Positions 1 through 64,000 of a DNA stretch of 64,000 nt are shown one piece after another; position 1 is the stretch's first letter, and every line of letters starts with the position of its first letter. A model generated the notes under the pieces. It saw only the letters and a program-made list of their open reading frames with translations. It had not been told where the DNA came from and did no database searches. Source of the stretch: an uncultured Clostridia bacterium (GTDB lineage Bacteria; Bacillota; Clostridia; Christensenellales; UBA1242); contig CALVJT010000021.1 of NCBI GenBank assembly GCA_944332315.1, positions 73,568-137,567 of the forward strand, read 5' to 3'. The translations under genes were made by a program, and so were the position numbers.

Positions 1-1107
1 ACTGTTAGGGTGCGCAACTATGTAATTTTAAGCAAGGCTTTAAGACCTTTGCCAGAAAAATGGCATGGTTTGACAGATGCCGATAAAAAATTTAGACAGA
101 GATACTTGGATGTTATTGCAAACGAGGATTCTAGAAATGCACTAAAAACAAGAATCAAAGCTATTAGATATATTCGAAAATATTTGGACGAAAATCAGTT
201 TACCGAAGTCGAAACACCTATTTTGCAAAATGTGGCAAGCGGAGCTGCGGCAGCGCCTTTTATGACGCATCACAACGCATTGGATAAAGATTACTATTTA
301 AGAATAGCGCCCGAGTTGTTTTTGAAGCAAGTTATAGAGTGTGGTTTTGATAGAGTGTATGAATTGGGCAAAAACTTTAGAAATGAGGGAATGGATGCAA
401 TGCACCTACAAGAATTTACTATGCTTGAGTGGTACGCTTCCTACTGGGATTATAAAGATAATCTAGAGTTTGTTAAAAAGATGATTCAAGGCTTGGTGCT
501 TGAAACTAGAGGGGACCTTAAGTTTACTTATTTAGAAAATGAACTTGATTTTTCAAAATTCTATGAGCTTGATTATACAAACAGTTTAAGTGCCGAAATT
601 GGATATGATATTCTATCCATAAAAAATGTGGATGATTTTAAGAATCATTTGTTAAGCCTCAATAGATTTGATGCTGGCGAAGTGCGCGCTTTAACATCAA
701 TTCCAACTGCGGTAGATTTTGCTTTCAAAAGGACAATAAGGCCAACCTTAATACAACCGACAGTTATTTATAATTATCCAACTTTCTTAATACCACTTGC
801 TCGCCACAATGATAAGGATGATAGAATTATTGATATGTTCCAAATTGCTGTGAATGGGGCGGAAATTGTAAAGGCGTATTCAGAGCTTGTAAATCCTATC
901 ACTCAAAGGCAAGCTTTTGAGGAGCAAGCTAAAAATAAGAGCGCAGGGGATGAGGAAAGCTTTGAAATAGATGAAAACTTTATTTTGGCTATGGAGCATG
1001 GTATGCCTCCTATGAGTGGGTTAGGATTTGGCATTGATAGGTTTGTTGCTATTTTGGCAAATCAGCCTACTTTAAGAGATATAGTATTTTTCCCTCAAAT
1101 GAAATAG
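1..1107 (+). CDS. lysS: Lysyl-tRNA synthetase, class II (C-terminal catalytic part; 5' end lies outside the window)
   Basis: Frame 1 is open from base 1. Class II aaRS core segments are present (ELGKNFRNEG, GLGFGIDRF), along with the LysRS-like PFMTHHNALD. A hairpin plus T-run follows. Confidence 0.9.
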   Translation, partial: TVRVRNYVILSKALRPLPEKWHGLTDADKKFRQRYLDVIANEDSRNALKTRIKAIRYIRKYLDENQFTEVETPILQNVASGAAAAPFMTHHNALDKDYYLRIAPELFLKQVIECGFDRVYELGKNFRNEGMDAMHLQEFTMLEWYASYWDYKDNLEFVKKMIQGLVLETRGDLKFTYLENELDFSKFYELDYTNSLSAEIGYDILSIKNVDDFKNHLLSLNRFDAGEVRALTSIPTAVDFAFKRTIRPTLIQPTVIYNYPTFLIPLARHNDKDDRIIDMFQIAVNGAEIVKAYSELVNPITQRQAFEEQAKNKSAGDEESFEIDENFILAMEHGMPPMSGLGFGIDRFVAILANQPTLRDIVFFPQMK

Positions 1108-1166
1108 CATTAAAAAATTGCTTGTTTTTATAAATACGTTGTATATTTATTTTGTGCTATAAAAAC

Positions 1167-1210
1167 AAAAACACGGAAATAAGTTTTGCTTTAGATTTTC
1201 CGTGTTTTTT
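1167..1210 (+). terminator. Rho-independent terminator after lysS
   Basis: AAAACACGGAAA (1167-1178) pairs with TTTCCGTGTTTT (1197-1208), followed by a T-run. Confidence 0.6.
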
Positions 1211-1254
1211 GTATTCAAAGATAAAACATTTTTGGCTCTATAATATTTGTGTGT

Positions 1255-1425
1255 GTGGGGGGGATAAAATTTAGCAGAAGGAGCCTAAAAAAAATTCTAA
1301 ATTTATAACTAATACCAACATTAATCATAAAGAACCACATTTTTTGTTCTTAATTCTCAATGGTGCATAGTGAATTCTAGTTTTAAGCTTTGCAAAGTTC
1401 TTTCTACTAAATATTTTATCCCCAC
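1255..1425. repeat. Roughly 170-bp non-coding segment bounded by imperfect ~22-bp inverted repeats
   Basis: Left arm GTGGGGGGGATAAAATTTAGCAG (1255-1277) matches the reverse complement of the right arm, GTGGGGATAAAATATTTAGTAG (1404-1425). No ORF lies inside. Confidence 0.35.
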
Positions 1426-1476
1426 GAAAATTATAAAACATTTAACCAGTTTTTTATAAAAATAAATACTAGCTAT

Positions 1477-2805
1477 CTAAATATCGATATTGCCTATATC
1501 TCCAGCACCGACTAATAGTATTATATTGTGTTGTATGGAGTTTTCATTAAGCAACTGTTTTACTTCCTTAATATCTTGTATATAATGTACTTCTTTTTTA
1601 TATTTTTTTAGTTCATTGTACAAATCTTTGCTGTCTCCGCCTTCAATTGGAAATTCGCGGGCAGGGTATGTGGGCAATAAGTATAATTTATCGCAACTAT
1701 CAAAGCTGGTTAAAAATTCATTAAATAAACCTTTGGTTCTAGAATATGTATGTGGTTGGAAAAAGCAAATTATTTTATCATATTTCAAATGTTTTACATT
1801 ATTTAGTAAGTTTTTTATTTCGGTGGGATGATGAGCGTAATCTCTATAGATATCCGAATTATTTAATTTTTTTATAAATTCAAACCTTCTATCTACATTC
1901 TTAAAATTATATAAAGATTGCTTAATTGTTTGTATTGGTATTCCTAGGTAATGAGATACCGAAACGCTTGCTAGAGCATTTACGGCATTGTACTTGCCTG
2001 CTATGTTGAGTTTTATAGTTCCGATGTATTCACCACAATGTAGTATGTCAAAAGTATATTTGTTTTTGTTTTGCCTTAAGTTTGTGGCGCAGTAATCGGC
2101 TTTACTTGATAGCCCATACGAAATTACCTTATCATTATTTTTTATTAATTTATAAAATGGGTCATTGTAGTTTATAAAAACCGCGTTTTGAGTTTGCTCC
2201 ACAAATTTATAGAATGCATCATACATATTCGTGATATCTTTATAGCAATCGGTGTGGTCGAGCTCCACATTGTTTATAATAGAATATTGGGGGTGGAGTG
2301 CCAAAAAACTGCGTCTATATTCGCAAGCCTCTGTGATAAAATACTTCTTTTTGCCATATAAAAAATTGCCTTTTATATAATCAAAATCTCCTCCTATATG
2401 TACGGTGGGGGATAAATTTGCATCAATAAAAATTTGCGCCAGCATTGCAGTTGTAGTAGTTTTACCATGTGTTCCAGCAACAGCTATTGTGTTAGTAAAA
2501 TCTTTGGCAATTATTCCCAACAGTTCACTTCTTTCTAAAGTAGGAATACTATGGTTAAGTGCGTATGCAAGCTCAACATTACTTTTATCAATGGCTCCAG
2601 AATACACGCATACGTCTACATTTTGTAGGTTGACTGCGTTGTGCCCTACAAAAGTATTTATGCCTAAATTATTCAATTTTATCGTTTCGTTGTTTTGGGC
2701 GATATCACTGCCTTGTACACTATAGCCTTGCAGGTGTAGATAGGTAGCTAGCGCACTCATACTTATACCACCAATGCCTATAAAATGTATTTTTTTATTT
2801 TTCAT
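1477..2805 (-). CDS. murC: UDP-N-acetylmuramate--L-alanine ligase
   Basis: N-terminal GIGGISMSALA, P-loop AGTHGKTTTTAM, and the MurC-type DYAHHPTE signature. 442 aa. Confidence 0.92.
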   Translation of the reverse strand: MKNKKIHFIGIGGISMSALATYLHLQGYSVQGSDIAQNNETIKLNNLGINTFVGHNAVNLQNVDVCVYSGAIDKSNVELAYALNHSIPTLERSELLGIIAKDFTNTIAVAGTHGKTTTTAMLAQIFIDANLSPTVHIGGDFDYIKGNFLYGKKKYFITEACEYRRSFLALHPQYSIINNVELDHTDCYKDITNMYDAFYKFVEQTQNAVFINYNDPFYKLIKNNDKVISYGLSSKADYCATNLRQNKNKYTFDILHCGEYIGTIKLNIAGKYNAVNALASVSVSHYLGIPIQTIKQSLYNFKNVDRRFEFIKKLNNSDIYRDYAHHPTEIKNLLNNVKHLKYDKIICFFQPHTYSRTKGLFNEFLTSFDSCDKLYLLPTYPAREFPIEGGDSKDLYNELKKYKKEVHYIQDIKEVKQLLNENSIQHNIILLVGAGDIGNIDI

Positions 2806-2812
2806 AAAAATA

Positions 2813-2841
2813 ATTTATGTGCCATATTGTTTTTTTGTTAA
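2813..2841 (-). promoter_or_regulatory. Putative murC promoter (TTAACA-17-ATAAAT); the ATG lies 7 nt after the -10
   Basis: On the minus strand: TTAACA (2836-2841), a 17-nt spacer, ATAAAT (2813-2818), then 7 nt to ATG 2805. No SD is present. Confidence 0.3.
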
Positions 2842-2965
2842 GTTAGTATAGTTTGGTAATTTATGGATATAATAACTTTGAAGGCAACATTATTCTGATT
2901 TTTTTATTAAAATCGTAAAATAATTTTCAAAAATAATGTCAAAATAATTGTATTTTTCGACAATT

Positions 2966-3004
2966 TATAGTATTATATGTAAGACTCTCATACTAAATAT
3001 AAGG
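2966..3004. repeat. Possible degenerate copy of the AATACAC/GTGTATT palindrome family upstream of spoVG
   Basis: TATAGTATTATA (2966-2977) looks like a half-site with a 2-nt deletion. ATACTAAATAT (2990-3000) is identical to the spacer-containing 11-mer at 43681-43691. Confidence 0.25.
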
Positions 3005-3013
3005 ATGGTTGAA

Positions 3014-3298
3014 ATGAATATTACGGAAGTCAGAGTGAAAATTGTTGACCGACCTAATCAGCCTTTGAGGGCTAGAGCGACATTCACAATTGACGACTCC
3101 TTTGTTATTCACGATGCTAAAGTTATGGATGGCAAAGGGGGATTATTCATTTGCATGCCAAGCAAGAGGTTGAGTACAGGCGAAAGAGTAGATATAGCGC
3201 ATGCCTTGAATAATGAGACAAGAGATAAGATTACAAGTGCAATATTTGATGCTTACGAAAAAGCTCTTGCAGAGTCTAAAAATAATGAAGCCAATTAG
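3014..3298 (+). CDS. spoVG: Septation protein SpoVG
   Basis: MNITEVRVKIV...ARATFTIDDSFVIHDAKVMDG..GLFICMPS is a typical SpoVG fold sequence. SD AAGGA lies at 3001-3005. The ORF-track start at 2948 is probably an upstream extension. Confidence 0.9.
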   Translation: MNITEVRVKIVDRPNQPLRARATFTIDDSFVIHDAKVMDGKGGLFICMPSKRLSTGERVDIAHALNNETRDKITSAIFDAYEKALAESKNNEAN

Positions 3299-3341
3299 GT
3301 TAAAACAATTTATCTTTAATGGTTAAAATAAAAAGTTAATG

Positions 3342-4124
3342 TTATGCATTAACTTTTTTTATATTAAATATAAAGCAAAGTAGTGCAGATATAAACATTA
3401 ATCCCGAAAAGATTAAATAGTATATACGCAATGGCACAAAGTAGCTAGAAAAGAGCAAAATTATACCGCAAAAAAAGTATGTTTTTGCTTTTGTTCTATT
3501 AAAAGCGTATTTCTTAAATTTTTGTAAATTAAATTTTTCTTTTGGCAATTTTTCTACTACAAAATTAGGGTAGGCGTTTTGGGGCACGATATAGTTTATA
3601 TAAAGGTCATTTATATTAATTAAAGTGTATTCAATTTTCTTAAAATTTTTTATAAGATATGCGCATTCGTCAGAAAAATTGTTGCACAGTATAATGACTT
3701 TAGTGATATGTCTATTTTTATTTTCTCTATAAATTTTTTTTAGGTCTTGTACTTCTAATACATCTTTATCAAAAAAAATCTTAAGTACTGTTTTTTTGTC
3801 ATTAATGGTTAATTCTTTTTTGTAATTAATATTAGCATTAAATAGATTTTTGAAAAAGTTACTAATTTCTGTTTGGCTTGCATACGAAAACTGTTCTTTT
3901 AATTTATCAATTTCTTTTAGTTGTGATAGCTTTAATTGCTTTTTTGAATATCGTTTTGTCTTTAGATAATAAAACAAAATACCTAATATAATCGTTGTTA
4001 TAGATGAAAGCACAAGGCAAAGGACAAACGATATGTACATTGCTCTATAAAATACAAGCGAGATAAAAAATATTATTATCAACTTAAAAATTTCATCTAT
4101 AAAAAATGCTAATTTATTTTCCAT
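3342..4124 (-). CDS. Hypothetical membrane protein (2 N-terminal and 2 C-terminal predicted TM helices around a soluble domain)
   Basis: Long ORF. SD AGGTGA lies upstream of ATG 4124 (MENKLAFF...). Hydrophobic segments sit at both ends. No family recognised. Confidence 0.5.
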   Translation of the reverse strand: MENKLAFFIDEIFKLIIIFFISLVFYRAMYISFVLCLVLSSITTIILGILFYYLKTKRYSKKQLKLSQLKEIDKLKEQFSYASQTEISNFFKNLFNANINYKKELTINDKKTVLKIFFDKDVLEVQDLKKIYRENKNRHITKVIILCNNFSDECAYLIKNFKKIEYTLININDLYINYIVPQNAYPNFVVEKLPKEKFNLQKFKKYAFNRTKAKTYFFCGIILLFSSYFVPLRIYYLIFSGLMFISALLCFIFNIKKVNA

Positions 4125-4168
4125 TTTTTCACCTAATAATATTGTTGACAAGTTTATGATATTTATAA

Positions 4169-4198
4169 TTGACAAACTAAATAAAAATTTGTTATCAT
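4169..4198 (+). promoter_or_regulatory. Putative tsaE promoter with extended -10; predicts a leaderless mRNA
   Basis: TTGACA (4169-4174), 18-nt spacer, TGtTATCAT (-10 at 4193-4198), then 6 nt to ATG 4205. No SD is present. Confidence 0.45.
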
Positions 4199-4204
4199 TT
4201 ATTT

Positions 4205-4630
4205 ATGGAAACTTATATATCAAATAGCGTGGAACAAACAAAGGAAATTGCTTTTAATATTGCTAAAAAAACACCTGTTGGAACAGTTATAGAATTAGTG
4301 GGGGAAATGGGTGCTGGCAAAACAGCTTTTGCCCAAGGGTTTGCAAAAGGCTTAGGAATAAGTCAGCAAATAACTAGCCCTACATTTGCTTTGCTAAATA
4401 CCTACGAAAATGAACTCGGGCAAAAACTATTTCATTTTGACCTTTATAGGCTTGAAAGCATAGAGGAGCTTTATTTGCTAGGTTTCGAGGAAATTTTTAA
4501 TGATAAAACTGCTATAGTTTTGGTTGAATGGCCTCAAATTGCTCTAGAACTAATGCCAAAACATAGAACTAAAATAGAAATTATCAAAACAAATGAAACA
4601 ACAAGAGAAATAAGGATAGAAAACTTATGA
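4205..4630 (+). CDS. tsaE: tRNA t6A37 biosynthesis ATPase TsaE (YjeE)
   Basis: P-loop GEMGAGKT. About 140 aa. Overlaps the following tsaB by 4 nt. Confidence 0.85.
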   Translation: METYISNSVEQTKEIAFNIAKKTPVGTVIELVGEMGAGKTAFAQGFAKGLGISQQITSPTFALLNTYENELGQKLFHFDLYRLESIEELYLLGFEEIFNDKTAIVLVEWPQIALELMPKHRTKIEIIKTNETTREIRIENL

Positions 4631-5247
4631 ATATTTTATGTATAAATACTTGCCTTAAGCACAGTTATGTTGCTGTATTGACAAAAGATGCAACCTTTGA
4701 AAATATAGATGAAACAAACGAACAACATTCCAAAACTATTATGTTGCAAATAGATAGAATGCTTGGTGCCACAAATTTAGATATAAAAGATATAAATTTA
4801 TTAGCGGTTTGTGTGGGGACAGGTAGTTTTACTGGAATTAGGATAGGGTTATCTGTTGCAAAGGGTTTGGCTCACGCGTTAGGTTTAGAAGTTATACCTA
4901 TTGACACATTAAATCTTATTGCATACAATACTTTAGAAAAATGTCAGTATGTTTTGATGAAGGGCATTGCGGATGAGTTTTTTGTTGGGGATATAGTTAA
5001 CGGGCAAGCCGTCAACCAAAGGTTAATGCACAAAGATGAGCTTATTGATTTGCTAAAAAATTCAGATACGATATGCACTATTGATGATGAATGTGTTTAT
5101 TGCGATTTTGCTTGTAAAGTAATCAAAGTAAAAAATATAAGTATGTGTGATTTAGTAAAAAGCAATTTAGATAAATCAGTAGTTCCACAAGATTTGAAGC
5201 CTTTGTATTTAAGGTTATCACAAGCGGAGATGCAAAAGCACAATTAG
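4627..5247 (+). CDS. tsaB: tRNA t6A37 biosynthesis protein TsaB (YeaZ)
   Basis: GTGSFTGIRIG motif of the YeaZ/Kae1 fold. Translationally coupled to tsaE. Confidence 0.8.
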   Translation: MNILCINTCLKHSYVAVLTKDATFENIDETNEQHSKTIMLQIDRMLGATNLDIKDINLLAVCVGTGSFTGIRIGLSVAKGLAHALGLEVIPIDTLNLIAYNTLEKCQYVLMKGIADEFFVGDIVNGQAVNQRLMHKDELIDLLKNSDTICTIDDECVYCDFACKVIKVKNISMCDLVKSNLDKSVVPQDLKPLYLRLSQAEMQKHN

Positions 5248-5282
5248 AGGAATAGTAAAGTCACTATAAGATAAGTAAAATT

Positions 5283-6035
5283 GTGAGGTGTATAGTGATT
5301 TTTGAGTTTAATTCCAATAAATTATTTTATGATTTTACCGATAGAGGTCATAGCGTTGCAGTAGTTTTGTTACATGGATGGGGTGGCAATCATAAAAGCT
5401 TGTATCCAATTCTGCCAGCTTTTGATAATTATAACATATTATCAATAGATTTCTGGGGCTTTGGTTTAAGTGATAAGCCAAAAGCGAATTTTGATATATA
5501 TTCGTATTCTAATGTTATATATGCGCTTATAAAGCATTTAAGTATTCCAAAGATAATTCTAGTTGGGCATTCCTTTGGAGGACGCATTTCTATAATACTG
5601 GGCGCCGAATACCCAGAGTTAGTTGAAAAAATTGTGCTTATTGATAGCGCTGGCATAAAACCTAAAATGACAGCTAAAAAATTTGCAAAAAAAATGCATT
5701 ATAAGCTTATAAAATACTTGGTTAAAAAAAGTATAAAATCGACTAACGCATTATCAAAATTTGCTTCGACTGATTATAAAAATTTGACTAGAGATGAACA
5801 AATAGTCTTTAATAAAATTATAAATAAAGATTTATCAAACTATCTTGAATTTATAAAAGCGCCTACATTGTTAATTTGGGGTGAGCTAGATAAAGATACC
5901 CCACTTTATATGGCAAAAAAAATTAATAAAAAAATTCCCAATTCTAAATTGTATATAATAAAGAATGCCTCACATTTTGCATATTTGCAGGAAAAAAATA
6001 TTACTATTAAATTAATAAAGGACTTTATAAAATGA
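5283..6035 (+). CDS. Alpha/beta-fold hydrolase
   Basis: HGWGG oxyanion motif and GHSFGG nucleophile elbow. The start may instead be GTG 5295, preceded by GAGGTG. Confidence 0.8.
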   Translation: MRCIVIFEFNSNKLFYDFTDRGHSVAVVLLHGWGGNHKSLYPILPAFDNYNILSIDFWGFGLSDKPKANFDIYSYSNVIYALIKHLSIPKIILVGHSFGGRISIILGAEYPELVEKIVLIDSAGIKPKMTAKKFAKKMHYKLIKYLVKKSIKSTNALSKFASTDYKNLTRDEQIVFNKIINKDLSNYLEFIKAPTLLIWGELDKDTPLYMAKKINKKIPNSKLYIIKNASHFAYLQEKNITIKLIKDFIK

Positions 6036-7663
6036 CATTTTTTAGTGTATCTAATATACATATTTATATTGCGGTAGGTTTATCTATAGTAAATGCAATT
6101 TTAATGTGGTTTGTTGCTTACAAATTCTTTCAAATATTGCAACTATCTAATTATCGCACAAAAGAATATTTTACATGGATAAAAGATACAAAAGGGCGCT
6201 ACATATCTAGACTTTTTATGCTTACAATATTAAGTTTAGCGCTAATGAGCGTAACTAATGTGATATTAGATACACAAAATGTCAATGAGTTTTGGTCCTA
6301 TTTAGGGTTAATATTTTACTTTTATTTGACAGGTGTATTTATTTATAATTTATATAATGCACCTAAAAAGACACCACTTAAAATAACTAATAGGATGAAT
6401 AGATTAAAATATGTGTTCTTTTTGGTTTGTGCTGTTATAACATTTTTATTAATATGGCTATTTACTGTTGTGTTCGACCCTATAAGATACGCAGTAATCG
6501 CCTTAACACCTATAATGTTACCTATTATTGTGCCTATAGTAAACTTAATTATGGCACCTATCGAAAAGTTGATATCTCGCAGATATATAGTTCTTGCTAA
6601 AAAGAAATTAAAAAAATACCCCAATCTTATTAAAATAGGTATTACAGGCAGTTTTGGTAAAACAAGTACAAAATTCTTTTTGCAAACAATTCTATCCGAA
6701 AAGTATTCGGTTTTAGCAAGTCCATTTAGCTATAATACTCCAATGGGCATCACAAAGTCTATAATTCAATATCTTGATTTTTCTCACCAAATTTTAATTG
6801 CAGAAATGGGTGCAAGATTTGTTGGGGATATAAAGGAATTGTGCGAGTTAGTTTCTCCTCAATACGGGATTATAACTAGTGTAGGTGAGCAACACCTGCA
6901 AACATTTAAGACTTTGGATAATATAAAAAATACTAAATACGAATTAGTAGAAGGGCTTGCAAAAGGGGGGCTTATAGTATTTAATGGCGAAAATGAGATA
7001 TGTCAAGAATTATACGATAAGACAAACATTGATAAAATGATTACAGGCTTTAATGATAAATTTGATGTGTTTGCAAGCAATATGGTAACTGATAAAAGCG
7101 GAACAAAATTTACTTTGCATATTCAAGGGCAAAGTATTGATTGTAGTACTAAACTTTTGGGCGAACATAATATAGAGGATATTTTAACTGCTGTGGCATT
7201 AGCACACAAGCTAGGATTATCGTTACAAGAAATTGCAAATGGCATATCGCGATTGCAACCTATTGAACATAGACTGCAATTGATTAGTTCTAGTGACAAC
7301 ATTACAATACTAGATGATTCCTATAATGGTAGCATTGAAGGTAGTAAAAAAGCGCTTGACATATTAAAAATGTTTGAGGGCGAAAAAATTGTTGTAACCC
7401 CTGGGCTTGTAGAACTTGGAGTGAAAGAAAAACAGGCAAATATAGAGTTTGGTGAAAGAATAGCACAAGTAGCAGATAAAGTTATAATCGTAAATGTAAC
7501 ACACTCGCTTGATATAAAGCAGGGCTTGTTAAATAAAAATTTTGACGAAAAAAATATTTATCAAATAGATACTTTGAATTCGATTAGTAGCATAATACGA
7601 AAAATGCAACTTAAAAATTGTACCATTTTGTTTTATAATGATTTGCCAGATAATTACTTATAA
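6032..7663 (+). CDS. murF: MurF-type Mur ligase (UDP-MurNAc-tripeptide--D-Ala-D-Ala ligase) with an N-terminal polytopic membrane domain
   Basis: P-loop GITGSFGKTSTK, DDSYNGS (MurF-type DDSYNANP) and GLVELG. The first ~190 aa contain about five hydrophobic helices. Confidence 0.75.
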   Translation: MTFFSVSNIHIYIAVGLSIVNAILMWFVAYKFFQILQLSNYRTKEYFTWIKDTKGRYISRLFMLTILSLALMSVTNVILDTQNVNEFWSYLGLIFYFYLTGVFIYNLYNAPKKTPLKITNRMNRLKYVFFLVCAVITFLLIWLFTVVFDPIRYAVIALTPIMLPIIVPIVNLIMAPIEKLISRRYIVLAKKKLKKYPNLIKIGITGSFGKTSTKFFLQTILSEKYSVLASPFSYNTPMGITKSIIQYLDFSHQILIAEMGARFVGDIKELCELVSPQYGIITSVGEQHLQTFKTLDNIKNTKYELVEGLAKGGLIVFNGENEICQELYDKTNIDKMITGFNDKFDVFASNMVTDKSGTKFTLHIQGQSIDCSTKLLGEHNIEDILTAVALAHKLGLSLQEIANGISRLQPIEHRLQLISSSDNITILDDSYNGSIEGSKKALDILKMFEGEKIVVTPGLVELGVKEKQANIEFGERIAQVADKVIIVNVTHSLDIKQGLLNKNFDEKNIYQIDTLNSISSIIRKMQLKNCTILFYNDLPDNYL

Positions 7664-7666
7664 TGC

Positions 7667-7695
7667 TTGACAAATAAGTTTATTTATGATATTAT
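7667..7695 (+). promoter_or_regulatory. Putative rpsO promoter
   Basis: TTGACA (7667-7672), 17-nt spacer, TGaTATTAT (-10 at 7690-7695). Confidence 0.5.
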
Positions 7696-7702
7696 TGTGT
7701 TA

Positions 7703-7751
7703 CCTTATGCGAAGTTTTGTCGAGTTCTCCGACGCTTTACCTCGCTTAAGG
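7703..7751 (+). promoter_or_regulatory. Structured rpsO 5' leader (candidate S15 autoregulatory element)
   Basis: CCTTATGCGA (7703-7712) pairs with TCGCTTAAGG (7742-7751) with one mismatch. The stem encloses the GTCG/CGAC hairpin (7719-7733) and sits directly upstream of the SD. Confidence 0.3.
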
Positions 7752-7773
7752 CGTATATTCTTTGGAGGAGAAA

Positions 7774-8025
7774 ATGGATAAGAAAGAAATTATTGCAAAG
7801 TTCGGCAAAGATGAAAAAGATACAGGTTCAACATCTGTACAAATTGCTTTGTTGACACAAAGAATCAATCATTTGAACGAACATTTGAAGATGCATCCTA
7901 AAGATAATCACACACGTCGCGGGCTACTAAAATTGGTAGGGCAGAGAAAAGGCTTGTTGAATTATCTTAAGAAAACTGATATTGAAAAATATAGAAGTAT
8001 TGCATCAGAACTAGGAATTAGGTAA
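7774..8025 (+). CDS. rpsO: 30S ribosomal protein S15
   Basis: [39 protein letters not shown]... SD GGAGGAG lies at 7764-7770. The ORF-track TTG start at 7762 sits inside the SD. Confidence 0.95.
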
Positions 8026-8032
8026 ATGTTCA

Positions 8033-8060
8033 AAAAGCCCAAATTTTATTGGGCTTTTTT
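8033..8060 (+). terminator. Rho-independent terminator after rpsO
   Basis: AAAAGCCCAA pairs with TTGGGCTTTT, followed by a T-run. Confidence 0.7.
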
Positions 8061-8170
8061 AATATAATATGGCTATAGCAGGGGCTTGGCGAACAAAAAT
8101 AATTTAGCAAAAAATATATAATGCTAAAATATATTATATAAATTGCATTTAATTGTAAAAACTAAAGATA

Positions 8171-8231
8171 AATACAAAATACATTATATAGTGTATTCTA
8201 TTAATATAATACACTATATTAGGTGTATTAT
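8171..8231. repeat. Compound palindrome locus A (upstream of pnp)
   Basis: Half-sites are AATACAa 8171, AATACAt 8178, GTGTATT 8191, AATACAC 8208 and GTGTATT 8223. The last three are spaced N10 then N8. Confidence 0.85.
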
Positions 8232-8246
8232 GATAAGGAGCATTTT

Positions 8247-10337
8247 ATGGAGAAAAAGATTTTTGAAACAACATATGGTGGCAAAAAAGTTACGGCGGAA
8301 ATTGGTACATATGCTATGCAGGCTGATGGTTCTTGTTTAGTTAGATGCCAAGATACAGCAGTTTTAGTAAATGTAACAGTGGCTGATAAGCCTCGTGATG
8401 GGGTAGATTTTTTGCCTTTAAGTGTAGATTACGAGGAAAAGTTATATGCTGTTGGCAAAATCCCTGGGGGATACAAACGCAGGGAAGGCAGACCATCTGA
8501 CCAAGCAATTTTGGTGGCAAGGTTGATTGATAGACCTTTGAGGCCATTGTTCCCTAAAAAATTTTATAACGATATTTCTATTGTTGCTACTCCGCTATCT
8601 ATTGACCCCGATGTTGCGCCCGAAGCGCTTGCTATGATTGGTTCAAGCATTGCTTTATCAATTTCGTCTGCGCCATTTGAGGGGCCAACTGGAGCTGTCA
8701 ATATTGCATTAGTTAATGATGAATTTGTTATTAATCCTAATGATAATCAACGCGAAAATAGCAAGCTAAATTTAACTGTAAGTGGTACTCACGATGCTGT
8801 TTTGATGGTAGAGGCTGGTGCGCATTTTGTGGATGAGGACACTATGCTAAAAGCTATTATGTTTGCGCACGATGAAATAAAAAAACAGGTTGAGTTTCAG
8901 CAAGATATAATTAAAGTTTATCACAAAGATAAAAAACAGCCACTTGTTGAGGATGACATTGTAGTTCAAATTGAAAATGAAGTTGCAAGTTATGTTGACG
9001 AAAAACTAAATTATGTTCTAGATACTTTTGATAGGGCTGAAAGACAGGCGCGCGATAAGGCATTAAAAGAAAGCACCCTTAATTATTTTGAGCCCCAATA
9101 CCCTGAAATAGAAAACTTAAATAAGATTATTGATGCCACAATCTACTCTTTAACCAAAAGCAAAGTACGCAAAAATATTGTAGAAAAGGGTATTCGACTT
9201 GATGGGAGAAAGTTGGATGAAATTCGGCCTATTTGGTGTCAAGTTGGGTTGCTTCCTAGAGTTCATGGATCTGGCGTTTTTACTCGCGGTCAAACGCAGG
9301 TTTTGACTACTTGCACACTTGGGATGTTGAGCGAAATGCAACACATAGATGGATTAGAGGAGGAGGAAGAGGTAAAACGCTATATGCATCACTACAATAT
9401 GCCTCCTTATAGCACTGGAGAGGCTAAAATGTTAAAGAGCCCTGGTAGGCGCGAAATAGGCCACGGAGCTTTGGCGGAGAGAGCTTTGGAACCTGTACTG
9501 CCTAGTGAGGAGGAGTTTCCTTATTGCATAAGGACAGTTTCGGAGGTGTTGAGCTCTAACGGGTCGACTTCTCAAGCAAGCGTATGTGGTTCTACTCTTG
9601 CACTTATGGATGCTGGTGTTCCTATTCTATCACCGGTTGCAGGTATTGCTATGGGGCTGATTAAAGAGGGTGACCAAATTTTTGTATTGACCGATATTCA
9701 AGGCGAGGAAGATTTTTACGGAGACATGGATTTTAAGGTAGCTGGAACCGAAAAGGGTATAACTGCTATACAAATGGATATAAAAATAAAAGGCATAGAT
9801 GAAAACATTTTGAAAACTGCGCTACAAAAAGCAAAAATTGGTAGAATGTTTATTATGGATAAGATGCTACAAACTATAGATGCACCAAGAAAAGAGCTAT
9901 CCCCATATGCTCCTAAGATAGTTTCATTTAATATAGACCCTGATAAAATTAAAGATGTTATAGGTTCTGGCGGTAAAAATATAAATAAAATTATTGAAGA
10001 AACTAATGTAAAAATTGATATTGAGGACGACGGATTTGTTACTATTGGTGGAATGGATAAGGACAAAATACAACGCGCTAAAGAAATTATCGAAAGCATT
10101 GTAATGGAAATATGTGTTGGAAATGTTATGAATGGAGTAGTTGTAAGAACTAGTGATTTCGGCGCTTTTGTATCCTTATCTCCAATTAAGGAAGGACTAA
10201 TTCATATATCAAAGTTATCGGATAAACATATTGATAAAACCGAGGATGTTGTCAAAGTGGGGGATAAGGTGAAAGTTGAGGTGATAAAGATAGATAACCG
10301 CGGTCGCATAGATTTGAAGCTTATAAACAAATTATAA
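8247..10337 (+). CDS. pnp: Polynucleotide phosphorylase
   Basis: Two RNase PH domains, then KH (GSGGKNINKI) and S1 domains. SD AAGGAG at 8235-8240. Follows rpsO, as in most bacteria. Confidence 0.95.
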   Translation: MEKKIFETTYGGKKVTAEIGTYAMQADGSCLVRCQDTAVLVNVTVADKPRDGVDFLPLSVDYEEKLYAVGKIPGGYKRREGRPSDQAILVARLIDRPLRPLFPKKFYNDISIVATPLSIDPDVAPEALAMIGSSIALSISSAPFEGPTGAVNIALVNDEFVINPNDNQRENSKLNLTVSGTHDAVLMVEAGAHFVDEDTMLKAIMFAHDEIKKQVEFQQDIIKVYHKDKKQPLVEDDIVVQIENEVASYVDEKLNYVLDTFDRAERQARDKALKESTLNYFEPQYPEIENLNKIIDATIYSLTKSKVRKNIVEKGIRLDGRKLDEIRPIWCQVGLLPRVHGSGVFTRGQTQVLTTCTLGMLSEMQHIDGLEEEEEVKRYMHHYNMPPYSTGEAKMLKSPGRREIGHGALAERALEPVLPSEEEFPYCIRTVSEVLSSNGSTSQASVCGSTLALMDAGVPILSPVAGIAMGLIKEGDQIFVLTDIQGEEDFYGDMDFKVAGTEKGITAIQMDIKIKGIDENILKTALQKAKIGRMFIMDKMLQTIDAPRKELSPYAPKIVSFNIDPDKIKDVIGSGGKNINKIIEETNVKIDIEDDGFVTIGGMDKDKIQRAKEIIESIVMEICVGNVMNGVVVRTSDFGAFVSLSPIKEGLIHISKLSDKHIDKTEDVVKVGDKVKVEVIKIDNRGRIDLKLINKL

Positions 10338-10514
10338 AATTGTAGGGAATTCTATTCAAAATGTTGGGGCTTTTCTAATTGATAGGCAAGACCCTAAATT
10401 AATCGAATATGCACTCCAATATTGATTACAGAGTTTATTAAAATTTGATATCCATTTATTTATGTATGAAAAAAATAAAATTTGTAGCATATACATAAAT
10501 GAATGGAGTTTTTT

Positions 10515-11207
10515 ATGAAGTACAGTTTTTTTTCTAACATTTGCATATTCGGTATGTTACTTGCTTTGTTTTGCATAACATATGATAACAACATAAAAAG
10601 TGTTTTTAATCAAAATGATATAGAGCCGTATTATTGTGGCAACGCAAACAATGCTTATGTATCTTTAATGATAAATGTGTACTGGGGGAATGAGTTTATT
10701 GAACCTATGCTCGAGACATTGAGTAAAAATGGAGTAAAAACTACTTTTTTTGTTGGCGGTTCTTGGGCAAACAAATACCCTGAACTGCTAGAAAAAATAG
10801 TAGCGGGTGGGCACGAAATAGGTAATCACGGGTTTACTCATAAGGAGCAATCTAAACTAACCTATGAACAGAATTATAATGAAATTTATATGTGTCATGA
10901 AGTTGTAAAAAATTTGACTGGGATTGAAATGTCTTTGTTTGCGCCACCATCTGGTGATTTTAGCAATACTACTTTGCAGGTAGCAAATGCATTAAATTAT
11001 AAAACTATTATGTGGTCCAAAGATACTATTGATTGGAGAGATAAAAATACCGATTTAATTATAAAAAGGGCAACAAATAACCTAAAAAATGGAGATTTGA
11101 TTTTGATGCATCCCACTCAAAACACGCTAGAAGCCTTGCCAAGTATTATAAAATATTGCCAAGATAATGGGTTTACAATTACCACGGTTTCGAATTGTTT
11201 AAGCTAA
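10515..11207 (+). CDS. Polysaccharide deacetylase (NodB homology; YlxY/PdaB-like)
   Basis: N-terminal TM or signal segment. FFVGGSW...HEIGNHGFTH NodB motifs. Same position as B. subtilis ylxY, downstream of pnp. Confidence 0.8.
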   Translation: MKYSFFSNICIFGMLLALFCITYDNNIKSVFNQNDIEPYYCGNANNAYVSLMINVYWGNEFIEPMLETLSKNGVKTTFFVGGSWANKYPELLEKIVAGGHEIGNHGFTHKEQSKLTYEQNYNEIYMCHEVVKNLTGIEMSLFAPPSGDFSNTTLQVANALNYKTIMWSKDTIDWRDKNTDLIIKRATNNLKNGDLILMHPTQNTLEALPSIIKYCQDNGFTITTVSNCLS

Positions 11208-11225
11208 GTTCGGTTTAGCTACAAA

Positions 11226-11260
11226 AATAGACAAAGTTTGTTATAATTTTGTCTTTTTTG
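11226..11260 (+). terminator. Terminator after the deacetylase gene
   Basis: AGACAAA (11229-11235) pairs with TTTGTCT (11248-11254), followed by a T-run. Confidence 0.5.
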
Positions 11261-11341
11261 TTAATAAAACTTAATGTTTTTGTTGAATAATATTTATATT
11301 TGTGATATAATTACCTAAATTCAGTTAGTTAGGGAGTTTTT

Positions 11342-13984
11342 ATGAACAAAAAGATTTTAACTCGCGCTAATACAATGCCATTAATTCTGCTATTTGTATC
11401 CTTTTTGCTACTTATATGTATGGCATTTTCGATATTAGACTTGATAAATCATATTTTGTTAGGTTTATTCGGCGTGTGTGCGTACATTTTACTAATTTTA
11501 ATCATGGCTTGGAGTATTGCTAAAATAGCGGGATATAAAAACAAATTTTCCAAAAGTTTTGAAGTATCCTTAGTTATTATAGCATTATCTATGATGTTTA
11601 TAATACACCTTGCACTAACTAACGCCTCATACAATTTATCTTTTGTAGAATGTATGGAATATCCTTTTGGAACATTGACTCCAGCGGGAGCGATTTTTTC
11701 TTTCATATTGTATCCATTCAGGTTGCTTTTACCATTAGAGGCTGTTATTTGCTTATTTGTAATACTGATGATTATATTTTTCTGTATTTGCGTGGATAAG
11801 CAATTTCATTATAGACACTTAAAAGAAAATAACACATTTTTATCTACAAAAACCGAGAAAGTAAAAGTTAGCAAAAATTCGAACAAAACGCAAACTATGC
11901 GTGTACCTAATGCCACTATGGAAAAAAATAAAAATATGCCAACATTTATTTCAATGCCACTTACGTTAAATGCTAAAATAGAAAGAGAGGAGCAGGATAA
12001 AGTTACTGATTTGGTTGCGCCTACTCAACCTAAAAAAATTAATATAAAGAAAGAAATCGAAAACAAAAAGATATCTGTAAAGCCGGATCCGGCAATTTAT
12101 AGTGGCATAATAAATGCAGATGTATACAAGGGCGATACTACAACATTGCAAGATGCTATGGAATTTAACGAAGTAAAACCACTAAAACCACAAAAAATTT
12201 TGGTTAATGAAAGCGATGACAATCCCATCATCGGTAAACCGCAAACGATTTTGCGAGAAAATACATTCCACGACTATGACATTTCGCCAATATTGGATGT
12301 AAATGATGTAGCTAGGCAAGAGTTTATTGATGAAAAATTTGCAAGTATTTCCGAAACAAAGGAAAACGATGCTTTTGAAAAACTGGGATTAAATAAATCG
12401 GATAATTCATTTGTTGACAATATAGAACTTGATAATACAATTAATAAAAATTCGAATATAGATTCTATCATTGAGCCAATTAAAGAGCAAGAGCAACCTA
12501 AAAAAGAAGTTCCAAAACCTAAAAAACGCGCAAAATATGTAAGGCCACCTTTGGAATTATTGACAACCCAAAGCACTATTCCTACAATTTCGCAGGAAAA
12601 GTTTGAGGAAAAAGCACATACGATAGAGGAAAAGTTTGAGGAATTTAAGATTTCGGTAAAGTGCGTTGGTGTGACGCGCGGACCTGCTATTACTAGATAT
12701 GAGTTTGAGATGCCTCAAGGCGTTACAGTAAATAAAGTCTTGCAATATTCTAACGATATTTCTATGGTTCTTGAAAGCCGTAAAGCTATTAGAATTGAGG
12801 CACCAATACCTGGTAAAAACGCATTTGGTATTGAAGTTCCTAATGAAAAAGTCGATACAGTTGGTTTAAGAGACATTATCAATACAAAAGAGTTTAGAGA
12901 TGCAACATCGCCTTTGACTTTTGCCCTTGGTAAGGATATAACAAATAGGCCTATTGTAGCGGATGTAGCAAAGCTTGTGCATACACTTGTAGCGGGTTCT
13001 ACTGGTAGTGGTAAATCGGTATGTATGAACTCCATTATAATCTCGCTACTTTATAAAGCATCTCCTGCAGATGTCAGAATAATATTAATTGACCCTAAAT
13101 TTGTCGAGTTTAATATTTACGAGAATTTACCGCATCTGCTGTTGCCTAAAGTCATCACAGAGCCTGCACAGGCAGTTAGTGCCTTGGCGTGGGCGTGCGA
13201 GGAAATGGAAAGGCGCAATAGAGTGTTTGGACAATACTATGTTAGGAGCATCGATGAATTTAATGATTTGCAAGAAGTAAAAGATGGAACCATTGACAAA
13301 ATGTACAAAATTGTTATTATGGTCGATGAGTTGGCAGATTTAATGTTGAATGCTAGAAAGGACATTGAGGAAAAAATATTAAAACTAACTCAAAAAGCGC
13401 GCTCTAGTGGTATACACCTAATTTTGGCAACTCAAAGGCCATCCGTAGATATTATAACGGGTACCATTAAAGCCAACTTGCCATCAAGAATTGCCTTTTC
13501 GTTGACCAACTACAATGATAGTAAAACAATCATTGACCAAAGCGGGGCTGAAAAGCTACTTGGGCGGGGGGATATGCTATATAGTCCTATGGGCGGGGAA
13601 CCTATTCGTTTGCTTGGCCCGTTCATTTCGCAACAAGAAGTGGCATCCATTGTCAAATTTATTAAAGAACACAACCCTTGTGATTTTGATCCGGAGATTG
13701 AAAAATCTATTATGGTAGCAAAAACAAGTGAGGCTGGTTTTGGCGAAGCAACAGATGCTACAAAGGATGAATATTTTATTCCTGCGTTGCGCAATGCTAT
13801 TGAAACACAAATTTGTTCTACCTCTTCTATTCAAAGAAGATTTAGCATAGGCTACAATAGGGCGGCAAGAATTGTGGATGCAATGGAAAAAATGAATTAT
13901 ATTTCAAAAGCCGATGGCTCAAAGCCTCGTCAAATATTTATAACTATGGAAGAATTTTTAAGAGAATATGGAGATAAAGGTTAA
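11342..13984 (+). CDS. ftsK: DNA translocase FtsK/SpoIIIE
   Basis: N-terminal TM helices and a low-complexity linker. Walker A GSTGSGKS and Walker B MVDELADL. C-terminal gamma wHTH (IQRRFSIGYNRAARIVD). Confidence 0.92.
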   Translation: MNKKILTRANTMPLILLFVSFLLLICMAFSILDLINHILLGLFGVCAYILLILIMAWSIAKIAGYKNKFSKSFEVSLVIIALSMMFIIHLALTNASYNLSFVECMEYPFGTLTPAGAIFSFILYPFRLLLPLEAVICLFVILMIIFFCICVDKQFHYRHLKENNTFLSTKTEKVKVSKNSNKTQTMRVPNATMEKNKNMPTFISMPLTLNAKIEREEQDKVTDLVAPTQPKKINIKKEIENKKISVKPDPAIYSGIINADVYKGDTTTLQDAMEFNEVKPLKPQKILVNESDDNPIIGKPQTILRENTFHDYDISPILDVNDVARQEFIDEKFASISETKENDAFEKLGLNKSDNSFVDNIELDNTINKNSNIDSIIEPIKEQEQPKKEVPKPKKRAKYVRPPLELLTTQSTIPTISQEKFEEKAHTIEEKFEEFKISVKCVGVTRGPAITRYEFEMPQGVTVNKVLQYSNDISMVLESRKAIRIEAPIPGKNAFGIEVPNEKVDTVGLRDIINTKEFRDATSPLTFALGKDITNRPIVADVAKLVHTLVAGSTGSGKSVCMNSIIISLLYKASPADVRIILIDPKFVEFNIYENLPHLLLPKVITEPAQAVSALAWACEEMERRNRVFGQYYVRSIDEFNDLQEVKDGTIDKMYKIVIMVDELADLMLNARKDIEEKILKLTQKARSSGIHLILATQRPSVDIITGTIKANLPSRIAFSLTNYNDSKTIIDQSGAEKLLGRGDMLYSPMGGEPIRLLGPFISQQEVASIVKFIKEHNPCDFDPEIEKSIMVAKTSEAGFGEATDATKDEYFIPALRNAIETQICSTSSIQRRFSIGYNRAARIVDAMEKMNYISKADGSKPRQIFITMEEFLREYGDKG

Positions 13985-13989
13985 AATAA

Positions 13990-15309
13990 ATGAACCCTAA
14001 AGATAAAAAAGTTGCACTAATTAGTTTAGGATGCGATAAAAATACTGTCGATTCAGAAAAAATTTTGTACCTCATAAAAAATGCAGGCTTTAATATAACC
14101 ACAGATGTTAGTGAAGCAAATATTATTATAGTAAATACTTGTGCATTTATTTTGGATGCGCAAAAAGAATCTATAAACAGAATATTGGAAGCTGAGTTAT
14201 TCAAAAATTCTAACTGCGAAAAACTAATTGTGTGTGGATGTCTTGTTGCTAGAAATGGCAAAGAATTAAGTTCATCCATACCCAATATCGATTTACTTGT
14301 TGATATTAATGACTATGACAAAATTGTGGAGTTGATTTATGGGCTTTACAATGAAAGCGATTTTAATGTTTGTGATAAAGTAGCTCCTGCTCGTTTACTA
14401 TCTACACCAAGCCATTATGCGTATGTGAAAATTGCTGATGGGTGCGATAATTTTTGTACATATTGCACAATTCCTAAAATAAGAGGGCGGTTTAGAAGTC
14501 GTAAAATAGAGGAAATTGTGGAGGAGTGTAGAGCCTTAGCAAGTGGAGGAGTAAAAGAATTAATTTTGGTGGCTCAGGATGTTACTAGGTACGGAATAGA
14601 TTTATATGATGAATATAAAATATGTGATTTGTTGAAGGAGCTTGTAAAAATTGATGGCGTGCGCTGGATAAGGCTCCATTACTGCTATCCGGAGCTTATT
14701 GACGATAATTTGATTGAGTTAATTAATAGCGAGGATAAAATTTGCAAGTACATTGATATCCCACTGCAACATGTAAGTGATAAAATATTAAAAAAGATGA
14801 ATAGGCGCAGTTCTTATAATTCTATTTGCGAACTTTTAGATAAAATTAAAGGGCAAAAGAACAGAATATCTATCCGGTCCTCCTTTATTGTGGGGTTCCC
14901 GTACGAAACGAATAGTGATTTTAACTTATTAAAAAACTTTATAGAACATTATCAATTAGATAATGTGGGAGTTTTTGAGTATTCAAGGGAGGATGGAACT
15001 CCTGCGTACGATATGCCACATCAGGTTCCTAGCTTAATTAAAAAATATAGGCGCAAAAAAATATATAATATACAAAAAAAGATAGCTGAAAAAAATAACT
15101 CTCAGTTAGTGGGGCAGACGATGTTGTGCGTTTTAGATGATATCGAGGATGATGTACTTATTATGAGAAATCAATACAACTCACCTCAAGTAGATACTGT
15201 TGTGTATTGTCAGGCAGTTGGCGATGTTGAAGTCGGGGCTTTTTACGAGGTCAAGATTGTTGATTATAATCAGTACGATTTAATAGGAGAGATTATAAAA
15301 AGGAGTTAA
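13990..15309 (+). CDS. rimO: Ribosomal protein S12 methylthiotransferase RimO
   Basis: MTTase N-domain, radical SAM CDNFCTYC, and a C-terminal TRAM domain. Sits at the ftsK-rimO-pgsA position. Confidence 0.88.
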   Translation: MNPKDKKVALISLGCDKNTVDSEKILYLIKNAGFNITTDVSEANIIIVNTCAFILDAQKESINRILEAELFKNSNCEKLIVCGCLVARNGKELSSSIPNIDLLVDINDYDKIVELIYGLYNESDFNVCDKVAPARLLSTPSHYAYVKIADGCDNFCTYCTIPKIRGRFRSRKIEEIVEECRALASGGVKELILVAQDVTRYGIDLYDEYKICDLLKELVKIDGVRWIRLHYCYPELIDDNLIELINSEDKICKYIDIPLQHVSDKILKKMNRRSSYNSICELLDKIKGQKNRISIRSSFIVGFPYETNSDFNLLKNFIEHYQLDNVGVFEYSREDGTPAYDMPHQVPSLIKKYRRKKIYNIQKKIAEKNNSQLVGQTMLCVLDDIEDDVLIMRNQYNSPQVDTVVYCQAVGDVEVGAFYEVKIVDYNQYDLIGEIIKRS

Positions 15310-15310
15310 T

Positions 15311-15892
15311 ATGAATTTACCTAATAAAATAACTATATCACGCATAGCGTTTGTTCCTATAATTATGATGTTTTATCTTGTAACCGAAATACCTTACGGA
15401 AAATTGATAGCCACAATCTTGTTTATAATTGCTTCAATAACAGATTTTTTGGATGGATATTTAGCTAGAAAGAATAACGAGGTTACAAATACAGGAAAGT
15501 TCCTTGACCCAATAGCAGATAAGTTGCTTGTAATGGCGGGCATATTAGTAATTATATCCGATTTAATTTTGCCTTTGTATGTTTACATTATAGTTTGTGC
15601 CTTAATTTTTGCAAGAGATTATATCGTAAACAGTTTAAGGCAAGTGGCAAGCACAAAAGGTGTAGTTATAGCGGCTGATAAATCTGGTAAAATAAAAACA
15701 TTATTGCTAGATATTGCACTTGTAGGAATGATGTTGCTAGGTTGTATTCAACAGGAAAACTGGTTTGGCGGGGTTGCATTTGATGTACTTTGCTACATAG
15801 TTTATGCTGTAGGCTTGCTAGCTTTATTTATGGTTGTTTATTCTACTATTGATTATTTTTATAAAAACAAAAATGTACTTAAGGGAGATTAA
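15311..15892 (+). CDS. pgsA: CDP-diacylglycerol--glycerol-3-phosphate 3-phosphatidyltransferase
   Basis: CDP-alcohol phosphatidyltransferase motif DGYLARKNNEVTNTGKFLDPIADK. Multi-TM protein. Confidence 0.9.
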   Translation: MNLPNKITISRIAFVPIIMMFYLVTEIPYGKLIATILFIIASITDFLDGYLARKNNEVTNTGKFLDPIADKLLVMAGILVIISDLILPLYVYIIVCALIFARDYIVNSLRQVASTKGVVIAADKSGKIKTLLLDIALVGMMLLGCIQQENWFGGVAFDVLCYIVYAVGLLALFMVVYSTIDYFYKNKNVLKGD

Positions 15893-16957
15893 ATGAATGT
15901 TTCGATTTTTGTTGTGATGAATAATCGCAACGCGAAATGGTTGATTGAAAATTATAACATTTTATATAAGCAATTTTTTAAGATAGGGTTAGACATAGCT
16001 CAATTTGCAATTGTCGAGGATTTACTAGGCATCGACTATAAAGCATTTTCAAAAGGGCTGACAATTTTTATTGAGGATGATGATAAAAAGGCAAGTTCGC
16101 TTTTAGTACCCCTAAGCCAAATGCAAGATTGTGGTAATGGAGTATTTGTAAATCCGAGCAGTAACCAATTAATTATAAAGTTAGATATATTAAATTCTTT
16201 GGATAATATTAAAAAGGTTGTTGCCGAAAAGCTCAAGATAAATTATGTAGACTATAGCATAAAATGTTTTGGATTATCAGAGGAAAATTTGAGTAACTAT
16301 CTAAGGGAATATAAAATATCTAATAACATATTTGATTATTACATTGATACAAAATGCGGTGATAGTTTAATAGTTTTTAGATTTTTAGCATCAATAGATA
16401 AAACAATACAAGAAAACATAGTTTCGGTTTTTGTAAAGGATTTGAAAAGTGCATTCTATGCCTCTAAAGATGTTGGTTTAGCGGAGGCTGTGTGTGAAAT
16501 ACTTACAATAAGAAACATTAAAATTAGTGTTGTCGAAAATTTTACTGGTGGCAAACTTACCGATACTTTGTTAAACGAAAATGATAATGCACAACAAATT
16601 TTAGAGGATACCTTAACTGCGTATTCAAGCAAATCTCTACAAAGAATGTTGGGTGTAGATAAGCGAATACTGGAACAACATAGTGAAGTTAGCGCCGAAG
16701 CCGTGTACGAAATGGTAACTTCTATGCTAAGTAAAAGTAATTGTGATATTGTGGTTGCTACAAGTGGATATAAATCCACACAGGAATCGGGATTATTTTT
16801 TACTGCGGTAGGGGATAGGGATGCAGTAAATGTTTATAAACACAGTATTAACGGAGATAAAAATTTTGTTATACAATTTGGCACCAATACAACTATTTTT
16901 GAATTAATAAAAAAATTGCGTCAAAACACTTTGAATATTTCGAATTATGCTGTATAA
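15893..16957 (+). CDS. cinA: CinA-family protein (C-terminal PncC-like domain; divergent N-terminal half)
   Basis: pgsA-cinA-recA synteny. The C-terminal segment ENFTGGKLTD...AEAVYEMV...VATSGY resembles the CinA ESCTGG-type domain. The N-terminal ~190 aa are not recognisably MoCF-like. Confidence 0.6.
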   Translation: MNVSIFVVMNNRNAKWLIENYNILYKQFFKIGLDIAQFAIVEDLLGIDYKAFSKGLTIFIEDDDKKASSLLVPLSQMQDCGNGVFVNPSSNQLIIKLDILNSLDNIKKVVAEKLKINYVDYSIKCFGLSEENLSNYLREYKISNNIFDYYIDTKCGDSLIVFRFLASIDKTIQENIVSVFVKDLKSAFYASKDVGLAEAVCEILTIRNIKISVVENFTGGKLTDTLLNENDNAQQILEDTLTAYSSKSLQRMLGVDKRILEQHSEVSAEAVYEMVTSMLSKSNCDIVVATSGYKSTQESGLFFTAVGDRDAVNVYKHSINGDKNFVIQFGTNTTIFELIKKLRQNTLNISNYAV

Positions 16958-16958
16958 T
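16931..16958 (+). promoter_or_regulatory. Putative recA promoter
   Basis: TTGAAT (16931-16936), 16-nt spacer, TATAAT (16953-16958). Confidence 0.4.
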
Positions 16959-16998
16959 ATAAGTATATCAAAAATATGTTCTAAAAATGGAGAAAATT

Positions 16999-17988
16999 AT
17001 GGAAGACAAAGATAAAGTACTTGAGCAGGTTATAGCTGACCTAGAAAAACAATATGGTAAAGGTTCAATTATGAAGTTGGGCGATAAATACTATCAAAAA
17101 ATTGATGTGATACCTACAGGATGCCTTACGCTAGATTATGCACTAGGTATTGGCGGAGTACCTAAGGGTAGAATTATAGAGATATATGGGCCTGAGTCAT
17201 CAGGTAAAACTACTGTAGCTTTACATATTATTGCTGAAGCACAAAAGATGGGTGGTGTAGCGGCGTTTATAGATGCCGAACACGCACTAGACCCAATTTA
17301 TGCATCTAAAATAGGTGTGGATGTAGAAAATCTTTATTTATCGCAACCAGATACTGGTGAGCAAGCATTAGATATAACAGAGTCATTAGTTCGTAGTGGT
17401 GCTTTTAGTATTGTTGTAATCGACTCAGTAGCTGCGCTTACCCCTAAAGCAGAAATAGAGGGGGAAATGGGCGATAGCTTTATTGGATTACAGGCAAGGT
17501 TGATGTCGCAAGCTTTAAGAAAGTTGACAGGAATAATCAATAAGTCAAATACTTGTGTAATATTTATCAATCAATTAAGAGAAAAGGTTGGGGTTCTTTT
17601 TGGTTCTCCTGAGGTTACAACTGGTGGTAAAGCGCTTAAATTTTATGCATCAATTCGTATTGATATAAGAAAAGCTGATGTTATAAAGGTGGGAGACAAC
17701 ATTGTTGGCAATAAGACAAAAGCAAAAGTTGTAAAAAATAAAATGTCGCCCCCATTTAAGGTTGCAGAATTCGATATTATGTACGGAACTGGCATTTCAA
17801 AGGAAGGAAGCTTGCTTGATATGGCTGTTGCAAAAAATATTATACAAAAAAGCGGTGCCTGGTTCTCTTATAACGATATGAAAATAGGACAAGGTAAGGA
17901 AGCGGCAAAACAATACTTGATTGATAATAAGGAAGTTTTTGACGAAATTAATGATAAATTAAAAGCAACATTTGATGTAATTGAATAA
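16999..17988 (+). CDS. recA: Recombinase RecA
   Basis: Walker [10 protein letters not shown] plus the L1/L2 loop regions. GGAG lies 6 nt upstream of ATG 16999. The ORF-track start at 16987 is also possible. Confidence 0.95.
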
Positions 17989-18026
17989 TAAAGGAGTTTT
18001 GTACTTCTTTTTTATTTATCATTTGC

Positions 18027-18055
18027 TTGACAATTTAATAAAAAAAATATACAAT
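18027..18055 (+). promoter_or_regulatory. Putative rny promoter
   Basis: TTGACA (18027-18032), 17-nt spacer, TACAAT (18050-18055). Confidence 0.5.
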
Positions 18056-18108
18056 TTTATTGTACATAATTTATTTATGTATAAATATTTCAAGGAGAAA
18101 TAATCGAT

Positions 18109-19701
18109 ATGACAATAAATATGCTATTTAGCGTCAGTATCGGTGTTTTCCCATTAATTTTAATAATTTTAGGTTGTGTGGCTATAGGGGTTATTGGCGG
18201 TTATTTTTTATATAGATTTATTATACAAAAAAGAATTGACAATGCTACAAAATCAGCAAAAAAGATTATTGAAGACGCCGTAAATGATGCTAAAGCCCAA
18301 AAGAAAGAACTTATACTAGAGGCGAAAGACGAAATTTTCAAACTTAAAGCAGATAATGACTTGGAAATGAAGGAAAGGCGACAGGAAATTCAAAGAATAG
18401 AGGATCGAGTCCTTCAAAGAGAAGAATATCAAAATAAAAAAGAACAAAGTTTGGAACTTAAAGTAGAACAATTAGAAACATTCAAACAACAACTGGATAA
18501 TAAAGAATTAGAATTGCAATCTTTTCAAGATGAACTTGATAAAAAGAAAGAGGATATTACTAAAGAGCTTGAAAGGGTGGCTATGATGTCTACCGAACAG
18601 GCGCGTAAAGTGCTTATAGATAGCATTAGAGACGAGACAAGAAAAAGCATTGCTTCCGAAATAAAAACTATGGAAGAAGAAGCTAAGCAAAATGCCGATA
18701 GATATGCTATTGATATTATCACGCAAGCTATTCAAAGGTGCGCTACAGAGTACACTGCCGAGATTACTGTTTCTACAGTAAGTATTCCTAACGAGGAAAT
18801 GAAAGGGCGCCTTATTGGTAGAGAGGGGCGTAACATTCGTGCTATAGAAAACGCTACTGGAGTTGACTTGATTATTGATGATACACCAGAATCTGTTGTT
18901 CTATCTAGTTTTGACCCTTTAAGGCGCGAAATAGCGCGAAGGACTATTGAAAAGTTAATGCTAGATGGCAGAATTAACCCTGCGAGAGTAGAGGAAATGG
19001 CCCAGAAAGTTACAAAGGATATTGAAATAGAAATGCGACAAACCGGTGAGGAAGTGTCTTATGAAGCAGACGTACACGGACTTCATCCTGCGCTATGCGT
19101 ACTTTTAGGGCGCCTAAAGTATAGAACAAGCTATGGACAAAATGTGTTAGTCCATTCACTGGAAGTTTCTAGACTTGCTTGTCTTTTGGCAACAGAACTA
19201 GGGGTAGACGTAGAAACTGCCAAACGCGGTGGGTTATTGCACGATATAGGCAAAGCAGTCGACCAAGAAGTTGAAGGAACGCATGTTGAACTTGGTGTTC
19301 AATTAGCAAAAAAATATAAAGAAAATGATGCAGTTATACATTGTATTGAAGCGCATCATGGAGATGTTCCTTTTAATTCCATAGAGGCAATACTTGTGCA
19401 AGTTGCGGATGCGATATCAAGTGCTAGACCCGGTGCTAGAAGGGAAAGCCTTGAAACTTACATTAAAAGAGTTGAAAAACTTGAGGAAATTTCTAACTCA
19501 TTTAATGGGGTGGAAAAAGCTTATGCAATTCAAGCTGGTAGAGAAATACGGGTTATAGTAAAACCCGAGGAAATTACTGATGACGAAGCAATGTTTTTAG
19601 CAAAAGATATTGCTAAAAAGATTGAGGAGGAAGTTGAGTATCCAGGACAAATTAAAGTCAATGTCATCAGAGAAACTAGAAAAACAGAATATGCAAAATA
19701 A
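18109..19701 (+). CDS. rny: Ribonuclease Y
   Basis: N-terminal TM helix, coiled-coil region, KH domain (GREGRNIRA) and HD domain (LLHDIGKA). Confidence 0.95.
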   Translation: MTINMLFSVSIGVFPLILIILGCVAIGVIGGYFLYRFIIQKRIDNATKSAKKIIEDAVNDAKAQKKELILEAKDEIFKLKADNDLEMKERRQEIQRIEDRVLQREEYQNKKEQSLELKVEQLETFKQQLDNKELELQSFQDELDKKKEDITKELERVAMMSTEQARKVLIDSIRDETRKSIASEIKTMEEEAKQNADRYAIDIITQAIQRCATEYTAEITVSTVSIPNEEMKGRLIGREGRNIRAIENATGVDLIIDDTPESVVLSSFDPLRREIARRTIEKLMLDGRINPARVEEMAQKVTKDIEIEMRQTGEEVSYEADVHGLHPALCVLLGRLKYRTSYGQNVLVHSLEVSRLACLLATELGVDVETAKRGGLLHDIGKAVDQEVEGTHVELGVQLAKKYKENDAVIHCIEAHHGDVPFNSIEAILVQVADAISSARPGARRESLETYIKRVEKLEEISNSFNGVEKAYAIQAGREIRVIVKPEEITDDEAMFLAKDIAKKIEEEVEYPGQIKVNVIRETRKTEYAK

Positions 19702-19724
19702 AAACGACTATTAATAGTCGTTTT
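19701..19724. terminator. Bidirectional terminator between convergent rny and rnhA
   Basis: Perfect palindrome AAAACGACTATT/AATAGTCGTTTT with an A-tract on one side and a T-tract on the other. Confidence 0.6.
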
Positions 19725-20167
19725 TATTCTTTTATATTTTTTTGAATTTGTCCTCGTGCTAAGGCATCGCACTTATTGTTGTAAAAATTATCAGAGTGTC
19801 CTTTTACCTTGTGCCAATTTATGGTGTGTTTTTTATTAAACTCTAATAATTGTTGCCATAAGTCAATATTTTGTACTTGTTTTTTATCGGATGTTCTCCA
19901 ACCATTTTTTAGCCAAGAGGAAATCCAATCGGCAGTAAATGCATTATAGATATAGGCAGAATCTGTATAGATATCAATTATACAGGGTTCTTTTACTTGC
20001 TCTAATGCTGATATAACAGCCTGCAATTCCATCCTATTATTGGTAGTGTTAGGATGAAAACCTGCAATTTCTTTTTTGGTATTTTTATATATTAAAACCG
20101 CTCCCCAACCACCAGGTCCGGGATTGTATGAGCATGCGCCATCAGTGTAAATTGTTATATTTTTCAT
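19724..20167 (-). CDS. rnhA: Ribonuclease HI
   Basis: MKNITIYTDGAC...GPGGWGAVL, ...TNNRMELQAV..., DSAY and H..D motifs of type 1 RNase H. ATG 20167 is preferred over the TTG at 20191. Confidence 0.9.
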   Translation of the reverse strand: MKNITIYTDGACSYNPGPGGWGAVLIYKNTKKEIAGFHPNTTNNRMELQAVISALEQVKEPCIIDIYTDSAYIYNAFTADWISSWLKNGWRTSDKKQVQNIDLWQQLLEFNKKHTINWHKVKGHSDNFYNNKCDALARGQIQKNIKE

Positions 20168-20173
20168 AACAAA

Positions 20174-20202
20174 ATTATAGCAAAGTAACAAAAATTTTTC
20201 AA
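20174..20202 (-). promoter_or_regulatory. Putative rnhA promoter; predicts a leaderless mRNA
   Basis: On the minus strand: TTGAAA (20197-20202), 17-nt spacer, TGcTATAAT (-10 at 20174-20179), then 6 nt to ATG 20167. No SD is present. Confidence 0.45.
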
Positions 20203-21030
20203 TTAAAAAATGTTGTTTTTTACAAAATTATTGAAATTTAATGATATTATTTTTGTAATATCTTGTTTTTTATACCCATGTTGTGTAAAAGAATCAAACA
20301 ATTTCTTAAAATCAAAATAGTTTTTTAGCTCTGATGGTAAGTTTTTAGTTCCATAAAAATCACTGCCTATTCCTACATTATCTACTCCAAACTTTTGTAC
20401 GATGGAATCTATATTTTTGTAAACATCGTCAATTGTGCATGTTTTATTATTTGTTAAGAAGGAGCTTACAAATGTTATGCCAACAAACCCTTTAGAATCG
20501 ACAATCGCCTTTATTTGTTCAATGTCTAAATTGCGTCTATGTTCCGTTAAATTGAAACATGTATGAGAATTAAATAGTGGCATATCTATGTAATTAATAA
20601 TTTGCCAAAAACTTTGTCTATTAAGATGCGCCGTATCAATCATAATTTTATTTTTGATAAGTTGTTTTATTAAATGTTTGCCTTTATATGTAAGTCCACC
20701 ATAATCTTGCGCGCCACAAGCAAATTGATTTTTATAATTCCAAGTTAAAGAACAAGAGAAAGGCTTAAACTCAATAAGTTTTTCTATTTCGTTAGAAGTT
20801 AAAAAGTTTAAATTTTCAAATGAAAAAATACAATGTTGCTTTAGATAAGAATATTTTGATATTTTTTCTTTTAGTTGTCTTGCTTTGTGTATGCTAAAAT
20901 TTTTATCTTTAGAAAAAAGAATAGCGTTACATAGGGTAACATTATTCTTTTCAAATTCGCTATTTAATTTTTCTAAATTGCACTCATTGCTTGTCAAAAA
21001 ATCGTTGTGTGAATCACTTATCAAAAACAT
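20203..21030 (-). CDS. Membrane dipeptidase family protein (peptidase M19-like)
   Basis: DSHNDF, LTWNYKN, IDTAHL, NSHT..HRRNL and GIGSDFYG match the renal-dipeptidase family motif order. Confidence 0.75.
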   Translation of the reverse strand: MFLISDSHNDFLTSNECNLEKLNSEFEKNNVTLCNAILFSKDKNFSIHKARQLKEKISKYSYLKQHCIFSFENLNFLTSNEIEKLIEFKPFSCSLTWNYKNQFACGAQDYGGLTYKGKHLIKQLIKNKIMIDTAHLNRQSFWQIINYIDMPLFNSHTCFNLTEHRRNLDIEQIKAIVDSKGFVGITFVSSFLTNNKTCTIDDVYKNIDSIVQKFGVDNVGIGSDFYGTKNLPSELKNYFDFKKLFDSFTQHGYKKQDITKIISLNFNNFVKNNIF

Positions 21031-22793
21031 TATTCTATATCTCGCTTCTTGAATATAATGTATGTTGCAACAAGTAAAATTGCTACAAATGCCAACATTA
21101 TAATTAAACTAATATAGAAGTTTAAGTCAGATAGTATCGGGCTCGAAAAATCTAAACCTAAGATATTCCCCGTAGTGGATACAAATGCTCCGCCAAAGAA
21201 TCTAAATAAATCTACATTTGCAAATGGTAAATATCCATAAATAGGGCTATCACCAAAAAGATTACCAAACAGTGCCACAAAGATGTATATCATTACAGAT
21301 ATTATAACTGCAGCTATATTGCTCTTAAATGCTGTAGAAATAAATACTGCTAAAATGGTGTATACAATAATTCTGACCAATAGTAATGCTAAAAATATAA
21401 AGAATAGGGCAGATGCAGAAATAGTTGAGGCAGATTCCGCATTAAATATCAGTAGAATAGGGGCACTGCTAAGTCCGTATAGCCTTGCACCTATAATAAA
21501 TGTAGTCAGCGTTCCTATTATTAGGAATATAACACCAATCAAGAAAGTTGCCATCAACTTGCCAGTAATTATTTTGTTCCTTCTATAAGGTCTTATGGCA
21601 AGCATTTTCATCGTTCCGCCAGAAGTTTCTCCCGCAATCATTCCAGAGCCTATAATTACGCAGTATATGATTATTACAAAACTTAAAAATTCAAGAGCAT
21701 AGTACATAAAATCGTATGCATTGGTGTCCGCGTTGGAATTAGCATTCGATTGAAAAACATTGGCATATTCATAGCTGTATGTGTTATTTTCAAACAAATA
21801 TATGTTTTTTGTTAACTCTTCATTTTTTTGATACTTGTTAAATCCATGTAAATCTGTATAAGTATAACTATTCAAACTTGATGTTGATATATTATCAACA
21901 ATGTCAAGTAAAATATAATTAGTGATTATTGTATCGACTTCATCTATGGTTAATCTATAGTTATCTGCAAGCCTTTTCATATCACTTATTGACTGTGCAC
22001 TCATATTTGTTTCGGTACTGGCAAGGGCTGAATTGTAGATTTCATCCATTTCGGCAATTATCGCACTCAGTTTGTCTGGCGTTGCCAAATAATAATTGTT
22101 GTATATATCGTTCAAAAGTTCATTAGAAACTTGTACCTCACTTATATTTTCTAATAAACTTGAAAGGGTAGTTAATTGCTCACGCTCGTTTATGCTTTCT
22201 ATAATTCTTAGGTGGTGCGCAATTTCACGGTCATCACCAGTTGTAGAAATTTCGTTAATTAATTGATTTAATATTCTTAGAATTGTCTCATTATCGTTGT
22301 TGGTTATGAGTAGTGTCAAAAACTTTTCGTTAACACTATTATAGGTATCTGTTAAAGAAAGTATTGATGTTCTTACAGTTGTTTTTTGCGAAATAATTGA
22401 ATTTATTGCAGTTTGAGTTCCATTGTAGTTGGACACTAGGCTTGCATATTCATTAAAAGCGCTAACTAAATTATTTAATGCATTTTCCAAAGTATTTTTA
22501 TTTACAATACTTTCATCATTGCCCAAATAATAGTTAATCATAGAATCTACATTTGCAAGTTTTTCATCATAAACTAATTTATTCTGATTATTATTAAAAT
22601 TTTGATAAACAGCTGTTACGCTATCTCCTTGAATGCTATCTAGTTCCATTAAGTCTTGACGGGGCGTAGGGTCAAACATTAAAACCGATACCACTATAGC
22701 TAGCACAAAGAAACCTGTCATAATAAATATGGCAGGGCGGACAAATATTTTATCTAGTTCTCCGCGCGTTATTCTCCAAAAAGAATTCATCAT
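21030..22793 (-). CDS. ABC-2 type transporter permease with a large extracytoplasmic domain
   Basis: One N-terminal TM helix, a ~330-aa polar and helical region, then five C-terminal TM helices. Lies directly downstream of the ABC ATPase gene. Confidence 0.65.
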   Translation of the reverse strand: MMNSFWRITRGELDKIFVRPAIFIMTGFFVLAIVVSVLMFDPTPRQDLMELDSIQGDSVTAVYQNFNNNQNKLVYDEKLANVDSMINYYLGNDESIVNKNTLENALNNLVSAFNEYASLVSNYNGTQTAINSIISQKTTVRTSILSLTDTYNSVNEKFLTLLITNNDNETILRILNQLINEISTTGDDREIAHHLRIIESINEREQLTTLSSLLENISEVQVSNELLNDIYNNYYLATPDKLSAIIAEMDEIYNSALASTETNMSAQSISDMKRLADNYRLTIDEVDTIITNYILLDIVDNISTSSLNSYTYTDLHGFNKYQKNEELTKNIYLFENNTYSYEYANVFQSNANSNADTNAYDFMYYALEFLSFVIIIYCVIIGSGMIAGETSGGTMKMLAIRPYRRNKIITGKLMATFLIGVIFLIIGTLTTFIIGARLYGLSSAPILLIFNAESASTISASALFFIFLALLLVRIIVYTILAVFISTAFKSNIAAVIISVMIYIFVALFGNLFGDSPIYGYLPFANVDLFRFFGGAFVSTTGNILGLDFSSPILSDLNFYISLIIMLAFVAILLVATYIIFKKRDIE

Positions 22794-22801
22794 TTACCTC
22801 T

Positions 22802-23722
22802 TTAATTATCGTTACCATTTACTACATCTAAAAACATTTGTTCCAGTGATTTAGAAACTGCTGTAATTCCAAAAATTGGAATCTTCATAGATATTAAGTA
22901 GGAAGTTACCTTAGGAATATCTTTTTCAAGCATTTCACAAACCACATTTTGCCCAGCAACATCTACTTTATAGCCAAATTTGTTTGCAATTAATTTACCT
23001 GCAAAATTAGGGTAGTTTACTTTAATAGCTATTTTAGATTTAACATTCAAATCACTAGACAAATTTTTTACTGAACGCATTTGTTTTAGTTTGCCGTGAT
23101 CTATAATAGCAACCGTATTACAAAGTGCTTCCATTTCACTCAAAATATGACTAGAAACTAAAATAGCTGTCTTTTCTTTTTTTGCTAGATTTTTTAAAAA
23201 AATACGCATTTCTAATATGCCATTAGGGTCTAACCCGTTAGTTGGCTCGTCCAGTATTAAAATTTTAGGGTTATGCAACAAGGCTTGCGCAATACCTAAT
23301 CGTTGTTTCATACCAAGCGAATAGGTTTTTACTTTATCCTTAATTCTATCCTTTAAGCCTACAAGTTCGGCAACTTCCTCTATGCGAGATTTTGGTATGC
23401 CTTTATATAAATTTGCATAGTATCTTAAATTTTGTTTGCCAGACATATAACCATATAGGGTAGGGGTTTCTATTATGGCACCTACATTTCGTATAGCTTT
23501 TTCAAAATTGCTTTTAATCGATACGCCACAAATTTTAACATCTCCGCTTGTAATTTTGCTTAGTCCAGTAATCATTTTTATAATTGTAGATTTACCTGCA
23601 CCATTCGGCCCAAGTAATCCCACTATTTCTCCTTCATACACATCAAAGGAGACATTATCAACCGCTATGCGGTCTTTGTATTTTTTTGTTAAATTTGTAG
23701 CAATTAATACCTTGTTGACCAA
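22802..23722 (-). CDS. ABC transporter ATP-binding protein
   Basis: Walker A GPNGAGKST, signature YSLGMKQRL, Walker B ILILDEP. TTG start preceded by GGAAGGTGA. Confidence 0.9.
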   Translation of the reverse strand: MVNKVLIATNLTKKYKDRIAVDNVSFDVYEGEIVGLLGPNGAGKSTIIKMITGLSKITSGDVKICGVSIKSNFEKAIRNVGAIIETPTLYGYMSGKQNLRYYANLYKGIPKSRIEEVAELVGLKDRIKDKVKTYSLGMKQRLGIAQALLHNPKILILDEPTNGLDPNGILEMRIFLKNLAKKEKTAILVSSHILSEMEALCNTVAIIDHGKLKQMRSVKNLSSDLNVKSKIAIKVNYPNFAGKLIANKFGYKVDVAGQNVVCEMLEKDIPKVTSYLISMKIPIFGITAVSKSLEQMFLDVVNGNDN

Positions 23723-23835
23723 AGTTCACCTTCCATACAAGGATTATATCATATAAAATTAAAATAGTAAACAAATCTTATTAAATTTGTTTTAATTTAT
23801 TAAAAAATGTTGTATAATAATATAACTGGTGTGAA

Positions 23836-24795
23836 ATGAATCAAGAATTAAAACGAATTTTAACTATCATTGTTTCAATTTTATCTATTGCTCTAGCTGT
23901 AGTTACTCTATCTATTGAGTGGGATCAGACTTGGTGGATAAAATGGGGCGTTGCTTTATATTTTATAATAGTATCCAATGTTTTGCTTGTTGCATATTTT
24001 AAGAATTATTCAAAAACATATAAGCTTTGCATTACATTACAAATTGTTGGGTATGTGGTTGTTGCTATATATGTGATTTGCTATTTTAATGGCTGGCTTT
24101 CATATTTAGAGGACCCAGAAAAAATAAAAGAAATGATACAAAGTGTTGGTATTTGGGGTATTCTAATCTTTTTCTTAATTCAATTTGCACAAGTTTTGTT
24201 TGCGCCTATTCCGTCTATGGCTACTACTTTAGTTGGCGTGGCAATATATGGTCCATTAGTTGCTTCATTAGTAAGTATAGTAGGCGTGCTATTGGGCAGT
24301 TTTCTAGCATTCTTTTTGGGTAGAGTGTTTGGACGAAAAATTGTTGAATGGATAGCAGGCGTTGAACAGACTAAAAAATATTGTGATATATTAAATAAAA
24401 AAGGAAAATACCTATTAATTTTAATGTTCTTATTCCCAGTATTCCCAGATGATATATTGTGTTTGGTTGCTGGTGTTACAAGTATGTCTTTTAGATTTTT
24501 CTTTTTTGCAAGCTTATTTACAAGACCAATAGGTATTTTTGTAACAGCCTATTTTGGAAGCGGGCAATTAATTCCATATAGCGGTTGGGGATTATATGTT
24601 TGGCCAATATTAATTATATTGCTTATTGTAGTGTTTGTACTTTGTTGGAAGTATCAAGATAAATTTGAACAATATTTTATAAACAAATTCTCTAAAATTA
24701 AAAAACAAGAAAGTAAGAACTCTTTGAAAAGTGAAAATAAACTTGAACAAAGTTCTAATACTAAAAAAGAAAACGATCAAACCAGTAAAAACTAA
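23836..24795 (+). CDS. TVP38/TMEM64 (DedA-related) family membrane protein
   Basis: Multi-TM protein. FAPIPSMATTLVGVAIYG...GSFLAFFLGR core typical of the SNARE-associated/DedA superfamily. Confidence 0.7.
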   Translation: MNQELKRILTIIVSILSIALAVVTLSIEWDQTWWIKWGVALYFIIVSNVLLVAYFKNYSKTYKLCITLQIVGYVVVAIYVICYFNGWLSYLEDPEKIKEMIQSVGIWGILIFFLIQFAQVLFAPIPSMATTLVGVAIYGPLVASLVSIVGVLLGSFLAFFLGRVFGRKIVEWIAGVEQTKKYCDILNKKGKYLLILMFLFPVFPDDILCLVAGVTSMSFRFFFFASLFTRPIGIFVTAYFGSGQLIPYSGWGLYVWPILIILLIVVFVLCWKYQDKFEQYFINKFSKIKKQESKNSLKSENKLEQSSNTKKENDQTSKN

Positions 24796-25113
24796 CTAAA
24801 AATTGCAAGTAAAACTCATTGCGCAAAGTTTTATTTTTGCATTTTTTTGTTTTAAAATAGTATGAATTGCTGTAATGATTTGAATGCGAAATTGCATTAT
24901 TAACCAAATGCATTATCTTATATGCTGTTTTATAATTCCTGTATATGAAGGATAAATTAAGGAAAATGTTAACGGAATTAAAGGCTCTTTCAAACCTTTC
25001 TTTAATTATTATAAATCAAGTCATTAATCTGCGAAACAGACCACATTTTTAGTTTGTTTAGGCTTTGCTTATAATTTTTTAGTTTTTTTTGCACAAAGTC
25101 TTTACATATATGT

Positions 25114-25142
25114 ATATTAAAAAAAGACCATTAAAGGTCTTT
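25114..25142 (-). terminator. Terminator after the PadR-like gene
   Basis: AAAGACC (25123-25129) pairs with GGTCTTT (25136-25142). A T-run follows on the minus strand. Confidence 0.5.
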
Positions 25143-26829
25143 ATTCTTCTCTAAAGGCTTTTAGTTGTAGAAGAAGTGATTTATATAAATAATCTATGTA
25201 TATAACTAATGATGCTACTATTGGCAATACAATAAATGGTAAAAAATCTATAATATTGGAGGAATTTAGTCCGCACAGTAAGTTAATTGAAATCGTCAAC
25301 AATACTATTACAGCAAAAATTATCGACCTAGGCAAAAGCTCCTTTTGCATATTATAATATCCTAATACTTTACTATGATTTTTGCCGGCTATAAATGCAT
25401 ATACAACTGGATATATAAGACCGACTGATAGAATGCCTATTATTAAATAGGATATAGATTGCAACTCTGTAAGAGATTCTTTGAACGCAAAGTAGCATAT
25501 AAACATTAAACCCAGTAGGGTGGCATAACTCATAATAGCTGTCAATAAATTTGTTTTATTTATGTAAACTCTGTGTGATTTTAGTTGAGATTGATTTTTT
25601 CTGTACTTTTGTACTACTATGCCACTATTTTCGCAATCCTCAATAAATTCTAGCAAAGTGACAGGGCGAACATATTCTTGTTCGACATCTTGAATTGCAT
25701 CATTTGCATTGCTAGAAGGGGTCCTATTAATTATAGAATTAAGTTTTTCGTATACAGTTTTTGAATCGTATTTGTTATAAAAATCATAATCGGATGAATA
25801 ATCGTATTTATTCTTTTGCCTTTTAAGGAAAATATTCGCTTTTAGATTATCATCTACATTGACCTTTTCTTTAAGCAGATACGAATCGACATTTTTTTGA
25901 TTATTCGAATTTACATCATCTATGTTAGGCTCACCGATATGAGCACTGGTAAAACTTTGATTTATCTCTTCATTGACCAAATTATTTTCATATAAATCAC
26001 TTTCATAAGAATACGATATTGGAGCTGTTGTACTTTTGTTGCTTACCATAGATAAGTAGTCATCTGCGTATTTGCCTTTAAGATTGGGGTCTAGCAATAT
26101 GCCTTTATCCGTTTGGCTATAAGTAGATGTTGAACTTGCATCAGAATAATTGGAATCTTTTTCGATCATATCGCCAAAAATTGTATCATAATCAATAGAA
26201 TCATCAATAATATCTTTATGCGTCAAAGTAGTAGGTTTATATAGTAGACTTGTTGAAGCATCTTGTGGTATAATTTCATCGTCTGATAAAAGGACAGCAT
26301 CTGTTTTATCGTAAACGAAAATATCATTGTTGGGTCTATTTTGTTCTTGATTATCTTGTTCAATTTTGTTTTCGTTTTGATTATTCATATAATCTAATAT
26401 AGAATAATTTTGGATTGAATCTTGTTCGGAGGCACGGGTAGGGGATGCTTGACTTGTTTCCTCTTTTAATCTTTGCGTATGCTCAATGGTATTAAAAAAA
26501 TCTGGCTGAATAGCTAATGTTGTAGATACATTTTTGCTGACATTTTCAAATTTCTTAAACTCATCGAAATTGTATGGGTGTTCCTCTATGTACTTGCGAC
26601 CTTTTTCGGTTAATGCACTATAACGCCTTTTGCCACCAATTTCACTATTTTCCCAATAGGATGTAATAAATCCATCAGATTCAAGTTTGTGTAGGTTGCT
26701 GTATAAACTAGGCAATTTTACATCCATTTGGCCATTGGTTAGATGCTTTATTTCTTTAATTATTTCTAGCCCATATTTGTTCCCGCTTTTTAAGGTGCTT
26801 AAAATAATGGCATTTAACTTTCCGCGCAT
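25141..26829 (-). CDS. PadR-family transcriptional regulator fused to a long low-complexity linker and a C-terminal 4-TM membrane anchor
   Basis: The N-terminal ~90 aa form a PadR wHTH (YGLEIIKEI...LYSNLHKLESDGFITSYW...RRYSALTEKGRKY). About 330 aa are N/D/S-rich, followed by four hydrophobic helices at the C-terminus. Confidence 0.7.
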   Translation of the reverse strand: MRGKLNAIILSTLKSGNKYGLEIIKEIKHLTNGQMDVKLPSLYSNLHKLESDGFITSYWENSEIGGKRRYSALTEKGRKYIEEHPYNFDEFKKFENVSKNVSTTLAIQPDFFNTIEHTQRLKEETSQASPTRASEQDSIQNYSILDYMNNQNENKIEQDNQEQNRPNNDIFVYDKTDAVLLSDDEIIPQDASTSLLYKPTTLTHKDIIDDSIDYDTIFGDMIEKDSNYSDASSTSTYSQTDKGILLDPNLKGKYADDYLSMVSNKSTTAPISYSYESDLYENNLVNEEINQSFTSAHIGEPNIDDVNSNNQKNVDSYLLKEKVNVDDNLKANIFLKRQKNKYDYSSDYDFYNKYDSKTVYEKLNSIINRTPSSNANDAIQDVEQEYVRPVTLLEFIEDCENSGIVVQKYRKNQSQLKSHRVYINKTNLLTAIMSYATLLGLMFICYFAFKESLTELQSISYLIIGILSVGLIYPVVYAFIAGKNHSKVLGYYNMQKELLPRSIIFAVIVLLTISINLLCGLNSSNIIDFLPFIVLPIVASLVIYIDYLYKSLLLQLKAFREE

Positions 26830-26850
26830 AAGTTATAACCTCTTAAGCAT

Positions 26851-26879
26851 ATTTTACATTTTTTTGCAATTTTTGTCAA
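26851..26879 (-). promoter_or_regulatory. Putative promoter of the PadR-like gene
   Basis: On the minus strand: TTGACA (26874-26879), 17-nt spacer, TAAAAT (26851-26856). The leader carries the SD AAGAGG. Confidence 0.5.
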
Positions 26880-26906
26880 TAAAAAACAACATAATATAAA
26901 ATATTT

Positions 26907-26966
26907 TATAATACACAATAGATAGTGTATTATAAATATAAAATACCCTAAATATGGGGTATTCTA
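26907..26966. repeat. Compound palindrome locus B (divergent PadR / ygjP-like region)
   Basis: TATAATACAC-N8-GTGTATTATA (26907-26934), a 10-nt gap, then AATACCC-N8-GGGTATT (26942-26963). Unit centres are 32 bp apart. Confidence 0.85.
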
Positions 26967-26980
26967 ATAAGGAGTTTTAT

Positions 26981-27661
26981 ATGTTAATCAATTATATTCA
27001 ACGCACTGCAAGAAAAACCTTGGCTATAACAATAGATGATAAAGGAGAAGTTATAGTTAAAGCTCCTAAAAATATGAGTGATAAAGATATCTTTAAGTTT
27101 GTAAATTCTAAGCAAAAATGGATAGAGCAAAAAGTTAATTTTATTAAAACACAAAATGCTATGTTCAACGATTTATTTAACTATAATAGTGTTTTGTTTT
27201 GTGGTAAAAAGTATAATATTTTGCGCGATAGACACTCAAAAGATATAACACTTAAAGATGATTATTTAATTATTAAACCGCTATCCACATTGAAAAGGGA
27301 AGCTAAGCAAATTGAAAAATTTTTGAAAAACAAATGTATTGAAATAGTAGGGCAAAGGCTCAAATATTTTGCAAATATTATGCAACTTGAGCCCAATAAA
27401 GTAGTTTTGAACAATTCAAAACGCAAATGGGGCACATGTGATAGTGAAGGGGTGATTAGCTTTAATTGGAGGGTTATAATGCTTTCTCCGCAATTAATAG
27501 ATTATGTAGTGGTTCATGAGTTATCGCATTTGGTAGAAATGAATCATTCTCCTGCATTTTGGGCTATAGTTTCTGCTGTTTTGCCTAATGTTAAAAATCT
27601 TAGGCATACCTTAAAACAATGCAACTTTGTATTGCAACAATTCCGTGAATTGCCGGTTTAA
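26981..27661 (+). CDS. YgjP-like metal-dependent hydrolase (DUF45 / M48-like HExxH)
   Basis: HELSHLVEMNHSPAFW zinc motif. About 226 aa. SD AAGGAG at 26969-26974. The ORF-track start at 26954 lies inside the repeat. Confidence 0.8.
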   Translation: MLINYIQRTARKTLAITIDDKGEVIVKAPKNMSDKDIFKFVNSKQKWIEQKVNFIKTQNAMFNDLFNYNSVLFCGKKYNILRDRHSKDITLKDDYLIIKPLSTLKREAKQIEKFLKNKCIEIVGQRLKYFANIMQLEPNKVVLNNSKRKWGTCDSEGVISFNWRVIMLSPQLIDYVVVHELSHLVEMNHSPAFWAIVSAVLPNVKNLRHTLKQCNFVLQQFRELPV

Positions 27662-27754
27662 TTTCATTTTTAAGGGATAAAAATTGCATTTTTTTTTATA
27701 TAAGATTAAGGATTATTTGATTTTTAGAGTGGGGGTATAGTATAAAAAGCATAT

Positions 27755-27797
27755 CCACATCTATTCGCTAAAGACAACTTTAGCGAATAGATAGTGG
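27755..27797. other. Strong isolated hairpin (19-bp stem with one bulge, loop ACAA)
   Basis: CCACATCTATTCGCTAAAG (27755-27773) pairs with CTTTAGCGAATAGATaGTGG (27778-27797). No adjacent T-run on the plus strand. Confidence 0.6.
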
Positions 27798-28231
27798 TAA
27801 AAATGCAAGGAAAAGCCTTATTTTTTATTATTGCTTAATTTTTTATTTATTTGCTGTTTTTATATTTCATTCATATTTTAATTTTATAGTTTTTATAATA
27901 CTAATTTGTTTAATGTGTGTTCGCTTTTAGTTTAATTAACTTAAGCATTATTATTTATAATATTAGTGATGTATTTATTATTAAATAATTTTTTTTTATT
28001 ATTGAATAAAACCATTTATCATTAAAATTTATAATACATTATAATAGCATTAGAAAACTAAACAAAAAGCGCAAAAAAAACACAAAAATTACTCAAGAAT
28101 TGTTTTTGCATTATTTTAACTATTAATTAATAAACTGCGTTTTAGATTTAACATATAGCATTGTTAAGTTTGCAAAATATCATTTAATAGCAAATAAGCA
28201 AAATTACTATTTTATAATTATAGCCAAATTG

Positions 28232-28260
28232 TTGATTAATAAGTTAAATTTTGATATAAT
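28232..28260 (+). promoter_or_regulatory. Putative promoter of the recombinase gene; predicts a leaderless mRNA
   Basis: TTGATT (28232-28237), 17-nt spacer, TGaTATAAT (-10 at 28255-28260), then 6 nt to ATG 28267. No SD is present. Confidence 0.5.
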
Positions 28261-28266
28261 GTTTAC

Positions 28267-29337
28267 ATGGAAAAAAATGAATCATATGCAAAACAAAGAG
28301 ATGCAAAAAATATTTTGAAATTACGAGAAATGCGAAATCATTTGCCTACTTTTTGCGCAGAATTCTTTATTGGAATTGAAAACAATACTAGTGTGTTGAC
28401 TCGAATTGCTTATGCGCAAGATTTGCATGTTTTTTTTACATTTTTATCGAATGAGATACCAGAATTTGAAAGTAAAGATATAAGGCTATTTACCCTATCC
28501 GACTTAAACAAATTGACTGCAGAGCATATCGAACTATTTTTAGACTACTTAAATTTGTATTATATAGATGGCAAAAAATTTATCAATAATGATAAAGCAA
28601 AAGCAAGAAAATTGGCTACTATAAGAAGTTTACTTAAATATTTTTATAAAAAAGATAAAATTAGTCAAAATGTAGCTCAAAAAGTCGATATGCCTAAAAT
28701 TTATTCTAAAAATATTATACGATTAGAACAAAACGAAGTCCATAAACTGCTTGATATTGCCGATCGCGGAGATCTTGCATTGACTAGACAGCAAAAAGAT
28801 TTTCATAAACACACAAGGATACGCGATTTAGCAATACTTATGCTATTTTTAGGAACTGGTATTCGTATAAGTGAATTGGTGGGTATTAATATAAATGATA
28901 TTAACTTTGATAACAATTCGTTTGTTATTACGCGTAAAGGTGGCAATCAATACATTTTGTATTTCTCTGATGAGGTGGCAACCGCCCTACTAGATTATAA
29001 GCGAGTACGAGAACAAATTAAAGTAGCTAAAGATGAGGATACAAATGCATTTTTCCTCTCACTTCAAAATAAACGCATAACAACTAGAGCTGTACAAAAT
29101 TTAGTAAAAAAGTATAGTCGTATAGCCTCGCCACTTAAAAAGATATCACCACATAAATTAAGAAGTACCTATGGCACAAACTTATATCAACAAACACACG
29201 ATATTTACATAGTTGCAGATGTTTTAGGACACAAAGATGTTAATACTACTAAAAAACACTATGCGGCAATAAGCGAAAATATTAGAAAAGATGCATCTAC
29301 TCGAATTAAATTGAGGAGTGATGATACGGATGAATAA
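28267..29337 (+). CDS. Tyrosine site-specific recombinase (XerC/XerD-like)
   Basis: N-terminal SAM-like core-binding domain. Catalytic signature LGTGIRISEL (R), HKLRSTYGT (HxxR) and LGHKDVNTTKKHY (H...Y). Confidence 0.85.
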   Translation: MEKNESYAKQRDAKNILKLREMRNHLPTFCAEFFIGIENNTSVLTRIAYAQDLHVFFTFLSNEIPEFESKDIRLFTLSDLNKLTAEHIELFLDYLNLYYIDGKKFINNDKAKARKLATIRSLLKYFYKKDKISQNVAQKVDMPKIYSKNIIRLEQNEVHKLLDIADRGDLALTRQQKDFHKHTRIRDLAILMLFLGTGIRISELVGININDINFDNNSFVITRKGGNQYILYFSDEVATALLDYKRVREQIKVAKDEDTNAFFLSLQNKRITTRAVQNLVKKYSRIASPLKKISPHKLRSTYGTNLYQQTHDIYIVADVLGHKDVNTTKKHYAAISENIRKDASTRIKLRSDDTDE

Positions 29338-29554
29338 ATAGTACTTTTATCTATTATGATTAAATTTTGATACATTAGCATTATGTATTAAATTTGTTGA
29401 TTAGTATTAAAGCTATTAAATTTTTCCACTATATACAATGATTTGTCACGATATAGATGTATCCTTAAATCAATATGCAAAACTTAATAAAAATTAAAAT
29501 CGCAAACACAATTTAATAAATTTACAAAATAGCAAATTTTTTCTAAAATATCTA

Positions 29555-29566
29555 GAACAATTGTTT
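29555..29566. promoter_or_regulatory. LexA (SOS) box in the lexA promoter
   Basis: GAACAATTGTTT fits the Gram-positive GAAC-N4-GTT(C/T) operator and overlaps the -35 hexamer. Confidence 0.65.
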
Positions 29567-29593
29567 GACAAAAAAAAATCTATGTGCTATAAT
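29565..29593 (+). promoter_or_regulatory. lexA promoter
   Basis: TTGACA (29565-29570), 17-nt spacer, TGcTATAAT (-10 at 29588-29593). A 30-nt leader carries the SD AAGGAG. Confidence 0.65.
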
Positions 29594-29623
29594 TTGCTTG
29601 AAAATAACTAAGGAGAAAGATTT

Positions 29624-30256
29624 ATGGCAAAAAATAATCAAAAAGTAGAAGATATGTTATCTTATATTGCAAACTATTCGCAAGAAAACGGATTCCCTCC
29701 TAGCATTAGAGAAATTCAAGATAAATTTAATTTTAAGTCTACATCAACCGTATCTTATTATTTAAGGAAATTGGAACAGCGTGGAGATTTAGTAAACAAA
29801 GGTAGAAAAAATCGCGCCCTATCGGTTGCCCCTCATTATTTTGAGGAACATCCAGAATATAAGGCAAAGATGTTAGATAAAGAATTTAATATGATACCTT
29901 TAGTTGGTAATGTAACCGCGGGTCAACCTATATTAGCGGAGGAAAATTTTGAGGAATCATTTTTTATTCCTACTAATTTATTTAGGGGTGATAACCTATT
30001 TATGTTAACTGTAAGCGGTGAAAGTATGATTGAGGCAGGAATTTACAATGGAGATAAAATAGTAGTAAGACAACAAAATACTGCTGAAAATGGCGAAATT
30101 ATAGTGGCGCTTATAGATAATTCTGCTACTGTTAAAACTTACTATAAAGAAAGCAACAGAATACGTTTACAACCAGAAAATTCTACTATGCAACCTATGT
30201 ACTTTGATAATATCACCATTTTAGGCAAAGTTGTAGGACTTATAAGAAAAATATAA
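29624..30256 (+). CDS. lexA: LexA repressor
   Basis: N-terminal wHTH, the Ala-Gly self-cleavage site (VTAGQP), and an S24 peptidase domain (SGESM ... K). Confidence 0.95.
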   Translation: MAKNNQKVEDMLSYIANYSQENGFPPSIREIQDKFNFKSTSTVSYYLRKLEQRGDLVNKGRKNRALSVAPHYFEEHPEYKAKMLDKEFNMIPLVGNVTAGQPILAEENFEESFFIPTNLFRGDNLFMLTVSGESMIEAGIYNGDKIVVRQQNTAENGEIIVALIDNSATVKTYYKESNRIRLQPENSTMQPMYFDNITILGKVVGLIRKI

Positions 30257-30311
30257 TACACTAAATATAGTGTATTATAAAAATAGAATACACTATTCTT
30301 GGTGTATTCTA
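30252..30311. repeat. Compound palindrome locus C (overlaps the lexA stop codon)
   Basis: TATAATACAC-N8-GTGTATTATA (30252-30279) and TAGAATACAC-N8-GTGTATTCTA (30284-30311). Centres are 32 bp apart, and a T-run follows the second unit. Confidence 0.9.
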
Positions 30312-30651
30312 TTTTTTATAGTCTCTATAATATTGTGTGGGTTAAGGTCTGAATTAATAACTTACTATATCCTATTTAATAACAAAGAACCTTTTTTTAT
30401 AGATTTTATGTTTTATAGATTTAATGTAAAATATGGGGGTGTATTTCCTAAATCAGCAACAACAATCCCCCTTCATTGATAATAAAGTCTTTATATGTAA
30501 AAATTAACTTTTGTAAATACAAAGTAATATGAGCTAACAATTTTTGTAATTTGCGTTCTATAACTAAATTTATGATAAACTATTAATGTTAAAAAGTTTT
30601 CATATATAACAATTAGCAAGTAAACTGCTTTATTATTTGAGCAAATACATT

Positions 30652-31623
30652 TTATTTTGCAAACGAATTATATTTATTTAACAAAAATTCGACTATAGCA
30701 TTGTGCTCAATTGTATTTTGATTCAGTGCAAAAATTATGTTTTTTTTGTACCTTTTGAACCATGTTATCTGTCTTTTTGCATAATTTCGAGAATGTTGTT
30801 TAATTTTATCAATAGAATCTTTTAGGGCTATTTTACCATCAAAGTAATCAAACAGTTCTTTGTATCCGATAGCGTTTGATACTTGCAAATTTTTATTTAA
30901 CCTTTTTTGAGTTTCATATATAAATTTTGCCTCGTCAACAAGCCCTTCTTTTATCATATCATCAACCCTATTATTGATAATATCGTATAAAACATTGCGC
31001 TCCATAGTAAGAAAGACTATAAAGTAATCATACGGCGAATTTTCAAAATTTTCATCAATTTTATGTATTTGAGAAAGTTTTGTATTAGCACAATGGCAGA
31101 TTTCTAAAATCCTTTTTATCTTTTTTACATCATTTACGCTAATTTTTTTGGCGGTTTCAGGGTCTATTTTTAATAGCATTTCATATAATTTATCCTTGCC
31201 TTGAGTATTTAGTATATCATCAAGTTGTGCTCGATATCCCTCATTTTTAGGACAATTAGCAAATTCGTACGGAAATATTAGCCCCTCGATATAAAGCCCT
31301 GTTCCCCCTACTATGATTGGCAATTTATTTTCTTTGATAGAATATGCAATTTCTCTATTTGTATTTTCCTTAAATTCTGCTACGCTATATTCTTGTTCAA
31401 TAGTTTTGATATTAATATTATAATGTGGGTACTTATCCAACAAATCGTCTGATAACTTGGCGGTGCCTATGTTGCAATTTTTATAAATTTGCATTGAATC
31501 TGCAGAAATTAATGTGGCATTAAGTTTATCATATAACTCTAGGGCAAGTTTTGTTTTGCCTACCCCTGTGGGTCCAGCGATTATAAGCAAAGGAATTTTT
31601 TTTATAGCACTCTTTTGAACCAT
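30652..31623 (-). CDS. miaA: tRNA dimethylallyltransferase
   Basis: P-loop GPTGVGKT. IPP transferase family length and position after mutL. Confidence 0.9.
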   Translation of the reverse strand: MVQKSAIKKIPLLIIAGPTGVGKTKLALELYDKLNATLISADSMQIYKNCNIGTAKLSDDLLDKYPHYNINIKTIEQEYSVAEFKENTNREIAYSIKENKLPIIVGGTGLYIEGLIFPYEFANCPKNEGYRAQLDDILNTQGKDKLYEMLLKIDPETAKKISVNDVKKIKRILEICHCANTKLSQIHKIDENFENSPYDYFIVFLTMERNVLYDIINNRVDDMIKEGLVDEAKFIYETQKRLNKNLQVSNAIGYKELFDYFDGKIALKDSIDKIKQHSRNYAKRQITWFKRYKKNIIFALNQNTIEHNAIVEFLLNKYNSFAK

Positions 31624-33830
31624 TTTTCTATATCCTTTCTATCAATTTTTATGGCTATAGGTCGCCCGTGAGGACAAAATAGTTCGGTATTATTTGCAAG
31701 AACAGCGTCAACTAAAGTACAAATTTCGTTTTCGCTCATATCGTTGCCGGCTTTTATAGCTGATTTACAAGCGCGTTGCATAAGGTATTCATCAAAATGC
31801 AAACTTTCCTTTACTTTAATTTCTTTGCCTACTTGAGATAAAATGTCGTTAAAGAAAGACTTGCAATCAAAATTCCCTCCCAGCAACAGCGGTACTGCAG
31901 AAATTTTATAGGCTTTATCTCCGAACTCCTCGATTACAAAACCTAAATCAGTAAATTGTTTAATATTTTGTTCTAAAAAAGATTTTTCTTGAAAATTAAC
32001 TTCTAAAATATAAGGGACCAAAAGCGGTTGGGTTGCTTTATCTTTATTGCCATAATACTTTTGAAATCTATCATAGATTATTCTTTCGTGCGCTGCGTGT
32101 TGGTCTATAAGTATCGCACTTTCGCCACTTTCAACAAACAAAAATGTGTTAAAAAGTTTACCCACAACTTTGTATCCATTTTTTAGCATAGATATAGAGC
32201 GGGAGTTGGTGTCATTGCTTTTTATTACGCCTTCACTATGATAAGTTTTTCTGTTTTGACTAAAAAGTGTATTTCCATTGACATCTTTAGATGACATTGA
32301 AGCGTACGATAAAGGCATTTCTGATTCGGCAATAGATTGTACGCTTACATCAGCAATGTTGATTACTTCATCGTTTTTGCTATCAAAGATTTTGAGTTTG
32401 TAGGTGTTGCCTTGATGAACACTGTTTGCATTGTTAAAAGGATTAGCTTGTAAATCTCCTTCCACATTATCAAAGCTATTCAAATTACTATAATCATTTA
32501 ATTTATTTGATTTGATAGCATCATCATACCTGACTTCACCATAATTATTTAAGCTTTTAGTTTCCGCATTTTGGTCTATATAATTTGGTGAAATATCTTG
32601 ATTATTAGGTGTTTCAATACTCTGCGGATTGATATTATTTTCCGAGGATAGATTGTTTTGTTGATTATCATTATTATAAAACGATTCTATATTGTTTTTA
32701 TTAGAGCAACTTGTATTTTGGTTGTTATTATTATTATCAAAAATATTATCAAAACTAAATGCGCTTTGCTGTTCTGTTTGAACCAATGGTTCATTGTTTA
32801 GCGCTTTTATTGGTTTATTTATCATATCAATGGTATACAAATCTTGATTTGATAGTATTGTGTTGGAAACTGTACGATAAACAAATGAAAAAATGGTACT
32901 GTTATCATCAAATCGAATTTCCAATTTAGTTGGATGTACATTTACATCAATTTTTTCTGGGTTAACAGCTAAAAACATTATAAAGAAAGGAAATTGACCT
33001 TTCATTAAGTGTGTTTCAAAGCCTTTATTTACGGCAACAGAAATGTTGGTGTTTTGAACATATCTGCCATTTACAACAAGCGTTTGATATGTTCTGTTTG
33101 GTTTTGTAAAGCTAGGCTTACCTATATATCCATATAGATGCATATCCTCTCTTTTTTCATCAAAATGCAAAAGGTTTTGTAATACATTCAATCCATATAC
33201 AGCAAAAATAGCATCCTCTAGGCTTTTGCCTGTACTGTAGTAAACTTGTTTATTATCGACTACATACCTTATTGATACCTCAGGGTTAGATAGTATAAGC
33301 CTTTGAACCACTGTTGTAATTTCATGTTCCTCTTGTTTAGGTTTTTTCAAAAATTTCTTTCTTGCGGGAACATTAAAAAATAAATTTTTAACCGATATTT
33401 TAGTACCTGTTGGAGCCGAACACCTTTCAAAATTCTTTATATTGCCCCCTTCAAGTTCTATTCTAGTTGCCAAGTCATCATCAAGTACTTTTGTGAGCAT
33501 TTCCACTTGAGATACCGAGGCTATGGAAGCCAAAGCTTCGCCTCTAAACCCCAAAGTTCTTATACTTTCGAGGTCTTGAACCGATTGAATTTTGCTAGTA
33601 GCATGTGGCAAAAATGCGTTTTTTACACTATCATACTCAATTCCGCAACCATCATCCGTAACTATCATCTCATCAATTCCGCCATTTTTTATTTCGATAG
33701 TTATATTTTTTGCGCCCGCATCTACGCTATTTTCGGTTAACTCTTTTATGACTGAAGCGGGTCTTTCGACTACTTCGCCTGCAGATATTTTATTATATAT
33801 TGAGGAATCAAGTACGTTTATTTGAGCCAT
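31602..33830 (-). CDS. mutL: DNA mismatch repair protein MutL (with an Asn-rich linker)
   Basis: GHKL ATPase motifs (ENSVDAGA, DDGCGI). C-terminal endonuclease motif DQHAAHERIIYDRF. Confidence 0.95.
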   Translation of the reverse strand: MAQINVLDSSIYNKISAGEVVERPASVIKELTENSVDAGAKNITIEIKNGGIDEMIVTDDGCGIEYDSVKNAFLPHATSKIQSVQDLESIRTLGFRGEALASIASVSQVEMLTKVLDDDLATRIELEGGNIKNFERCSAPTGTKISVKNLFFNVPARKKFLKKPKQEEHEITTVVQRLILSNPEVSIRYVVDNKQVYYSTGKSLEDAIFAVYGLNVLQNLLHFDEKREDMHLYGYIGKPSFTKPNRTYQTLVVNGRYVQNTNISVAVNKGFETHLMKGQFPFFIMFLAVNPEKIDVNVHPTKLEIRFDDNSTIFSFVYRTVSNTILSNQDLYTIDMINKPIKALNNEPLVQTEQQSAFSFDNIFDNNNNNQNTSCSNKNNIESFYNNDNQQNNLSSENNINPQSIETPNNQDISPNYIDQNAETKSLNNYGEVRYDDAIKSNKLNDYSNLNSFDNVEGDLQANPFNNANSVHQGNTYKLKIFDSKNDEVINIADVSVQSIAESEMPLSYASMSSKDVNGNTLFSQNRKTYHSEGVIKSNDTNSRSISMLKNGYKVVGKLFNTFLFVESGESAILIDQHAAHERIIYDRFQKYYGNKDKATQPLLVPYILEVNFQEKSFLEQNIKQFTDLGFVIEEFGDKAYKISAVPLLLGGNFDCKSFFNDILSQVGKEIKVKESLHFDEYLMQRACKSAIKAGNDMSENEICTLVDAVLANNTELFCPHGRPIAIKIDRKDIEKWFKRVL

Positions 33831-33833
33831 ATA

Positions 33834-36431
33834 TTATTTCTCCTTTATAATATTTTGCATATTTTGAATATCGGTTAATGCTTCTATAGGTGTTAAAAGA
33901 TTTATATTTATAGATTTTATATAGTCGTACAATTTTTGCATATTATCGTTTTGGGTCTGTTGTTCTTGCGGGGTTGCCTCTTTATTTGTAAAGTGAATTT
34001 CGTTTTGTCTTAATTTATCCAAAATTATTTTTGCTCTATCAATGACTTCGTTTGGCAATCCTGCCATACTTGCTACTTCGATACCAAAACTGCGATTTGC
34101 TCCGCCTTTAATAATTTTTCGCAGAAATATGACAGTATTATTAAATTCTTTTACAGATATTTGATAGTTTTTTACTCCGTCCAAACGCCCTTCTAACTCA
34201 GTTAGCTCGTGATAATGAGTAGCAAACAAAACTTTTGATTTTGTGTTTTTAGATAGATATTCAACGACAGACCAAGCAATACTTAAACCATCATATGTGC
34301 TTGTACCTCTGCCTACCTCATCCAAAATTACAAGGCTTTTATCTGTTAGATTAGCCAATATATTGGAAACTTCCAACATCTCTACCATAAAGGTGCTTTG
34401 TCCAAAAGCCAAATCATCACTTGCACCGATGCGAGTAAATATTCTATCGGTCATAGCAATAGTTGCAGATTGTGCTGGAACAAAGGAGCCGATATGCGCC
34501 ATTAAAACAATTAAAGCAACTTGTCGCATATAGGTGCTTTTGCCTGCCATATTAGGCCCAGTTAGTATCAAAATTCTATTTTCGTAATCATCTAAATATG
34601 TATCATTGGAAACAAATCTTTCTTCCTTTAACATTTGTTCTATAACGCAATGCCTACCTTCAATAATCTCGGTATGATCTATAGATGAATTTATAAGTGG
34701 TCTGCAATAATTATTTTCTAGTGCGACATATGATAGCGAAAGAAGTGCATCAATCATTGCAAGCATTTTGGAAGTGTTTAACATAGCTGGAATATTTTCA
34801 ATAAGTTTTTGACGAATTTGTTCAAACAAATTTTGTTCAAGTTGTAGCATTTTATCCTCGGCATCGAGTATTTCTGCTTCAAGCTCCTTTAGTTCATCAG
34901 TGACATATCTTTCGTTATTGGCTAAGGTTTGCTTTCTTTGATATCTTTCCTTTGGAGCAAATTGTATTTGAGATTTTGGAATTTCGATATAGTATCCAAA
35001 CACAGAGTTATAGCCCACCTTAAGGGTTTTAATGCCTGTTAATTCCCTTTCTTTATTTTCTATATTCACCAAAGCGTTGCGCCCGCCCATAGCTTTATCT
35101 CGTATATCATCCAAAACTTTCGAAAAACCAGATTTTATAAAGCCACTATCTCTTGTATGGGTAGGCGAATTTTCATCAAACGCTTTATCAAGCATTTCAA
35201 CTAAATCATCAAAATCTACAATTTGTTGATACGCATCTTTTAGTAGTTTACTATTTAATGTACAAACAACTTTTTTTATTTGAGGAATTTTGGAGATAGC
35301 AATTTTAAGGTCGTTGCATCCTCTTGGCGAAATTGTTCCATAGGAGATTTTACCACATATACGCTCTATATCTGTAATCTCACGCAAAGTTTGCGCCATA
35401 GATTCTCGTGCTAATGTATTTTGCATTAGCTCCTCTATTGAATCTAGGCGCGCATTTATTAAAACTTCATCTTGAAGCGGTTGTTCTACCCACTGTCTTA
35501 GTAATCTAGCACCCATTGCTGTTTTTGTTTTATTTAATACCCAATACAATGAACCTTTTGTTTTTCTATCTTTCATAGATTCCACTAATTCAAGATTACG
35601 CCTTGTATTTACATCTAGTTGCATTACGCTTTTATCTTGCTCTACATTAATTTTGGTTATATTGTTTAGCGAGCGTTTTTGTGTTTCCTCTAAATAAGCT
35701 AAAAGAGCTCCCGAAGCCATAATACCATACTTGCAGTTGCCAAGGTCTGTTTTATCTAGTGCTATAATATTTAGTTGTTTACAAATTTGTTTTTGTGCTC
35801 TATCATATCTAAATGCCCAATCGTAGTATTCATTGGCCTTAGGTGCAAGACCTACAACAAAACAGGATAACTGAGTGTAAAAATCTTTTATTCGTGAATT
35901 ACATATCACTTCGCTAGGACGAATCCTTGTTAGTAAATCGTTTATTTTATCTTTAACAACACTACTACCTCCTTGCAAAGTGAACATATCGCCAGTTGTT
36001 ATATCTACATAGCTTGCACCATAACCGCCGTCATCGCAGTACAAACATGCTATAAAGTTGTTTTTTGTATCGTCAAGCAATTCGGTTTCCATAATAGTCC
36101 CCGGCGTTATGACTCTTACAACATCACGGGTAACTAGCTCCTTGCCTTTTGTGGCTTGGGTAAGTTGTTCGCAAATAGCAATTTTGTAGCCCATTGAAAT
36201 TAGTTTATTGATATAGTTGTTGCAGGCATGATATGGAACCCCACACATTGGGGCTTTTTTATTATCTCCACAGTCGCGTGCTGTTAAAGTTAAGCCCAAT
36301 GCCCTTGATACCTCTATAGCGTCCTCAAAAAACATTTCATAAAAATCACCTAGCCTGTAGAATAAAATACAATCTTTGTATTCCTCTTTTTTGTTTAGAT
36401 ATTGTTGCATCATAGGCGATAGTTTGCTCAT
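33834..36431 (-). CDS. mutS: DNA mismatch repair protein MutS
   Basis: N-terminal mismatch-binding GDFYEMF, Walker A GPNMAGKST, and DEVGRGTSTYDG. Confidence 0.95.
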   Translation of the reverse strand: MSKLSPMMQQYLNKKEEYKDCILFYRLGDFYEMFFEDAIEVSRALGLTLTARDCGDNKKAPMCGVPYHACNNYINKLISMGYKIAICEQLTQATKGKELVTRDVVRVITPGTIMETELLDDTKNNFIACLYCDDGGYGASYVDITTGDMFTLQGGSSVVKDKINDLLTRIRPSEVICNSRIKDFYTQLSCFVVGLAPKANEYYDWAFRYDRAQKQICKQLNIIALDKTDLGNCKYGIMASGALLAYLEETQKRSLNNITKINVEQDKSVMQLDVNTRRNLELVESMKDRKTKGSLYWVLNKTKTAMGARLLRQWVEQPLQDEVLINARLDSIEELMQNTLARESMAQTLREITDIERICGKISYGTISPRGCNDLKIAISKIPQIKKVVCTLNSKLLKDAYQQIVDFDDLVEMLDKAFDENSPTHTRDSGFIKSGFSKVLDDIRDKAMGGRNALVNIENKERELTGIKTLKVGYNSVFGYYIEIPKSQIQFAPKERYQRKQTLANNERYVTDELKELEAEILDAEDKMLQLEQNLFEQIRQKLIENIPAMLNTSKMLAMIDALLSLSYVALENNYCRPLINSSIDHTEIIEGRHCVIEQMLKEERFVSNDTYLDDYENRILILTGPNMAGKSTYMRQVALIVLMAHIGSFVPAQSATIAMTDRIFTRIGASDDLAFGQSTFMVEMLEVSNILANLTDKSLVILDEVGRGTSTYDGLSIAWSVVEYLSKNTKSKVLFATHYHELTELEGRLDGVKNYQISVKEFNNTVIFLRKIIKGGANRSFGIEVASMAGLPNEVIDRAKIILDKLRQNEIHFTNKEATPQEQQTQNDNMQKLYDYIKSININLLTPIEALTDIQNMQNIIKEK

Positions 36432-36442
36432 TTTAACCTCCG

Positions 36443-37765
36443 TTAATTTACAACTGTGCCATACAGTTGGTTATCAATTAATTTATCTATTTTTATATTG
36501 ACAAATGAATATGGCTCTAAAATTGCATTGCCTACTATAATTGTTTTGCCACTATCTGTCTTGACAAGGTAGTTGCCGTCATCCAAAACTTTATCTACAA
36601 TACAATTTTCTATATTGCCTATCATTTCATTTGTTTTTTGGTGAGATATTTGCTTTTCAATGGCTAATAAAGCATTTACTCTTTTATTTTTCTCATCAAG
36701 CGGAATTTGGTCTTGCATTTGCGCTGCAGGAGTTCCAGGTCTAGGAGAATACATAAAGGCAAATATTCCATTGTAGCCTACCCTTTTTACTAGATTGCAG
36801 GTAGCTTCAAAATCCTCCTGTGTTTCGGATGGAAATCCTACTATAAAATCACTTGTTAAAGAAACATTTGGTATTTTTGATTTAATTTTATCTATTACAT
36901 TTAAGTAATGTTCCACGGTGTAGTTCCTATTCATTTTTTTAAGAATAGCATTGCTACCAGATTGAACTGGCAAATGAATAGTTTTTGATATTTTATCATT
37001 TTCGGCAATTACATCTATAACATCATCGGTCAAGTCTTTTGGATGTGATGTCATAAATTTAATCTTAAATTCGTAAGGTAGTTCTGCAATTTGCTTTAAT
37101 AATTTTGCAAATGTGATATCTCCGCCTAAGTCCTTGCCATACGAATTTACATTTTGTCCTAGCAATGTAATTATCTTATATTTACCGGTTTTTAGTAGGC
37201 TCTCAACCTCATCTATAATATCTTGCGGGCGCCTACTCACTTCTCTACCACGCACATAAGGCACTATACAATAGGTACAAAAATTGTTGCACCCATACAT
37301 AATGTTAACCCATCCATTATATCCGCTAGTTCTATACATAGGCACATTTTCGTCTACTATCACTTGCTGTTCTATATCTTTTATCTTTTTGTGCGTTTGC
37401 TCGTATTCGTCAAGAAAATTGCCAAACTTATTTAGGTTGTGTGTTCCAAATATTATGTTAACAAAAGGAAAAGTTTTTTGTATGTAGTCTGCCATATCAG
37501 TTTGTTGGCTCATACAACCGCAAACGGCTACTATCAAATTGGGGTTCTTTTTCTTTATTGGCTTTACTGCTCCTATATTGCCCAGTATTTTTTCCTCGGC
37601 CGATTTACGGATGCAACAAGTATTAAAAACTATAACATCAGCTTGGTTTTGCTCTTGGGTTTCTGTATATCCCCTTTCTTGTAAAAAGCCTGCCAATTTT
37701 TCTGATTCGTGGACATTCATTTGACATCCATAAGTTAGTATGCAGTATTTTTTATTTTCATTCAT
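36443..37765 (-). CDS. miaB: tRNA-2-methylthio-N6-dimethylallyladenosine synthase
   Basis: MTTase N-domain, radical SAM CNNFCTYC, and a TRAM domain. Fits the miaB-mutS-mutL-miaA order. Confidence 0.93.
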   Translation of the reverse strand: MNENKKYCILTYGCQMNVHESEKLAGFLQERGYTETQEQNQADVIVFNTCCIRKSAEEKILGNIGAVKPIKKKNPNLIVAVCGCMSQQTDMADYIQKTFPFVNIIFGTHNLNKFGNFLDEYEQTHKKIKDIEQQVIVDENVPMYRTSGYNGWVNIMYGCNNFCTYCIVPYVRGREVSRRPQDIIDEVESLLKTGKYKIITLLGQNVNSYGKDLGGDITFAKLLKQIAELPYEFKIKFMTSHPKDLTDDVIDVIAENDKISKTIHLPVQSGSNAILKKMNRNYTVEHYLNVIDKIKSKIPNVSLTSDFIVGFPSETQEDFEATCNLVKRVGYNGIFAFMYSPRPGTPAAQMQDQIPLDEKNKRVNALLAIEKQISHQKTNEMIGNIENCIVDKVLDDGNYLVKTDSGKTIIVGNAILEPYSFVNIKIDKLIDNQLYGTVVN

Positions 37766-37786
37766 AATAAATCCTTTTAGTATTTA

Positions 37787-37816
37787 ATTATACCATTTTA
37801 TTTATAAAAATTGCAA
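37787..37816 (-). promoter_or_regulatory. Putative miaB operon promoter
   Basis: On the minus strand: TTGCAA (37811-37816), 18-nt spacer, TGgTATAAT (-10 at 37787-37792). Confidence 0.5.
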
Positions 37817-37890
37817 GTTAAAAAACAAAATTGCTTTATAATTTCGACAAAAATCTACATATTAAATATGTTTTTGCAGATAATACTTTA

Positions 37891-40125
37891 ATGAAAAAAA
37901 ACATATTGAAAACATTAATAAAATACGGGCTAGTTTTTTTTGCTATTTTAGTACTAATTTGTTTAGCAATATTTGCTTTTTACTATGTTAAAATAAACAG
38001 CGAATATAATAATCTTACTTTTGATAAAGATAAATTAGTTATGGCTACATCGTATGCCGAAATTTTAGATAGCGATGATAATGTTATGAGTAATGCCTCA
38101 ATTAATGGTCGCAAAACGATATCAATTGAGGAGCTTCCTAAATATACTGTAGATGCATTTGTTGCCATTGAGGATCAAGATTTTTATAAGCATCACGGCT
38201 TAAACTATAAGCGTATGATAAAGGCAATACTCGTAAACATCAAATCTGGTTACGCCAAAGAGGGAGCCTCTACAATTTCGCAACAATTGATTAAAAACAC
38301 GCACCTAAATAACGAAAAGACTATAGAAAGAAAACTTAAAGAAATATTTCTCACTCGCAAACTCGAAAAAAGTTTTACTAAAAATGAAATTATGGAAACT
38401 TACCTTAATGTAATATATTTTGGTAATAGTTGTTTTGGCATTGAAAGTGCTAGTGAATACTATTTTGATAAAAACGCTAGTGATTTGACGATTGCAGAGT
38501 CTGCTCTTTTGGCTGGGTTAATTAAATCGCCCAAACTATACTCCCCTATTCTTAACCCTAATGCCTCGCTGAACAGACGGAACCTTGTTATATCACAGAT
38601 GCTACAATGTGGATATATAACTAGCGTACAGGCTACACAAGCAAAAAATGAACAAATTAGCATAGTCAGCAATATTGCCAATAATAGCATAGATGCTTTG
38701 ACGCTTGAATTTGCAACTCAAAACCTTAATTTAAGCGAAAAAGATGTAGTTACATCCAACCTAAAAATTAAAACTTATATAGATACGAAACTTCAAAGTT
38801 ACATAGATAATTTGAGTTTAGATTTGCTTAAATATGATAACAATATGCCAGAATACGCTATAATTGTAGAAAATAACAACAATGGTGGCATTGTTGGAAT
38901 CAAAACTTCGCCCAATATCAACATAGCTAATATGTTGCGACAGCCGGCCTCCTGCATCAAACCATTTTTAGTGTATGCCCCTAATTTTGAGGACGGAAAG
39001 ATAAGTCTATTAACTAAAATAGATGATGAAAAAGTGAATATTAATGGTTTTGCGCCACACAATGCTGGCAATAAATACAAAGGCAATATTAATGTGCGTG
39101 AAGCAATAAGCACATCATCCAATGTATGTGCTACAAAATTGCTAAACTACTATGGCATTAGAAAAGCAAAAAATGTGGCAGAAAAGTTTGGATTTAGATT
39201 TAATGAAAAGGACAACCATTTGGCTCTTGCGCTAGGTAGTTTATATGATGGATGCAACTTATTGACGCTAACTAACGCGTATTCTGCATTATCTAATGGT
39301 GGTAGATTGAATGATATAAATATAATTTCATCGATAAAGAACTCTAATAACAATTTATCTTTGTTTAAGAAAGCGGAAAATAGCAAACAAGTGATTTCGG
39401 AGGAAACTGCCTTTCTTATAACACAAGCCTTGCAGACTTGTTCAAAAACAGGGACTGCTAAAAAATTAAATAAATACTCAAATTTTGTTGCTGCCAAAAC
39501 GGGTACTAACGGGGCTAATAATAGCGACAGAAATACAGATGCGTATTGCATAAGCTATTCCAAAGACTATACTGTTTGTGTTTGGATGGGTGTTAAGGAT
39601 GCTAATTCTACCCTACTACCTAAAACACACAATGGCGGGAATCAGCCTAGTGCAATTTCTAAACAAATATGGGATTACTTAAAACCCTCCAAGACTTTCG
39701 GTATACCCAGTGGCATAGAAAAATTAAGAATCGATAAGCACTGCTATGATGAAAGCGGAACTATAAAACTAGCTACACAAGATACACTTGATAGGTATGT
39801 TATTCAAGATTATTTTAATAAAAAATACGCGCCAAAACTATACGCTGAAACTTTTACGCAAATAAGTTTGCCTGACCTAAAGGTTATAGTAAACGAGAAT
39901 AATGCCATTATTGACATTTCGAATTTAGATGAGTTTGCTAGCTATAGTTTATATAGAAAATGCGGAGATAAAACAACTTTATTAAAGCAATTTAGTGAAA
40001 GTAAAAACAATGTAAATTATATAGATGAAAATCTTGCCCCTGACTTTTATGAGTATTTTGTTGTTGTAGAAAAAGAAAAGGCAGATTGCAAGCAAACTAA
40101 AGCAATTAAAGTGCTTGTAGAATAA
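37891..40125 (+). CDS. Class A penicillin-binding protein (glycosyltransferase + transpeptidase)
   Basis: TM anchor. GT51 motifs EDQDFYKHHG and GASTISQQL. Transpeptidase motifs SCIK, SSN and KTGT. The start is uncertain: ATG 37891 or the TTG at 37831. Confidence 0.85.
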   Translation: MKKNILKTLIKYGLVFFAILVLICLAIFAFYYVKINSEYNNLTFDKDKLVMATSYAEILDSDDNVMSNASINGRKTISIEELPKYTVDAFVAIEDQDFYKHHGLNYKRMIKAILVNIKSGYAKEGASTISQQLIKNTHLNNEKTIERKLKEIFLTRKLEKSFTKNEIMETYLNVIYFGNSCFGIESASEYYFDKNASDLTIAESALLAGLIKSPKLYSPILNPNASLNRRNLVISQMLQCGYITSVQATQAKNEQISIVSNIANNSIDALTLEFATQNLNLSEKDVVTSNLKIKTYIDTKLQSYIDNLSLDLLKYDNNMPEYAIIVENNNNGGIVGIKTSPNINIANMLRQPASCIKPFLVYAPNFEDGKISLLTKIDDEKVNINGFAPHNAGNKYKGNINVREAISTSSNVCATKLLNYYGIRKAKNVAEKFGFRFNEKDNHLALALGSLYDGCNLLTLTNAYSALSNGGRLNDINIISSIKNSNNNLSLFKKAENSKQVISEETAFLITQALQTCSKTGTAKKLNKYSNFVAAKTGTNGANNSDRNTDAYCISYSKDYTVCVWMGVKDANSTLLPKTHNGGNQPSAISKQIWDYLKPSKTFGIPSGIEKLRIDKHCYDESGTIKLATQDTLDRYVIQDYFNKKYAPKLYAETFTQISLPDLKVIVNENNAIIDISNLDEFASYSLYRKCGDKTTLLKQFSESKNNVNYIDENLAPDFYEYFVVVEKEKADCKQTKAIKVLVE

Positions 40126-40365
40126 ATAATCTTATATAACAAAAGTTAATTTTATAAACTTTACATCAATTTAGTATTAACGCAACTTGTGCATTAAACT
40201 TTTTATCTAATAGCATATTTTATTTGATGCTAAAAGTTTTAGTTTTTTGTTTACTCAATAATGCTTACGCCAAAATAAAGTTTTATAGCTAATGTTATGT
40301 TTTGTGTGTAAATGCATTTTATATGTGTTAATAAAAAACAATCACTATCCCAACTATGGGCATAA

Positions 40366-40407
40366 AACAAAAAAACTATTTACTAAAGGAAGCTTTAATA
40401 AATAGTT
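40366..40407 (-). terminator. Terminator after rpmA
   Basis: AACTATTTA (40374-40382) pairs with TAAATAGTT (40399-40407). A T-run follows on the minus strand. Confidence 0.55.
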
Positions 40408-40414
40408 ATTATGA

Positions 40415-40693
40415 TTAATTTGCATATACAGATACTTGAATCTTATCTTTTGTTTTATGCTCAAATTTAACTTTTCCATCTATAAGAGCAAAAATTGTGT
40501 GGTCTTTGCCTAAACCAACATTGTTGCCAACTGCAAACTTTGTTCCGCGTTGGCGAACAATTATATTACCGGCAAGAACTGATTGTCCATCAGCTTTTTT
40601 AAGACCAAGGCGCTTAGATTCACTATCTCTACCATTCTTTGAACTACTTCCACCTTTTTTAGATGCAAATAATTGTAAAATAATAAACATCAT
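40415..40693 (-). CDS. rpmA: 50S ribosomal protein L27 (with an N-terminal propeptide)
   Basis: MMFIILQLF|[21 protein letters not shown]. The Firmicute-type pro-sequence precedes the conserved ASKK. Confidence 0.95.
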
Positions 40694-40998
40694 CTTATCT
40701 CCTTTATTTTAATATTTTGCGGATATCCACTTTCAATATCTTTTAAGCCATATAATATCGCTTTAATAATTATTTGTATTTCAGTTTGCTCGGGAATTTT
40801 TAATTCTATTTTGCCATCCTCTAAACATTGTGTGATATCTATACTATACATTTTGTTTACAGCAAGTATAGCTGTTTGTATTAAGGTTGAAATGCCCGCA
40901 CAAACTATGTCCTCGCCTAAAGGAGCATAATCGGTATGCCCAACTGCTTTTAATTGGACAATATTATCCCCTTTATAAAAAACTTGAATATCAGTCAT
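40690..40998 (-). CDS. prp: Ribosomal-processing cysteine protease Prp (YsxB/DUF464)
   Basis: Lies between rplU and rpm[19 protein letters not shown] contains the His/Cys dyad context. Confidence 0.85.
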
Positions 40999-41306
40999 TA
41001 CTTAGTTATTGATAATACTTTAATTCTTGTAAAAGGTTGGCGATGACCCATTTTGCGTCTTTCATTCTTTTTAGGCTTATAAGTAAATATTGTAAGCTTT
41101 TCGCCCTTGCCGTGAGCCATTACTTCAGCTTCGACAACTGCATTTTTTACAGTTGGGGTGCCAATAGCGGATTTTTTACCATCGTTAATCATCAAAACAT
41201 CAAAATTAACTTTATCGCCAACATTGGCATCCAATTTTTCGATATCATAGTAACGGTCTTGTTCTACTTTTAATTGTTTTCCACCTGTTTTAATAATTGC
41301 GTACAT
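40998..41306 (-). CDS. rplU: 50S ribosomal protein L21
   Basis: MYAIIKTGGKQLKVE... is a canonical L21 N-terminus. Confidence 0.95.
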   Translation of the reverse strand: MYAIIKTGGKQLKVEQDRYYDIEKLDANVGDKVNFDVLMINDGKKSAIGTPTVKNAVVEAEVMAHGKGEKLTIFTYKPKKNERRKMGHRQPFTRIKVLSITK

Positions 41307-41383
41307 TAGTTTCCCTCCTATTAAATTAAGACTCGCTGAATAAGGCGACTTGCGTACTTAAAAAGCCCACTCCAAGCGGTACT
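41307..41383 (-). promoter_or_regulatory. Structured rplU 5' leader (candidate L21 ribosomal-protein leader)
   Basis: A ~77-nt leader between the predicted -10 and the SD GGAGGG, relatively GC-rich, with several short complementary segments. Similarity to the Firmicute L21 leader was not verified. Confidence 0.3.
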
Positions 41384-41389
41384 GAGCAT

Positions 41390-41418
41390 ATTATATAATA
41401 TTATAAAGTAATTGTCAA
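41390..41418 (-). promoter_or_regulatory. rplU-prp-rpmA promoter
   Basis: On the minus strand: TTGACA (41413-41418), 17-nt spacer, TATAAT (41390-41395). Confidence 0.65.
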
Positions 41419-41424
41419 GCAATT

Positions 41425-42537
41425 TCACTTATTTTTATATGTATTTTGCGGGAATATTTGCTTGTATGTATGCTTTTGAACTTTAGTTTTCTTATATAAA
41501 ATTATCGCGCAAATCACAAACAAAATATCCATAAATCCTGTTAATGGATAAAATATATCAATAATAAAACTAAACCCTACTCTACTCAACAAAAATGCTA
41601 CAAGGCAAGTTAGCAAAGTAGATATGTGCCTATCGTTAATATATCCGTTTAGCCACCACGATATTGTAAACATAGTGGCAACGGCAGTTGTAAATATAGC
41701 AAGCCACAGTATTACTATCGAAAGCACTACAAACAAGTCCGATACACCAAAAGCCAAGTAGACAAAAGGCATATCGTACTGCACTGATATTGGGTTGAGT
41801 ATTATAGATAAACTTGCAAAAAATGTGATTATACTCAATACAATGCCAGTTATTATACTAGCTTTTTTATCTACATTATCAGTTGTATTTACGCCGGTTT
41901 TCATTAATATAAAACCCGTTAAAAACATATTGCTACAAACAAAAATAATGCAACAGCTTAAAGATTGTACAAGCGAAGTTTCTGTGACATTTGTAATAAC
42001 CTGTAAATTTTCTATAGGGGCTTTTATTATAGAAATAGAAAATATCGCTGTCATAAATAGCAATAAAAGAGGTAAAAGAATTCCGTTTAGTTTGGAAATC
42101 TTATCAATTCCACCCAGAACTGTTATCACGCACAGCAATGCCCCTATTAAAGAAACAAAAGGAAACTGTATATTGCTAGCGATAATCTTTTGCAGACTAT
42201 CAAAACCCGCAAACATAGCGCCTAGTACTATTATGTACGAAAACATTATAATAATTTCAAATATATGCGCAAATTTGCCAAACAATAAGGCAAAGAACTC
42301 GGAAAGCGAGTTTACCCTACAACGCTTTCCTAGCTGTAAAAATATGTAGCCCAAAATAAAAAACGCAACGCCGGCAAAAATTGTCATTAGTAGGCCCCAA
42401 ATGCCAAATCTTGCAAAATAAACATAAACTTCTCTGCCCGAGGCAAAGCCCGCCCCCACAATTGTCCCAAAGAATATTAGAAAGACTTTTAAGGTGCTTA
42501 TTTTTGATGTCTTTTTCAAACTTTTGCTTGTGCTCAT
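41425..42537 (-). CDS. YkvI-family membrane protein (transporter-like, ~11 TM)
   Basis: N-terminal FGTIVGAGFASGREV motif typical of the YkvI family. Hydrophobic throughout. Confidence 0.65.
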   Translation of the reverse strand: MSTSKSLKKTSKISTLKVFLIFFGTIVGAGFASGREVYVYFARFGIWGLLMTIFAGVAFFILGYIFLQLGKRCRVNSLSEFFALLFGKFAHIFEIIIMFSYIIVLGAMFAGFDSLQKIIASNIQFPFVSLIGALLCVITVLGGIDKISKLNGILLPLLLLFMTAIFSISIIKAPIENLQVITNVTETSLVQSLSCCIIFVCSNMFLTGFILMKTGVNTTDNVDKKASIITGIVLSIITFFASLSIILNPISVQYDMPFVYLAFGVSDLFVVLSIVILWLAIFTTAVATMFTISWWLNGYINDRHISTLLTCLVAFLLSRVGFSFIIDIFYPLTGFMDILFVICAIILYKKTKVQKHTYKQIFPQNTYKNK

Positions 42538-42548
42538 ATATAATTATA

Positions 42549-42577
42549 TTGCAAAAATTTAACTTTTATGATATTAT
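42549..42577 (+). promoter_or_regulatory. Putative tmcAL promoter; predicts a leaderless mRNA
   Basis: TTGCAA (42549-42554), 17-nt spacer, TGaTATTAT (-10 at 42572-42577), then 6 nt to ATG 42584. Confidence 0.5.
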
Positions 42578-42583
42578 GGAAAT

Positions 42584-43687
42584 ATGAAAGTTTGTGCAGT
42601 TATTTGTGAATTAAATCCACCACACAATGGGCATCAATTTCTTGTAGAAAACATCCGCAAAGTGACAAATTGCGATTTTGTAGTAGCAATTATGGGTGGC
42701 AATTTTGTGCAACGAGGAGAACCTGCCATTTATGAGTATAGGTTACGCGCAAAAATGGCTATAAATATTGGCTTTGATGCGGTTATATATATGCCACTTG
42801 TTTATACGCTAAATTCGGCTGATGATTTTGCTTATAATGGCGTATCGATTGCTCATTTACTTAAAGTTGATTATTTAGCTTTTGGAGCACATTTAGATTT
42901 AGATAAATTATATGAAATAGAAAATTTATCAAATCAATATGAATTTAGAGTATTATTAAAGGAGAATCTACAAAATGGTATATCCTACGCAAGCGCATTT
43001 GGCAAAGCAATAAAAGATATGTTGAATATAGAAATGTCATCAAATGATATTTTAGCACTTCAATATATTGCAAGCATAAAGCAACAGTCATTAGGTATCA
43101 GGCCAATCATAATTAAGCGCGAACTTGATGTTTCCGCTACACAACTACGACAAAAAATTTTAGCCAATGATATTGAATCTATAAAACCCTTTGTAAACAC
43201 AAAAAATTTTGAATTGATAAAAAAAACCTTGCCTTTTAATTATAATAAGTTCAACGAATTTTTATATGGCAACATAACAACAAAAAGCGTTGATGAGTTA
43301 AAAGCTATTAAGGGGATGAAAGAGGGACTTGAAAACAAAATATATGAAAGCAATGCTACAAGTTTTTTAGAGTTTAATAAATTAATAAAGACAAAAAGGT
43401 ACACGCAAACATTCCTTAATAGGCTATACCTAAATATTCTATTTAACATAAAACGCGATTGTGATTTGAAATTGCCCTACCTAAAATTAGTTGCTTTTAG
43501 TGATGACGCAATTATAAAAGAACTGAATACAAAATGTTCTTTACCGCTGCTAACAACCCTTAAAGATAAAAGGCTTTTAAGTGCAAAAAGTCTATATCTA
43601 TACGACACAATGGCAAGCAAAATTTATAATATAAGTACAAATTCAAAAGATTTTCTTTTCCCTTATCATAAACTAATAAAATACTAA
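42584..43687 (+). CDS. tmcAL: tRNA(Met) cytidine acetate ligase (YlbM/UPF0348 nucleotidyltransferase)
   Basis: N-terminal ICELNPPHNGHQFL (HxGH-type nucleotidyltransferase motif) and family-typical length. Confidence 0.7.
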   Translation: MKVCAVICELNPPHNGHQFLVENIRKVTNCDFVVAIMGGNFVQRGEPAIYEYRLRAKMAINIGFDAVIYMPLVYTLNSADDFAYNGVSIAHLLKVDYLAFGAHLDLDKLYEIENLSNQYEFRVLLKENLQNGISYASAFGKAIKDMLNIEMSSNDILALQYIASIKQQSLGIRPIIIKRELDVSATQLRQKILANDIESIKPFVNTKNFELIKKTLPFNYNKFNEFLYGNITTKSVDELKAIKGMKEGLENKIYESNATSFLEFNKLIKTKRYTQTFLNRLYLNILFNIKRDCDLKLPYLKLVAFSDDAIIKELNTKCSLPLLTTLKDKRLLSAKSLYLYDTMASKIYNISTNSKDFLFPYHKLIKY

Positions 43688-43729
43688 ATATGGTGTATTC
43701 TAATATTAGAATACACCATTTAATGTATT
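43683..43729. repeat. Compound palindrome locus D (overlaps the tmcAL stop codon)
   Basis: Perfect 28-bp palindrome TGGTGTATTCTAAT/ATTAGAATACACCA (43691-43718), i.e. GTGTATT-N10-AATACAC, flanked by degenerate half-sites. Confidence 0.85.
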
Positions 43730-43963
43730 ATGCTTTTAAGGTTCTTTCTAATTTTATAGTGGTGTAGTAAGCAATAATTCAAGCTTTTCTAAGCCCCCCA
43801 CGAATATATAAGATCCTTTTAATACTGTTTTGTGATGATATTATAAATGCTGTTTTTGTTATTGTGCTTGTGCACTAAGTGCAAGTATTTTTTGTTTGCA
43901 TTGGCTAAATTGATATTTGCCCCGCCCTATTAAATATCTATTAAATGCCTTGTTGTTTGTTTA

Positions 43964-44641
43964 TTATATGTTTTTTGCAATTACTTGCCCAGTATGAGGG
44001 TCTATGATAACGCCTATTGTACTACCATTTGTGCCCACTATCGATACATACCAATAATAGGTATCAAAGCTTGCATTTAAGTCTGTAATAATTTTTACAT
44101 ACACTTCCCCATTAAGTTTTCCTTTGCTAATGTAGTTTTTATACTGTTCGCTACATTCGGCTAAAGCTATTTCTAATGCACTGCGCCAAGTAATTTCTAA
44201 ATTTGTAGTTTTAGGTGCAATATCACAGCTAATTTCCTCTTGATCTGTTATAACTGTCAATTTAATAGTTGCATCATCAGCTACCACTTGTTGAATATCC
44301 ACCATTAGTGTGCCATCATAATTGTTGTATTCTAAATTGCCAGTATATTCTTTATCATTTACTGTTAATCGATATTGTGCTACCATTGGTCTATCAGCCG
44401 TCTTAAATTTGATTGTCAACATACCAAAATCTACCCTTTCTTGACAAATGCCATTTACTATGTAAGGGTTTTCTCTTTGTCCACTCATAAAAGTTGCCGT
44501 AAACCTATCGTTTTCGCCCGAAAATACATTATAACGAACTTCTGCTAAATTTGATAATGCTAAGTCTACCTTATCTGTTCCACAAGCCGTAAATACCAAA
44601 CATATAGCCACAAGTATTGTACCTATAAAAAGTTTTTTCAT
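43964..44641 (-). CDS. Hypothetical lipoprotein
   Basis: Signal peptide with a lipobox (LVFTAC). SD GGAGG. No family recognised. Confidence 0.6.
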   Translation of the reverse strand: MKKLFIGTILVAICLVFTACGTDKVDLALSNLAEVRYNVFSGENDRFTATFMSGQRENPYIVNGICQERVDFGMLTIKFKTADRPMVAQYRLTVNDKEYTGNLEYNNYDGTLMVDIQQVVADDATIKLTVITDQEEISCDIAPKTTNLEITWRSALEIALAECSEQYKNYISKGKLNGEVYVKIITDLNASFDTYYWYVSIVGTNGSTIGVIIDPHTGQVIAKNI

Positions 44642-44690
44642 ATATGCCTCCGATATTTATTTTTATGCTTGTACAATTTTCAATATGCAT

Positions 44691-44712
44691 AAAAAAATAG
44701 ACCAGTGGTCTA
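44691..44712 (-). terminator. Terminator after rpiB
   Basis: Palindrome TAGACCAgTGGTCTA (44698-44712). A T-run follows on the minus strand. Confidence 0.5.
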
Positions 44713-45150
44713 TTGTATATTCATATCCTTTAGCATATCTACCCTTCTTTGATGTCTATCTCCTAAAAATTGCGTACAAAGAAAAGTTTTTACCATTTTT
44801 TTATAAATAAGTTTAGTCAGTTTACTTCTACCAGCCAATATCAATACATTTGCATCGTTATGCTGTCGGGATAGTTTAGCTGTATTAGTGTCTTTGCAAA
44901 GTGCGCCACGAATAAAATTATATCTATTTATAGCAATACTCATACCTATGCCAGTACCACAAATCAGTATCCCTTTGGCATCTTTTTCATTTTTTATATA
45001 TTCTGCCATTTTTTTTGCATATAGTGGGTAATCAACTGATTTAGTATCTGTTGTGCCTAGGTCTACAAATTCTAAATTTTGTTTTGCTAAATATTTTTTT
45101 ATTTTTTCTTTTAATTCAAAACCAGCATGGTCTGAAGCTAAAACTATCAT
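44710..45150 (-). CDS. rpiB: Ribose-5-phosphate isomerase B (RpiB/LacAB family)
   Basis: MIVLASDHAGFELKE...ILICGTGIGMSIAINR is the canonical RpiB sequence. Confidence 0.9.
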   Translation of the reverse strand: MIVLASDHAGFELKEKIKKYLAKQNLEFVDLGTTDTKSVDYPLYAKKMAEYIKNEKDAKGILICGTGIGMSIAINRYNFIRGALCKDTNTAKLSRQHNDANVLILAGRSKLTKLIYKKMVKTFLCTQFLGDRHQRRVDMLKDMNIQ

Positions 45151-45153
45151 AAT

Positions 45154-46128
45154 TTACTCCTTGCTTTTATCATTAAATAAATTTTCTACGAAACATTCGT
45201 TATCTAATATTTTTTGTAATTGACTTTTTGTAATTTTTATTTCCTTAGATTTTTTGCTATTAAATTTATAATTGCCTTTATCATTTGGTTCATACTTTCT
45301 AACAAAATAATTTTGATACCCTACTATATCTCCAAAATATTCATATTCGCCTATGGCATCCTTTTTTATTATTTGATATAGCCCTTTATCTATGCATTTG
45401 TATGTAACAGTTTCCTCATAACATAGGTCATCAAATTTATTTCGAGTCAAACTTCTGCACACATAGCGTTCGTTATCAAAATCTTGAGAATATAGGTTAA
45501 TATCATCAAATATTTCCTCAATATTTATTTCTACCGTACAATTATCCTCGCGCAGGCCATCCATATTTGAAGTGCCTTTGTACTTCTTGTATTTAGTTTT
45601 TACTATTTTGTTATTTTTATCTACACCACAAGTTAAAACTCTAGACATCTCACCGTCTGCCATTTCTGCAATTAATTTTCCATCTTGATTAGTGAATTCA
45701 TAATTTTGAAAAGGTGCCGTTTCGCTCAAAATAAAATACGCAATTCTATCATACCTAATTTTTTGATTTTTGTATCTTAATTTAGATGGAACATAGTAAA
45801 ATTCGTTTTTCGTGTAAGTTTGTTTTAACTGTAAAATTGAGGTTAACCTTGATGTTGTTTTATTATTGGGATTTGTTATTATTAAATCTATTTTATTATT
45901 AAGACAATCGTATTCTATTTCGTAGTTTACATCATCAATAGTTTTGTTTAGTATTATACACTCATTCGAACCCACCCTATCCTGTTGTATGCTTAAAAAA
46001 GTGGCAATCAAATCTGTATTAAACCTTTCGATAAAGTTTATCAAACTATTTCGAACGTTGTTGTTCGATAAAAATGCTGGATATATAAATTTTAGTAGTT
46101 GTAAATTTGCATCCATAAACAACCTCAC
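45154..46128 (-). CDS. Hypothetical protein (324 aa, no recognisable domain)
   Basis: Long ORF that overlaps the maf stop by 4 nt and ends 3 nt before rpiB. Lys/Asn/Tyr-rich with no TM segment. Confidence 0.55.
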   Translation of the reverse strand: MRLFMDANLQLLKFIYPAFLSNNNVRNSLINFIERFNTDLIATFLSIQQDRVGSNECIILNKTIDDVNYEIEYDCLNNKIDLIITNPNNKTTSRLTSILQLKQTYTKNEFYYVPSKLRYKNQKIRYDRIAYFILSETAPFQNYEFTNQDGKLIAEMADGEMSRVLTCGVDKNNKIVKTKYKKYKGTSNMDGLREDNCTVEINIEEIFDDINLYSQDFDNERYVCRSLTRNKFDDLCYEETVTYKCIDKGLYQIIKKDAIGEYEYFGDIVGYQNYFVRKYEPNDKGNYKFNSKKSKEIKITKSQLQKILDNECFVENLFNDKSKE

Positions 46129-46706
46129 AAAGCGCTAATTTCAAACAATATTCTTTTTATTGGTAAACCTATTACATTATCTCTAGTGCCTTTAATGATA
46201 TGCACTTTTGGTTTTATTACCGAGTCTATAGTATATCCGCCTGCGTTATCAAATGCGTGATATTCATTTATCAAAATTTCTTTTTCATAGTCAGTTATAT
46301 TATCAAAATATAGTTTAGTAATTTCATTAAAGCAAATACATTTATCTAAAATGGTATCTACAATACACACACCTGTAATTAGTTGATGCGGATACTTGCA
46401 CAGCATAGATATCATTTTATCAAAATCTGCCCTATTTTTGGGCTTTTCTAGCACTTGCCCTTTAATATAGACTACGCTATCACAACCAATTACAATTCCA
46501 TTTACATCATTTTCAACGCTTTTAGCTTTACCATAGGCTAACTTTTTTGTGTATTTGCAAGCATTTATAAAATTATCTATTTTGTAGTTATGTTTTTCGT
46601 TTTCCTCATCAAACTTATTATCAATAAACTTCCAATCTAATTGATAAGCCTTAGCTAAATCTTTACGAGATTGAGATGATGTTGCTACATATATTGTTTT
46701 ACTCAT
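46125..46706 (-). CDS. maf: Maf-like nucleoside triphosphate pyrophosphatase
   Basis: ATSSQSRKDL (cf. SxSPRR), GCDSVV, LEKPKN, and AGGYTID...NVIGLP. Confidence 0.8.
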   Translation of the reverse strand: MSKTIYVATSSQSRKDLAKAYQLDWKFIDNKFDEENEKHNYKIDNFINACKYTKKLAYGKAKSVENDVNGIVIGCDSVVYIKGQVLEKPKNRADFDKMISMLCKYPHQLITGVCIVDTILDKCICFNEITKLYFDNITDYEKEILINEYHAFDNAGGYTIDSVIKPKVHIIKGTRDNVIGLPIKRILFEISAL

Positions 46707-46742
46707 AAATAAAGTATATCACATTTTTTTGTTTATGGCAAT

Positions 46743-46771
46743 AAAAAAACTCTTATGTACTTACATAAGAG
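46743..46771 (-). terminator. Terminator after rpmF
   Basis: CTCTTATGTA pairs with TACATAAGAG (46750-46771). A T-run follows on the minus strand. Confidence 0.65.
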
Positions 46772-46807
46772 AATCTTGATATAAAACCCTTAAGAGAGGG
46801 CAATTAA

Positions 46808-47008
46808 TTATTCTTGTTCTTTTTTATCTTTTTCAAAGTCAATAACTTGCTTACCATCGTAGTAGCCACAATTTTTACATACTTGATGTGATGGTTTTAA
46901 TTCGTGGCAATTTGAGCATTCTACAAGTGTAGGTGTTGCTATTTTCCAGTTGGAAGCAACTCTTTTATTGCGTCTTTGTTTCGAAACTTTCTGTTTAGGT
47001 ACTGCCAT
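46808..47008 (-). CDS. rpmF: 50S ribosomal protein L32
   Basis: MAVPKQKVSKQRRNKR... with a CxxC...CxxC zinc ribbon. Confidence 0.95.
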   Translation of the reverse strand: MAVPKQKVSKQRRNKRVASNWKIATPTLVECSNCHELKPSHQVCKNCGYYDGKQVIDFEKDKKEQE

Positions 47009-47515
47009 TTATTTCCCCTCCTCAAAATTTAAGTCAATTAATTTTGCAAATGCATTGTTAATTATAGGTTTGCAATTACAATTTTGCATGTTTAAGTTAG
47101 CAAAGCATTGTGGGCATAATCCCTTACAATCGTCTTTGCACAAAAATTGATTGGGCAAGGATGTAAAAAGATTATCTTCTACCATTTTCGTTAAATCAAA
47201 ACATACTCCACTGTATGTATAGGCATCCTCATCCAAAGCATCCGAATTTGCGGGCAAAAAAAATTCATCAAATTCAAATGTATGCAATTTTTTGATGCGT
47301 TCACCGCAACGAAAACAATTTCCCGTCAAATACACAGAGCCCTGACCTTTAACAATAACTTTACCATTTGAATACTTATAGTGGACATCCAAATTGCAAT
47401 CAGAAATTGTCTCTATACCAAAATCTTTAACAAAATTGGAATCTAATTTAAGAATACAATTTGTATGTATGTATTCACCGCCATTTTTCTTGGCAAGTTC
47501 GAGGTCTAATTCCAT
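47009..47515 (-). CDS. yceD: YceD/DUF177 family protein (large-subunit rRNA accumulation protein)
   Basis: Lies immediately upstream of rpmF. C-terminal Cys cluster CKDDCKGLCPQC. SD GGAGAGG precedes ATG 47515, and the ORF-track TTG start lies in the -35. Confidence 0.8.
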   Translation of the reverse strand: MELDLELAKKNGGEYIHTNCILKLDSNFVKDFGIETISDCNLDVHYKYSNGKVIVKGQGSVYLTGNCFRCGERIKKLHTFEFDEFFLPANSDALDEDAYTYSGVCFDLTKMVEDNLFTSLPNQFLCKDDCKGLCPQCFANLNMQNCNCKPIINNAFAKLIDLNFEEGK

Positions 47516-47543
47516 TTGGCCCTCTCCTAATTTTGACTTATTA

Positions 47544-47572
47544 AGTATATATGATTTTTTATAAATTGTCAA
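47544..47572 (-). promoter_or_regulatory. yceD-rpmF promoter
   Basis: On the minus strand: TTGACA (47567-47572), 17-nt spacer, TATACT (47544-47549). Confidence 0.55.
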
Positions 47573-47659
47573 TTGTTTTTAATAAAAATGTCACTCAAGG
47601 CGCAAAATATTTGGAAAATATTTTAGTTTTAAGTATAATTAATCTATAAAGGAGTATTT

Positions 47660-49735
47660 ATGAACAGAAAGTTAGATGCATTTTTTTATCCCAAATCTAT
47701 TGCGGTTGTTGGCGCCTCAGAAAAAGCTGATACTGTAGGCTACAGGTTGCTAGATAACATAAAAAGTTGTGGCTATGAAGGAGCTATTTACCCTATCAAC
47801 CCTAAATACACCGAATGTCAGGGGCTACAATGCTTTGCTCGCGTTCAGGACCTTGATGAAATACCCAATTTAGTAATGGTAGCAATTCCTGCAAAGGCTG
47901 TTTTGCAGAATGTTAAAGAATGCGCTGAGTTTGGGGTAAAAAATTTTTATATCATTTCATCTGGTTTTGGAGAACTAGGAGCCGAGGGTAAAAAAATTGA
48001 AAAGGAAATATCCGATTTTGCTAAGGCAAACAGCATTAATATCATTGGGCCAAATACCATAGGCTTTGTAAACAATGATATAAATTTGAATGCTAATTTT
48101 TCGCAATCAACTTGCAAAAATGGCAATGCAGTTTTAATAAGCCAATCGGGTGCACTTACAAGCGGCATAATGAATATACTTGAGGATTCTCAGGTTGGGT
48201 TAAAATTTGGCATAAGCATAGGTAATGCTTGTGATGTAAATGTAGCAGACTTGATTAAATATTTTAGCAAAGATAAAGATATTGACCAAATATTGTTGTA
48301 TCTAGAATCTGTCCCCCAACCTGAATTATTTATGGAAGCTTGCAGGGAAAACAATAAAAAAATTATTTGCGTAAAATCTGGCAGGAGTGCCCGCGGGGCT
48401 GTTGCCGCTTCCTCACATACTGGAGCTTTGGCAAGTTCGGATACAATTGTCGATGCTTTTTTGAAACAGTGCGGAGTTATACGCGCAACAAGCATTGCCG
48501 AGATGGTGGATATAGCTACAATTTTTTGTACTGTCAAAAATTTATCCCCTGCCCAAAATGTTGTTGTAATTACTAATGCGGGTGGCCCTGCTATACTCAC
48601 TGTAGATGCATTGAGCAATCTTGGAATCAATTTATATGAATTTACCGATGAGGAAAAATCTTATATGCATTCATATCTACAAAGTCAAGCTTCCGTCAAA
48701 AACCCTGTAGATATGGTGGCCTCAGCTTCTGTAGATGACTATAAAAAGACACTCGAATTTTGTATTCAAAATGAAAAGATTGATGCTATAATTTGTATTC
48801 ATTTATACATTATGGGTACTAAGTCAAGCGAAATTGCAAGCTTAATTGACGAATTAAAAGCAAAGCACCCTAGCAAAATGATTGCAAGTGTATTTATAAC
48901 ACATCTAAATGAAATGGATGAAATTAAAAAGTATGTAAAATATATTCCCATTTTTGATTCTGGTGAAAGTGCAGCTCAAGCCATTAATTTAGCAAGTAAA
49001 ACTTTTATAAAAAATAAAAGTAAAGTAGAAAAGTTACGCAACAAAAATATTGAAAGAATATTAGAGGCAGTAAAGGCAGATAAAAGGAATTTGCTAACTA
49101 CCTACGAATCGCTCCAAGTACTAAAAGAACTTGAACTTCCGCTTGTAAAGTTTGGCCTAGTTAAAGACCCACAGTCAGCAAAAAATGTGGCAAATCAAAT
49201 TGGGTACCCTATTGCCATAAAAATTACATCTAAAACTATAACGCATAAGAGTGATGTAGGCGGGGTTAAAGTTGGAATACAAAATGATAAAGAACTTGTT
49301 CAGGCAATGGAAGAAATTAAAAATAGTTTACAACGCCACAATTGTTTAGATGGGTTGGATGGATTTTTGATACAGGAGATGAAGGCTTCTAATAGAGAAT
49401 TTGTTTACGGTATTGTAGACGATAGCCAATTTGGAAAATGCTCCATGTTTGGGCTCGGTGGCATTTTTGTCGAAACTCTTAAAGATGTTTGTTTTAGAGT
49501 TTTGCCAGTAGGCAGAGATGAGATTTTTGAGCAAATACAGAGCCTAAAAACATCTAAATTGCTTGGCAATGTCAGGAATTTGCCTTGTGCAAATCTAAAT
49601 CAACTTGTGGATACTATGGTCAAAATAAATAATTTTGCTATTAATTATGATATAAAGGAATTAGACCTTAATCCTATTTTAATAGATGATAAACTTGGCA
49701 ACATAGCTTTAATTGACGCTAGAATAAAAATATAG
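47660..49735 (+). CDS. ADP-forming acetyl-CoA synthetase / acyl-CoA synthetase (NDP-forming), fused alpha-beta
   Basis: N-terminal CoA-binding domain (PKSIAVVGAS), a succinyl-CoA-ligase-like domain with SHTGALA (phospho-His loop), and a C-terminal ATP-grasp. Confidence 0.85.
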   Translation: MNRKLDAFFYPKSIAVVGASEKADTVGYRLLDNIKSCGYEGAIYPINPKYTECQGLQCFARVQDLDEIPNLVMVAIPAKAVLQNVKECAEFGVKNFYIISSGFGELGAEGKKIEKEISDFAKANSINIIGPNTIGFVNNDINLNANFSQSTCKNGNAVLISQSGALTSGIMNILEDSQVGLKFGISIGNACDVNVADLIKYFSKDKDIDQILLYLESVPQPELFMEACRENNKKIICVKSGRSARGAVAASSHTGALASSDTIVDAFLKQCGVIRATSIAEMVDIATIFCTVKNLSPAQNVVVITNAGGPAILTVDALSNLGINLYEFTDEEKSYMHSYLQSQASVKNPVDMVASASVDDYKKTLEFCIQNEKIDAIICIHLYIMGTKSSEIASLIDELKAKHPSKMIASVFITHLNEMDEIKKYVKYIPIFDSGESAAQAINLASKTFIKNKSKVEKLRNKNIERILEAVKADKRNLLTTYESLQVLKELELPLVKFGLVKDPQSAKNVANQIGYPIAIKITSKTITHKSDVGGVKVGIQNDKELVQAMEEIKNSLQRHNCLDGLDGFLIQEMKASNREFVYGIVDDSQFGKCSMFGLGGIFVETLKDVCFRVLPVGRDEIFEQIQSLKTSKLLGNVRNLPCANLNQLVDTMVKINNFAINYDIKELDLNPILIDDKLGNIALIDARIKI

Positions 49736-49789
49736 AATACACCACATATGGTGTATTCTATTTTTATAATACATTATATTTAGTATTCT
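49733..49789. repeat. Compound palindrome locus E (overlaps the acyl-CoA synthetase stop codon)
   Basis: TAGAATACACCA-cata-TGGTGTATTCTA (49733-49760), followed by a T-run. After 10 nt comes a degenerate second unit, AATACAT-N8-GTATT (49768-49787). Confidence 0.9.
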
Positions 49790-49799
49790 ATATTTTTTG

Positions 49800-50060
49800 T
49801 CAGTATTCGAACCTAAAATCTCCATTTAATTTTTCAAAAAAATTGATTATATCAAAGTTTTCTTCCTCTTCAGCCATCTCGTATTCGTTAAATATATTTT
49901 GGGCAACTTCCTCATCGACAATATAATATTTTTCGACCTTCCCTTCTGAGTTCTTTATTCTATATAAATTTGTTTGTCCAAATATATTATAAGAAAGTAA
50001 GGCAGATATAACACCAAAAATAAGCACACTTAATAGCATCACTTTACCCAAAGTATTCAT
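49800..50060 (-). CDS. Hypothetical small membrane-anchored protein
   Basis: 86 aa with one N-terminal TM helix. Lies 5 nt downstream of the preceding ORF. Confidence 0.45.
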   Translation of the reverse strand: MNTLGKVMLLSVLIFGVISALLSYNIFGQTNLYRIKNSEGKVEKYYIVDEEVAQNIFNEYEMAEEEENFDIINFFEKLNGDFRFEY

Positions 50061-50065
50061 AAAAT

Positions 50066-50551
50066 TTATGCATTATCTTTATTTTCGTTAGCTTTTGTTT
50101 CTGGTTTCATTTTAAGGAACTCAAACAAATGCTCTACATTGTTCCTTTCAAATTCTAACACCTTGTTCGCCAACCCTATTATTTCCTCATCCGCTTCATC
50201 ATAATTAGCAACCGCTTTAACTAAATCAATAATACCCATCATGGTGCCTACAAGGAGCATTTCTGCTATGTGTTGTGTACTTGAGGAGGAAAGCAGATTG
50301 AGTTTTACAGACATCCATACCTGCGTTTTTTGTATAAAATTGTTATCTTTAAGGTTAATATCTTTAGAATTTGCTATCATTGCACATTCTTTTTCGAAAA
50401 CATAATATTGGCTTGTCTCCTTGCTCAATTCTAGTGTTATTTCCTTTAATTTTATATTGGATAGGACATTTTCTATAGATTGAGTTCCTACCCTTAGGTT
50501 TTTATAAATCTCATTCAATAATTCTAAATTGTCATCTTTTTTAACTTCCAT
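50066..50551 (-). CDS. Hypothetical protein (predicted all-helical)
   Basis: 161-aa ORF with the SD AAGGAGAG. No family recognised. Confidence 0.5.
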   Translation of the reverse strand: MEVKKDDNLELLNEIYKNLRVGTQSIENVLSNIKLKEITLELSKETSQYYVFEKECAMIANSKDINLKDNNFIQKTQVWMSVKLNLLSSSSTQHIAEMLLVGTMMGIIDLVKAVANYDEADEEIIGLANKVLEFERNNVEHLFEFLKMKPETKANENKDNA

Positions 50552-50590
50552 AATATGTCTCTCCTTAAGGGTATTATTTGCAAAATAAAT

Positions 50591-50623
50591 AAAAAAATCG
50601 CCAATTAAAGTTGGAGATTTTTT
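50591..50623 (-). terminator. Terminator after the radical-SAM-linked gene (symmetrical A-tract / stem / T-tract)
   Basis: AAATCGCCAA pairs with TTGGAGATTT with one mismatch, flanked by A7 and T6 runs. Confidence 0.45.
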
Positions 50624-50740
50624 CCAATTATGTGTACCAATGATTGATTTACATTTTTGAAAATATGTTACAAAATTCGCTAATTAGCATTGAGCTATGC
50701 GTCAACTTATTAACTTTATATTGCCCAAATTATATAATTA

Positions 50741-51346
50741 TTAATTAAACAAAAGAGATTCTATATCTACTAAATAATCATTTACTTTTTTATAGAGTGC
50801 AATTTTATTAATACTTTTTATTTCATATCCATATTGGTGTATGATATCAGCAATTTTTGACGGTTTAAGGTTAGCTTTTTGTCCGCAAGCAATTGTGCAT
50901 TGTAATATATTGTTATCCTTAGTTTGTATAGAATAAATTTTATTGCTAAATTCGCTTTGCCCTTTTATCACTTCCAATAACTGCGCATCAAATTTTGTAG
51001 TAGTAACAAATTCATATTGGGCATAATCTATTAAATCATAAAAATTGGGCTTTTGTTCAATCAATTTTACCAGACTTACCTCTAGCCCACTAGGGACATT
51101 TTTATTATATGATATCTTAAAGTTTTGAGTATCAGTGTAATCAGTTATTATGTACATATATTCGCACTGGCTTTGTATTCCTAAAGAAGTTGGCGGACTA
51201 AAATACAAAAGTTCGTGAGGATTAAAGCCTTGCGAGTAGCTAATATTTATTTTAGCTCTTTTTAGTGTTTGATTTATAACATCTCTACAATTCAAATAAG
51301 AGTTGTAGGTAAAAACACCACTTTTATTGAATTTTATTAATAACAC
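50741..51346 (-). CDS. Radical SAM-linked protein (TIGR03936/DUF2344-like)
   Basis: KINISYSQGFNPHELLYFSPPTSLG core. GTG 51346 is preceded by GGAGGA at a 7-nt spacing. The ORF-track TTG start at 51361 is also possible. Overlaps the upstream gene. Confidence 0.7.
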   Translation of the reverse strand: MLLIKFNKSGVFTYNSYLNCRDVINQTLKRAKINISYSQGFNPHELLYFSPPTSLGIQSQCEYMYIITDYTDTQNFKISYNKNVPSGLEVSLVKLIEQKPNFYDLIDYAQYEFVTTTKFDAQLLEVIKGQSEFSNKIYSIQTKDNNILQCTIACGQKANLKPSKIADIIHQYGYEIKSINKIALYKKVNDYLVDIESLLFN

Positions 51347-53108
51347 CAGAACATCCTCCAAATTTTATAAGCCCGCAATTTGCGCAACCTTGTCTACAAT
51401 CTTTTGTAGTACACTCGTTGCGTGATTTATGTCTTTCACTTATCAAGTAATCTTTACTTACACCAATATCTATGTGGTCCCAAGGGAGCATTTCGTTTTC
51501 GTCTATTTCCCCAGTGTATTTTGCAATGTCAGTTTTACTTAAAGCATCCTTCCATTTCTCAAAATCAAAATATTCTGTCCACCCATCAAAAATACAGCCG
51601 TTATGATATGCCCTTTCAATGACATCGGATAAATCTCTATCTCCCCTAGCTAAAATAGTTTCAATTAAACTAGTATTATAATCGTGATAATTATATGTAA
51701 CCTTTATTCCTTTCAATAAACTACTCAGCATTTTTATTTTTTCATCAATATCAGCTTTATCCGCAAATTTTTCGTACTGAAATGGAGTAAATGGCTTAGG
51801 CACAAAAATGCTTGTGCTTACTGTAATTTTAGGCAATTTATTTTTGCTTGTCGCCTTTTTATAAACCTCTTGTATTTTTTTACATAGTTCGGCTATTCCT
51901 ACTACATCATCAAGTGTTTCCGTCGGCAAACCCAGCATAAAATACAGTTTTATTTTATCATAGTTGGCTTGAAATGCTTGTTCAAGACTGCCCAATATGT
52001 TTTGCTCTGTTATATTTTTATTGATAACATCCCTTAACCTTTGAGTTCCCGCCTCTGGAGCAAAAGTAAGGCTAGATTTTCTGCTTTCAAAAGAATACGC
52101 CCCCTTGAAGCTATCTAACCTTAATGATGGCAACGATAGTTTTGTGCGAGTTAGCAAGGGCTCCTCTTTAAGTTTGGTAATTAATTGAGACAATTGAGAA
52201 TAATCGCTTGTTGAAAGACTGAAAAGCGAAAGTTCATCATAGCCTGTGTTTTGAATAATTTGCTTTGAAAGAGCACAAATATTTTCCACACTTCTTTCGC
52301 GGACAGGTCTATATATATACCCAGCTTGACAAAAACGGCATCCTCTTGTGCATCCTCTAAAAATTTCTACCGCACCCCTATTGTGCACTACATCTATATT
52401 AGGGACAATTGGTTTTTTCATAAAATAGGTATTATCAAGATTTTTTACCAATGCCTTTTTTATTTTTTCTGTGGTGTTTACTATAGTAAATTTTTGCTTG
52501 TTTGTTTTGTAAAATGATGGAATGTAAATGCCATCCAAATTTTTTATTAATTCAAAATACTCTTTCTTGGGCATACCCTTTTTATACAAATTTTGCAATT
52601 CAACATTTATTTGTTCGCCATCGCCTACGATGATGATATCCAAAAAATCTGCAATGGGTTCTAAATTCACTGCGCAAGGTCCGCCACCTATGATTATAGG
52701 AAATGTGTCGTCCCTATCCTTTGAACGCAAAGGAATGTCCGATAAATCTAGCATATATAAAAAGTTTGTATAGCTCATTTCGTACTGAAAAGTAAAATGC
52801 AAAAAATCAAACAATTTAAGTGGAGTATGACTTTCGAGAGAAAACAGCTGTAAGCCTTTTTCTTTAAGCAAGTTTGCAAAATCAACTTGCGGAGCAAAAC
52901 ATCTTTCGCAAAAACTACAATCTAAACTATTTATCAATTCATATAATATTTTTATGCCTGTATGGGACATTCCAACTTCGTACAAATCTGGAAAGCAAAA
53001 ACAATTTTTTATTTTGTTTTCATTAAAATTTGTTATCGAATTGTACTCTCCTCCCAAATATCTGGCAGGCTTTTCAATTTTTATTAAATCTGTATAGGTT
53101 AATTCCAT
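51324..53108 (-). CDS. Radical SAM family protein of unknown function (TIGR03960-like, B12-binding-like N-domain)
   Basis: CTRGCRFCQAG radical SAM cluster motif and a C-terminal Cys-rich tail CTTKDCRQGCANCG. 594 aa. Confidence 0.8.
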   Translation of the reverse strand: MELTYTDLIKIEKPARYLGGEYNSITNFNENKIKNCFCFPDLYEVGMSHTGIKILYELINSLDCSFCERCFAPQVDFANLLKEKGLQLFSLESHTPLKLFDFLHFTFQYEMSYTNFLYMLDLSDIPLRSKDRDDTFPIIIGGGPCAVNLEPIADFLDIIIVGDGEQINVELQNLYKKGMPKKEYFELIKNLDGIYIPSFYKTNKQKFTIVNTTEKIKKALVKNLDNTYFMKKPIVPNIDVVHNRGAVEIFRGCTRGCRFCQAGYIYRPVRERSVENICALSKQIIQNTGYDELSLFSLSTSDYSQLSQLITKLKEEPLLTRTKLSLPSLRLDSFKGAYSFESRKSSLTFAPEAGTQRLRDVINKNITEQNILGSLEQAFQANYDKIKLYFMLGLPTETLDDVVGIAELCKKIQEVYKKATSKNKLPKITVSTSIFVPKPFTPFQYEKFADKADIDEKIKMLSSLLKGIKVTYNYHDYNTSLIETILARGDRDLSDVIERAYHNGCIFDGWTEYFDFEKWKDALSKTDIAKYTGEIDENEMLPWDHIDIGVSKDYLISERHKSRNECTTKDCRQGCANCGLIKFGGCSGVINKIQ

Positions 53109-53174
53109 AATTTATCCTTTTGAATTAAATTTATATTTTTAATCGAAAATCATATAATAAAGTAAGAGGTTTAT

Positions 53175-54206
53175 ATGAATATAGTTTTAACTGGTGGCGG
53201 AACTGCTGGGCACATAATTCCTAATCTTGCGCTTATAGATGAACTAAAACAATATTTTGATAAAATTTATTATATTGGAAGCGATAAGGATAACGAAAAA
53301 AAACTTGTTGAAAATTATGGCATTCCGTATTATCCCATATCTACGCCTAAATTGATTAGAAAATTTACAACAAAAAATTTTTGTATACCCTTTCTACTTA
53401 TAAAAAGTATTAAATCTTGTAAAAAACTGTTACAAAAGCTAAAGCCAGATTTAGTCTTTTCTAAAGGCGGGTATGTATCTTTACCAGTTGTAATAGCTGC
53501 CCATAGATTAGGAATAAAGGTTGTTGTGCACGAATCTGATACATCAATGGGTTTAGCTAACAGGATATGTAGTAGATTTAGCAATAAAGTTTGCACTACA
53601 TTTCCTATTTACAAAAATAAGACTAAATACATTTGTACTGGAGCTCCCATACGCAAAGAATTTTTCCACCCAAGTAAAAAAGAGTATTTCAAAAATTCTA
53701 GATCGACAATTTTATTTGTTGGGGGCAGTCAAGGTGCTACAACCATCAATAATTTTGTATATGACAATTTAGATACATTGACAAAAAAATATAATGTTAT
53801 ACACATTTGTGGAACAAATAAACTAATTCCTAAAGAAAATCCAAATTATATTCAAATGGAATTTTGCGATGAAATGCCTACCTTAATAAATAGTTGTGAT
53901 TTGGTCATTACGAGAGGAGGCTCCAATGCCCTTTTTGAAATACTGGCTGTTGGAAAACCTATGATAATAGTACCGCTTTCCAAAAAAGAATCTAGAGGCG
54001 AACAAATAGAAAATGCCAACTTTTTTAAGCAACATAACTTAGCAACTACAATGAATAGTTTAGAAATAAATGCTTTACTACACAATATCGATACTCAACT
54101 ACAAAATCATAATAAAATTAAATCATTGCAAAATTCATTTATTTCAAATGCTGGCAGTAAAAATGTTGTAGATGTTATTATAAATACCATTAAAACTAAT
54201 AAATAA
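53175..54206 (+). CDS. murG: UDP-GlcNAc:undecaprenyl-PP-MurNAc-pentapeptide GlcNAc transferase
   Basis: N-terminal GGGTAGH motif, GT28 family length, and GGSQGA. Confidence 0.9.
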   Translation: MNIVLTGGGTAGHIIPNLALIDELKQYFDKIYYIGSDKDNEKKLVENYGIPYYPISTPKLIRKFTTKNFCIPFLLIKSIKSCKKLLQKLKPDLVFSKGGYVSLPVVIAAHRLGIKVVVHESDTSMGLANRICSRFSNKVCTTFPIYKNKTKYICTGAPIRKEFFHPSKKEYFKNSRSTILFVGGSQGATTINNFVYDNLDTLTKKYNVIHICGTNKLIPKENPNYIQMEFCDEMPTLINSCDLVITRGGSNALFEILAVGKPMIIVPLSKKESRGEQIENANFFKQHNLATTMNSLEINALLHNIDTQLQNHNKIKSLQNSFISNAGSKNVVDVIINTIKTNK

Positions 54207-54346
54207 ACAAATGTCTATAGTTTAATAATTTACTAATAATATTCATTTTGTTAACTATTATAAATTTTAATTCTATAATCAAATCCTCTTTAGGAGGTGC
54301 AACTAACTTAGAATATAAACAAATAAATAACTATATATGATATTTT

Positions 54347-54398
54347 ATTTTACTAAATATGGTGTATTATACTTGGATAATACACCATATTTAGTATT
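54347..54398. repeat. Compound palindrome locus F (between convergent murG and the Sel1-repeat gene)
   Basis: A 16-bp stem: AAATATGGTGTATTAT (54355-54370), loop acttgg, then ATAATACACCATATTT (54377-54392). This is GTGTATT-N10-AATACAC with degenerate outer half-sites at N8. Confidence 0.85.
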
Positions 54399-55241
54399 TT
54401 ATTCTTCGTAAATACTATTTTTTATTTTATCCATTAATTCAATAGCTAAAGGGAATCCTCCCTCGTAGCTTTGAGCTAGATAATTCATAGATTTTTCGAT
54501 ATCAACATCTACTCCTTCCCCTTTAGCATAGGCAAGCGCCATTATATACTGCGCCCTTAAATCCCCGCCATCAGCAGAATTTAGAAACAGTTTAATAACT
54601 TCTTTAGTAAATTCATTATTTGGAGCATTAGCACTCATTTGAATTGCAACTTCGTACTGGGCAAAAGGCGAACCAAGTTTACACGCCTTTTTAATCATAT
54701 CCCAACCTTTAGCTACATCTCTTTTTACCAATATGCCATTATCGGAAATATAAAACGAGCCAAGCATATAAATAGCATTTGCATAATTTTCAGCTGATAA
54801 TTTTTCAAATATAGTCAAGGCTTTTTTTTCATCTTGTTGCGTACCAAATCCAAACATATAGCACAATCCTATTCTAAACTGAGCAAGTATATTGCCACCA
54901 TTTGCTGATTGTTGTAGCATCTTAAAGCCTTCGCTTAGGCGGTTTTCCTTAAATAAATACACAGAATACTCTAGCATTGCGTCAGTTTGACCTTCCTCTG
55001 CAAGTGCTTTCCATACTGCACAAGCACCTTCCTCATTTTCTGCTATTTTGTACCCAGCATATAGGCAACAAGCATATTTATATTTATCAAAATCACTACA
55101 ATTATTCAAGTCCAATTTAGTAGGCTCAAAATTATCATATTCATTAGTATTGCCTAAAAGAAAATATGACTTTATCTCATTTAGAAAAATACTTTCTCCA
55201 GTTTTTTTAATGGCTTCCAAATCTTCTTTCTTTATTTCCAT
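54399..55241 (-). CDS. Sel1-repeat (TPR-like) protein
   Basis: Several Sel1-like repeats (A..W..AAEQG...A...LG.CY..G.G...D..KA). Confidence 0.75.
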   Translation of the reverse strand: MEIKKEDLEAIKKTGESIFLNEIKSYFLLGNTNEYDNFEPTKLDLNNCSDFDKYKYACCLYAGYKIAENEEGACAVWKALAEEGQTDAMLEYSVYLFKENRLSEGFKMLQQSANGGNILAQFRIGLCYMFGFGTQQDEKKALTIFEKLSAENYANAIYMLGSFYISDNGILVKRDVAKGWDMIKKACKLGSPFAQYEVAIQMSANAPNNEFTKEVIKLFLNSADGGDLRAQYIMALAYAKGEGVDVDIEKSMNYLAQSYEGGFPLAIELMDKIKNSIYEE

Positions 55242-55261
55242 ATAGCAACTCCTGCAAATAA

Positions 55262-55289
55262 ATTATACCATATTATTTATAAAAAGCAA
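55262..55289 (-). promoter_or_regulatory. Putative promoter of the Sel1-repeat gene
   Basis: On the minus strand: TTGCTT (55284-55289), 16-nt spacer, TGgTATAAT (-10 at 55262-55267). Confidence 0.45.
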
Positions 55290-55306
55290 AATATTTAACC
55301 CGTATT

Positions 55307-56149
55307 TTATATAATATCTTTCAAAATAGCAAAAGAATTGTATTGAGTAAAAAGATAATTTAAGTTTTTTTCCATAATAATTTTTTTTAAGTTATTGTTG
55401 CTATCGTAAACTACAAAAATTGTATATGTTTGGGAATTAATAAATTTTACAAGTTTGTACAATGGCATTGTATCTGATACAGCAATAATGCTTACATTGC
55501 AACCTTTACTAAAATTATTATGATAGTTTTTTGTAAAAATGCGCCTTTTATAAATTGCGTTTTTATTAAAATTAAATGCTCCAGTTAGCAAAAAAATTGA
55601 TGCTAACGCCATAGAGTACAAAGGCTGGATAAATAAAGAAATGATAAAAACTAAAAAGAATAGCAACGAAAGAGTTATGGCAGTTATGCTTACAATTTTT
55701 TCTGTGGTTTTTGTATCTTTATATTTGGAAATTATTGCTCTATAAACCCTACCCCCATCTAATGGGAACACTGGCAACAAATTAAATACTAAAGTAACAA
55801 AATTGGAAAACACAAATAAATCTGTGTAGTAATATGATGTGGGAAATATCCACCACAAAGCTACAAATATAATAATTAATACTAGGTTAACAAGTGGGCC
55901 TGCAACTGCGATTTTTATTTCGTCCTTAGGGGTAAAATTATCATTTTGCAAACTCAATTCGGCACCAAAGGGTAAAACTGATATTTGTTGTAATTCGTAG
56001 CCAAGGTGTTTTGCCACAACCGCATGGCCCATTTCGTGCAATAATACGGTTACAAGATAGCACAAAAATATTTCGCCTACCCCAAGAAATATTGATGCAA
56101 TACCGATTAAAAGAAATAGTGGGTGTATCCTAAACTTTAACTTTGCCAT
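55307..56149 (-). CDS. Site-2 protease family M50 (SpoIVFB-like)
   Basis: HEMGH and NLLPVFPLDGG motifs within TM helices, plus a C-terminal soluble domain. Follows an M23/LytM-like gene, as in spoIVFA-spoIVFB. Confidence 0.8.
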   Translation of the reverse strand: MAKLKFRIHPLFLLIGIASIFLGVGEIFLCYLVTVLLHEMGHAVVAKHLGYELQQISVLPFGAELSLQNDNFTPKDEIKIAVAGPLVNLVLIIIFVALWWIFPTSYYYTDLFVFSNFVTLVFNLLPVFPLDGGRVYRAIISKYKDTKTTEKIVSITAITLSLLFFLVFIISLFIQPLYSMALASIFLLTGAFNFNKNAIYKRRIFTKNYHNNFSKGCNVSIIAVSDTMPLYKLVKFINSQTYTIFVVYDSNNNLKKIIMEKNLNYLFTQYNSFAILKDII

Positions 56150-56721
56150 ATAGCATCACCACTACTTTCTATATTATCAATGATATCACTTCCTTGCTTG
56201 AGGTAATATTGAATATCCCCCAACAGCAAGGCAATTGGCTGTCCTTTTTGCACATAATCCCCAACTTTTACCCCAATACCTAACTGTCCTGAAAAAACAC
56301 TATGTAAATTGTTTCCATGGTCAATTATTAATTCGCAATTGCCATCTGTAAAATGATTAATATCTACGGTACCTGCGTAGGGAGAATACAAAATTCCACT
56401 TGCCCCCACTACAGTCATAATTCCATCGTTGTTTACTATATTATCATAATAGGCAAATTTTAAGTCGTAATCTATTGGTGTTGTTGAAACTAGACACGAG
56501 TTTTCGCCAAATAGGACATTTATTAATTTTACTCCGCTTGTATCGTCAAAAAGTTCTTCGGTGGGTTTAGTAGATTCTAAAGTAGTTTTTATGCTATCTG
56601 ATAAATTACTCCAAAAACTTTTATCAATTAGGCCTACTGATAAAATGCAGACAGCTATTGTTAATATGTAAAAAACATATTTTAATTTAATATATGTAAT
56701 TATATTTACAAATTTTTTCAT
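56137..56721 (-). CDS. Membrane-anchored M23/LytM-domain protein (SpoIVFA-like, probably degenerate)
   Basis: N-terminal TM helix. C-terminal G.V...HGNNLHSVF...V..GD.V..GQPIA LytM-like segment. Confidence 0.65.
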   Translation of the reverse strand: MKKFVNIITYIKLKYVFYILTIAVCILSVGLIDKSFWSNLSDSIKTTLESTKPTEELFDDTSGVKLINVLFGENSCLVSTTPIDYDLKFAYYDNIVNNDGIMTVVGASGILYSPYAGTVDINHFTDGNCELIIDHGNNLHSVFSGQLGIGVKVGDYVQKGQPIALLLGDIQYYLKQGSDIIDNIESSGDAIWQS

Positions 56722-56740
56722 ACAATATTTTATGCCATAA

Positions 56741-56773
56741 ATAAAAAGAATAGACTATAAAGCGCCTATTCTT
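56741..56773 (-). terminator. Terminator after minE
   Basis: AAGAATAG (56746-56753) pairs with CTATTCTT (56766-56773). A T-run follows on the minus strand. Confidence 0.5.
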
Positions 56774-56811
56774 GCATCCATTACATTAATTTTTATCTTA
56801 CATCCATTACA

Positions 56812-57066
56812 TTAATTATTATCGGGAACCAACCCTACTATTTTGATTTTTCTTGCAATAGCATTGATATTAATACAATAATCTCCATAATCATTGATAT
56901 TAATATTAACCTCAAATTCATCACTTCTTATTTCTGCATACTCTTTTATAACATTATAAATTTCGTACTTTATAACTTCGGCAAACTTATCGGGCTTAAA
57001 ATGTTTATCTACATTTAAGGCAGATTTTACCCTATCTAGGGCGTTAGTTGTTATATATTTTTGCAT
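56812..57066 (-). CDS. minE: MinE-like cell division topological specificity factor (assigned mainly by position)
   Basis: 84 aa. Overlaps the minD stop by 1 nt (TAATG). The C-terminal part resembles the MinE dimer domain, but the N-terminus is atypical. Confidence 0.5.
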   Translation of the reverse strand: MQKYITTNALDRVKSALNVDKHFKPDKFAEVIKYEIYNVIKEYAEIRSDEFEVNININDYGDYCININAIARKIKIVGLVPDNN

Positions 57067-57866
57067 TATATATTCCTTTTGATTTTTCTTTTTATATATC
57101 CCAAAATGCCCCTATAATCTTTTTGATAATTATAGATTTTATTTGTATTATATCGTATGTTATCTGCCAATTGAACAAACGCTTTGCCCGCTAATGATGC
57201 AGGATTTATAGCTTCACCTTTATTTAGCGCCAAAGATATGTTATCATCCTCGGGAATGACCCCTATTAATTCTATATCAAATAGATTGCTTATATCAGTT
57301 ACAGACAACATTTCATTGCCTGCCATAAGGTCCCCCCTTGCGCGATTTATAACTAGTTTATAGCTAAAAAGTTCGTAGGTACTTAAAATGTCTACAACTT
57401 TAGATGCATCTTTAATAGCGGAAATATGAGGCGTTGTTACTACAATTGCTTCCGAAGCGGAAAAGACAGCTCTATGAAATCCTAAATCTATCCCTGCAGG
57501 ACAATCAATGAGTATATAGTCAAAAATTGATGACAATTCATCTACCACAGATTTTATTTGATTTTTTGTAATTTTAGATGAATGGAGGCTTTGGGTGGAA
57601 GGTAAAATATATAAATACGGCTCGTTTTTATCTTGTATTAAGGCTTGTTTTAGCCTACATCGCCCTTCAATACAATCTATAATATCGTAAACAATATTTT
57701 GCTCAATGCCCATAACAACATCAAGGTTGTTTAAGCCAATATCTACATCAAGTACACAAACCTTATTTTTTGTATGAGCAAGTCTAGAACCGAGATTGGC
57801 ACATATAGTTGTTTTACCTACGCCCCCTTTACCACTTGTTATCACTAATTTTCTTGCCATTTTCAC
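57066..57866 (-). CDS. minD: Septum site-determining ATPase MinD
   Basis: Deviant Walker A SGKGGVGKTT, DCPAG, and a C-terminal amphipathic helix. SD GAGGTG. Confidence 0.92.
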   Translation of the reverse strand: MKMARKLVITSGKGGVGKTTICANLGSRLAHTKNKVCVLDVDIGLNNLDVVMGIEQNIVYDIIDCIEGRCRLKQALIQDKNEPYLYILPSTQSLHSSKITKNQIKSVVDELSSIFDYILIDCPAGIDLGFHRAVFSASEAIVVTTPHISAIKDASKVVDILSTYELFSYKLVINRARGDLMAGNEMLSVTDISNLFDIELIGVIPEDDNISLALNKGEAINPASLAGKAFVQLADNIRYNTNKIYNYQKDYRGILGYIKRKIKRNI

Positions 57867-58166
57867 CTCGTAAACAAATTATACCTTTTTATAAATGGCG
57901 AATAATGACAATTTTTGAACAATTATATAAATATATGTACTTTTTATTGGTAACTTATTGGTTCTTATTAAAAATGCATTTTATTAAATTTATAATACTT
58001 TCAAGTGCTTTTACTTATTTCATAAATAACTTTATAATTGCAATCATCAAAAAATTATCAAATTTTATAATTGGTATTTGCATGAATCCAGAAAAACTTA
58101 TTAAACGCTATGAGTGGGTTCTAGTGTATTTGATTTAGGAATCCAACTAGGCGCAGAATATTATAT

Positions 58167-58194
58167 ACATTACCTATAAAAAACACGGAACAAG
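58167..58194 (-). terminator. Terminator after the mreB-like gene
   Basis: ACACGGAA (58174-58181) pairs with TTCCGTGT (58187-58194). A T6 run follows on the minus strand. Confidence 0.65.
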
Positions 58195-58221
58195 TTTCCG
58201 TGTCAGTAATTAATTATTTAA

Positions 58222-59172
58222 TTAACTCAATGCCCCTTCTACAGTGGCTATAGCAGGAGAATCTAAAATATATACATCCGTATTTAGTTTAGATTGGGCG
58301 TATTTTTCAAATCCTATAATTTCGCATCCTAGTCCTGAAAAAAATATGCCCGTACTTCGAACTGTATCTTGATATTCTTTATCTAAAGAATTGAGAAATA
58401 CATTGACCCCTTCTAGAATTCTATCGTAGCACACTATTAATGCATCGTAAATATCTTGGCTAGAAATAGATAATTCTTGCCATACCGAATTTGTAAGATT
58501 AAAGGCATTTACTTTTGTGGTTGTTGCATCTGTAGAATACAAACTTGCTATGCTTTCCTTAACTCTTTCTATTTCTGCTCTTGGGATAGATAAATTATAT
58601 CGGTATTTGATTAATTCATAGATGCTTAAATCTATCATTTCACCGCCCAGCGAAAGACTTATTGCATCAACAACCTTTCGTACAGTTGTCAAGCCAATTT
58701 CGGTTTTGCCTGCGCCAATATCTACGACAAAATATGGTCTAGACATATCGGAATCTAGCAACTTGCAAATACAACATAGCTGTGGACGCAAAGTGATGGC
58801 TGAAACTCCGCACGCGTTGAGTAATTTTACAAATTCATTGATTTGTGCTTGCGTTGCACAAGATGGAATACAAAGTATGAGTTCTAGTTGTTTTCGTTTA
58901 GTTTTATTGCCGACTAACATTTCTAGCACATTATCTAGCAAAAGCTTTGCACAGTGGTAATCTGAAATTATACCATTTTTTATAGGCTGAACTAATTTTT
59001 CGTCCTCGCCAAGTTGAGCACTCATCTCTATAGCAGTTTTGCCAAATGAAATTATGGTAGGTTTGTTATTTTTTACTTTTGCAACTACTATGCTTGGCTC
59101 ATAAAAAAGCAAACCTTGCTCAACATCATAAACTTTGATATGCGATGTACCTAATTCTATAGACATAGTCAT
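58222..59172 (-). CDS. Divergent MreB-like actin homologue
   Basis: ELGTSHIKVY, EPSIVV, PIKNGIISDY, VVDIGAGKTEI and GGEMID align with MreB landmarks, but the nucleotide-binding motifs diverge. SD GAGGTG precedes ATG 59172. Confidence 0.7.
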   Translation of the reverse strand: MTMSIELGTSHIKVYDVEQGLLFYEPSIVVAKVKNNKPTIISFGKTAIEMSAQLGEDEKLVQPIKNGIISDYHCAKLLLDNVLEMLVGNKTKRKQLELILCIPSCATQAQINEFVKLLNACGVSAITLRPQLCCICKLLDSDMSRPYFVVDIGAGKTEIGLTTVRKVVDAISLSLGGEMIDLSIYELIKYRYNLSIPRAEIERVKESIASLYSTDATTTKVNAFNLTNSVWQELSISSQDIYDALIVCYDRILEGVNVFLNSLDKEYQDTVRSTGIFFSGLGCEIIGFEKYAQSKLNTDVYILDSPAIATVEGALS

Positions 59173-59206
59173 ATCTCTCACCTCAAAAATATTTTTCCTG
59201 TGTTAA

Positions 59207-60721
59207 TTATAAAATTTCGAGATATTTGTTAAATGCTTTCTTAAAATTTTTGGAAGCATGTAGTGCATACTTAATTTCGAAGCTTACATCGGCTTCGGCA
59301 GATGTTTTCATAATGACAGAATCGCCCAAAACATCGCAAGATAGGTCATTGATTTCTCCATTTTCGGTAATATCAAGGCCTATGGCAATACTCAAAATAG
59401 CTGATAACTTTTTCATGGCATCAAGGTCATTTTCATCTAATATTTCCTTGTACTTAACCCATTCTGCAAGATTAAAACTATCGGCATCTACATTTTGCGC
59501 TATAAAAGCTGCTAGCAATTGCTCCTTATGCGTAGCACCATATATAGTACTACTTAAAATGACATTGTATGTGTTTTTATATAAATTACTAAAATTAATA
59601 ATTTCGCCACATCTATATAGTGTGGAAGCAATTCTTAATGACTTTAGGTAGGTTCTAGGTAGTTTGTGCAGAACTTTTAATTGCTTAAAAATGAGTACGG
59701 CTAAATCGCAAACTTTTTGTCCATTTTTTCTGCTACACTGATATTGTGATTGCAGAGTATCTAAACTTAATTGCATAATATCGGCAACAGGTTTTTCTAG
59801 TGTTATTGGTAATGCCAAATTAAATAACAACCCTTCGGTTAAGCCGTGCGTAGAAAAGGCTATTTCGTACTCATCTTGCAAATCAAAAATAGCTTTATAA
59901 ATGCTCATTCCACCAGCAAAAACATCAGCCCTATCGTTGGATATGCCTTTTATGCGCTTTGTACTATCGACATCCAAAGTTTTAATAACCTTATAAACAT
60001 CGTTATAGTTTTGACTATCTATTATATAGTTATGCTGAATATCCAAAGGATATTTTTTTACTTTAAGGCACAACTTATATAAAGCAGTTGCCATTCTACC
60101 AACGCAAACAAATTTATATCCGCTAGAAAAATCTGATACAATATCATAATCAACAAGCTGTGAAGCAAAAAACTCCACCATTTGCTCGTGAGTTTCTTGT
60201 GGCGTGAACTCTGGGTTGACAAATAATTTAGATAGAGATTCGGCACCGATAGGTATACAAATTTGAGTTAGGATACTCCTTCTAAAATACTTTATTATAT
60301 TGGTACAATCATCCTGTACATCAATAATTATTCCACGAGGTATATCCAATGAATTTATGATGCCCATATAGGTAGCAGTCATTTCATCCTCAAGCGTCAA
60401 CACCCTAAAACGCAAACCACTGGCAGATTCTAACTCATCGATAAAACTTACTTGATTTTTTGCTTTAGATACAAAATTTAGTACATATGCCGATATATTC
60501 TCTACCCCGCGTTTTTCGCACATACGCTTATACATTTTAAGAATTCTTATGACTTCCATACTAGATAGATTTTTGATTAAGCCACCATCTGGGATATCTA
60601 TCATAAGGTCAACCGCTTCCTCTAATTGGTCATAAATATAAAAACTTTTATCTTGCTCGACATTAGCAAAAATAAGTTTAATTGTCTTCGGTCCAACAAT
60701 GATCATAGCCACTTTATTCAA
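59207..60721 (-). CDS. Ppx/GppA family phosphatase (exopolyphosphatase / pppGpp phosphohydrolase-like)
   Basis: ASKHA-fold N-terminal half (family-typical layout) followed by a helical HD-like C-terminal half. TTG start preceded by GAGGTG. Confidence 0.65.
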   Translation of the reverse strand: MNKVAMIIVGPKTIKLIFANVEQDKSFYIYDQLEEAVDLMIDIPDGGLIKNLSSMEVIRILKMYKRMCEKRGVENISAYVLNFVSKAKNQVSFIDELESASGLRFRVLTLEDEMTATYMGIINSLDIPRGIIIDVQDDCTNIIKYFRRSILTQICIPIGAESLSKLFVNPEFTPQETHEQMVEFFASQLVDYDIVSDFSSGYKFVCVGRMATALYKLCLKVKKYPLDIQHNYIIDSQNYNDVYKVIKTLDVDSTKRIKGISNDRADVFAGGMSIYKAIFDLQDEYEIAFSTHGLTEGLLFNLALPITLEKPVADIMQLSLDTLQSQYQCSRKNGQKVCDLAVLIFKQLKVLHKLPRTYLKSLRIASTLYRCGEIINFSNLYKNTYNVILSSTIYGATHKEQLLAAFIAQNVDADSFNLAEWVKYKEILDENDLDAMKKLSAILSIAIGLDITENGEINDLSCDVLGDSVIMKTSAEADVSFEIKYALHASKNFKKAFNKYLEIL

Positions 60722-60736
60722 TCTAACACCTCTAAT

Positions 60737-60907
60737 TTATTCTTCTATCTTAATAGCAAGTACAGGACAAGTATTTTGGCAAGCACAGCACTTAATGCAT
60801 ATATTTTTATCTATAACAGGTTGCCCATTTTCGTCCATAGAAATGGCACCTACTGGGCATACTGCTGCACAAGAACCACATTTTATACATTTTTCGTAAT
60901 CTATCAT
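60737..60907 (-). CDS. 2x[4Fe-4S] ferredoxin (56 aa; absent from the supplied ORF track)
   Basis: Manual translation gives MIDYEKCIKCGSCAAVCPVGAISMDENGQPVIDKNICIKCCACQNTCPVLAIKIEE, with two CxxCxxCxxxCP motifs. SD AAGGAG lies 7 nt upstream. Confidence 0.85.
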   Translation of the reverse strand: MIDYEKCIKCGSCAAVCPVGAISMDENGQPVIDKNICIKCCACQNTCPVLAIKIEE

Positions 60908-60978
60908 ATTAAGCTCCTTTATGATTATAACATAAAATTAAAACCTATGCAATAGTTTGATTAAAATATAATTTACAA

Positions 60979-61377
60979 TTAAAATGCCGATTTAATTAGT
61001 TCTATTTTATCATTAACTATTTGCACAACATCAAAGCGAATTAAGTCATCAAGCTCTGGATGCATTAGAATGTACTGAGATGCTACCATTTTTATTTTAT
61101 TGCGTTTATGCTCCTCCACCGCTTCTGATGGAAGCCCATACACTGTATTAGTGCGATATTTTACCTCTACAAATACAATAAAATTGCCGTCCATAGCTAT
61201 GATATCTACTTCGCCATAACGAATTTTATAATTAGTTTCCAAAATTTTATAGTGTTGCTTTTTTAGGAATTTAACGGCCAGTTTTTCGCCGTAATCACCA
61301 ATTTGTTTGTTGGTATGTTTGCCATCTTGTTTAGGCTTAGTTAGTTTATTAAATATTTTTAAGCCCATTTTTTGCAT
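60979..61377 (-). CDS. yraN: YraN family (UPF0102) endonuclease-like protein
   Basis: GE..A..FL...Y.IL..NY....GEVDIIA......VFVEVKYR signature. Confidence 0.85.
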   Translation of the reverse strand: MQKMGLKIFNKLTKPKQDGKHTNKQIGDYGEKLAVKFLKKQHYKILETNYKIRYGEVDIIAMDGNFIVFVEVKYRTNTVYGLPSEAVEEHKRNKIKMVASQYILMHPELDDLIRFDVVQIVNDKIELIKSAF

Positions 61378-62227
61378 CCTCTATGTTATCAAGAATTATT
61401 TTGCCAAGACGACCTTTTCGAAAATCATCTATAATAGACTTAGCCCCACGGGTGTAATCTATTTCATTCCCACGAAGTTTGAACCCACGATTTATACAAA
61501 TTTCGTCAAAAATAGTAATCGTTTCATCATCTGCACAAGATTTAAGTGCGTATCTCTGCTTAAGGTTTTCAAAAAAAGTCTTTTTTATATCCTCTATAAA
61601 AGCATAGCCCAACTCCTCAATATCCAAAACCTCATCCTTAATACTGCCGATATAGGCTAAATTTAATGCCACTTTTTTATCGGCAAAAGACGGCCACAAT
61701 GTGCCCGGTGTATCCAAAATTTCGTAATCGGAATTGATTTTTACCCATTGGTTTGCGCGAGTAACCCCTGCTTTGTTACCCGTTTCGGTTTTTTTATTAG
61801 CACATACATTGTTTATTAAAGTGCTTTTGCCACAATTGGGCACACCAATAACCATAAATCGTAATGGTAGATGCACGCCCTTAGCCTTATTCCTTTGTAT
61901 TTTATCCTTTAATAAAATTTGCATTTTTGATAAGACCATTTTTGTGGCATTAGTTATGGTTGAATTCAGCATAATAGATTCATAACCATAATGCGCAAAT
62001 AAGTTGACCCATTCGTTTAACAAATTCTCCTCGACTAAATCGGCTTTATTTAGGACAAGCAATGCTGGTTTATTGCCTATTAACTCTTTGTATTTAGGGT
62101 TTATACACGAATAAGGTGCCCTAGCATCTAAAACATAAACTATGGCATCAACTAATTTTACGGTTTTTTGCATTTCTCTCAATGCTTTATCCATATGCCC
62201 TGGATACCACTGAATTACCATAATCAT
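61349..62227 (-). CDS. rbgA: Ribosome biogenesis GTPase A (YlqF/RbgA)
   Basis: Circularly permuted GTPase: NKADL (G4) precedes GVPNCGKSTLIN (G1) and DTPG (G3). N-terminal WYPGHM. Confidence 0.92.
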   Translation of the reverse strand: MIMVIQWYPGHMDKALREMQKTVKLVDAIVYVLDARAPYSCINPKYKELIGNKPALLVLNKADLVEENLLNEWVNLFAHYGYESIMLNSTITNATKMVLSKMQILLKDKIQRNKAKGVHLPLRFMVIGVPNCGKSTLINNVCANKKTETGNKAGVTRANQWVKINSDYEILDTPGTLWPSFADKKVALNLAYIGSIKDEVLDIEELGYAFIEDIKKTFFENLKQRYALKSCADDETITIFDEICINRGFKLRGNEIDYTRGAKSIIDDFRKGRLGKIILDNIEDAKNGLKNI

Positions 62228-62892
62228 TCCCCTAGCAAATCTGGTCTAACTAATTTAGTCTTTTCCAACTGCTTTTCTTTTTTCCATTTATCAATTTCTT
62301 GATGGTTGCCAGATAGCAAAACTTCTGGCACGCGCATTCCCTGAAATTCCGCAGGTCGAGTGTATTGTGGATGTTCAAGCAAATTGCCTTCAAAGCTATC
62401 GTTTTTGGTGGATTCGGCATTGCTTAGAACATTTGGGAGTAAACGAATTACCGAATCGGCTATTACCATTGCTGGCAGTTCGCCATTAGTCAGCACATAG
62501 TCACCAATGCTAATTTCCATATCCACGCGCGAGTCTATTACTCGTTGGTCGATGCCTTCATAGTGCCCACAGACAAAAATTAAATGTGGTTTATCCTTTA
62601 GCATTTTAGCCACGCTTTGAGTAAACGGTCTACCCGATGGCGTTACATATATGACAAATGAGTTTTTATCTTTAACTGAATCGATGCAATCGCAAAGTGG
62701 TTGAGGCATCATAAGCATACCCTCTCCTCCACCAAATACATAGTCGTCAACCTTTTTGTGTTTATCCAAGGAAAAATCTCGGATATTAATACAGTTGATA
62801 TCAACTATTTTATTGGTTATTGCCCTACCGATGATACTGCTGTTGAGGGCGGAAAACATCTCGGGGAAAAGGGTCAAAAAATCAATCTTCAT
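62224..62892 (-). CDS. trmD: tRNA (guanine37-N1)-methyltransferase
   Basis: MKIDFLTLFPEMF..., YVFGGGEGM, CGHYEGIDQRV and LSGNH. Confidence 0.95.
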   Translation of the reverse strand: MKIDFLTLFPEMFSALNSSIIGRAITNKIVDINCINIRDFSLDKHKKVDDYVFGGGEGMLMMPQPLCDCIDSVKDKNSFVIYVTPSGRPFTQSVAKMLKDKPHLIFVCGHYEGIDQRVIDSRVDMEISIGDYVLTNGELPAMVIADSVIRLLPNVLSNAESTKNDSFEGNLLEHPQYTRPAEFQGMRVPEVLLSGNHQEIDKWKKEKQLEKTKLVRPDLLGE

Positions 62893-63400
62893 CTACCAAC
62901 ACTTCCATAAGCTTATCCTTATCAACATAGATAACTTTTTTATCTATATCTACATCATCGACAACTTTTTCAAGAAATGGGAAAAGATACTCTTTATCAT
63001 CTTTTTGCATTGTTATGGTGTTTATTTGAGAATATTCGTCCACAGCTGTTACAGTGCCAAAATGTTCATTATCTAAATTAGATACCACATCACAGCCAAT
63101 CAAATCATCTATATAGTACTCGCCACTGTCAAGCACGGCAAGTTGAGTTTTATCAACATAAAGCAACTGATTTCTCAGTTCCTCTGCTTGGTTTGCGCTA
63201 TCAATACCCTCAAACTTAACTACAACAAAGCCATCTTGCAACCTGCAATCTTGTATATCAACTTTTTTATGCTCATCACCTATATAAAGGTATTTATAAG
63301 TTAAATATTGCATTGCATCTCTAGTTATTGGAGCTACCCTCACCTCGCCTTTAAGTGCTTGAGGTTTTAGAATCTTTCCAATAATGGTATAATCTTTCAC
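62882..63400 (-). CDS. rimM: 16S rRNA processing protein RimM
   Basis: IGKILKPQALKGEVRV N-terminus and a PRC-barrel C-domain. GTG start overlaps the khpA stop. Confidence 0.9.
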   Translation of the reverse strand: MKDYTIIGKILKPQALKGEVRVAPITRDAMQYLTYKYLYIGDEHKKVDIQDCRLQDGFVVVKFEGIDSANQAEELRNQLLYVDKTQLAVLDSGEYYIDDLIGCDVVSNLDNEHFGTVTAVDEYSQINTITMQKDDKEYLFPFLEKVVDDVDIDKKVIYVDKDKLMEVLVDED

Positions 63401-63639
63401 TTTCTATCGTCCTCGTTAATTTTTAATACATAGTTTTGTTTGTTGTACGCATTGATAGCGGTTACGAGCGTATCCAAAGCTTGAATTGTTTTGCCTTGAT
63501 GCCCGATAACTCTGCCCACATCGTGTGGATCTACTGTAATGTAAAAAATGCCGTTTTTGCCTTTATCCTCATAACGAACGCTAACTGAATCTGCATTTTT
63601 TGCTAATTCTTTTATAAAACTTTCTACTAAATCAATCAT
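63397..63639 (-). CDS. khpA: KH-domain RNA-binding protein (YlqC/KhpA)
   Basis: 80 aa. GRVIGHQGKTIQAL KH motif. Lies between rpsP and rimM. Confidence 0.88.
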   Translation of the reverse strand: MIDLVESFIKELAKNADSVSVRYEDKGKNGIFYITVDPHDVGRVIGHQGKTIQALDTLVTAINAYNKQNYVLKINEDDRK

Positions 63640-63664
63640 AAATAATTCCTATATTTTATAAAAC

Positions 63665-64000
63665 TTACTCTGCGCTATCTTCTGGCTTAGCATCAGTTTC
63701 TGATGGCGCTACTTCAGCTTCCGCTGATACCTCTTTGTTTTTAGGTGCTGGAGGCATTTGTTTAGGTTTAGGTGCTCTAAAAGGTGCCCTTTCGATAATA
63801 CCTTGTTGAGTAATTAGTTCCTTTGCTGTATCTGTCATTTGTGCACCAACCGATAACCAGTATTTAATTCTTTCCGCATCAATTTTAACCTCTGCTGGGT
63901 CTACCATAGGGTTATAAGTGCCTAAATACTCAATGCACTTGCCATCTCTAGCAACTCTTGAATCTGTTGCCACTAGTCTATAGAACGGAGCTTTTTTAGC
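63665..64000 (-). CDS. rpsP: 30S ribosomal protein S16 (N-terminus outside the window; acidic/Pro-rich C-terminal extension)
   Basis: The reading frame stays open to base 64000 (..[31 protein letters not shown]..). The ORF-track Met at 63973 is internal. Confidence 0.9.

Follow-up and report, generated by a model that had tools for sequence, protein, structure and literature searches.

The stretch of DNA analysed here (the window, 64,000 nt, from an uncultured gut Clostridia lineage) carries six double palindromes of 58-60 nt near the replication terminus, and all six loci were read directly. These elements, A to F, belong to a small family of 58-bp modules that keep their positions from species to species. 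Every module pairs two 16-bp boxes of the form A(C/T)AC-nAwATaTn-GTGT across a linker of exactly 16 bp. The best reading, which we hold tentatively, is that they are recruited operator pairs for NrdR, a nucleotide-sensing repressor whose usual targets are ribonucleotide reductase genes, and that they form hairpins as well; NrdR would be the binding protein, and its binding the function under selection.

The repeat itself is real. The pattern AATACAC-N8-GTGTATT, allowing up to two mismatches, matches nine times in the window against 0.45 expected from dinucleotide shuffles, and none of 100 shuffles reached nine. Unit pairs phased at 31-33 bp number three at up to two mismatches and five at up to three; the 100 shuffles contained none, in keeping with the claim of a repeat family made in the sequence-only reading. 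An nhmmer profile made from the six elements and run on the window recovered the same six (E 1e-12 to 3e-14), with no other match and no single units; the elements are doublets throughout, and the degenerate seventh copy suggested at 2966-3004 is unsupported by the profile. All six fall within the intergenic 9.5% of the window. The earlier description of the units was upheld on direct reading for the N8 spacer (TAAATAT(A/G) in four units), for the outer flank (TATAAT or TAGAAT) and for the 16-mers quoted at 26913-26928 and 30258-30273. The spacing of 31 bp that had been given for element A is also 32 bp when placed in register; the apparent 31 bp arises because its left arm is the degenerate variant AAAATAC. 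Across 31 aligned elements the linker is 16 bp without exception. Conserved positions number 12 of 16 in the linker, each arm is 10 bp long (TAKAATACAC), and dyad symmetry spans the whole element, more than the boxes require.

Three element loci lie just ahead of a ribosome-binding site: pnp and a YgjP-like gene in the window, and der in relatives. Element A (8173-8232; coordinates of elements are refined to a 60-nt frame and carry no strand) was identified by profile and direct reading and comprises boxes ATACATTATATAGTGT and ACACTATATTAGGTGT with the 16-bp linker. It lies downstream of a canonical rpsO terminator (8033-8060), with 3 nt between its end and the ribosome-binding site of pnp, the polynucleotide phosphorylase gene directly downstream (8247-10337, plus strand; Pfam RNase_PH, PNPase, KH and S1 domains). 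The pnp and der elements adjoin the ribosome-binding site in every species compared. Element B (26907-26966; boxes ACACAATAGATAGTGT and ACCCTAAATATGGGGT; likewise by profile and direct reading) is found in all seven aligned species. It starts about 5 nt past the -10 of a YgjP-like gene promoter and ends just ahead of the ribosome-binding site. The putative promoter, TTGTCA-18-TAAAAT (26873-26902, plus strand; consensus scan), reads into element B and the YgjP-like metallohydrolase gene directly downstream (26981-27661, plus strand; Pfam PF01863, E 1e-54). Its -35 is shared back-to-back with the promoter of a PadR-like gene, TTGACA-17-TGTAAAAT (26879-26851, minus strand), and both promoter blocks are conserved in seven species.

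The remaining four elements bear out the earlier statement that four loci sit at gene 3' ends: all four are between convergent 3' ends, mostly with flanking A and T runs. Element C (30252-30311), the most canonical copy, lies between lexA and miaA and overlaps the lexA stop codon, with an A-run on the preceding side and a T-run on the following side. Among related loci it is found in L022, L074 and L076 and is missing from L071. Element D (43675-43734), predicted to fold as a single long hairpin, separates a HIGH_NTase1 gene from a lipoprotein-like gene. Element E (49733-49792) takes up all of the 64 nt that separate two convergent stop codons, is flanked on both sides by A and T runs, and has an ortholog in locus L023. 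Element F (54344-54403), between murG and a Sel1-repeat gene, is a near-perfect palindrome with a 20-bp stem and has orthologs in L014, L023 and L024.

Exact-pattern copies were found in eight related genomes, one to five in each and 17 in total, of which 11 are at loci orthologous to the window. Species that share element positions are only 77-81% identical in PNPase and about 66% in MurG. Other element loci in relatives are der, yunB, rpe and an ABC-transporter locus, and the extended element is restricted to this lineage. L024 has a further copy at a place that is empty in the window, an instance of gain or loss between species. At the rpsO-pnp locus the element is near-invariant, its core identical in five species, while the neighbouring terminator keeps its structure and changes its sequence completely. 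It is thus sequence and not structure that is conserved, and covariation over the whole structure is not significant.

The element sequence follows the published rules for an NrdR operator pair, that is, two 16-bp partially palindromic boxes that fit acaCwAtATaTwGtgt, with an AT-rich centre and, given the 16-bp linker, centres 32 bp apart. The resemblance is stronger than the sequence-only reading had noted. In 48 units (those of the window plus those from the eight related genomes, the latter found without using the N8 positions or outer halves), the positions highly conserved in the literature are kept 42-47 times: C4 in 43, A6 in 42, A8 in 44, T9 in 45, T11 in 46 and G13 in 47. Of the 62 boxes scored by the critical criteria of the experimentally derived NrdR binding rules, 55 passed; among the 31 elements 24 did, including five of the six in the window. 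Box B2 (ACCC...GGGT) is exactly the A3C/T14G variant for which normal NrdR binding has been shown in published work, and NrdRs from different phyla bind one another's boxes in a published binding study. Placement is also operator-like, with element B between a conserved -10 and a ribosome-binding site, its boxes starting just past the -10, and the pnp and der copies adjoining theirs. None of the other known regulator motifs considered fits.

Several observations count against NrdR. The window holds no nrd gene, as first reported, and neither nrd genes nor nrdR occur in the window or in about 30 related loci, so the context that defines an NrdR operator is absent. None of the 17 exact matches in the eight related genomes is at an nrd gene, which makes it improbable that the extended arms simply reflect the NrdR specificity of this lineage. 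The 10-bp arms, the conserved linker and the dyad symmetry that makes the whole element one long palindrome go beyond the known needs of NrdR; linkers of published NrdR operators are neither conserved nor required for binding. Most copies are at convergent 3' ends, with no obvious target for a repressor, and box 2 of element E lacks the critical C4. An NrdR regulon would not predict clustering around the terminus. Proteobacterial NrdR regulons average about 3.4 sites per genome (PMC5343134), whereas six elements lie within 46 kb here; the earlier estimate of about one locus per 10 kb, far denser than a normal NrdR regulon, stands as a local density and not as a genome-wide one.

We propose that each module is a canonical NrdR operator of two 16-bp boxes 16 bp apart. 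With dNTPs plentiful, transcription of pnp, the YgjP-like gene and der would be repressed or blocked by bound NrdR. Between convergent genes, bound NrdR may act as a decoy or roadblock, and the transcribed palindrome would form a stable hairpin; these copies are probably also bidirectional terminators, because most have flanking A and T runs. If correct, NrdR control would be widened to genes for RNA turnover, nucleotide handling and ribosome assembly.

Hairpins might instead be the whole function, with no sequence-specific DNA-binding protein at work. Convergent genes would then be separated by bidirectional intrinsic terminators that also stabilise 3' ends, and the copies preceding pnp, the YgjP-like gene and der would be 5'-proximal hairpins that stabilise the transcript or direct its processing, for instance by RNase III. 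Predicted folds are stable on either strand (-15 to -30 kcal/mol), forming one hairpin of 20-25 bp or two of 10-12 bp; A- and T-runs flank the symmetric hairpins of convergent C and E and their orthologs as in bidirectional terminators, and are missing from the flanks of the 5' copies; and a terminator scan of the window picked up D and B2. There is also precedent in E. coli, where pnp is autoregulated through a leader hairpin cleaved by RNase III. Of 124 free N8 positions, 74 are complementary between unit 1 and unit 2 where 53 would be expected, a value reached in 0 of 20000 permutations. Some N8 changes between units are compensatory. However, the stems share one invariant sequence across loci and genera and do not covary as locus-specific stems would, the opposite of the rpsO terminator beside element A. 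Tests of whole-structure covariation in the long hairpin were not significant (observed values reached by 201/500 and 60/500 shuffles), and the M/K arm position shows no covariation. The stems are also poor in G-C pairs whereas other terminators of this genome are G+C-rich, and the same module recurs in 5' leaders without a T-tract. We consider a role in RNA only improbable; the bidirectional terminators suggested by the sequence-only reading are plausible for the convergent copies, but leave the sequence invariance unexplained. The same reading had offered amplification as a REP- or MITE-like repeat, and a selfish repeat moved by a RAYT or IS200-type transposase, its NrdR-box resemblance incidental or ancestral, is unsupported and is the least probable explanation we weighed. 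Like REP and REPIN sequences, which are RAYT-mobilised in Enterobacteria and Pseudomonas, the elements lie outside genes as inverted doublets of a short palindrome and can form a single long hairpin with whole-element symmetry. They also favour 3' ends and convergent spacers, and they could have terminator or mRNA-stabilising side effects. The conserved linker suggests copying of whole modules over assembly at each site, and there is some gain and loss (C in L071, the extra copy in L024). Against mobility, no related genome has more than five exact copies, 11 of the 17 hold the same orthologous positions over genus- to family-level divergence, and copies are concentrated in a single chromosomal region. 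The profile found no single-unit relics in the window, and neither target-site duplications nor a GTAG-type 5' motif accompany the elements, whose sequence fits a transcription-factor operator. The window proteins that were scanned against Pfam or NCBIfam or inspected by eye, and the genes checked around related loci, included neither a transposase nor a RAYT.

A different lineage-specific protein could bind the elements, although we regard this as unlikely. An obvious candidate exists in the membrane-anchored PadR-like protein. Its gene (25141-26829, minus strand) lies 78 bp from element B, and the product has a winged helix like that of LmrR, followed by a long linker and, at the C-terminus, hydrophobic helices. 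Each 28-bp palindrome would be bound by one dimer, placing two dimers three helical turns apart. The gene is divergent from element B in every species examined, the usual arrangement of a PadR regulator and its operator. Only 32 clusters among 5.8 billion proteins make up this tiny family, which, like the extended element, is restricted to the lineage; the winged-helix domain is near-invariant across that lineage, which fits an invariant motif. Such a domain might explain the 10-bp arms, contacting the major groove at ACAC with the wing on the AT-rich flank, and the 4-8-4 dyad is common to PadR operators. Among solved structures, the closest to it are PadR proteins of the LmrR type, whose operators read ATGT-N8-ACAT, opposite in half-site orientation to ACAC-N8-GTGT and different in sequence; the spacer that holds element B has no such motif. 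With respect to the PadR-like gene's own promoter, element B sits upstream of the -35 instead of covering it, the units are doubled at 32 bp with many copies away from the gene, and coincidence would have to account for the close fit to the NrdR consensus and for the 16-bp linker. Less probable still is a structural role, in which a bound protein organises, anchors or insulates the dif region, as at matS/MatP of E. coli, Ter/RTP of B. subtilis or XerD-binding sites, and does not regulate flanking genes. The window does span the replication terminus, as marked by a flip in GC3 skew (best fits 28-35 kb), a conserved dif-like site and an XerS-like recombinase. The candidate dif site (27761-27790, CTATTCGCTAA-AGACAACT-TTAGCGAATAG) is identical in five other species, lies close to the estimated GC3-skew switch and adjoins the gene for the XerS-like tyrosine recombinase (28267-29337, plus strand; NCBIfam best match XerS, E 8e-52, under the curated cut-off), which has conserved synteny in relatives. 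The elements lie at -19.6 to +26.6 kb from the dif-like site, and in four species the ygjP-dif-xerS-lexA segment has B on one side and C on the other. The PadR-like gene is 0.9 kb from the dif-like site, a parallel with tus and rtp, which sit beside their own sites. Many copies of one palindromic site around dif recall these families, but MatP, RTP and Tus share neither homology nor motif with what is found here, every element is intergenic and keeps register with the start or end of a gene, and the true dif-like site is another sequence. Spread across the whole domain is only putative. Exact register with ribosome-binding sites and promoters is unneeded for a purely structural site, the elements are near-symmetric and so unlike polar fork traps, and the pattern of the strong unit facing the centre has a chance expectation of about 30%. 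The evidence comes from one region of one genome, and the der, yunB, rpe and ABC-transporter copies are not placeable relative to dif. One relative has all five of its exact copies on a single 244-kb contig, and another has three of four in the window-orthologous region. The terminus location of the cluster was absent from the sequence-only reading.

The six elements of the window, at 8173-8232 (A), 26907-26966 (B), 30252-30311 (C), 43675-43734 (D), 49733-49792 (E) and 54344-54403 (F), share a 60-nt frame of two palindromic units, TAKAATACAC-N8-GTGTATTMTA-N4-TAKAATACAC-N8-GTGTATTMTA. The sequence-only reading had proposed a repeat family with 32-bp-type phasing, and both exceed chance. AATACAC-N8-GTGTATT with at most two mismatches gives nine hits against 0.45 expected, a count reached in none of 100 shuffles, and pairs of units phased at 31-33 bp (three at up to two mismatches, five at up to three) are absent from 100 dinucleotide shuffles of the window. 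Half-sites on their own are only about twofold over-represented, an excess for which the elements account. Run against the window, a profile of the six elements recovers just those six, as doublets without exception; a proposed seventh copy at 2966-3004, within the spacer upstream of spoVG, is not recovered and so gains no support. The intergenic location, also proposed earlier, applies to all six elements, which lie inside the 9.5% of the window that is non-coding between genes.

The alignment of 31 elements is gap-free, with no indel in any of them. Conservation is highest in the two inner arms; the outer arms frequently read AAATAC and GTATTT. In the -10-like TAKAAT of the arms the third base is the sole variable position; if TAKAAT is taken as the -10 of a sigma-70 promoter within the element, no usable -35 or extended -10 stands at the proper distance. 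On either strand the elements are predicted to fold as RNA at -15 to -30 kcal/mol, into two hairpins for B and C and one long hairpin for A, D, E and F. The two units show reverse complementarity between their N8 stretches (74 of 124 free positions pair, 53 being expected; 0 of 20000 permutations reached the observed value), with several compensatory changes. Complementarity inside single units is at chance level only, whole-structure covariation is neither significant nor above controls for either fold, and Rfam and tRNA scans of the window returned no matches.

The window belongs to a genome bin of an uncultured Clostridia bacterium, recovered from human-gut metagenomes. When 185,579 species genomes were scanned for exact matches to the central 24-mer, 21 stretches were returned, of which 17 are true four-half-site elements in eight related genome bins (one to five exact copies per genome) and four are lone palindromes in unrelated phyla. 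Eleven of the 17 are at orthologs of window loci A, B, C or F; among the others, der has three on its upstream side, and the remaining ones are at further 3' ends. Orthologous B and E positions yielded extra copies for which the 24-mer had not selected. Scans of JGI metagenomes and IMG/VR with the same 24-mer gave almost solely chance single palindromes, with no new lineage loci and no nrd context.

Species carrying elements share 77-81% identity in PNPase, about 66% in MurG and 40-61% in the PadR-like protein encoded beside element B, and the compared loci vary in G+C content between 24% and 47%. In the rpsO-pnp spacer, the terminator of rpsO differs in sequence in each lineage with its hairpin kept, and the element core, GTGTATTCTATTnnTATAATACAC, is invariant. 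Element B is found in all seven aligned species; element C is present in four species and absent from one. This pattern, of fixed sites and conserved sequence, is that of purifying selection on the sequence, and not of recent mobility.

Some related loci differ in copy number or assembly. Locus L024 has an extra element (3933-3992) between minD and mreB-like orthologs, where the window counterpart (57867-58221) holds just a lone GTGTATT at 58124, indicating occasional gain or loss of copies. In locus L008, an N run lies between two identical copies of element A (around 3010-3140); the palindrome probably broke the scaffolding at this point, suggesting that genome bins under-assemble such elements. 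Just 3' of element C, loci L003 and L004 (alignment columns 100-114) carry a tandem duplication of 14 bp, TTTATAGGCTCTAT; it is found in some same-species strains, and the window is without it.

The gene content of the window is housekeeping only. Element A lies downstream of an rpsO terminator of canonical form, with its end 3 nt short of the pnp ribosome-binding site, and in every species compared the elements at pnp and der adjoin the ribosome-binding site. Element B lies between the PadR-like gene (25141-26829, - strand) and a YgjP-like gene (26981-27661, + strand). Four loci had been placed at gene 3' ends, and C (lexA/miaA), D (HIGH_NTase1 gene/lipoprotein-like gene), E (ADP-forming acyl-CoA synthetase/small protein) and F (murG/Sel1-repeat protein gene) indeed all occupy spacers between convergent 3' ends. 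An intrinsic terminator would have a stable hairpin with a U-tract behind it at a gene's 3' end. Among the convergent copies, C and E, like their orthologs, are bordered by a clear A-run 5' and T-run 3', and these runs are weaker at D and F; copies A and B, in 5' leaders, are without them. Upstream of element B, at 26851-26902, are two predicted back-to-back promoters with a common -35 region (TTGTCAA read on both strands), both conserved in seven species. One, TTGTCA-17/18-TAtAAa, serves the YgjP-like gene and points into element B, which starts about 5 nt past the -10; the other, TTGACA-17-TGTAAAAT, serves the PadR-like gene and has element B upstream of its -35.

An NrdR site consists of two 16-bp partially palindromic boxes in which C4, A6, A8, T9, T11 and G13 are highly conserved (PMC13584703). 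Under the definition drawn from PMC13584703, PMC12051234 and PMC9110341, 8 bp of at least 63% AT separate C4 from G13, the boxes are joined by a linker of 15-16 bp (or a further helical turn) whose sequence plays no part in binding, and NrdRs of different phyla recognise each other's sites. Among bacterial genomes, 77% encode NrdR (PMC13584703). The box consensus of the elements, taken over 48 units, is A(C/T)AC-nAwATaTn-GTGT, with the key positions kept in 43 (C4), 42 (A6), 44 (A8), 45 (T9), 46 (T11) and 47 (G13) units, and the linker is 16 bp in 31 of 31 elements. The critical rules of C4-G13 spacing and AT content are passed by 55 of 62 boxes and by 24 of 31 elements, including five of the six in the window; the exception is E, whose second box is without C4. 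Box B2 carries an A3C/T14G variant shown in the literature to bind normally. A regular expression published for pairs of NrdR boxes (PMC12051234) gives 12 hits against 4.2 +/- 2.1 in shuffles, with five of the 12 on elements (A, D and F), and is not used here as evidence because it is too permissive in AT-rich DNA.

The linker and flanks of the elements are not free: the arms TAKAATACAC and GTGTATTMTA are conserved, linker freedom is limited to the central N4, and at pnp and der the linker is nearly invariant across species. Arms extended to 10 bp, linker constraint and N8 pairing between units are features that NrdR does not explain. The likeness to NrdR boxes noted in the sequence-only reading extends to box positions and spacing, but not to gene context. 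Its statement that nrd genes are absent from the window is correct, and nrdR and a transposase were likewise not found there. No promoter context of an RNR operon (nrdAB, nrdEF, nrdDG, nrdJ) or of nrdR occurs in the window or in any related locus examined, nothing relevant emerged when signature motifs of NrdR, ATP-cone and glycyl-radical proteins were sought in all related loci examined, and none of the matches to the extended pattern among related genomes with hits is nrd-adjacent. Judged by sequence, the elements qualify as putative NrdR operators but without the defining gene context, each being an apparent NrdR-type operator pair with extra constraints.

The element family is real, low in copy number, positionally conserved and clustered at the replication terminus. 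Our best reading, held tentatively and somewhat short of an even chance, is that NrdR operators have been recruited to non-nrd genes and would also fold into hairpins that terminate transcription where genes converge. NrdR is favoured as the binder on account of the detailed motif and spacing. NrdR is described as an RNR-gene-specific repressor with about three sites per genome; canonical box pairs fixed at pnp, der, the YgjP-like gene and convergent ends would alter that picture, either as an NrdR regulon grown well beyond dNTP synthesis or as another system that has adopted the same DNA geometry. A search of the literature on the half-site strings, NrdR ChIP-seq and regulon expansion returned no description of such a family.

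The elements could instead be sites of a lineage-specific binding protein, a doubtful reading for which the candidate is the PadR-like neighbour of element B. This 562-aa protein has an LmrR-like PadR winged helix at one end, a long Asn/Asp/Ser-rich linker with several invariant short motifs and about four predicted transmembrane helices at its C-terminus, and the structures closest to it are those of LmrR. It is confined to this lineage (32 clusters in 5.8 billion proteins) with a nearly invariant DNA-binding domain, and the elements resemble PadR-family operators in their 4-8-4 geometry and in adjoining the PadR-like gene. PadR operators read ATGT-N8-ACAT, however, whereas the element half-sites, ACAC...GTGT, have the reverse orientation, and the spacer that holds element B contains no ATGT-N8-ACAT dyad. 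A role as RNA hairpins only is unlikely, since a terminator would keep its structure with its sequence free; the rpsO terminator beside element A changes in just this way, unlike the elements, whose stems are invariant and whose covariation is not above controls. An inverted doublet of a short palindrome with a long hairpin is also the form of a REPIN, but REP/REPIN sequences number tens to hundreds and turn over, against one to five exact copies per related genome, making this origin highly improbable. The earlier suggestion of a REP/MITE-like amplified repeat fails on the same low copy number and on the 11 of 17 copies at window-orthologous loci. No RAYT (IS200/IS605 TnpA-like) was found among the window proteins, by Pfam/NCBIfam scan or read by eye, or among the genes checked at related loci.

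GC skew at third codon positions falls from about +0.19 to about -0.04, with a switch at 28-35 kb that is independent of gene strand, and a skew-switch term halves the residual in the GC3-skew fit. Genes lie mainly on the + strand to about 20 kb, on both strands from about 20 to 30 kb and mainly on the - strand past 30.3 kb. Together, the skew flip and the change in gene strand place the replication terminus inside the window, which encodes FtsK at 11342-13984 and a XerS-like recombinase at 28267-29337. Cross-species conservation identified a 30-bp 11-8-11 palindrome at 27761-27790, CTATTCGCTAA-AGACAACT-TTAGCGAATAG, which is identical in six species, the identity across the five other species including the asymmetric centre. 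Its position is always between the YgjP-like and XerS-like genes, and in related loci it lies at 5386-5415 (L022), 8691 (L071), 4787 (L074) and 8319 (L076); the PadR-like gene is consistently beside this ygjP-dif-xerS segment. In this Clostridia lineage the palindrome probably serves a single-recombinase Xer system as its dif site, and would give an uncultured gut lineage a clear dif/XerS-like module, independent of the elements' function. A search for a B. subtilis-type dif gave no convincing match. The surrounding 605 bp (27662-28266) are non-coding, unusually long and very AT-rich, and compared with L022 they are poorly conserved except for the dif candidate. A dif/Xer core site has two inverted recombinase arms about a centre of 6-8 bp and occurs once, at the skew switch. 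The elements themselves were considered as Xer-binding or dif core sites, their units being 10-8-10, and this was rejected because a different conserved site, the single-copy 11-8-11 palindrome, is the dif candidate.

Elements A to F lie -19.6, -0.8, +2.5, +15.9, +22.0 and +26.6 kb from the dif candidate. One relative has its five exact copies all on a single 244-kb contig, and a second has three of four within the window-orthologous region. The earlier figure of about one element per 10 kb therefore describes a local cluster at the terminus and is not a genome-wide density. This clustering raises the question of whether a dedicated site family marks the terminus region in Clostridia. That the elements are such a terminus-domain family, whose copies would crowd the terminus region and be depleted elsewhere, seems quite unlikely, and we give the same low weight to its fuller form, in which sites flanking dif would be bound by nucleotide-sensing NrdR or a protein of the same specificity. 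Such binding would tie dATP/ATP status, and hence replication progress, to the terminus region. The sites might then act as a copy-number-dependent decoy that doubles only once replication ends, as an insulator or roadblock around dif, or as an anchor with the membrane-bound PadR-like protein encoded beside dif. We know of no MatP/matS counterpart in Firmicutes, so a bound terminus family would organise the terminus in a new way. A fork trap, with strong and weak units mirrored around the terminus, was also considered and set aside: the pattern is present, but with about 30% chance expectation from four informative loci.

The string CTCTATAATATT(T)GTGTG...GGG occurs twice in the window, at 1236-1253 and about 30323-30340, each time between convergent genes; the latter copy immediately follows element C and has a hairpin with a T-run behind it. 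The string may be a small-RNA promoter. A LexA-box-like site, AGAACAATTGTTTG, at about 29555-29575 overlaps the lexA promoter at its consensus -35 (TTGACA) and represents ordinary SOS autoregulation.
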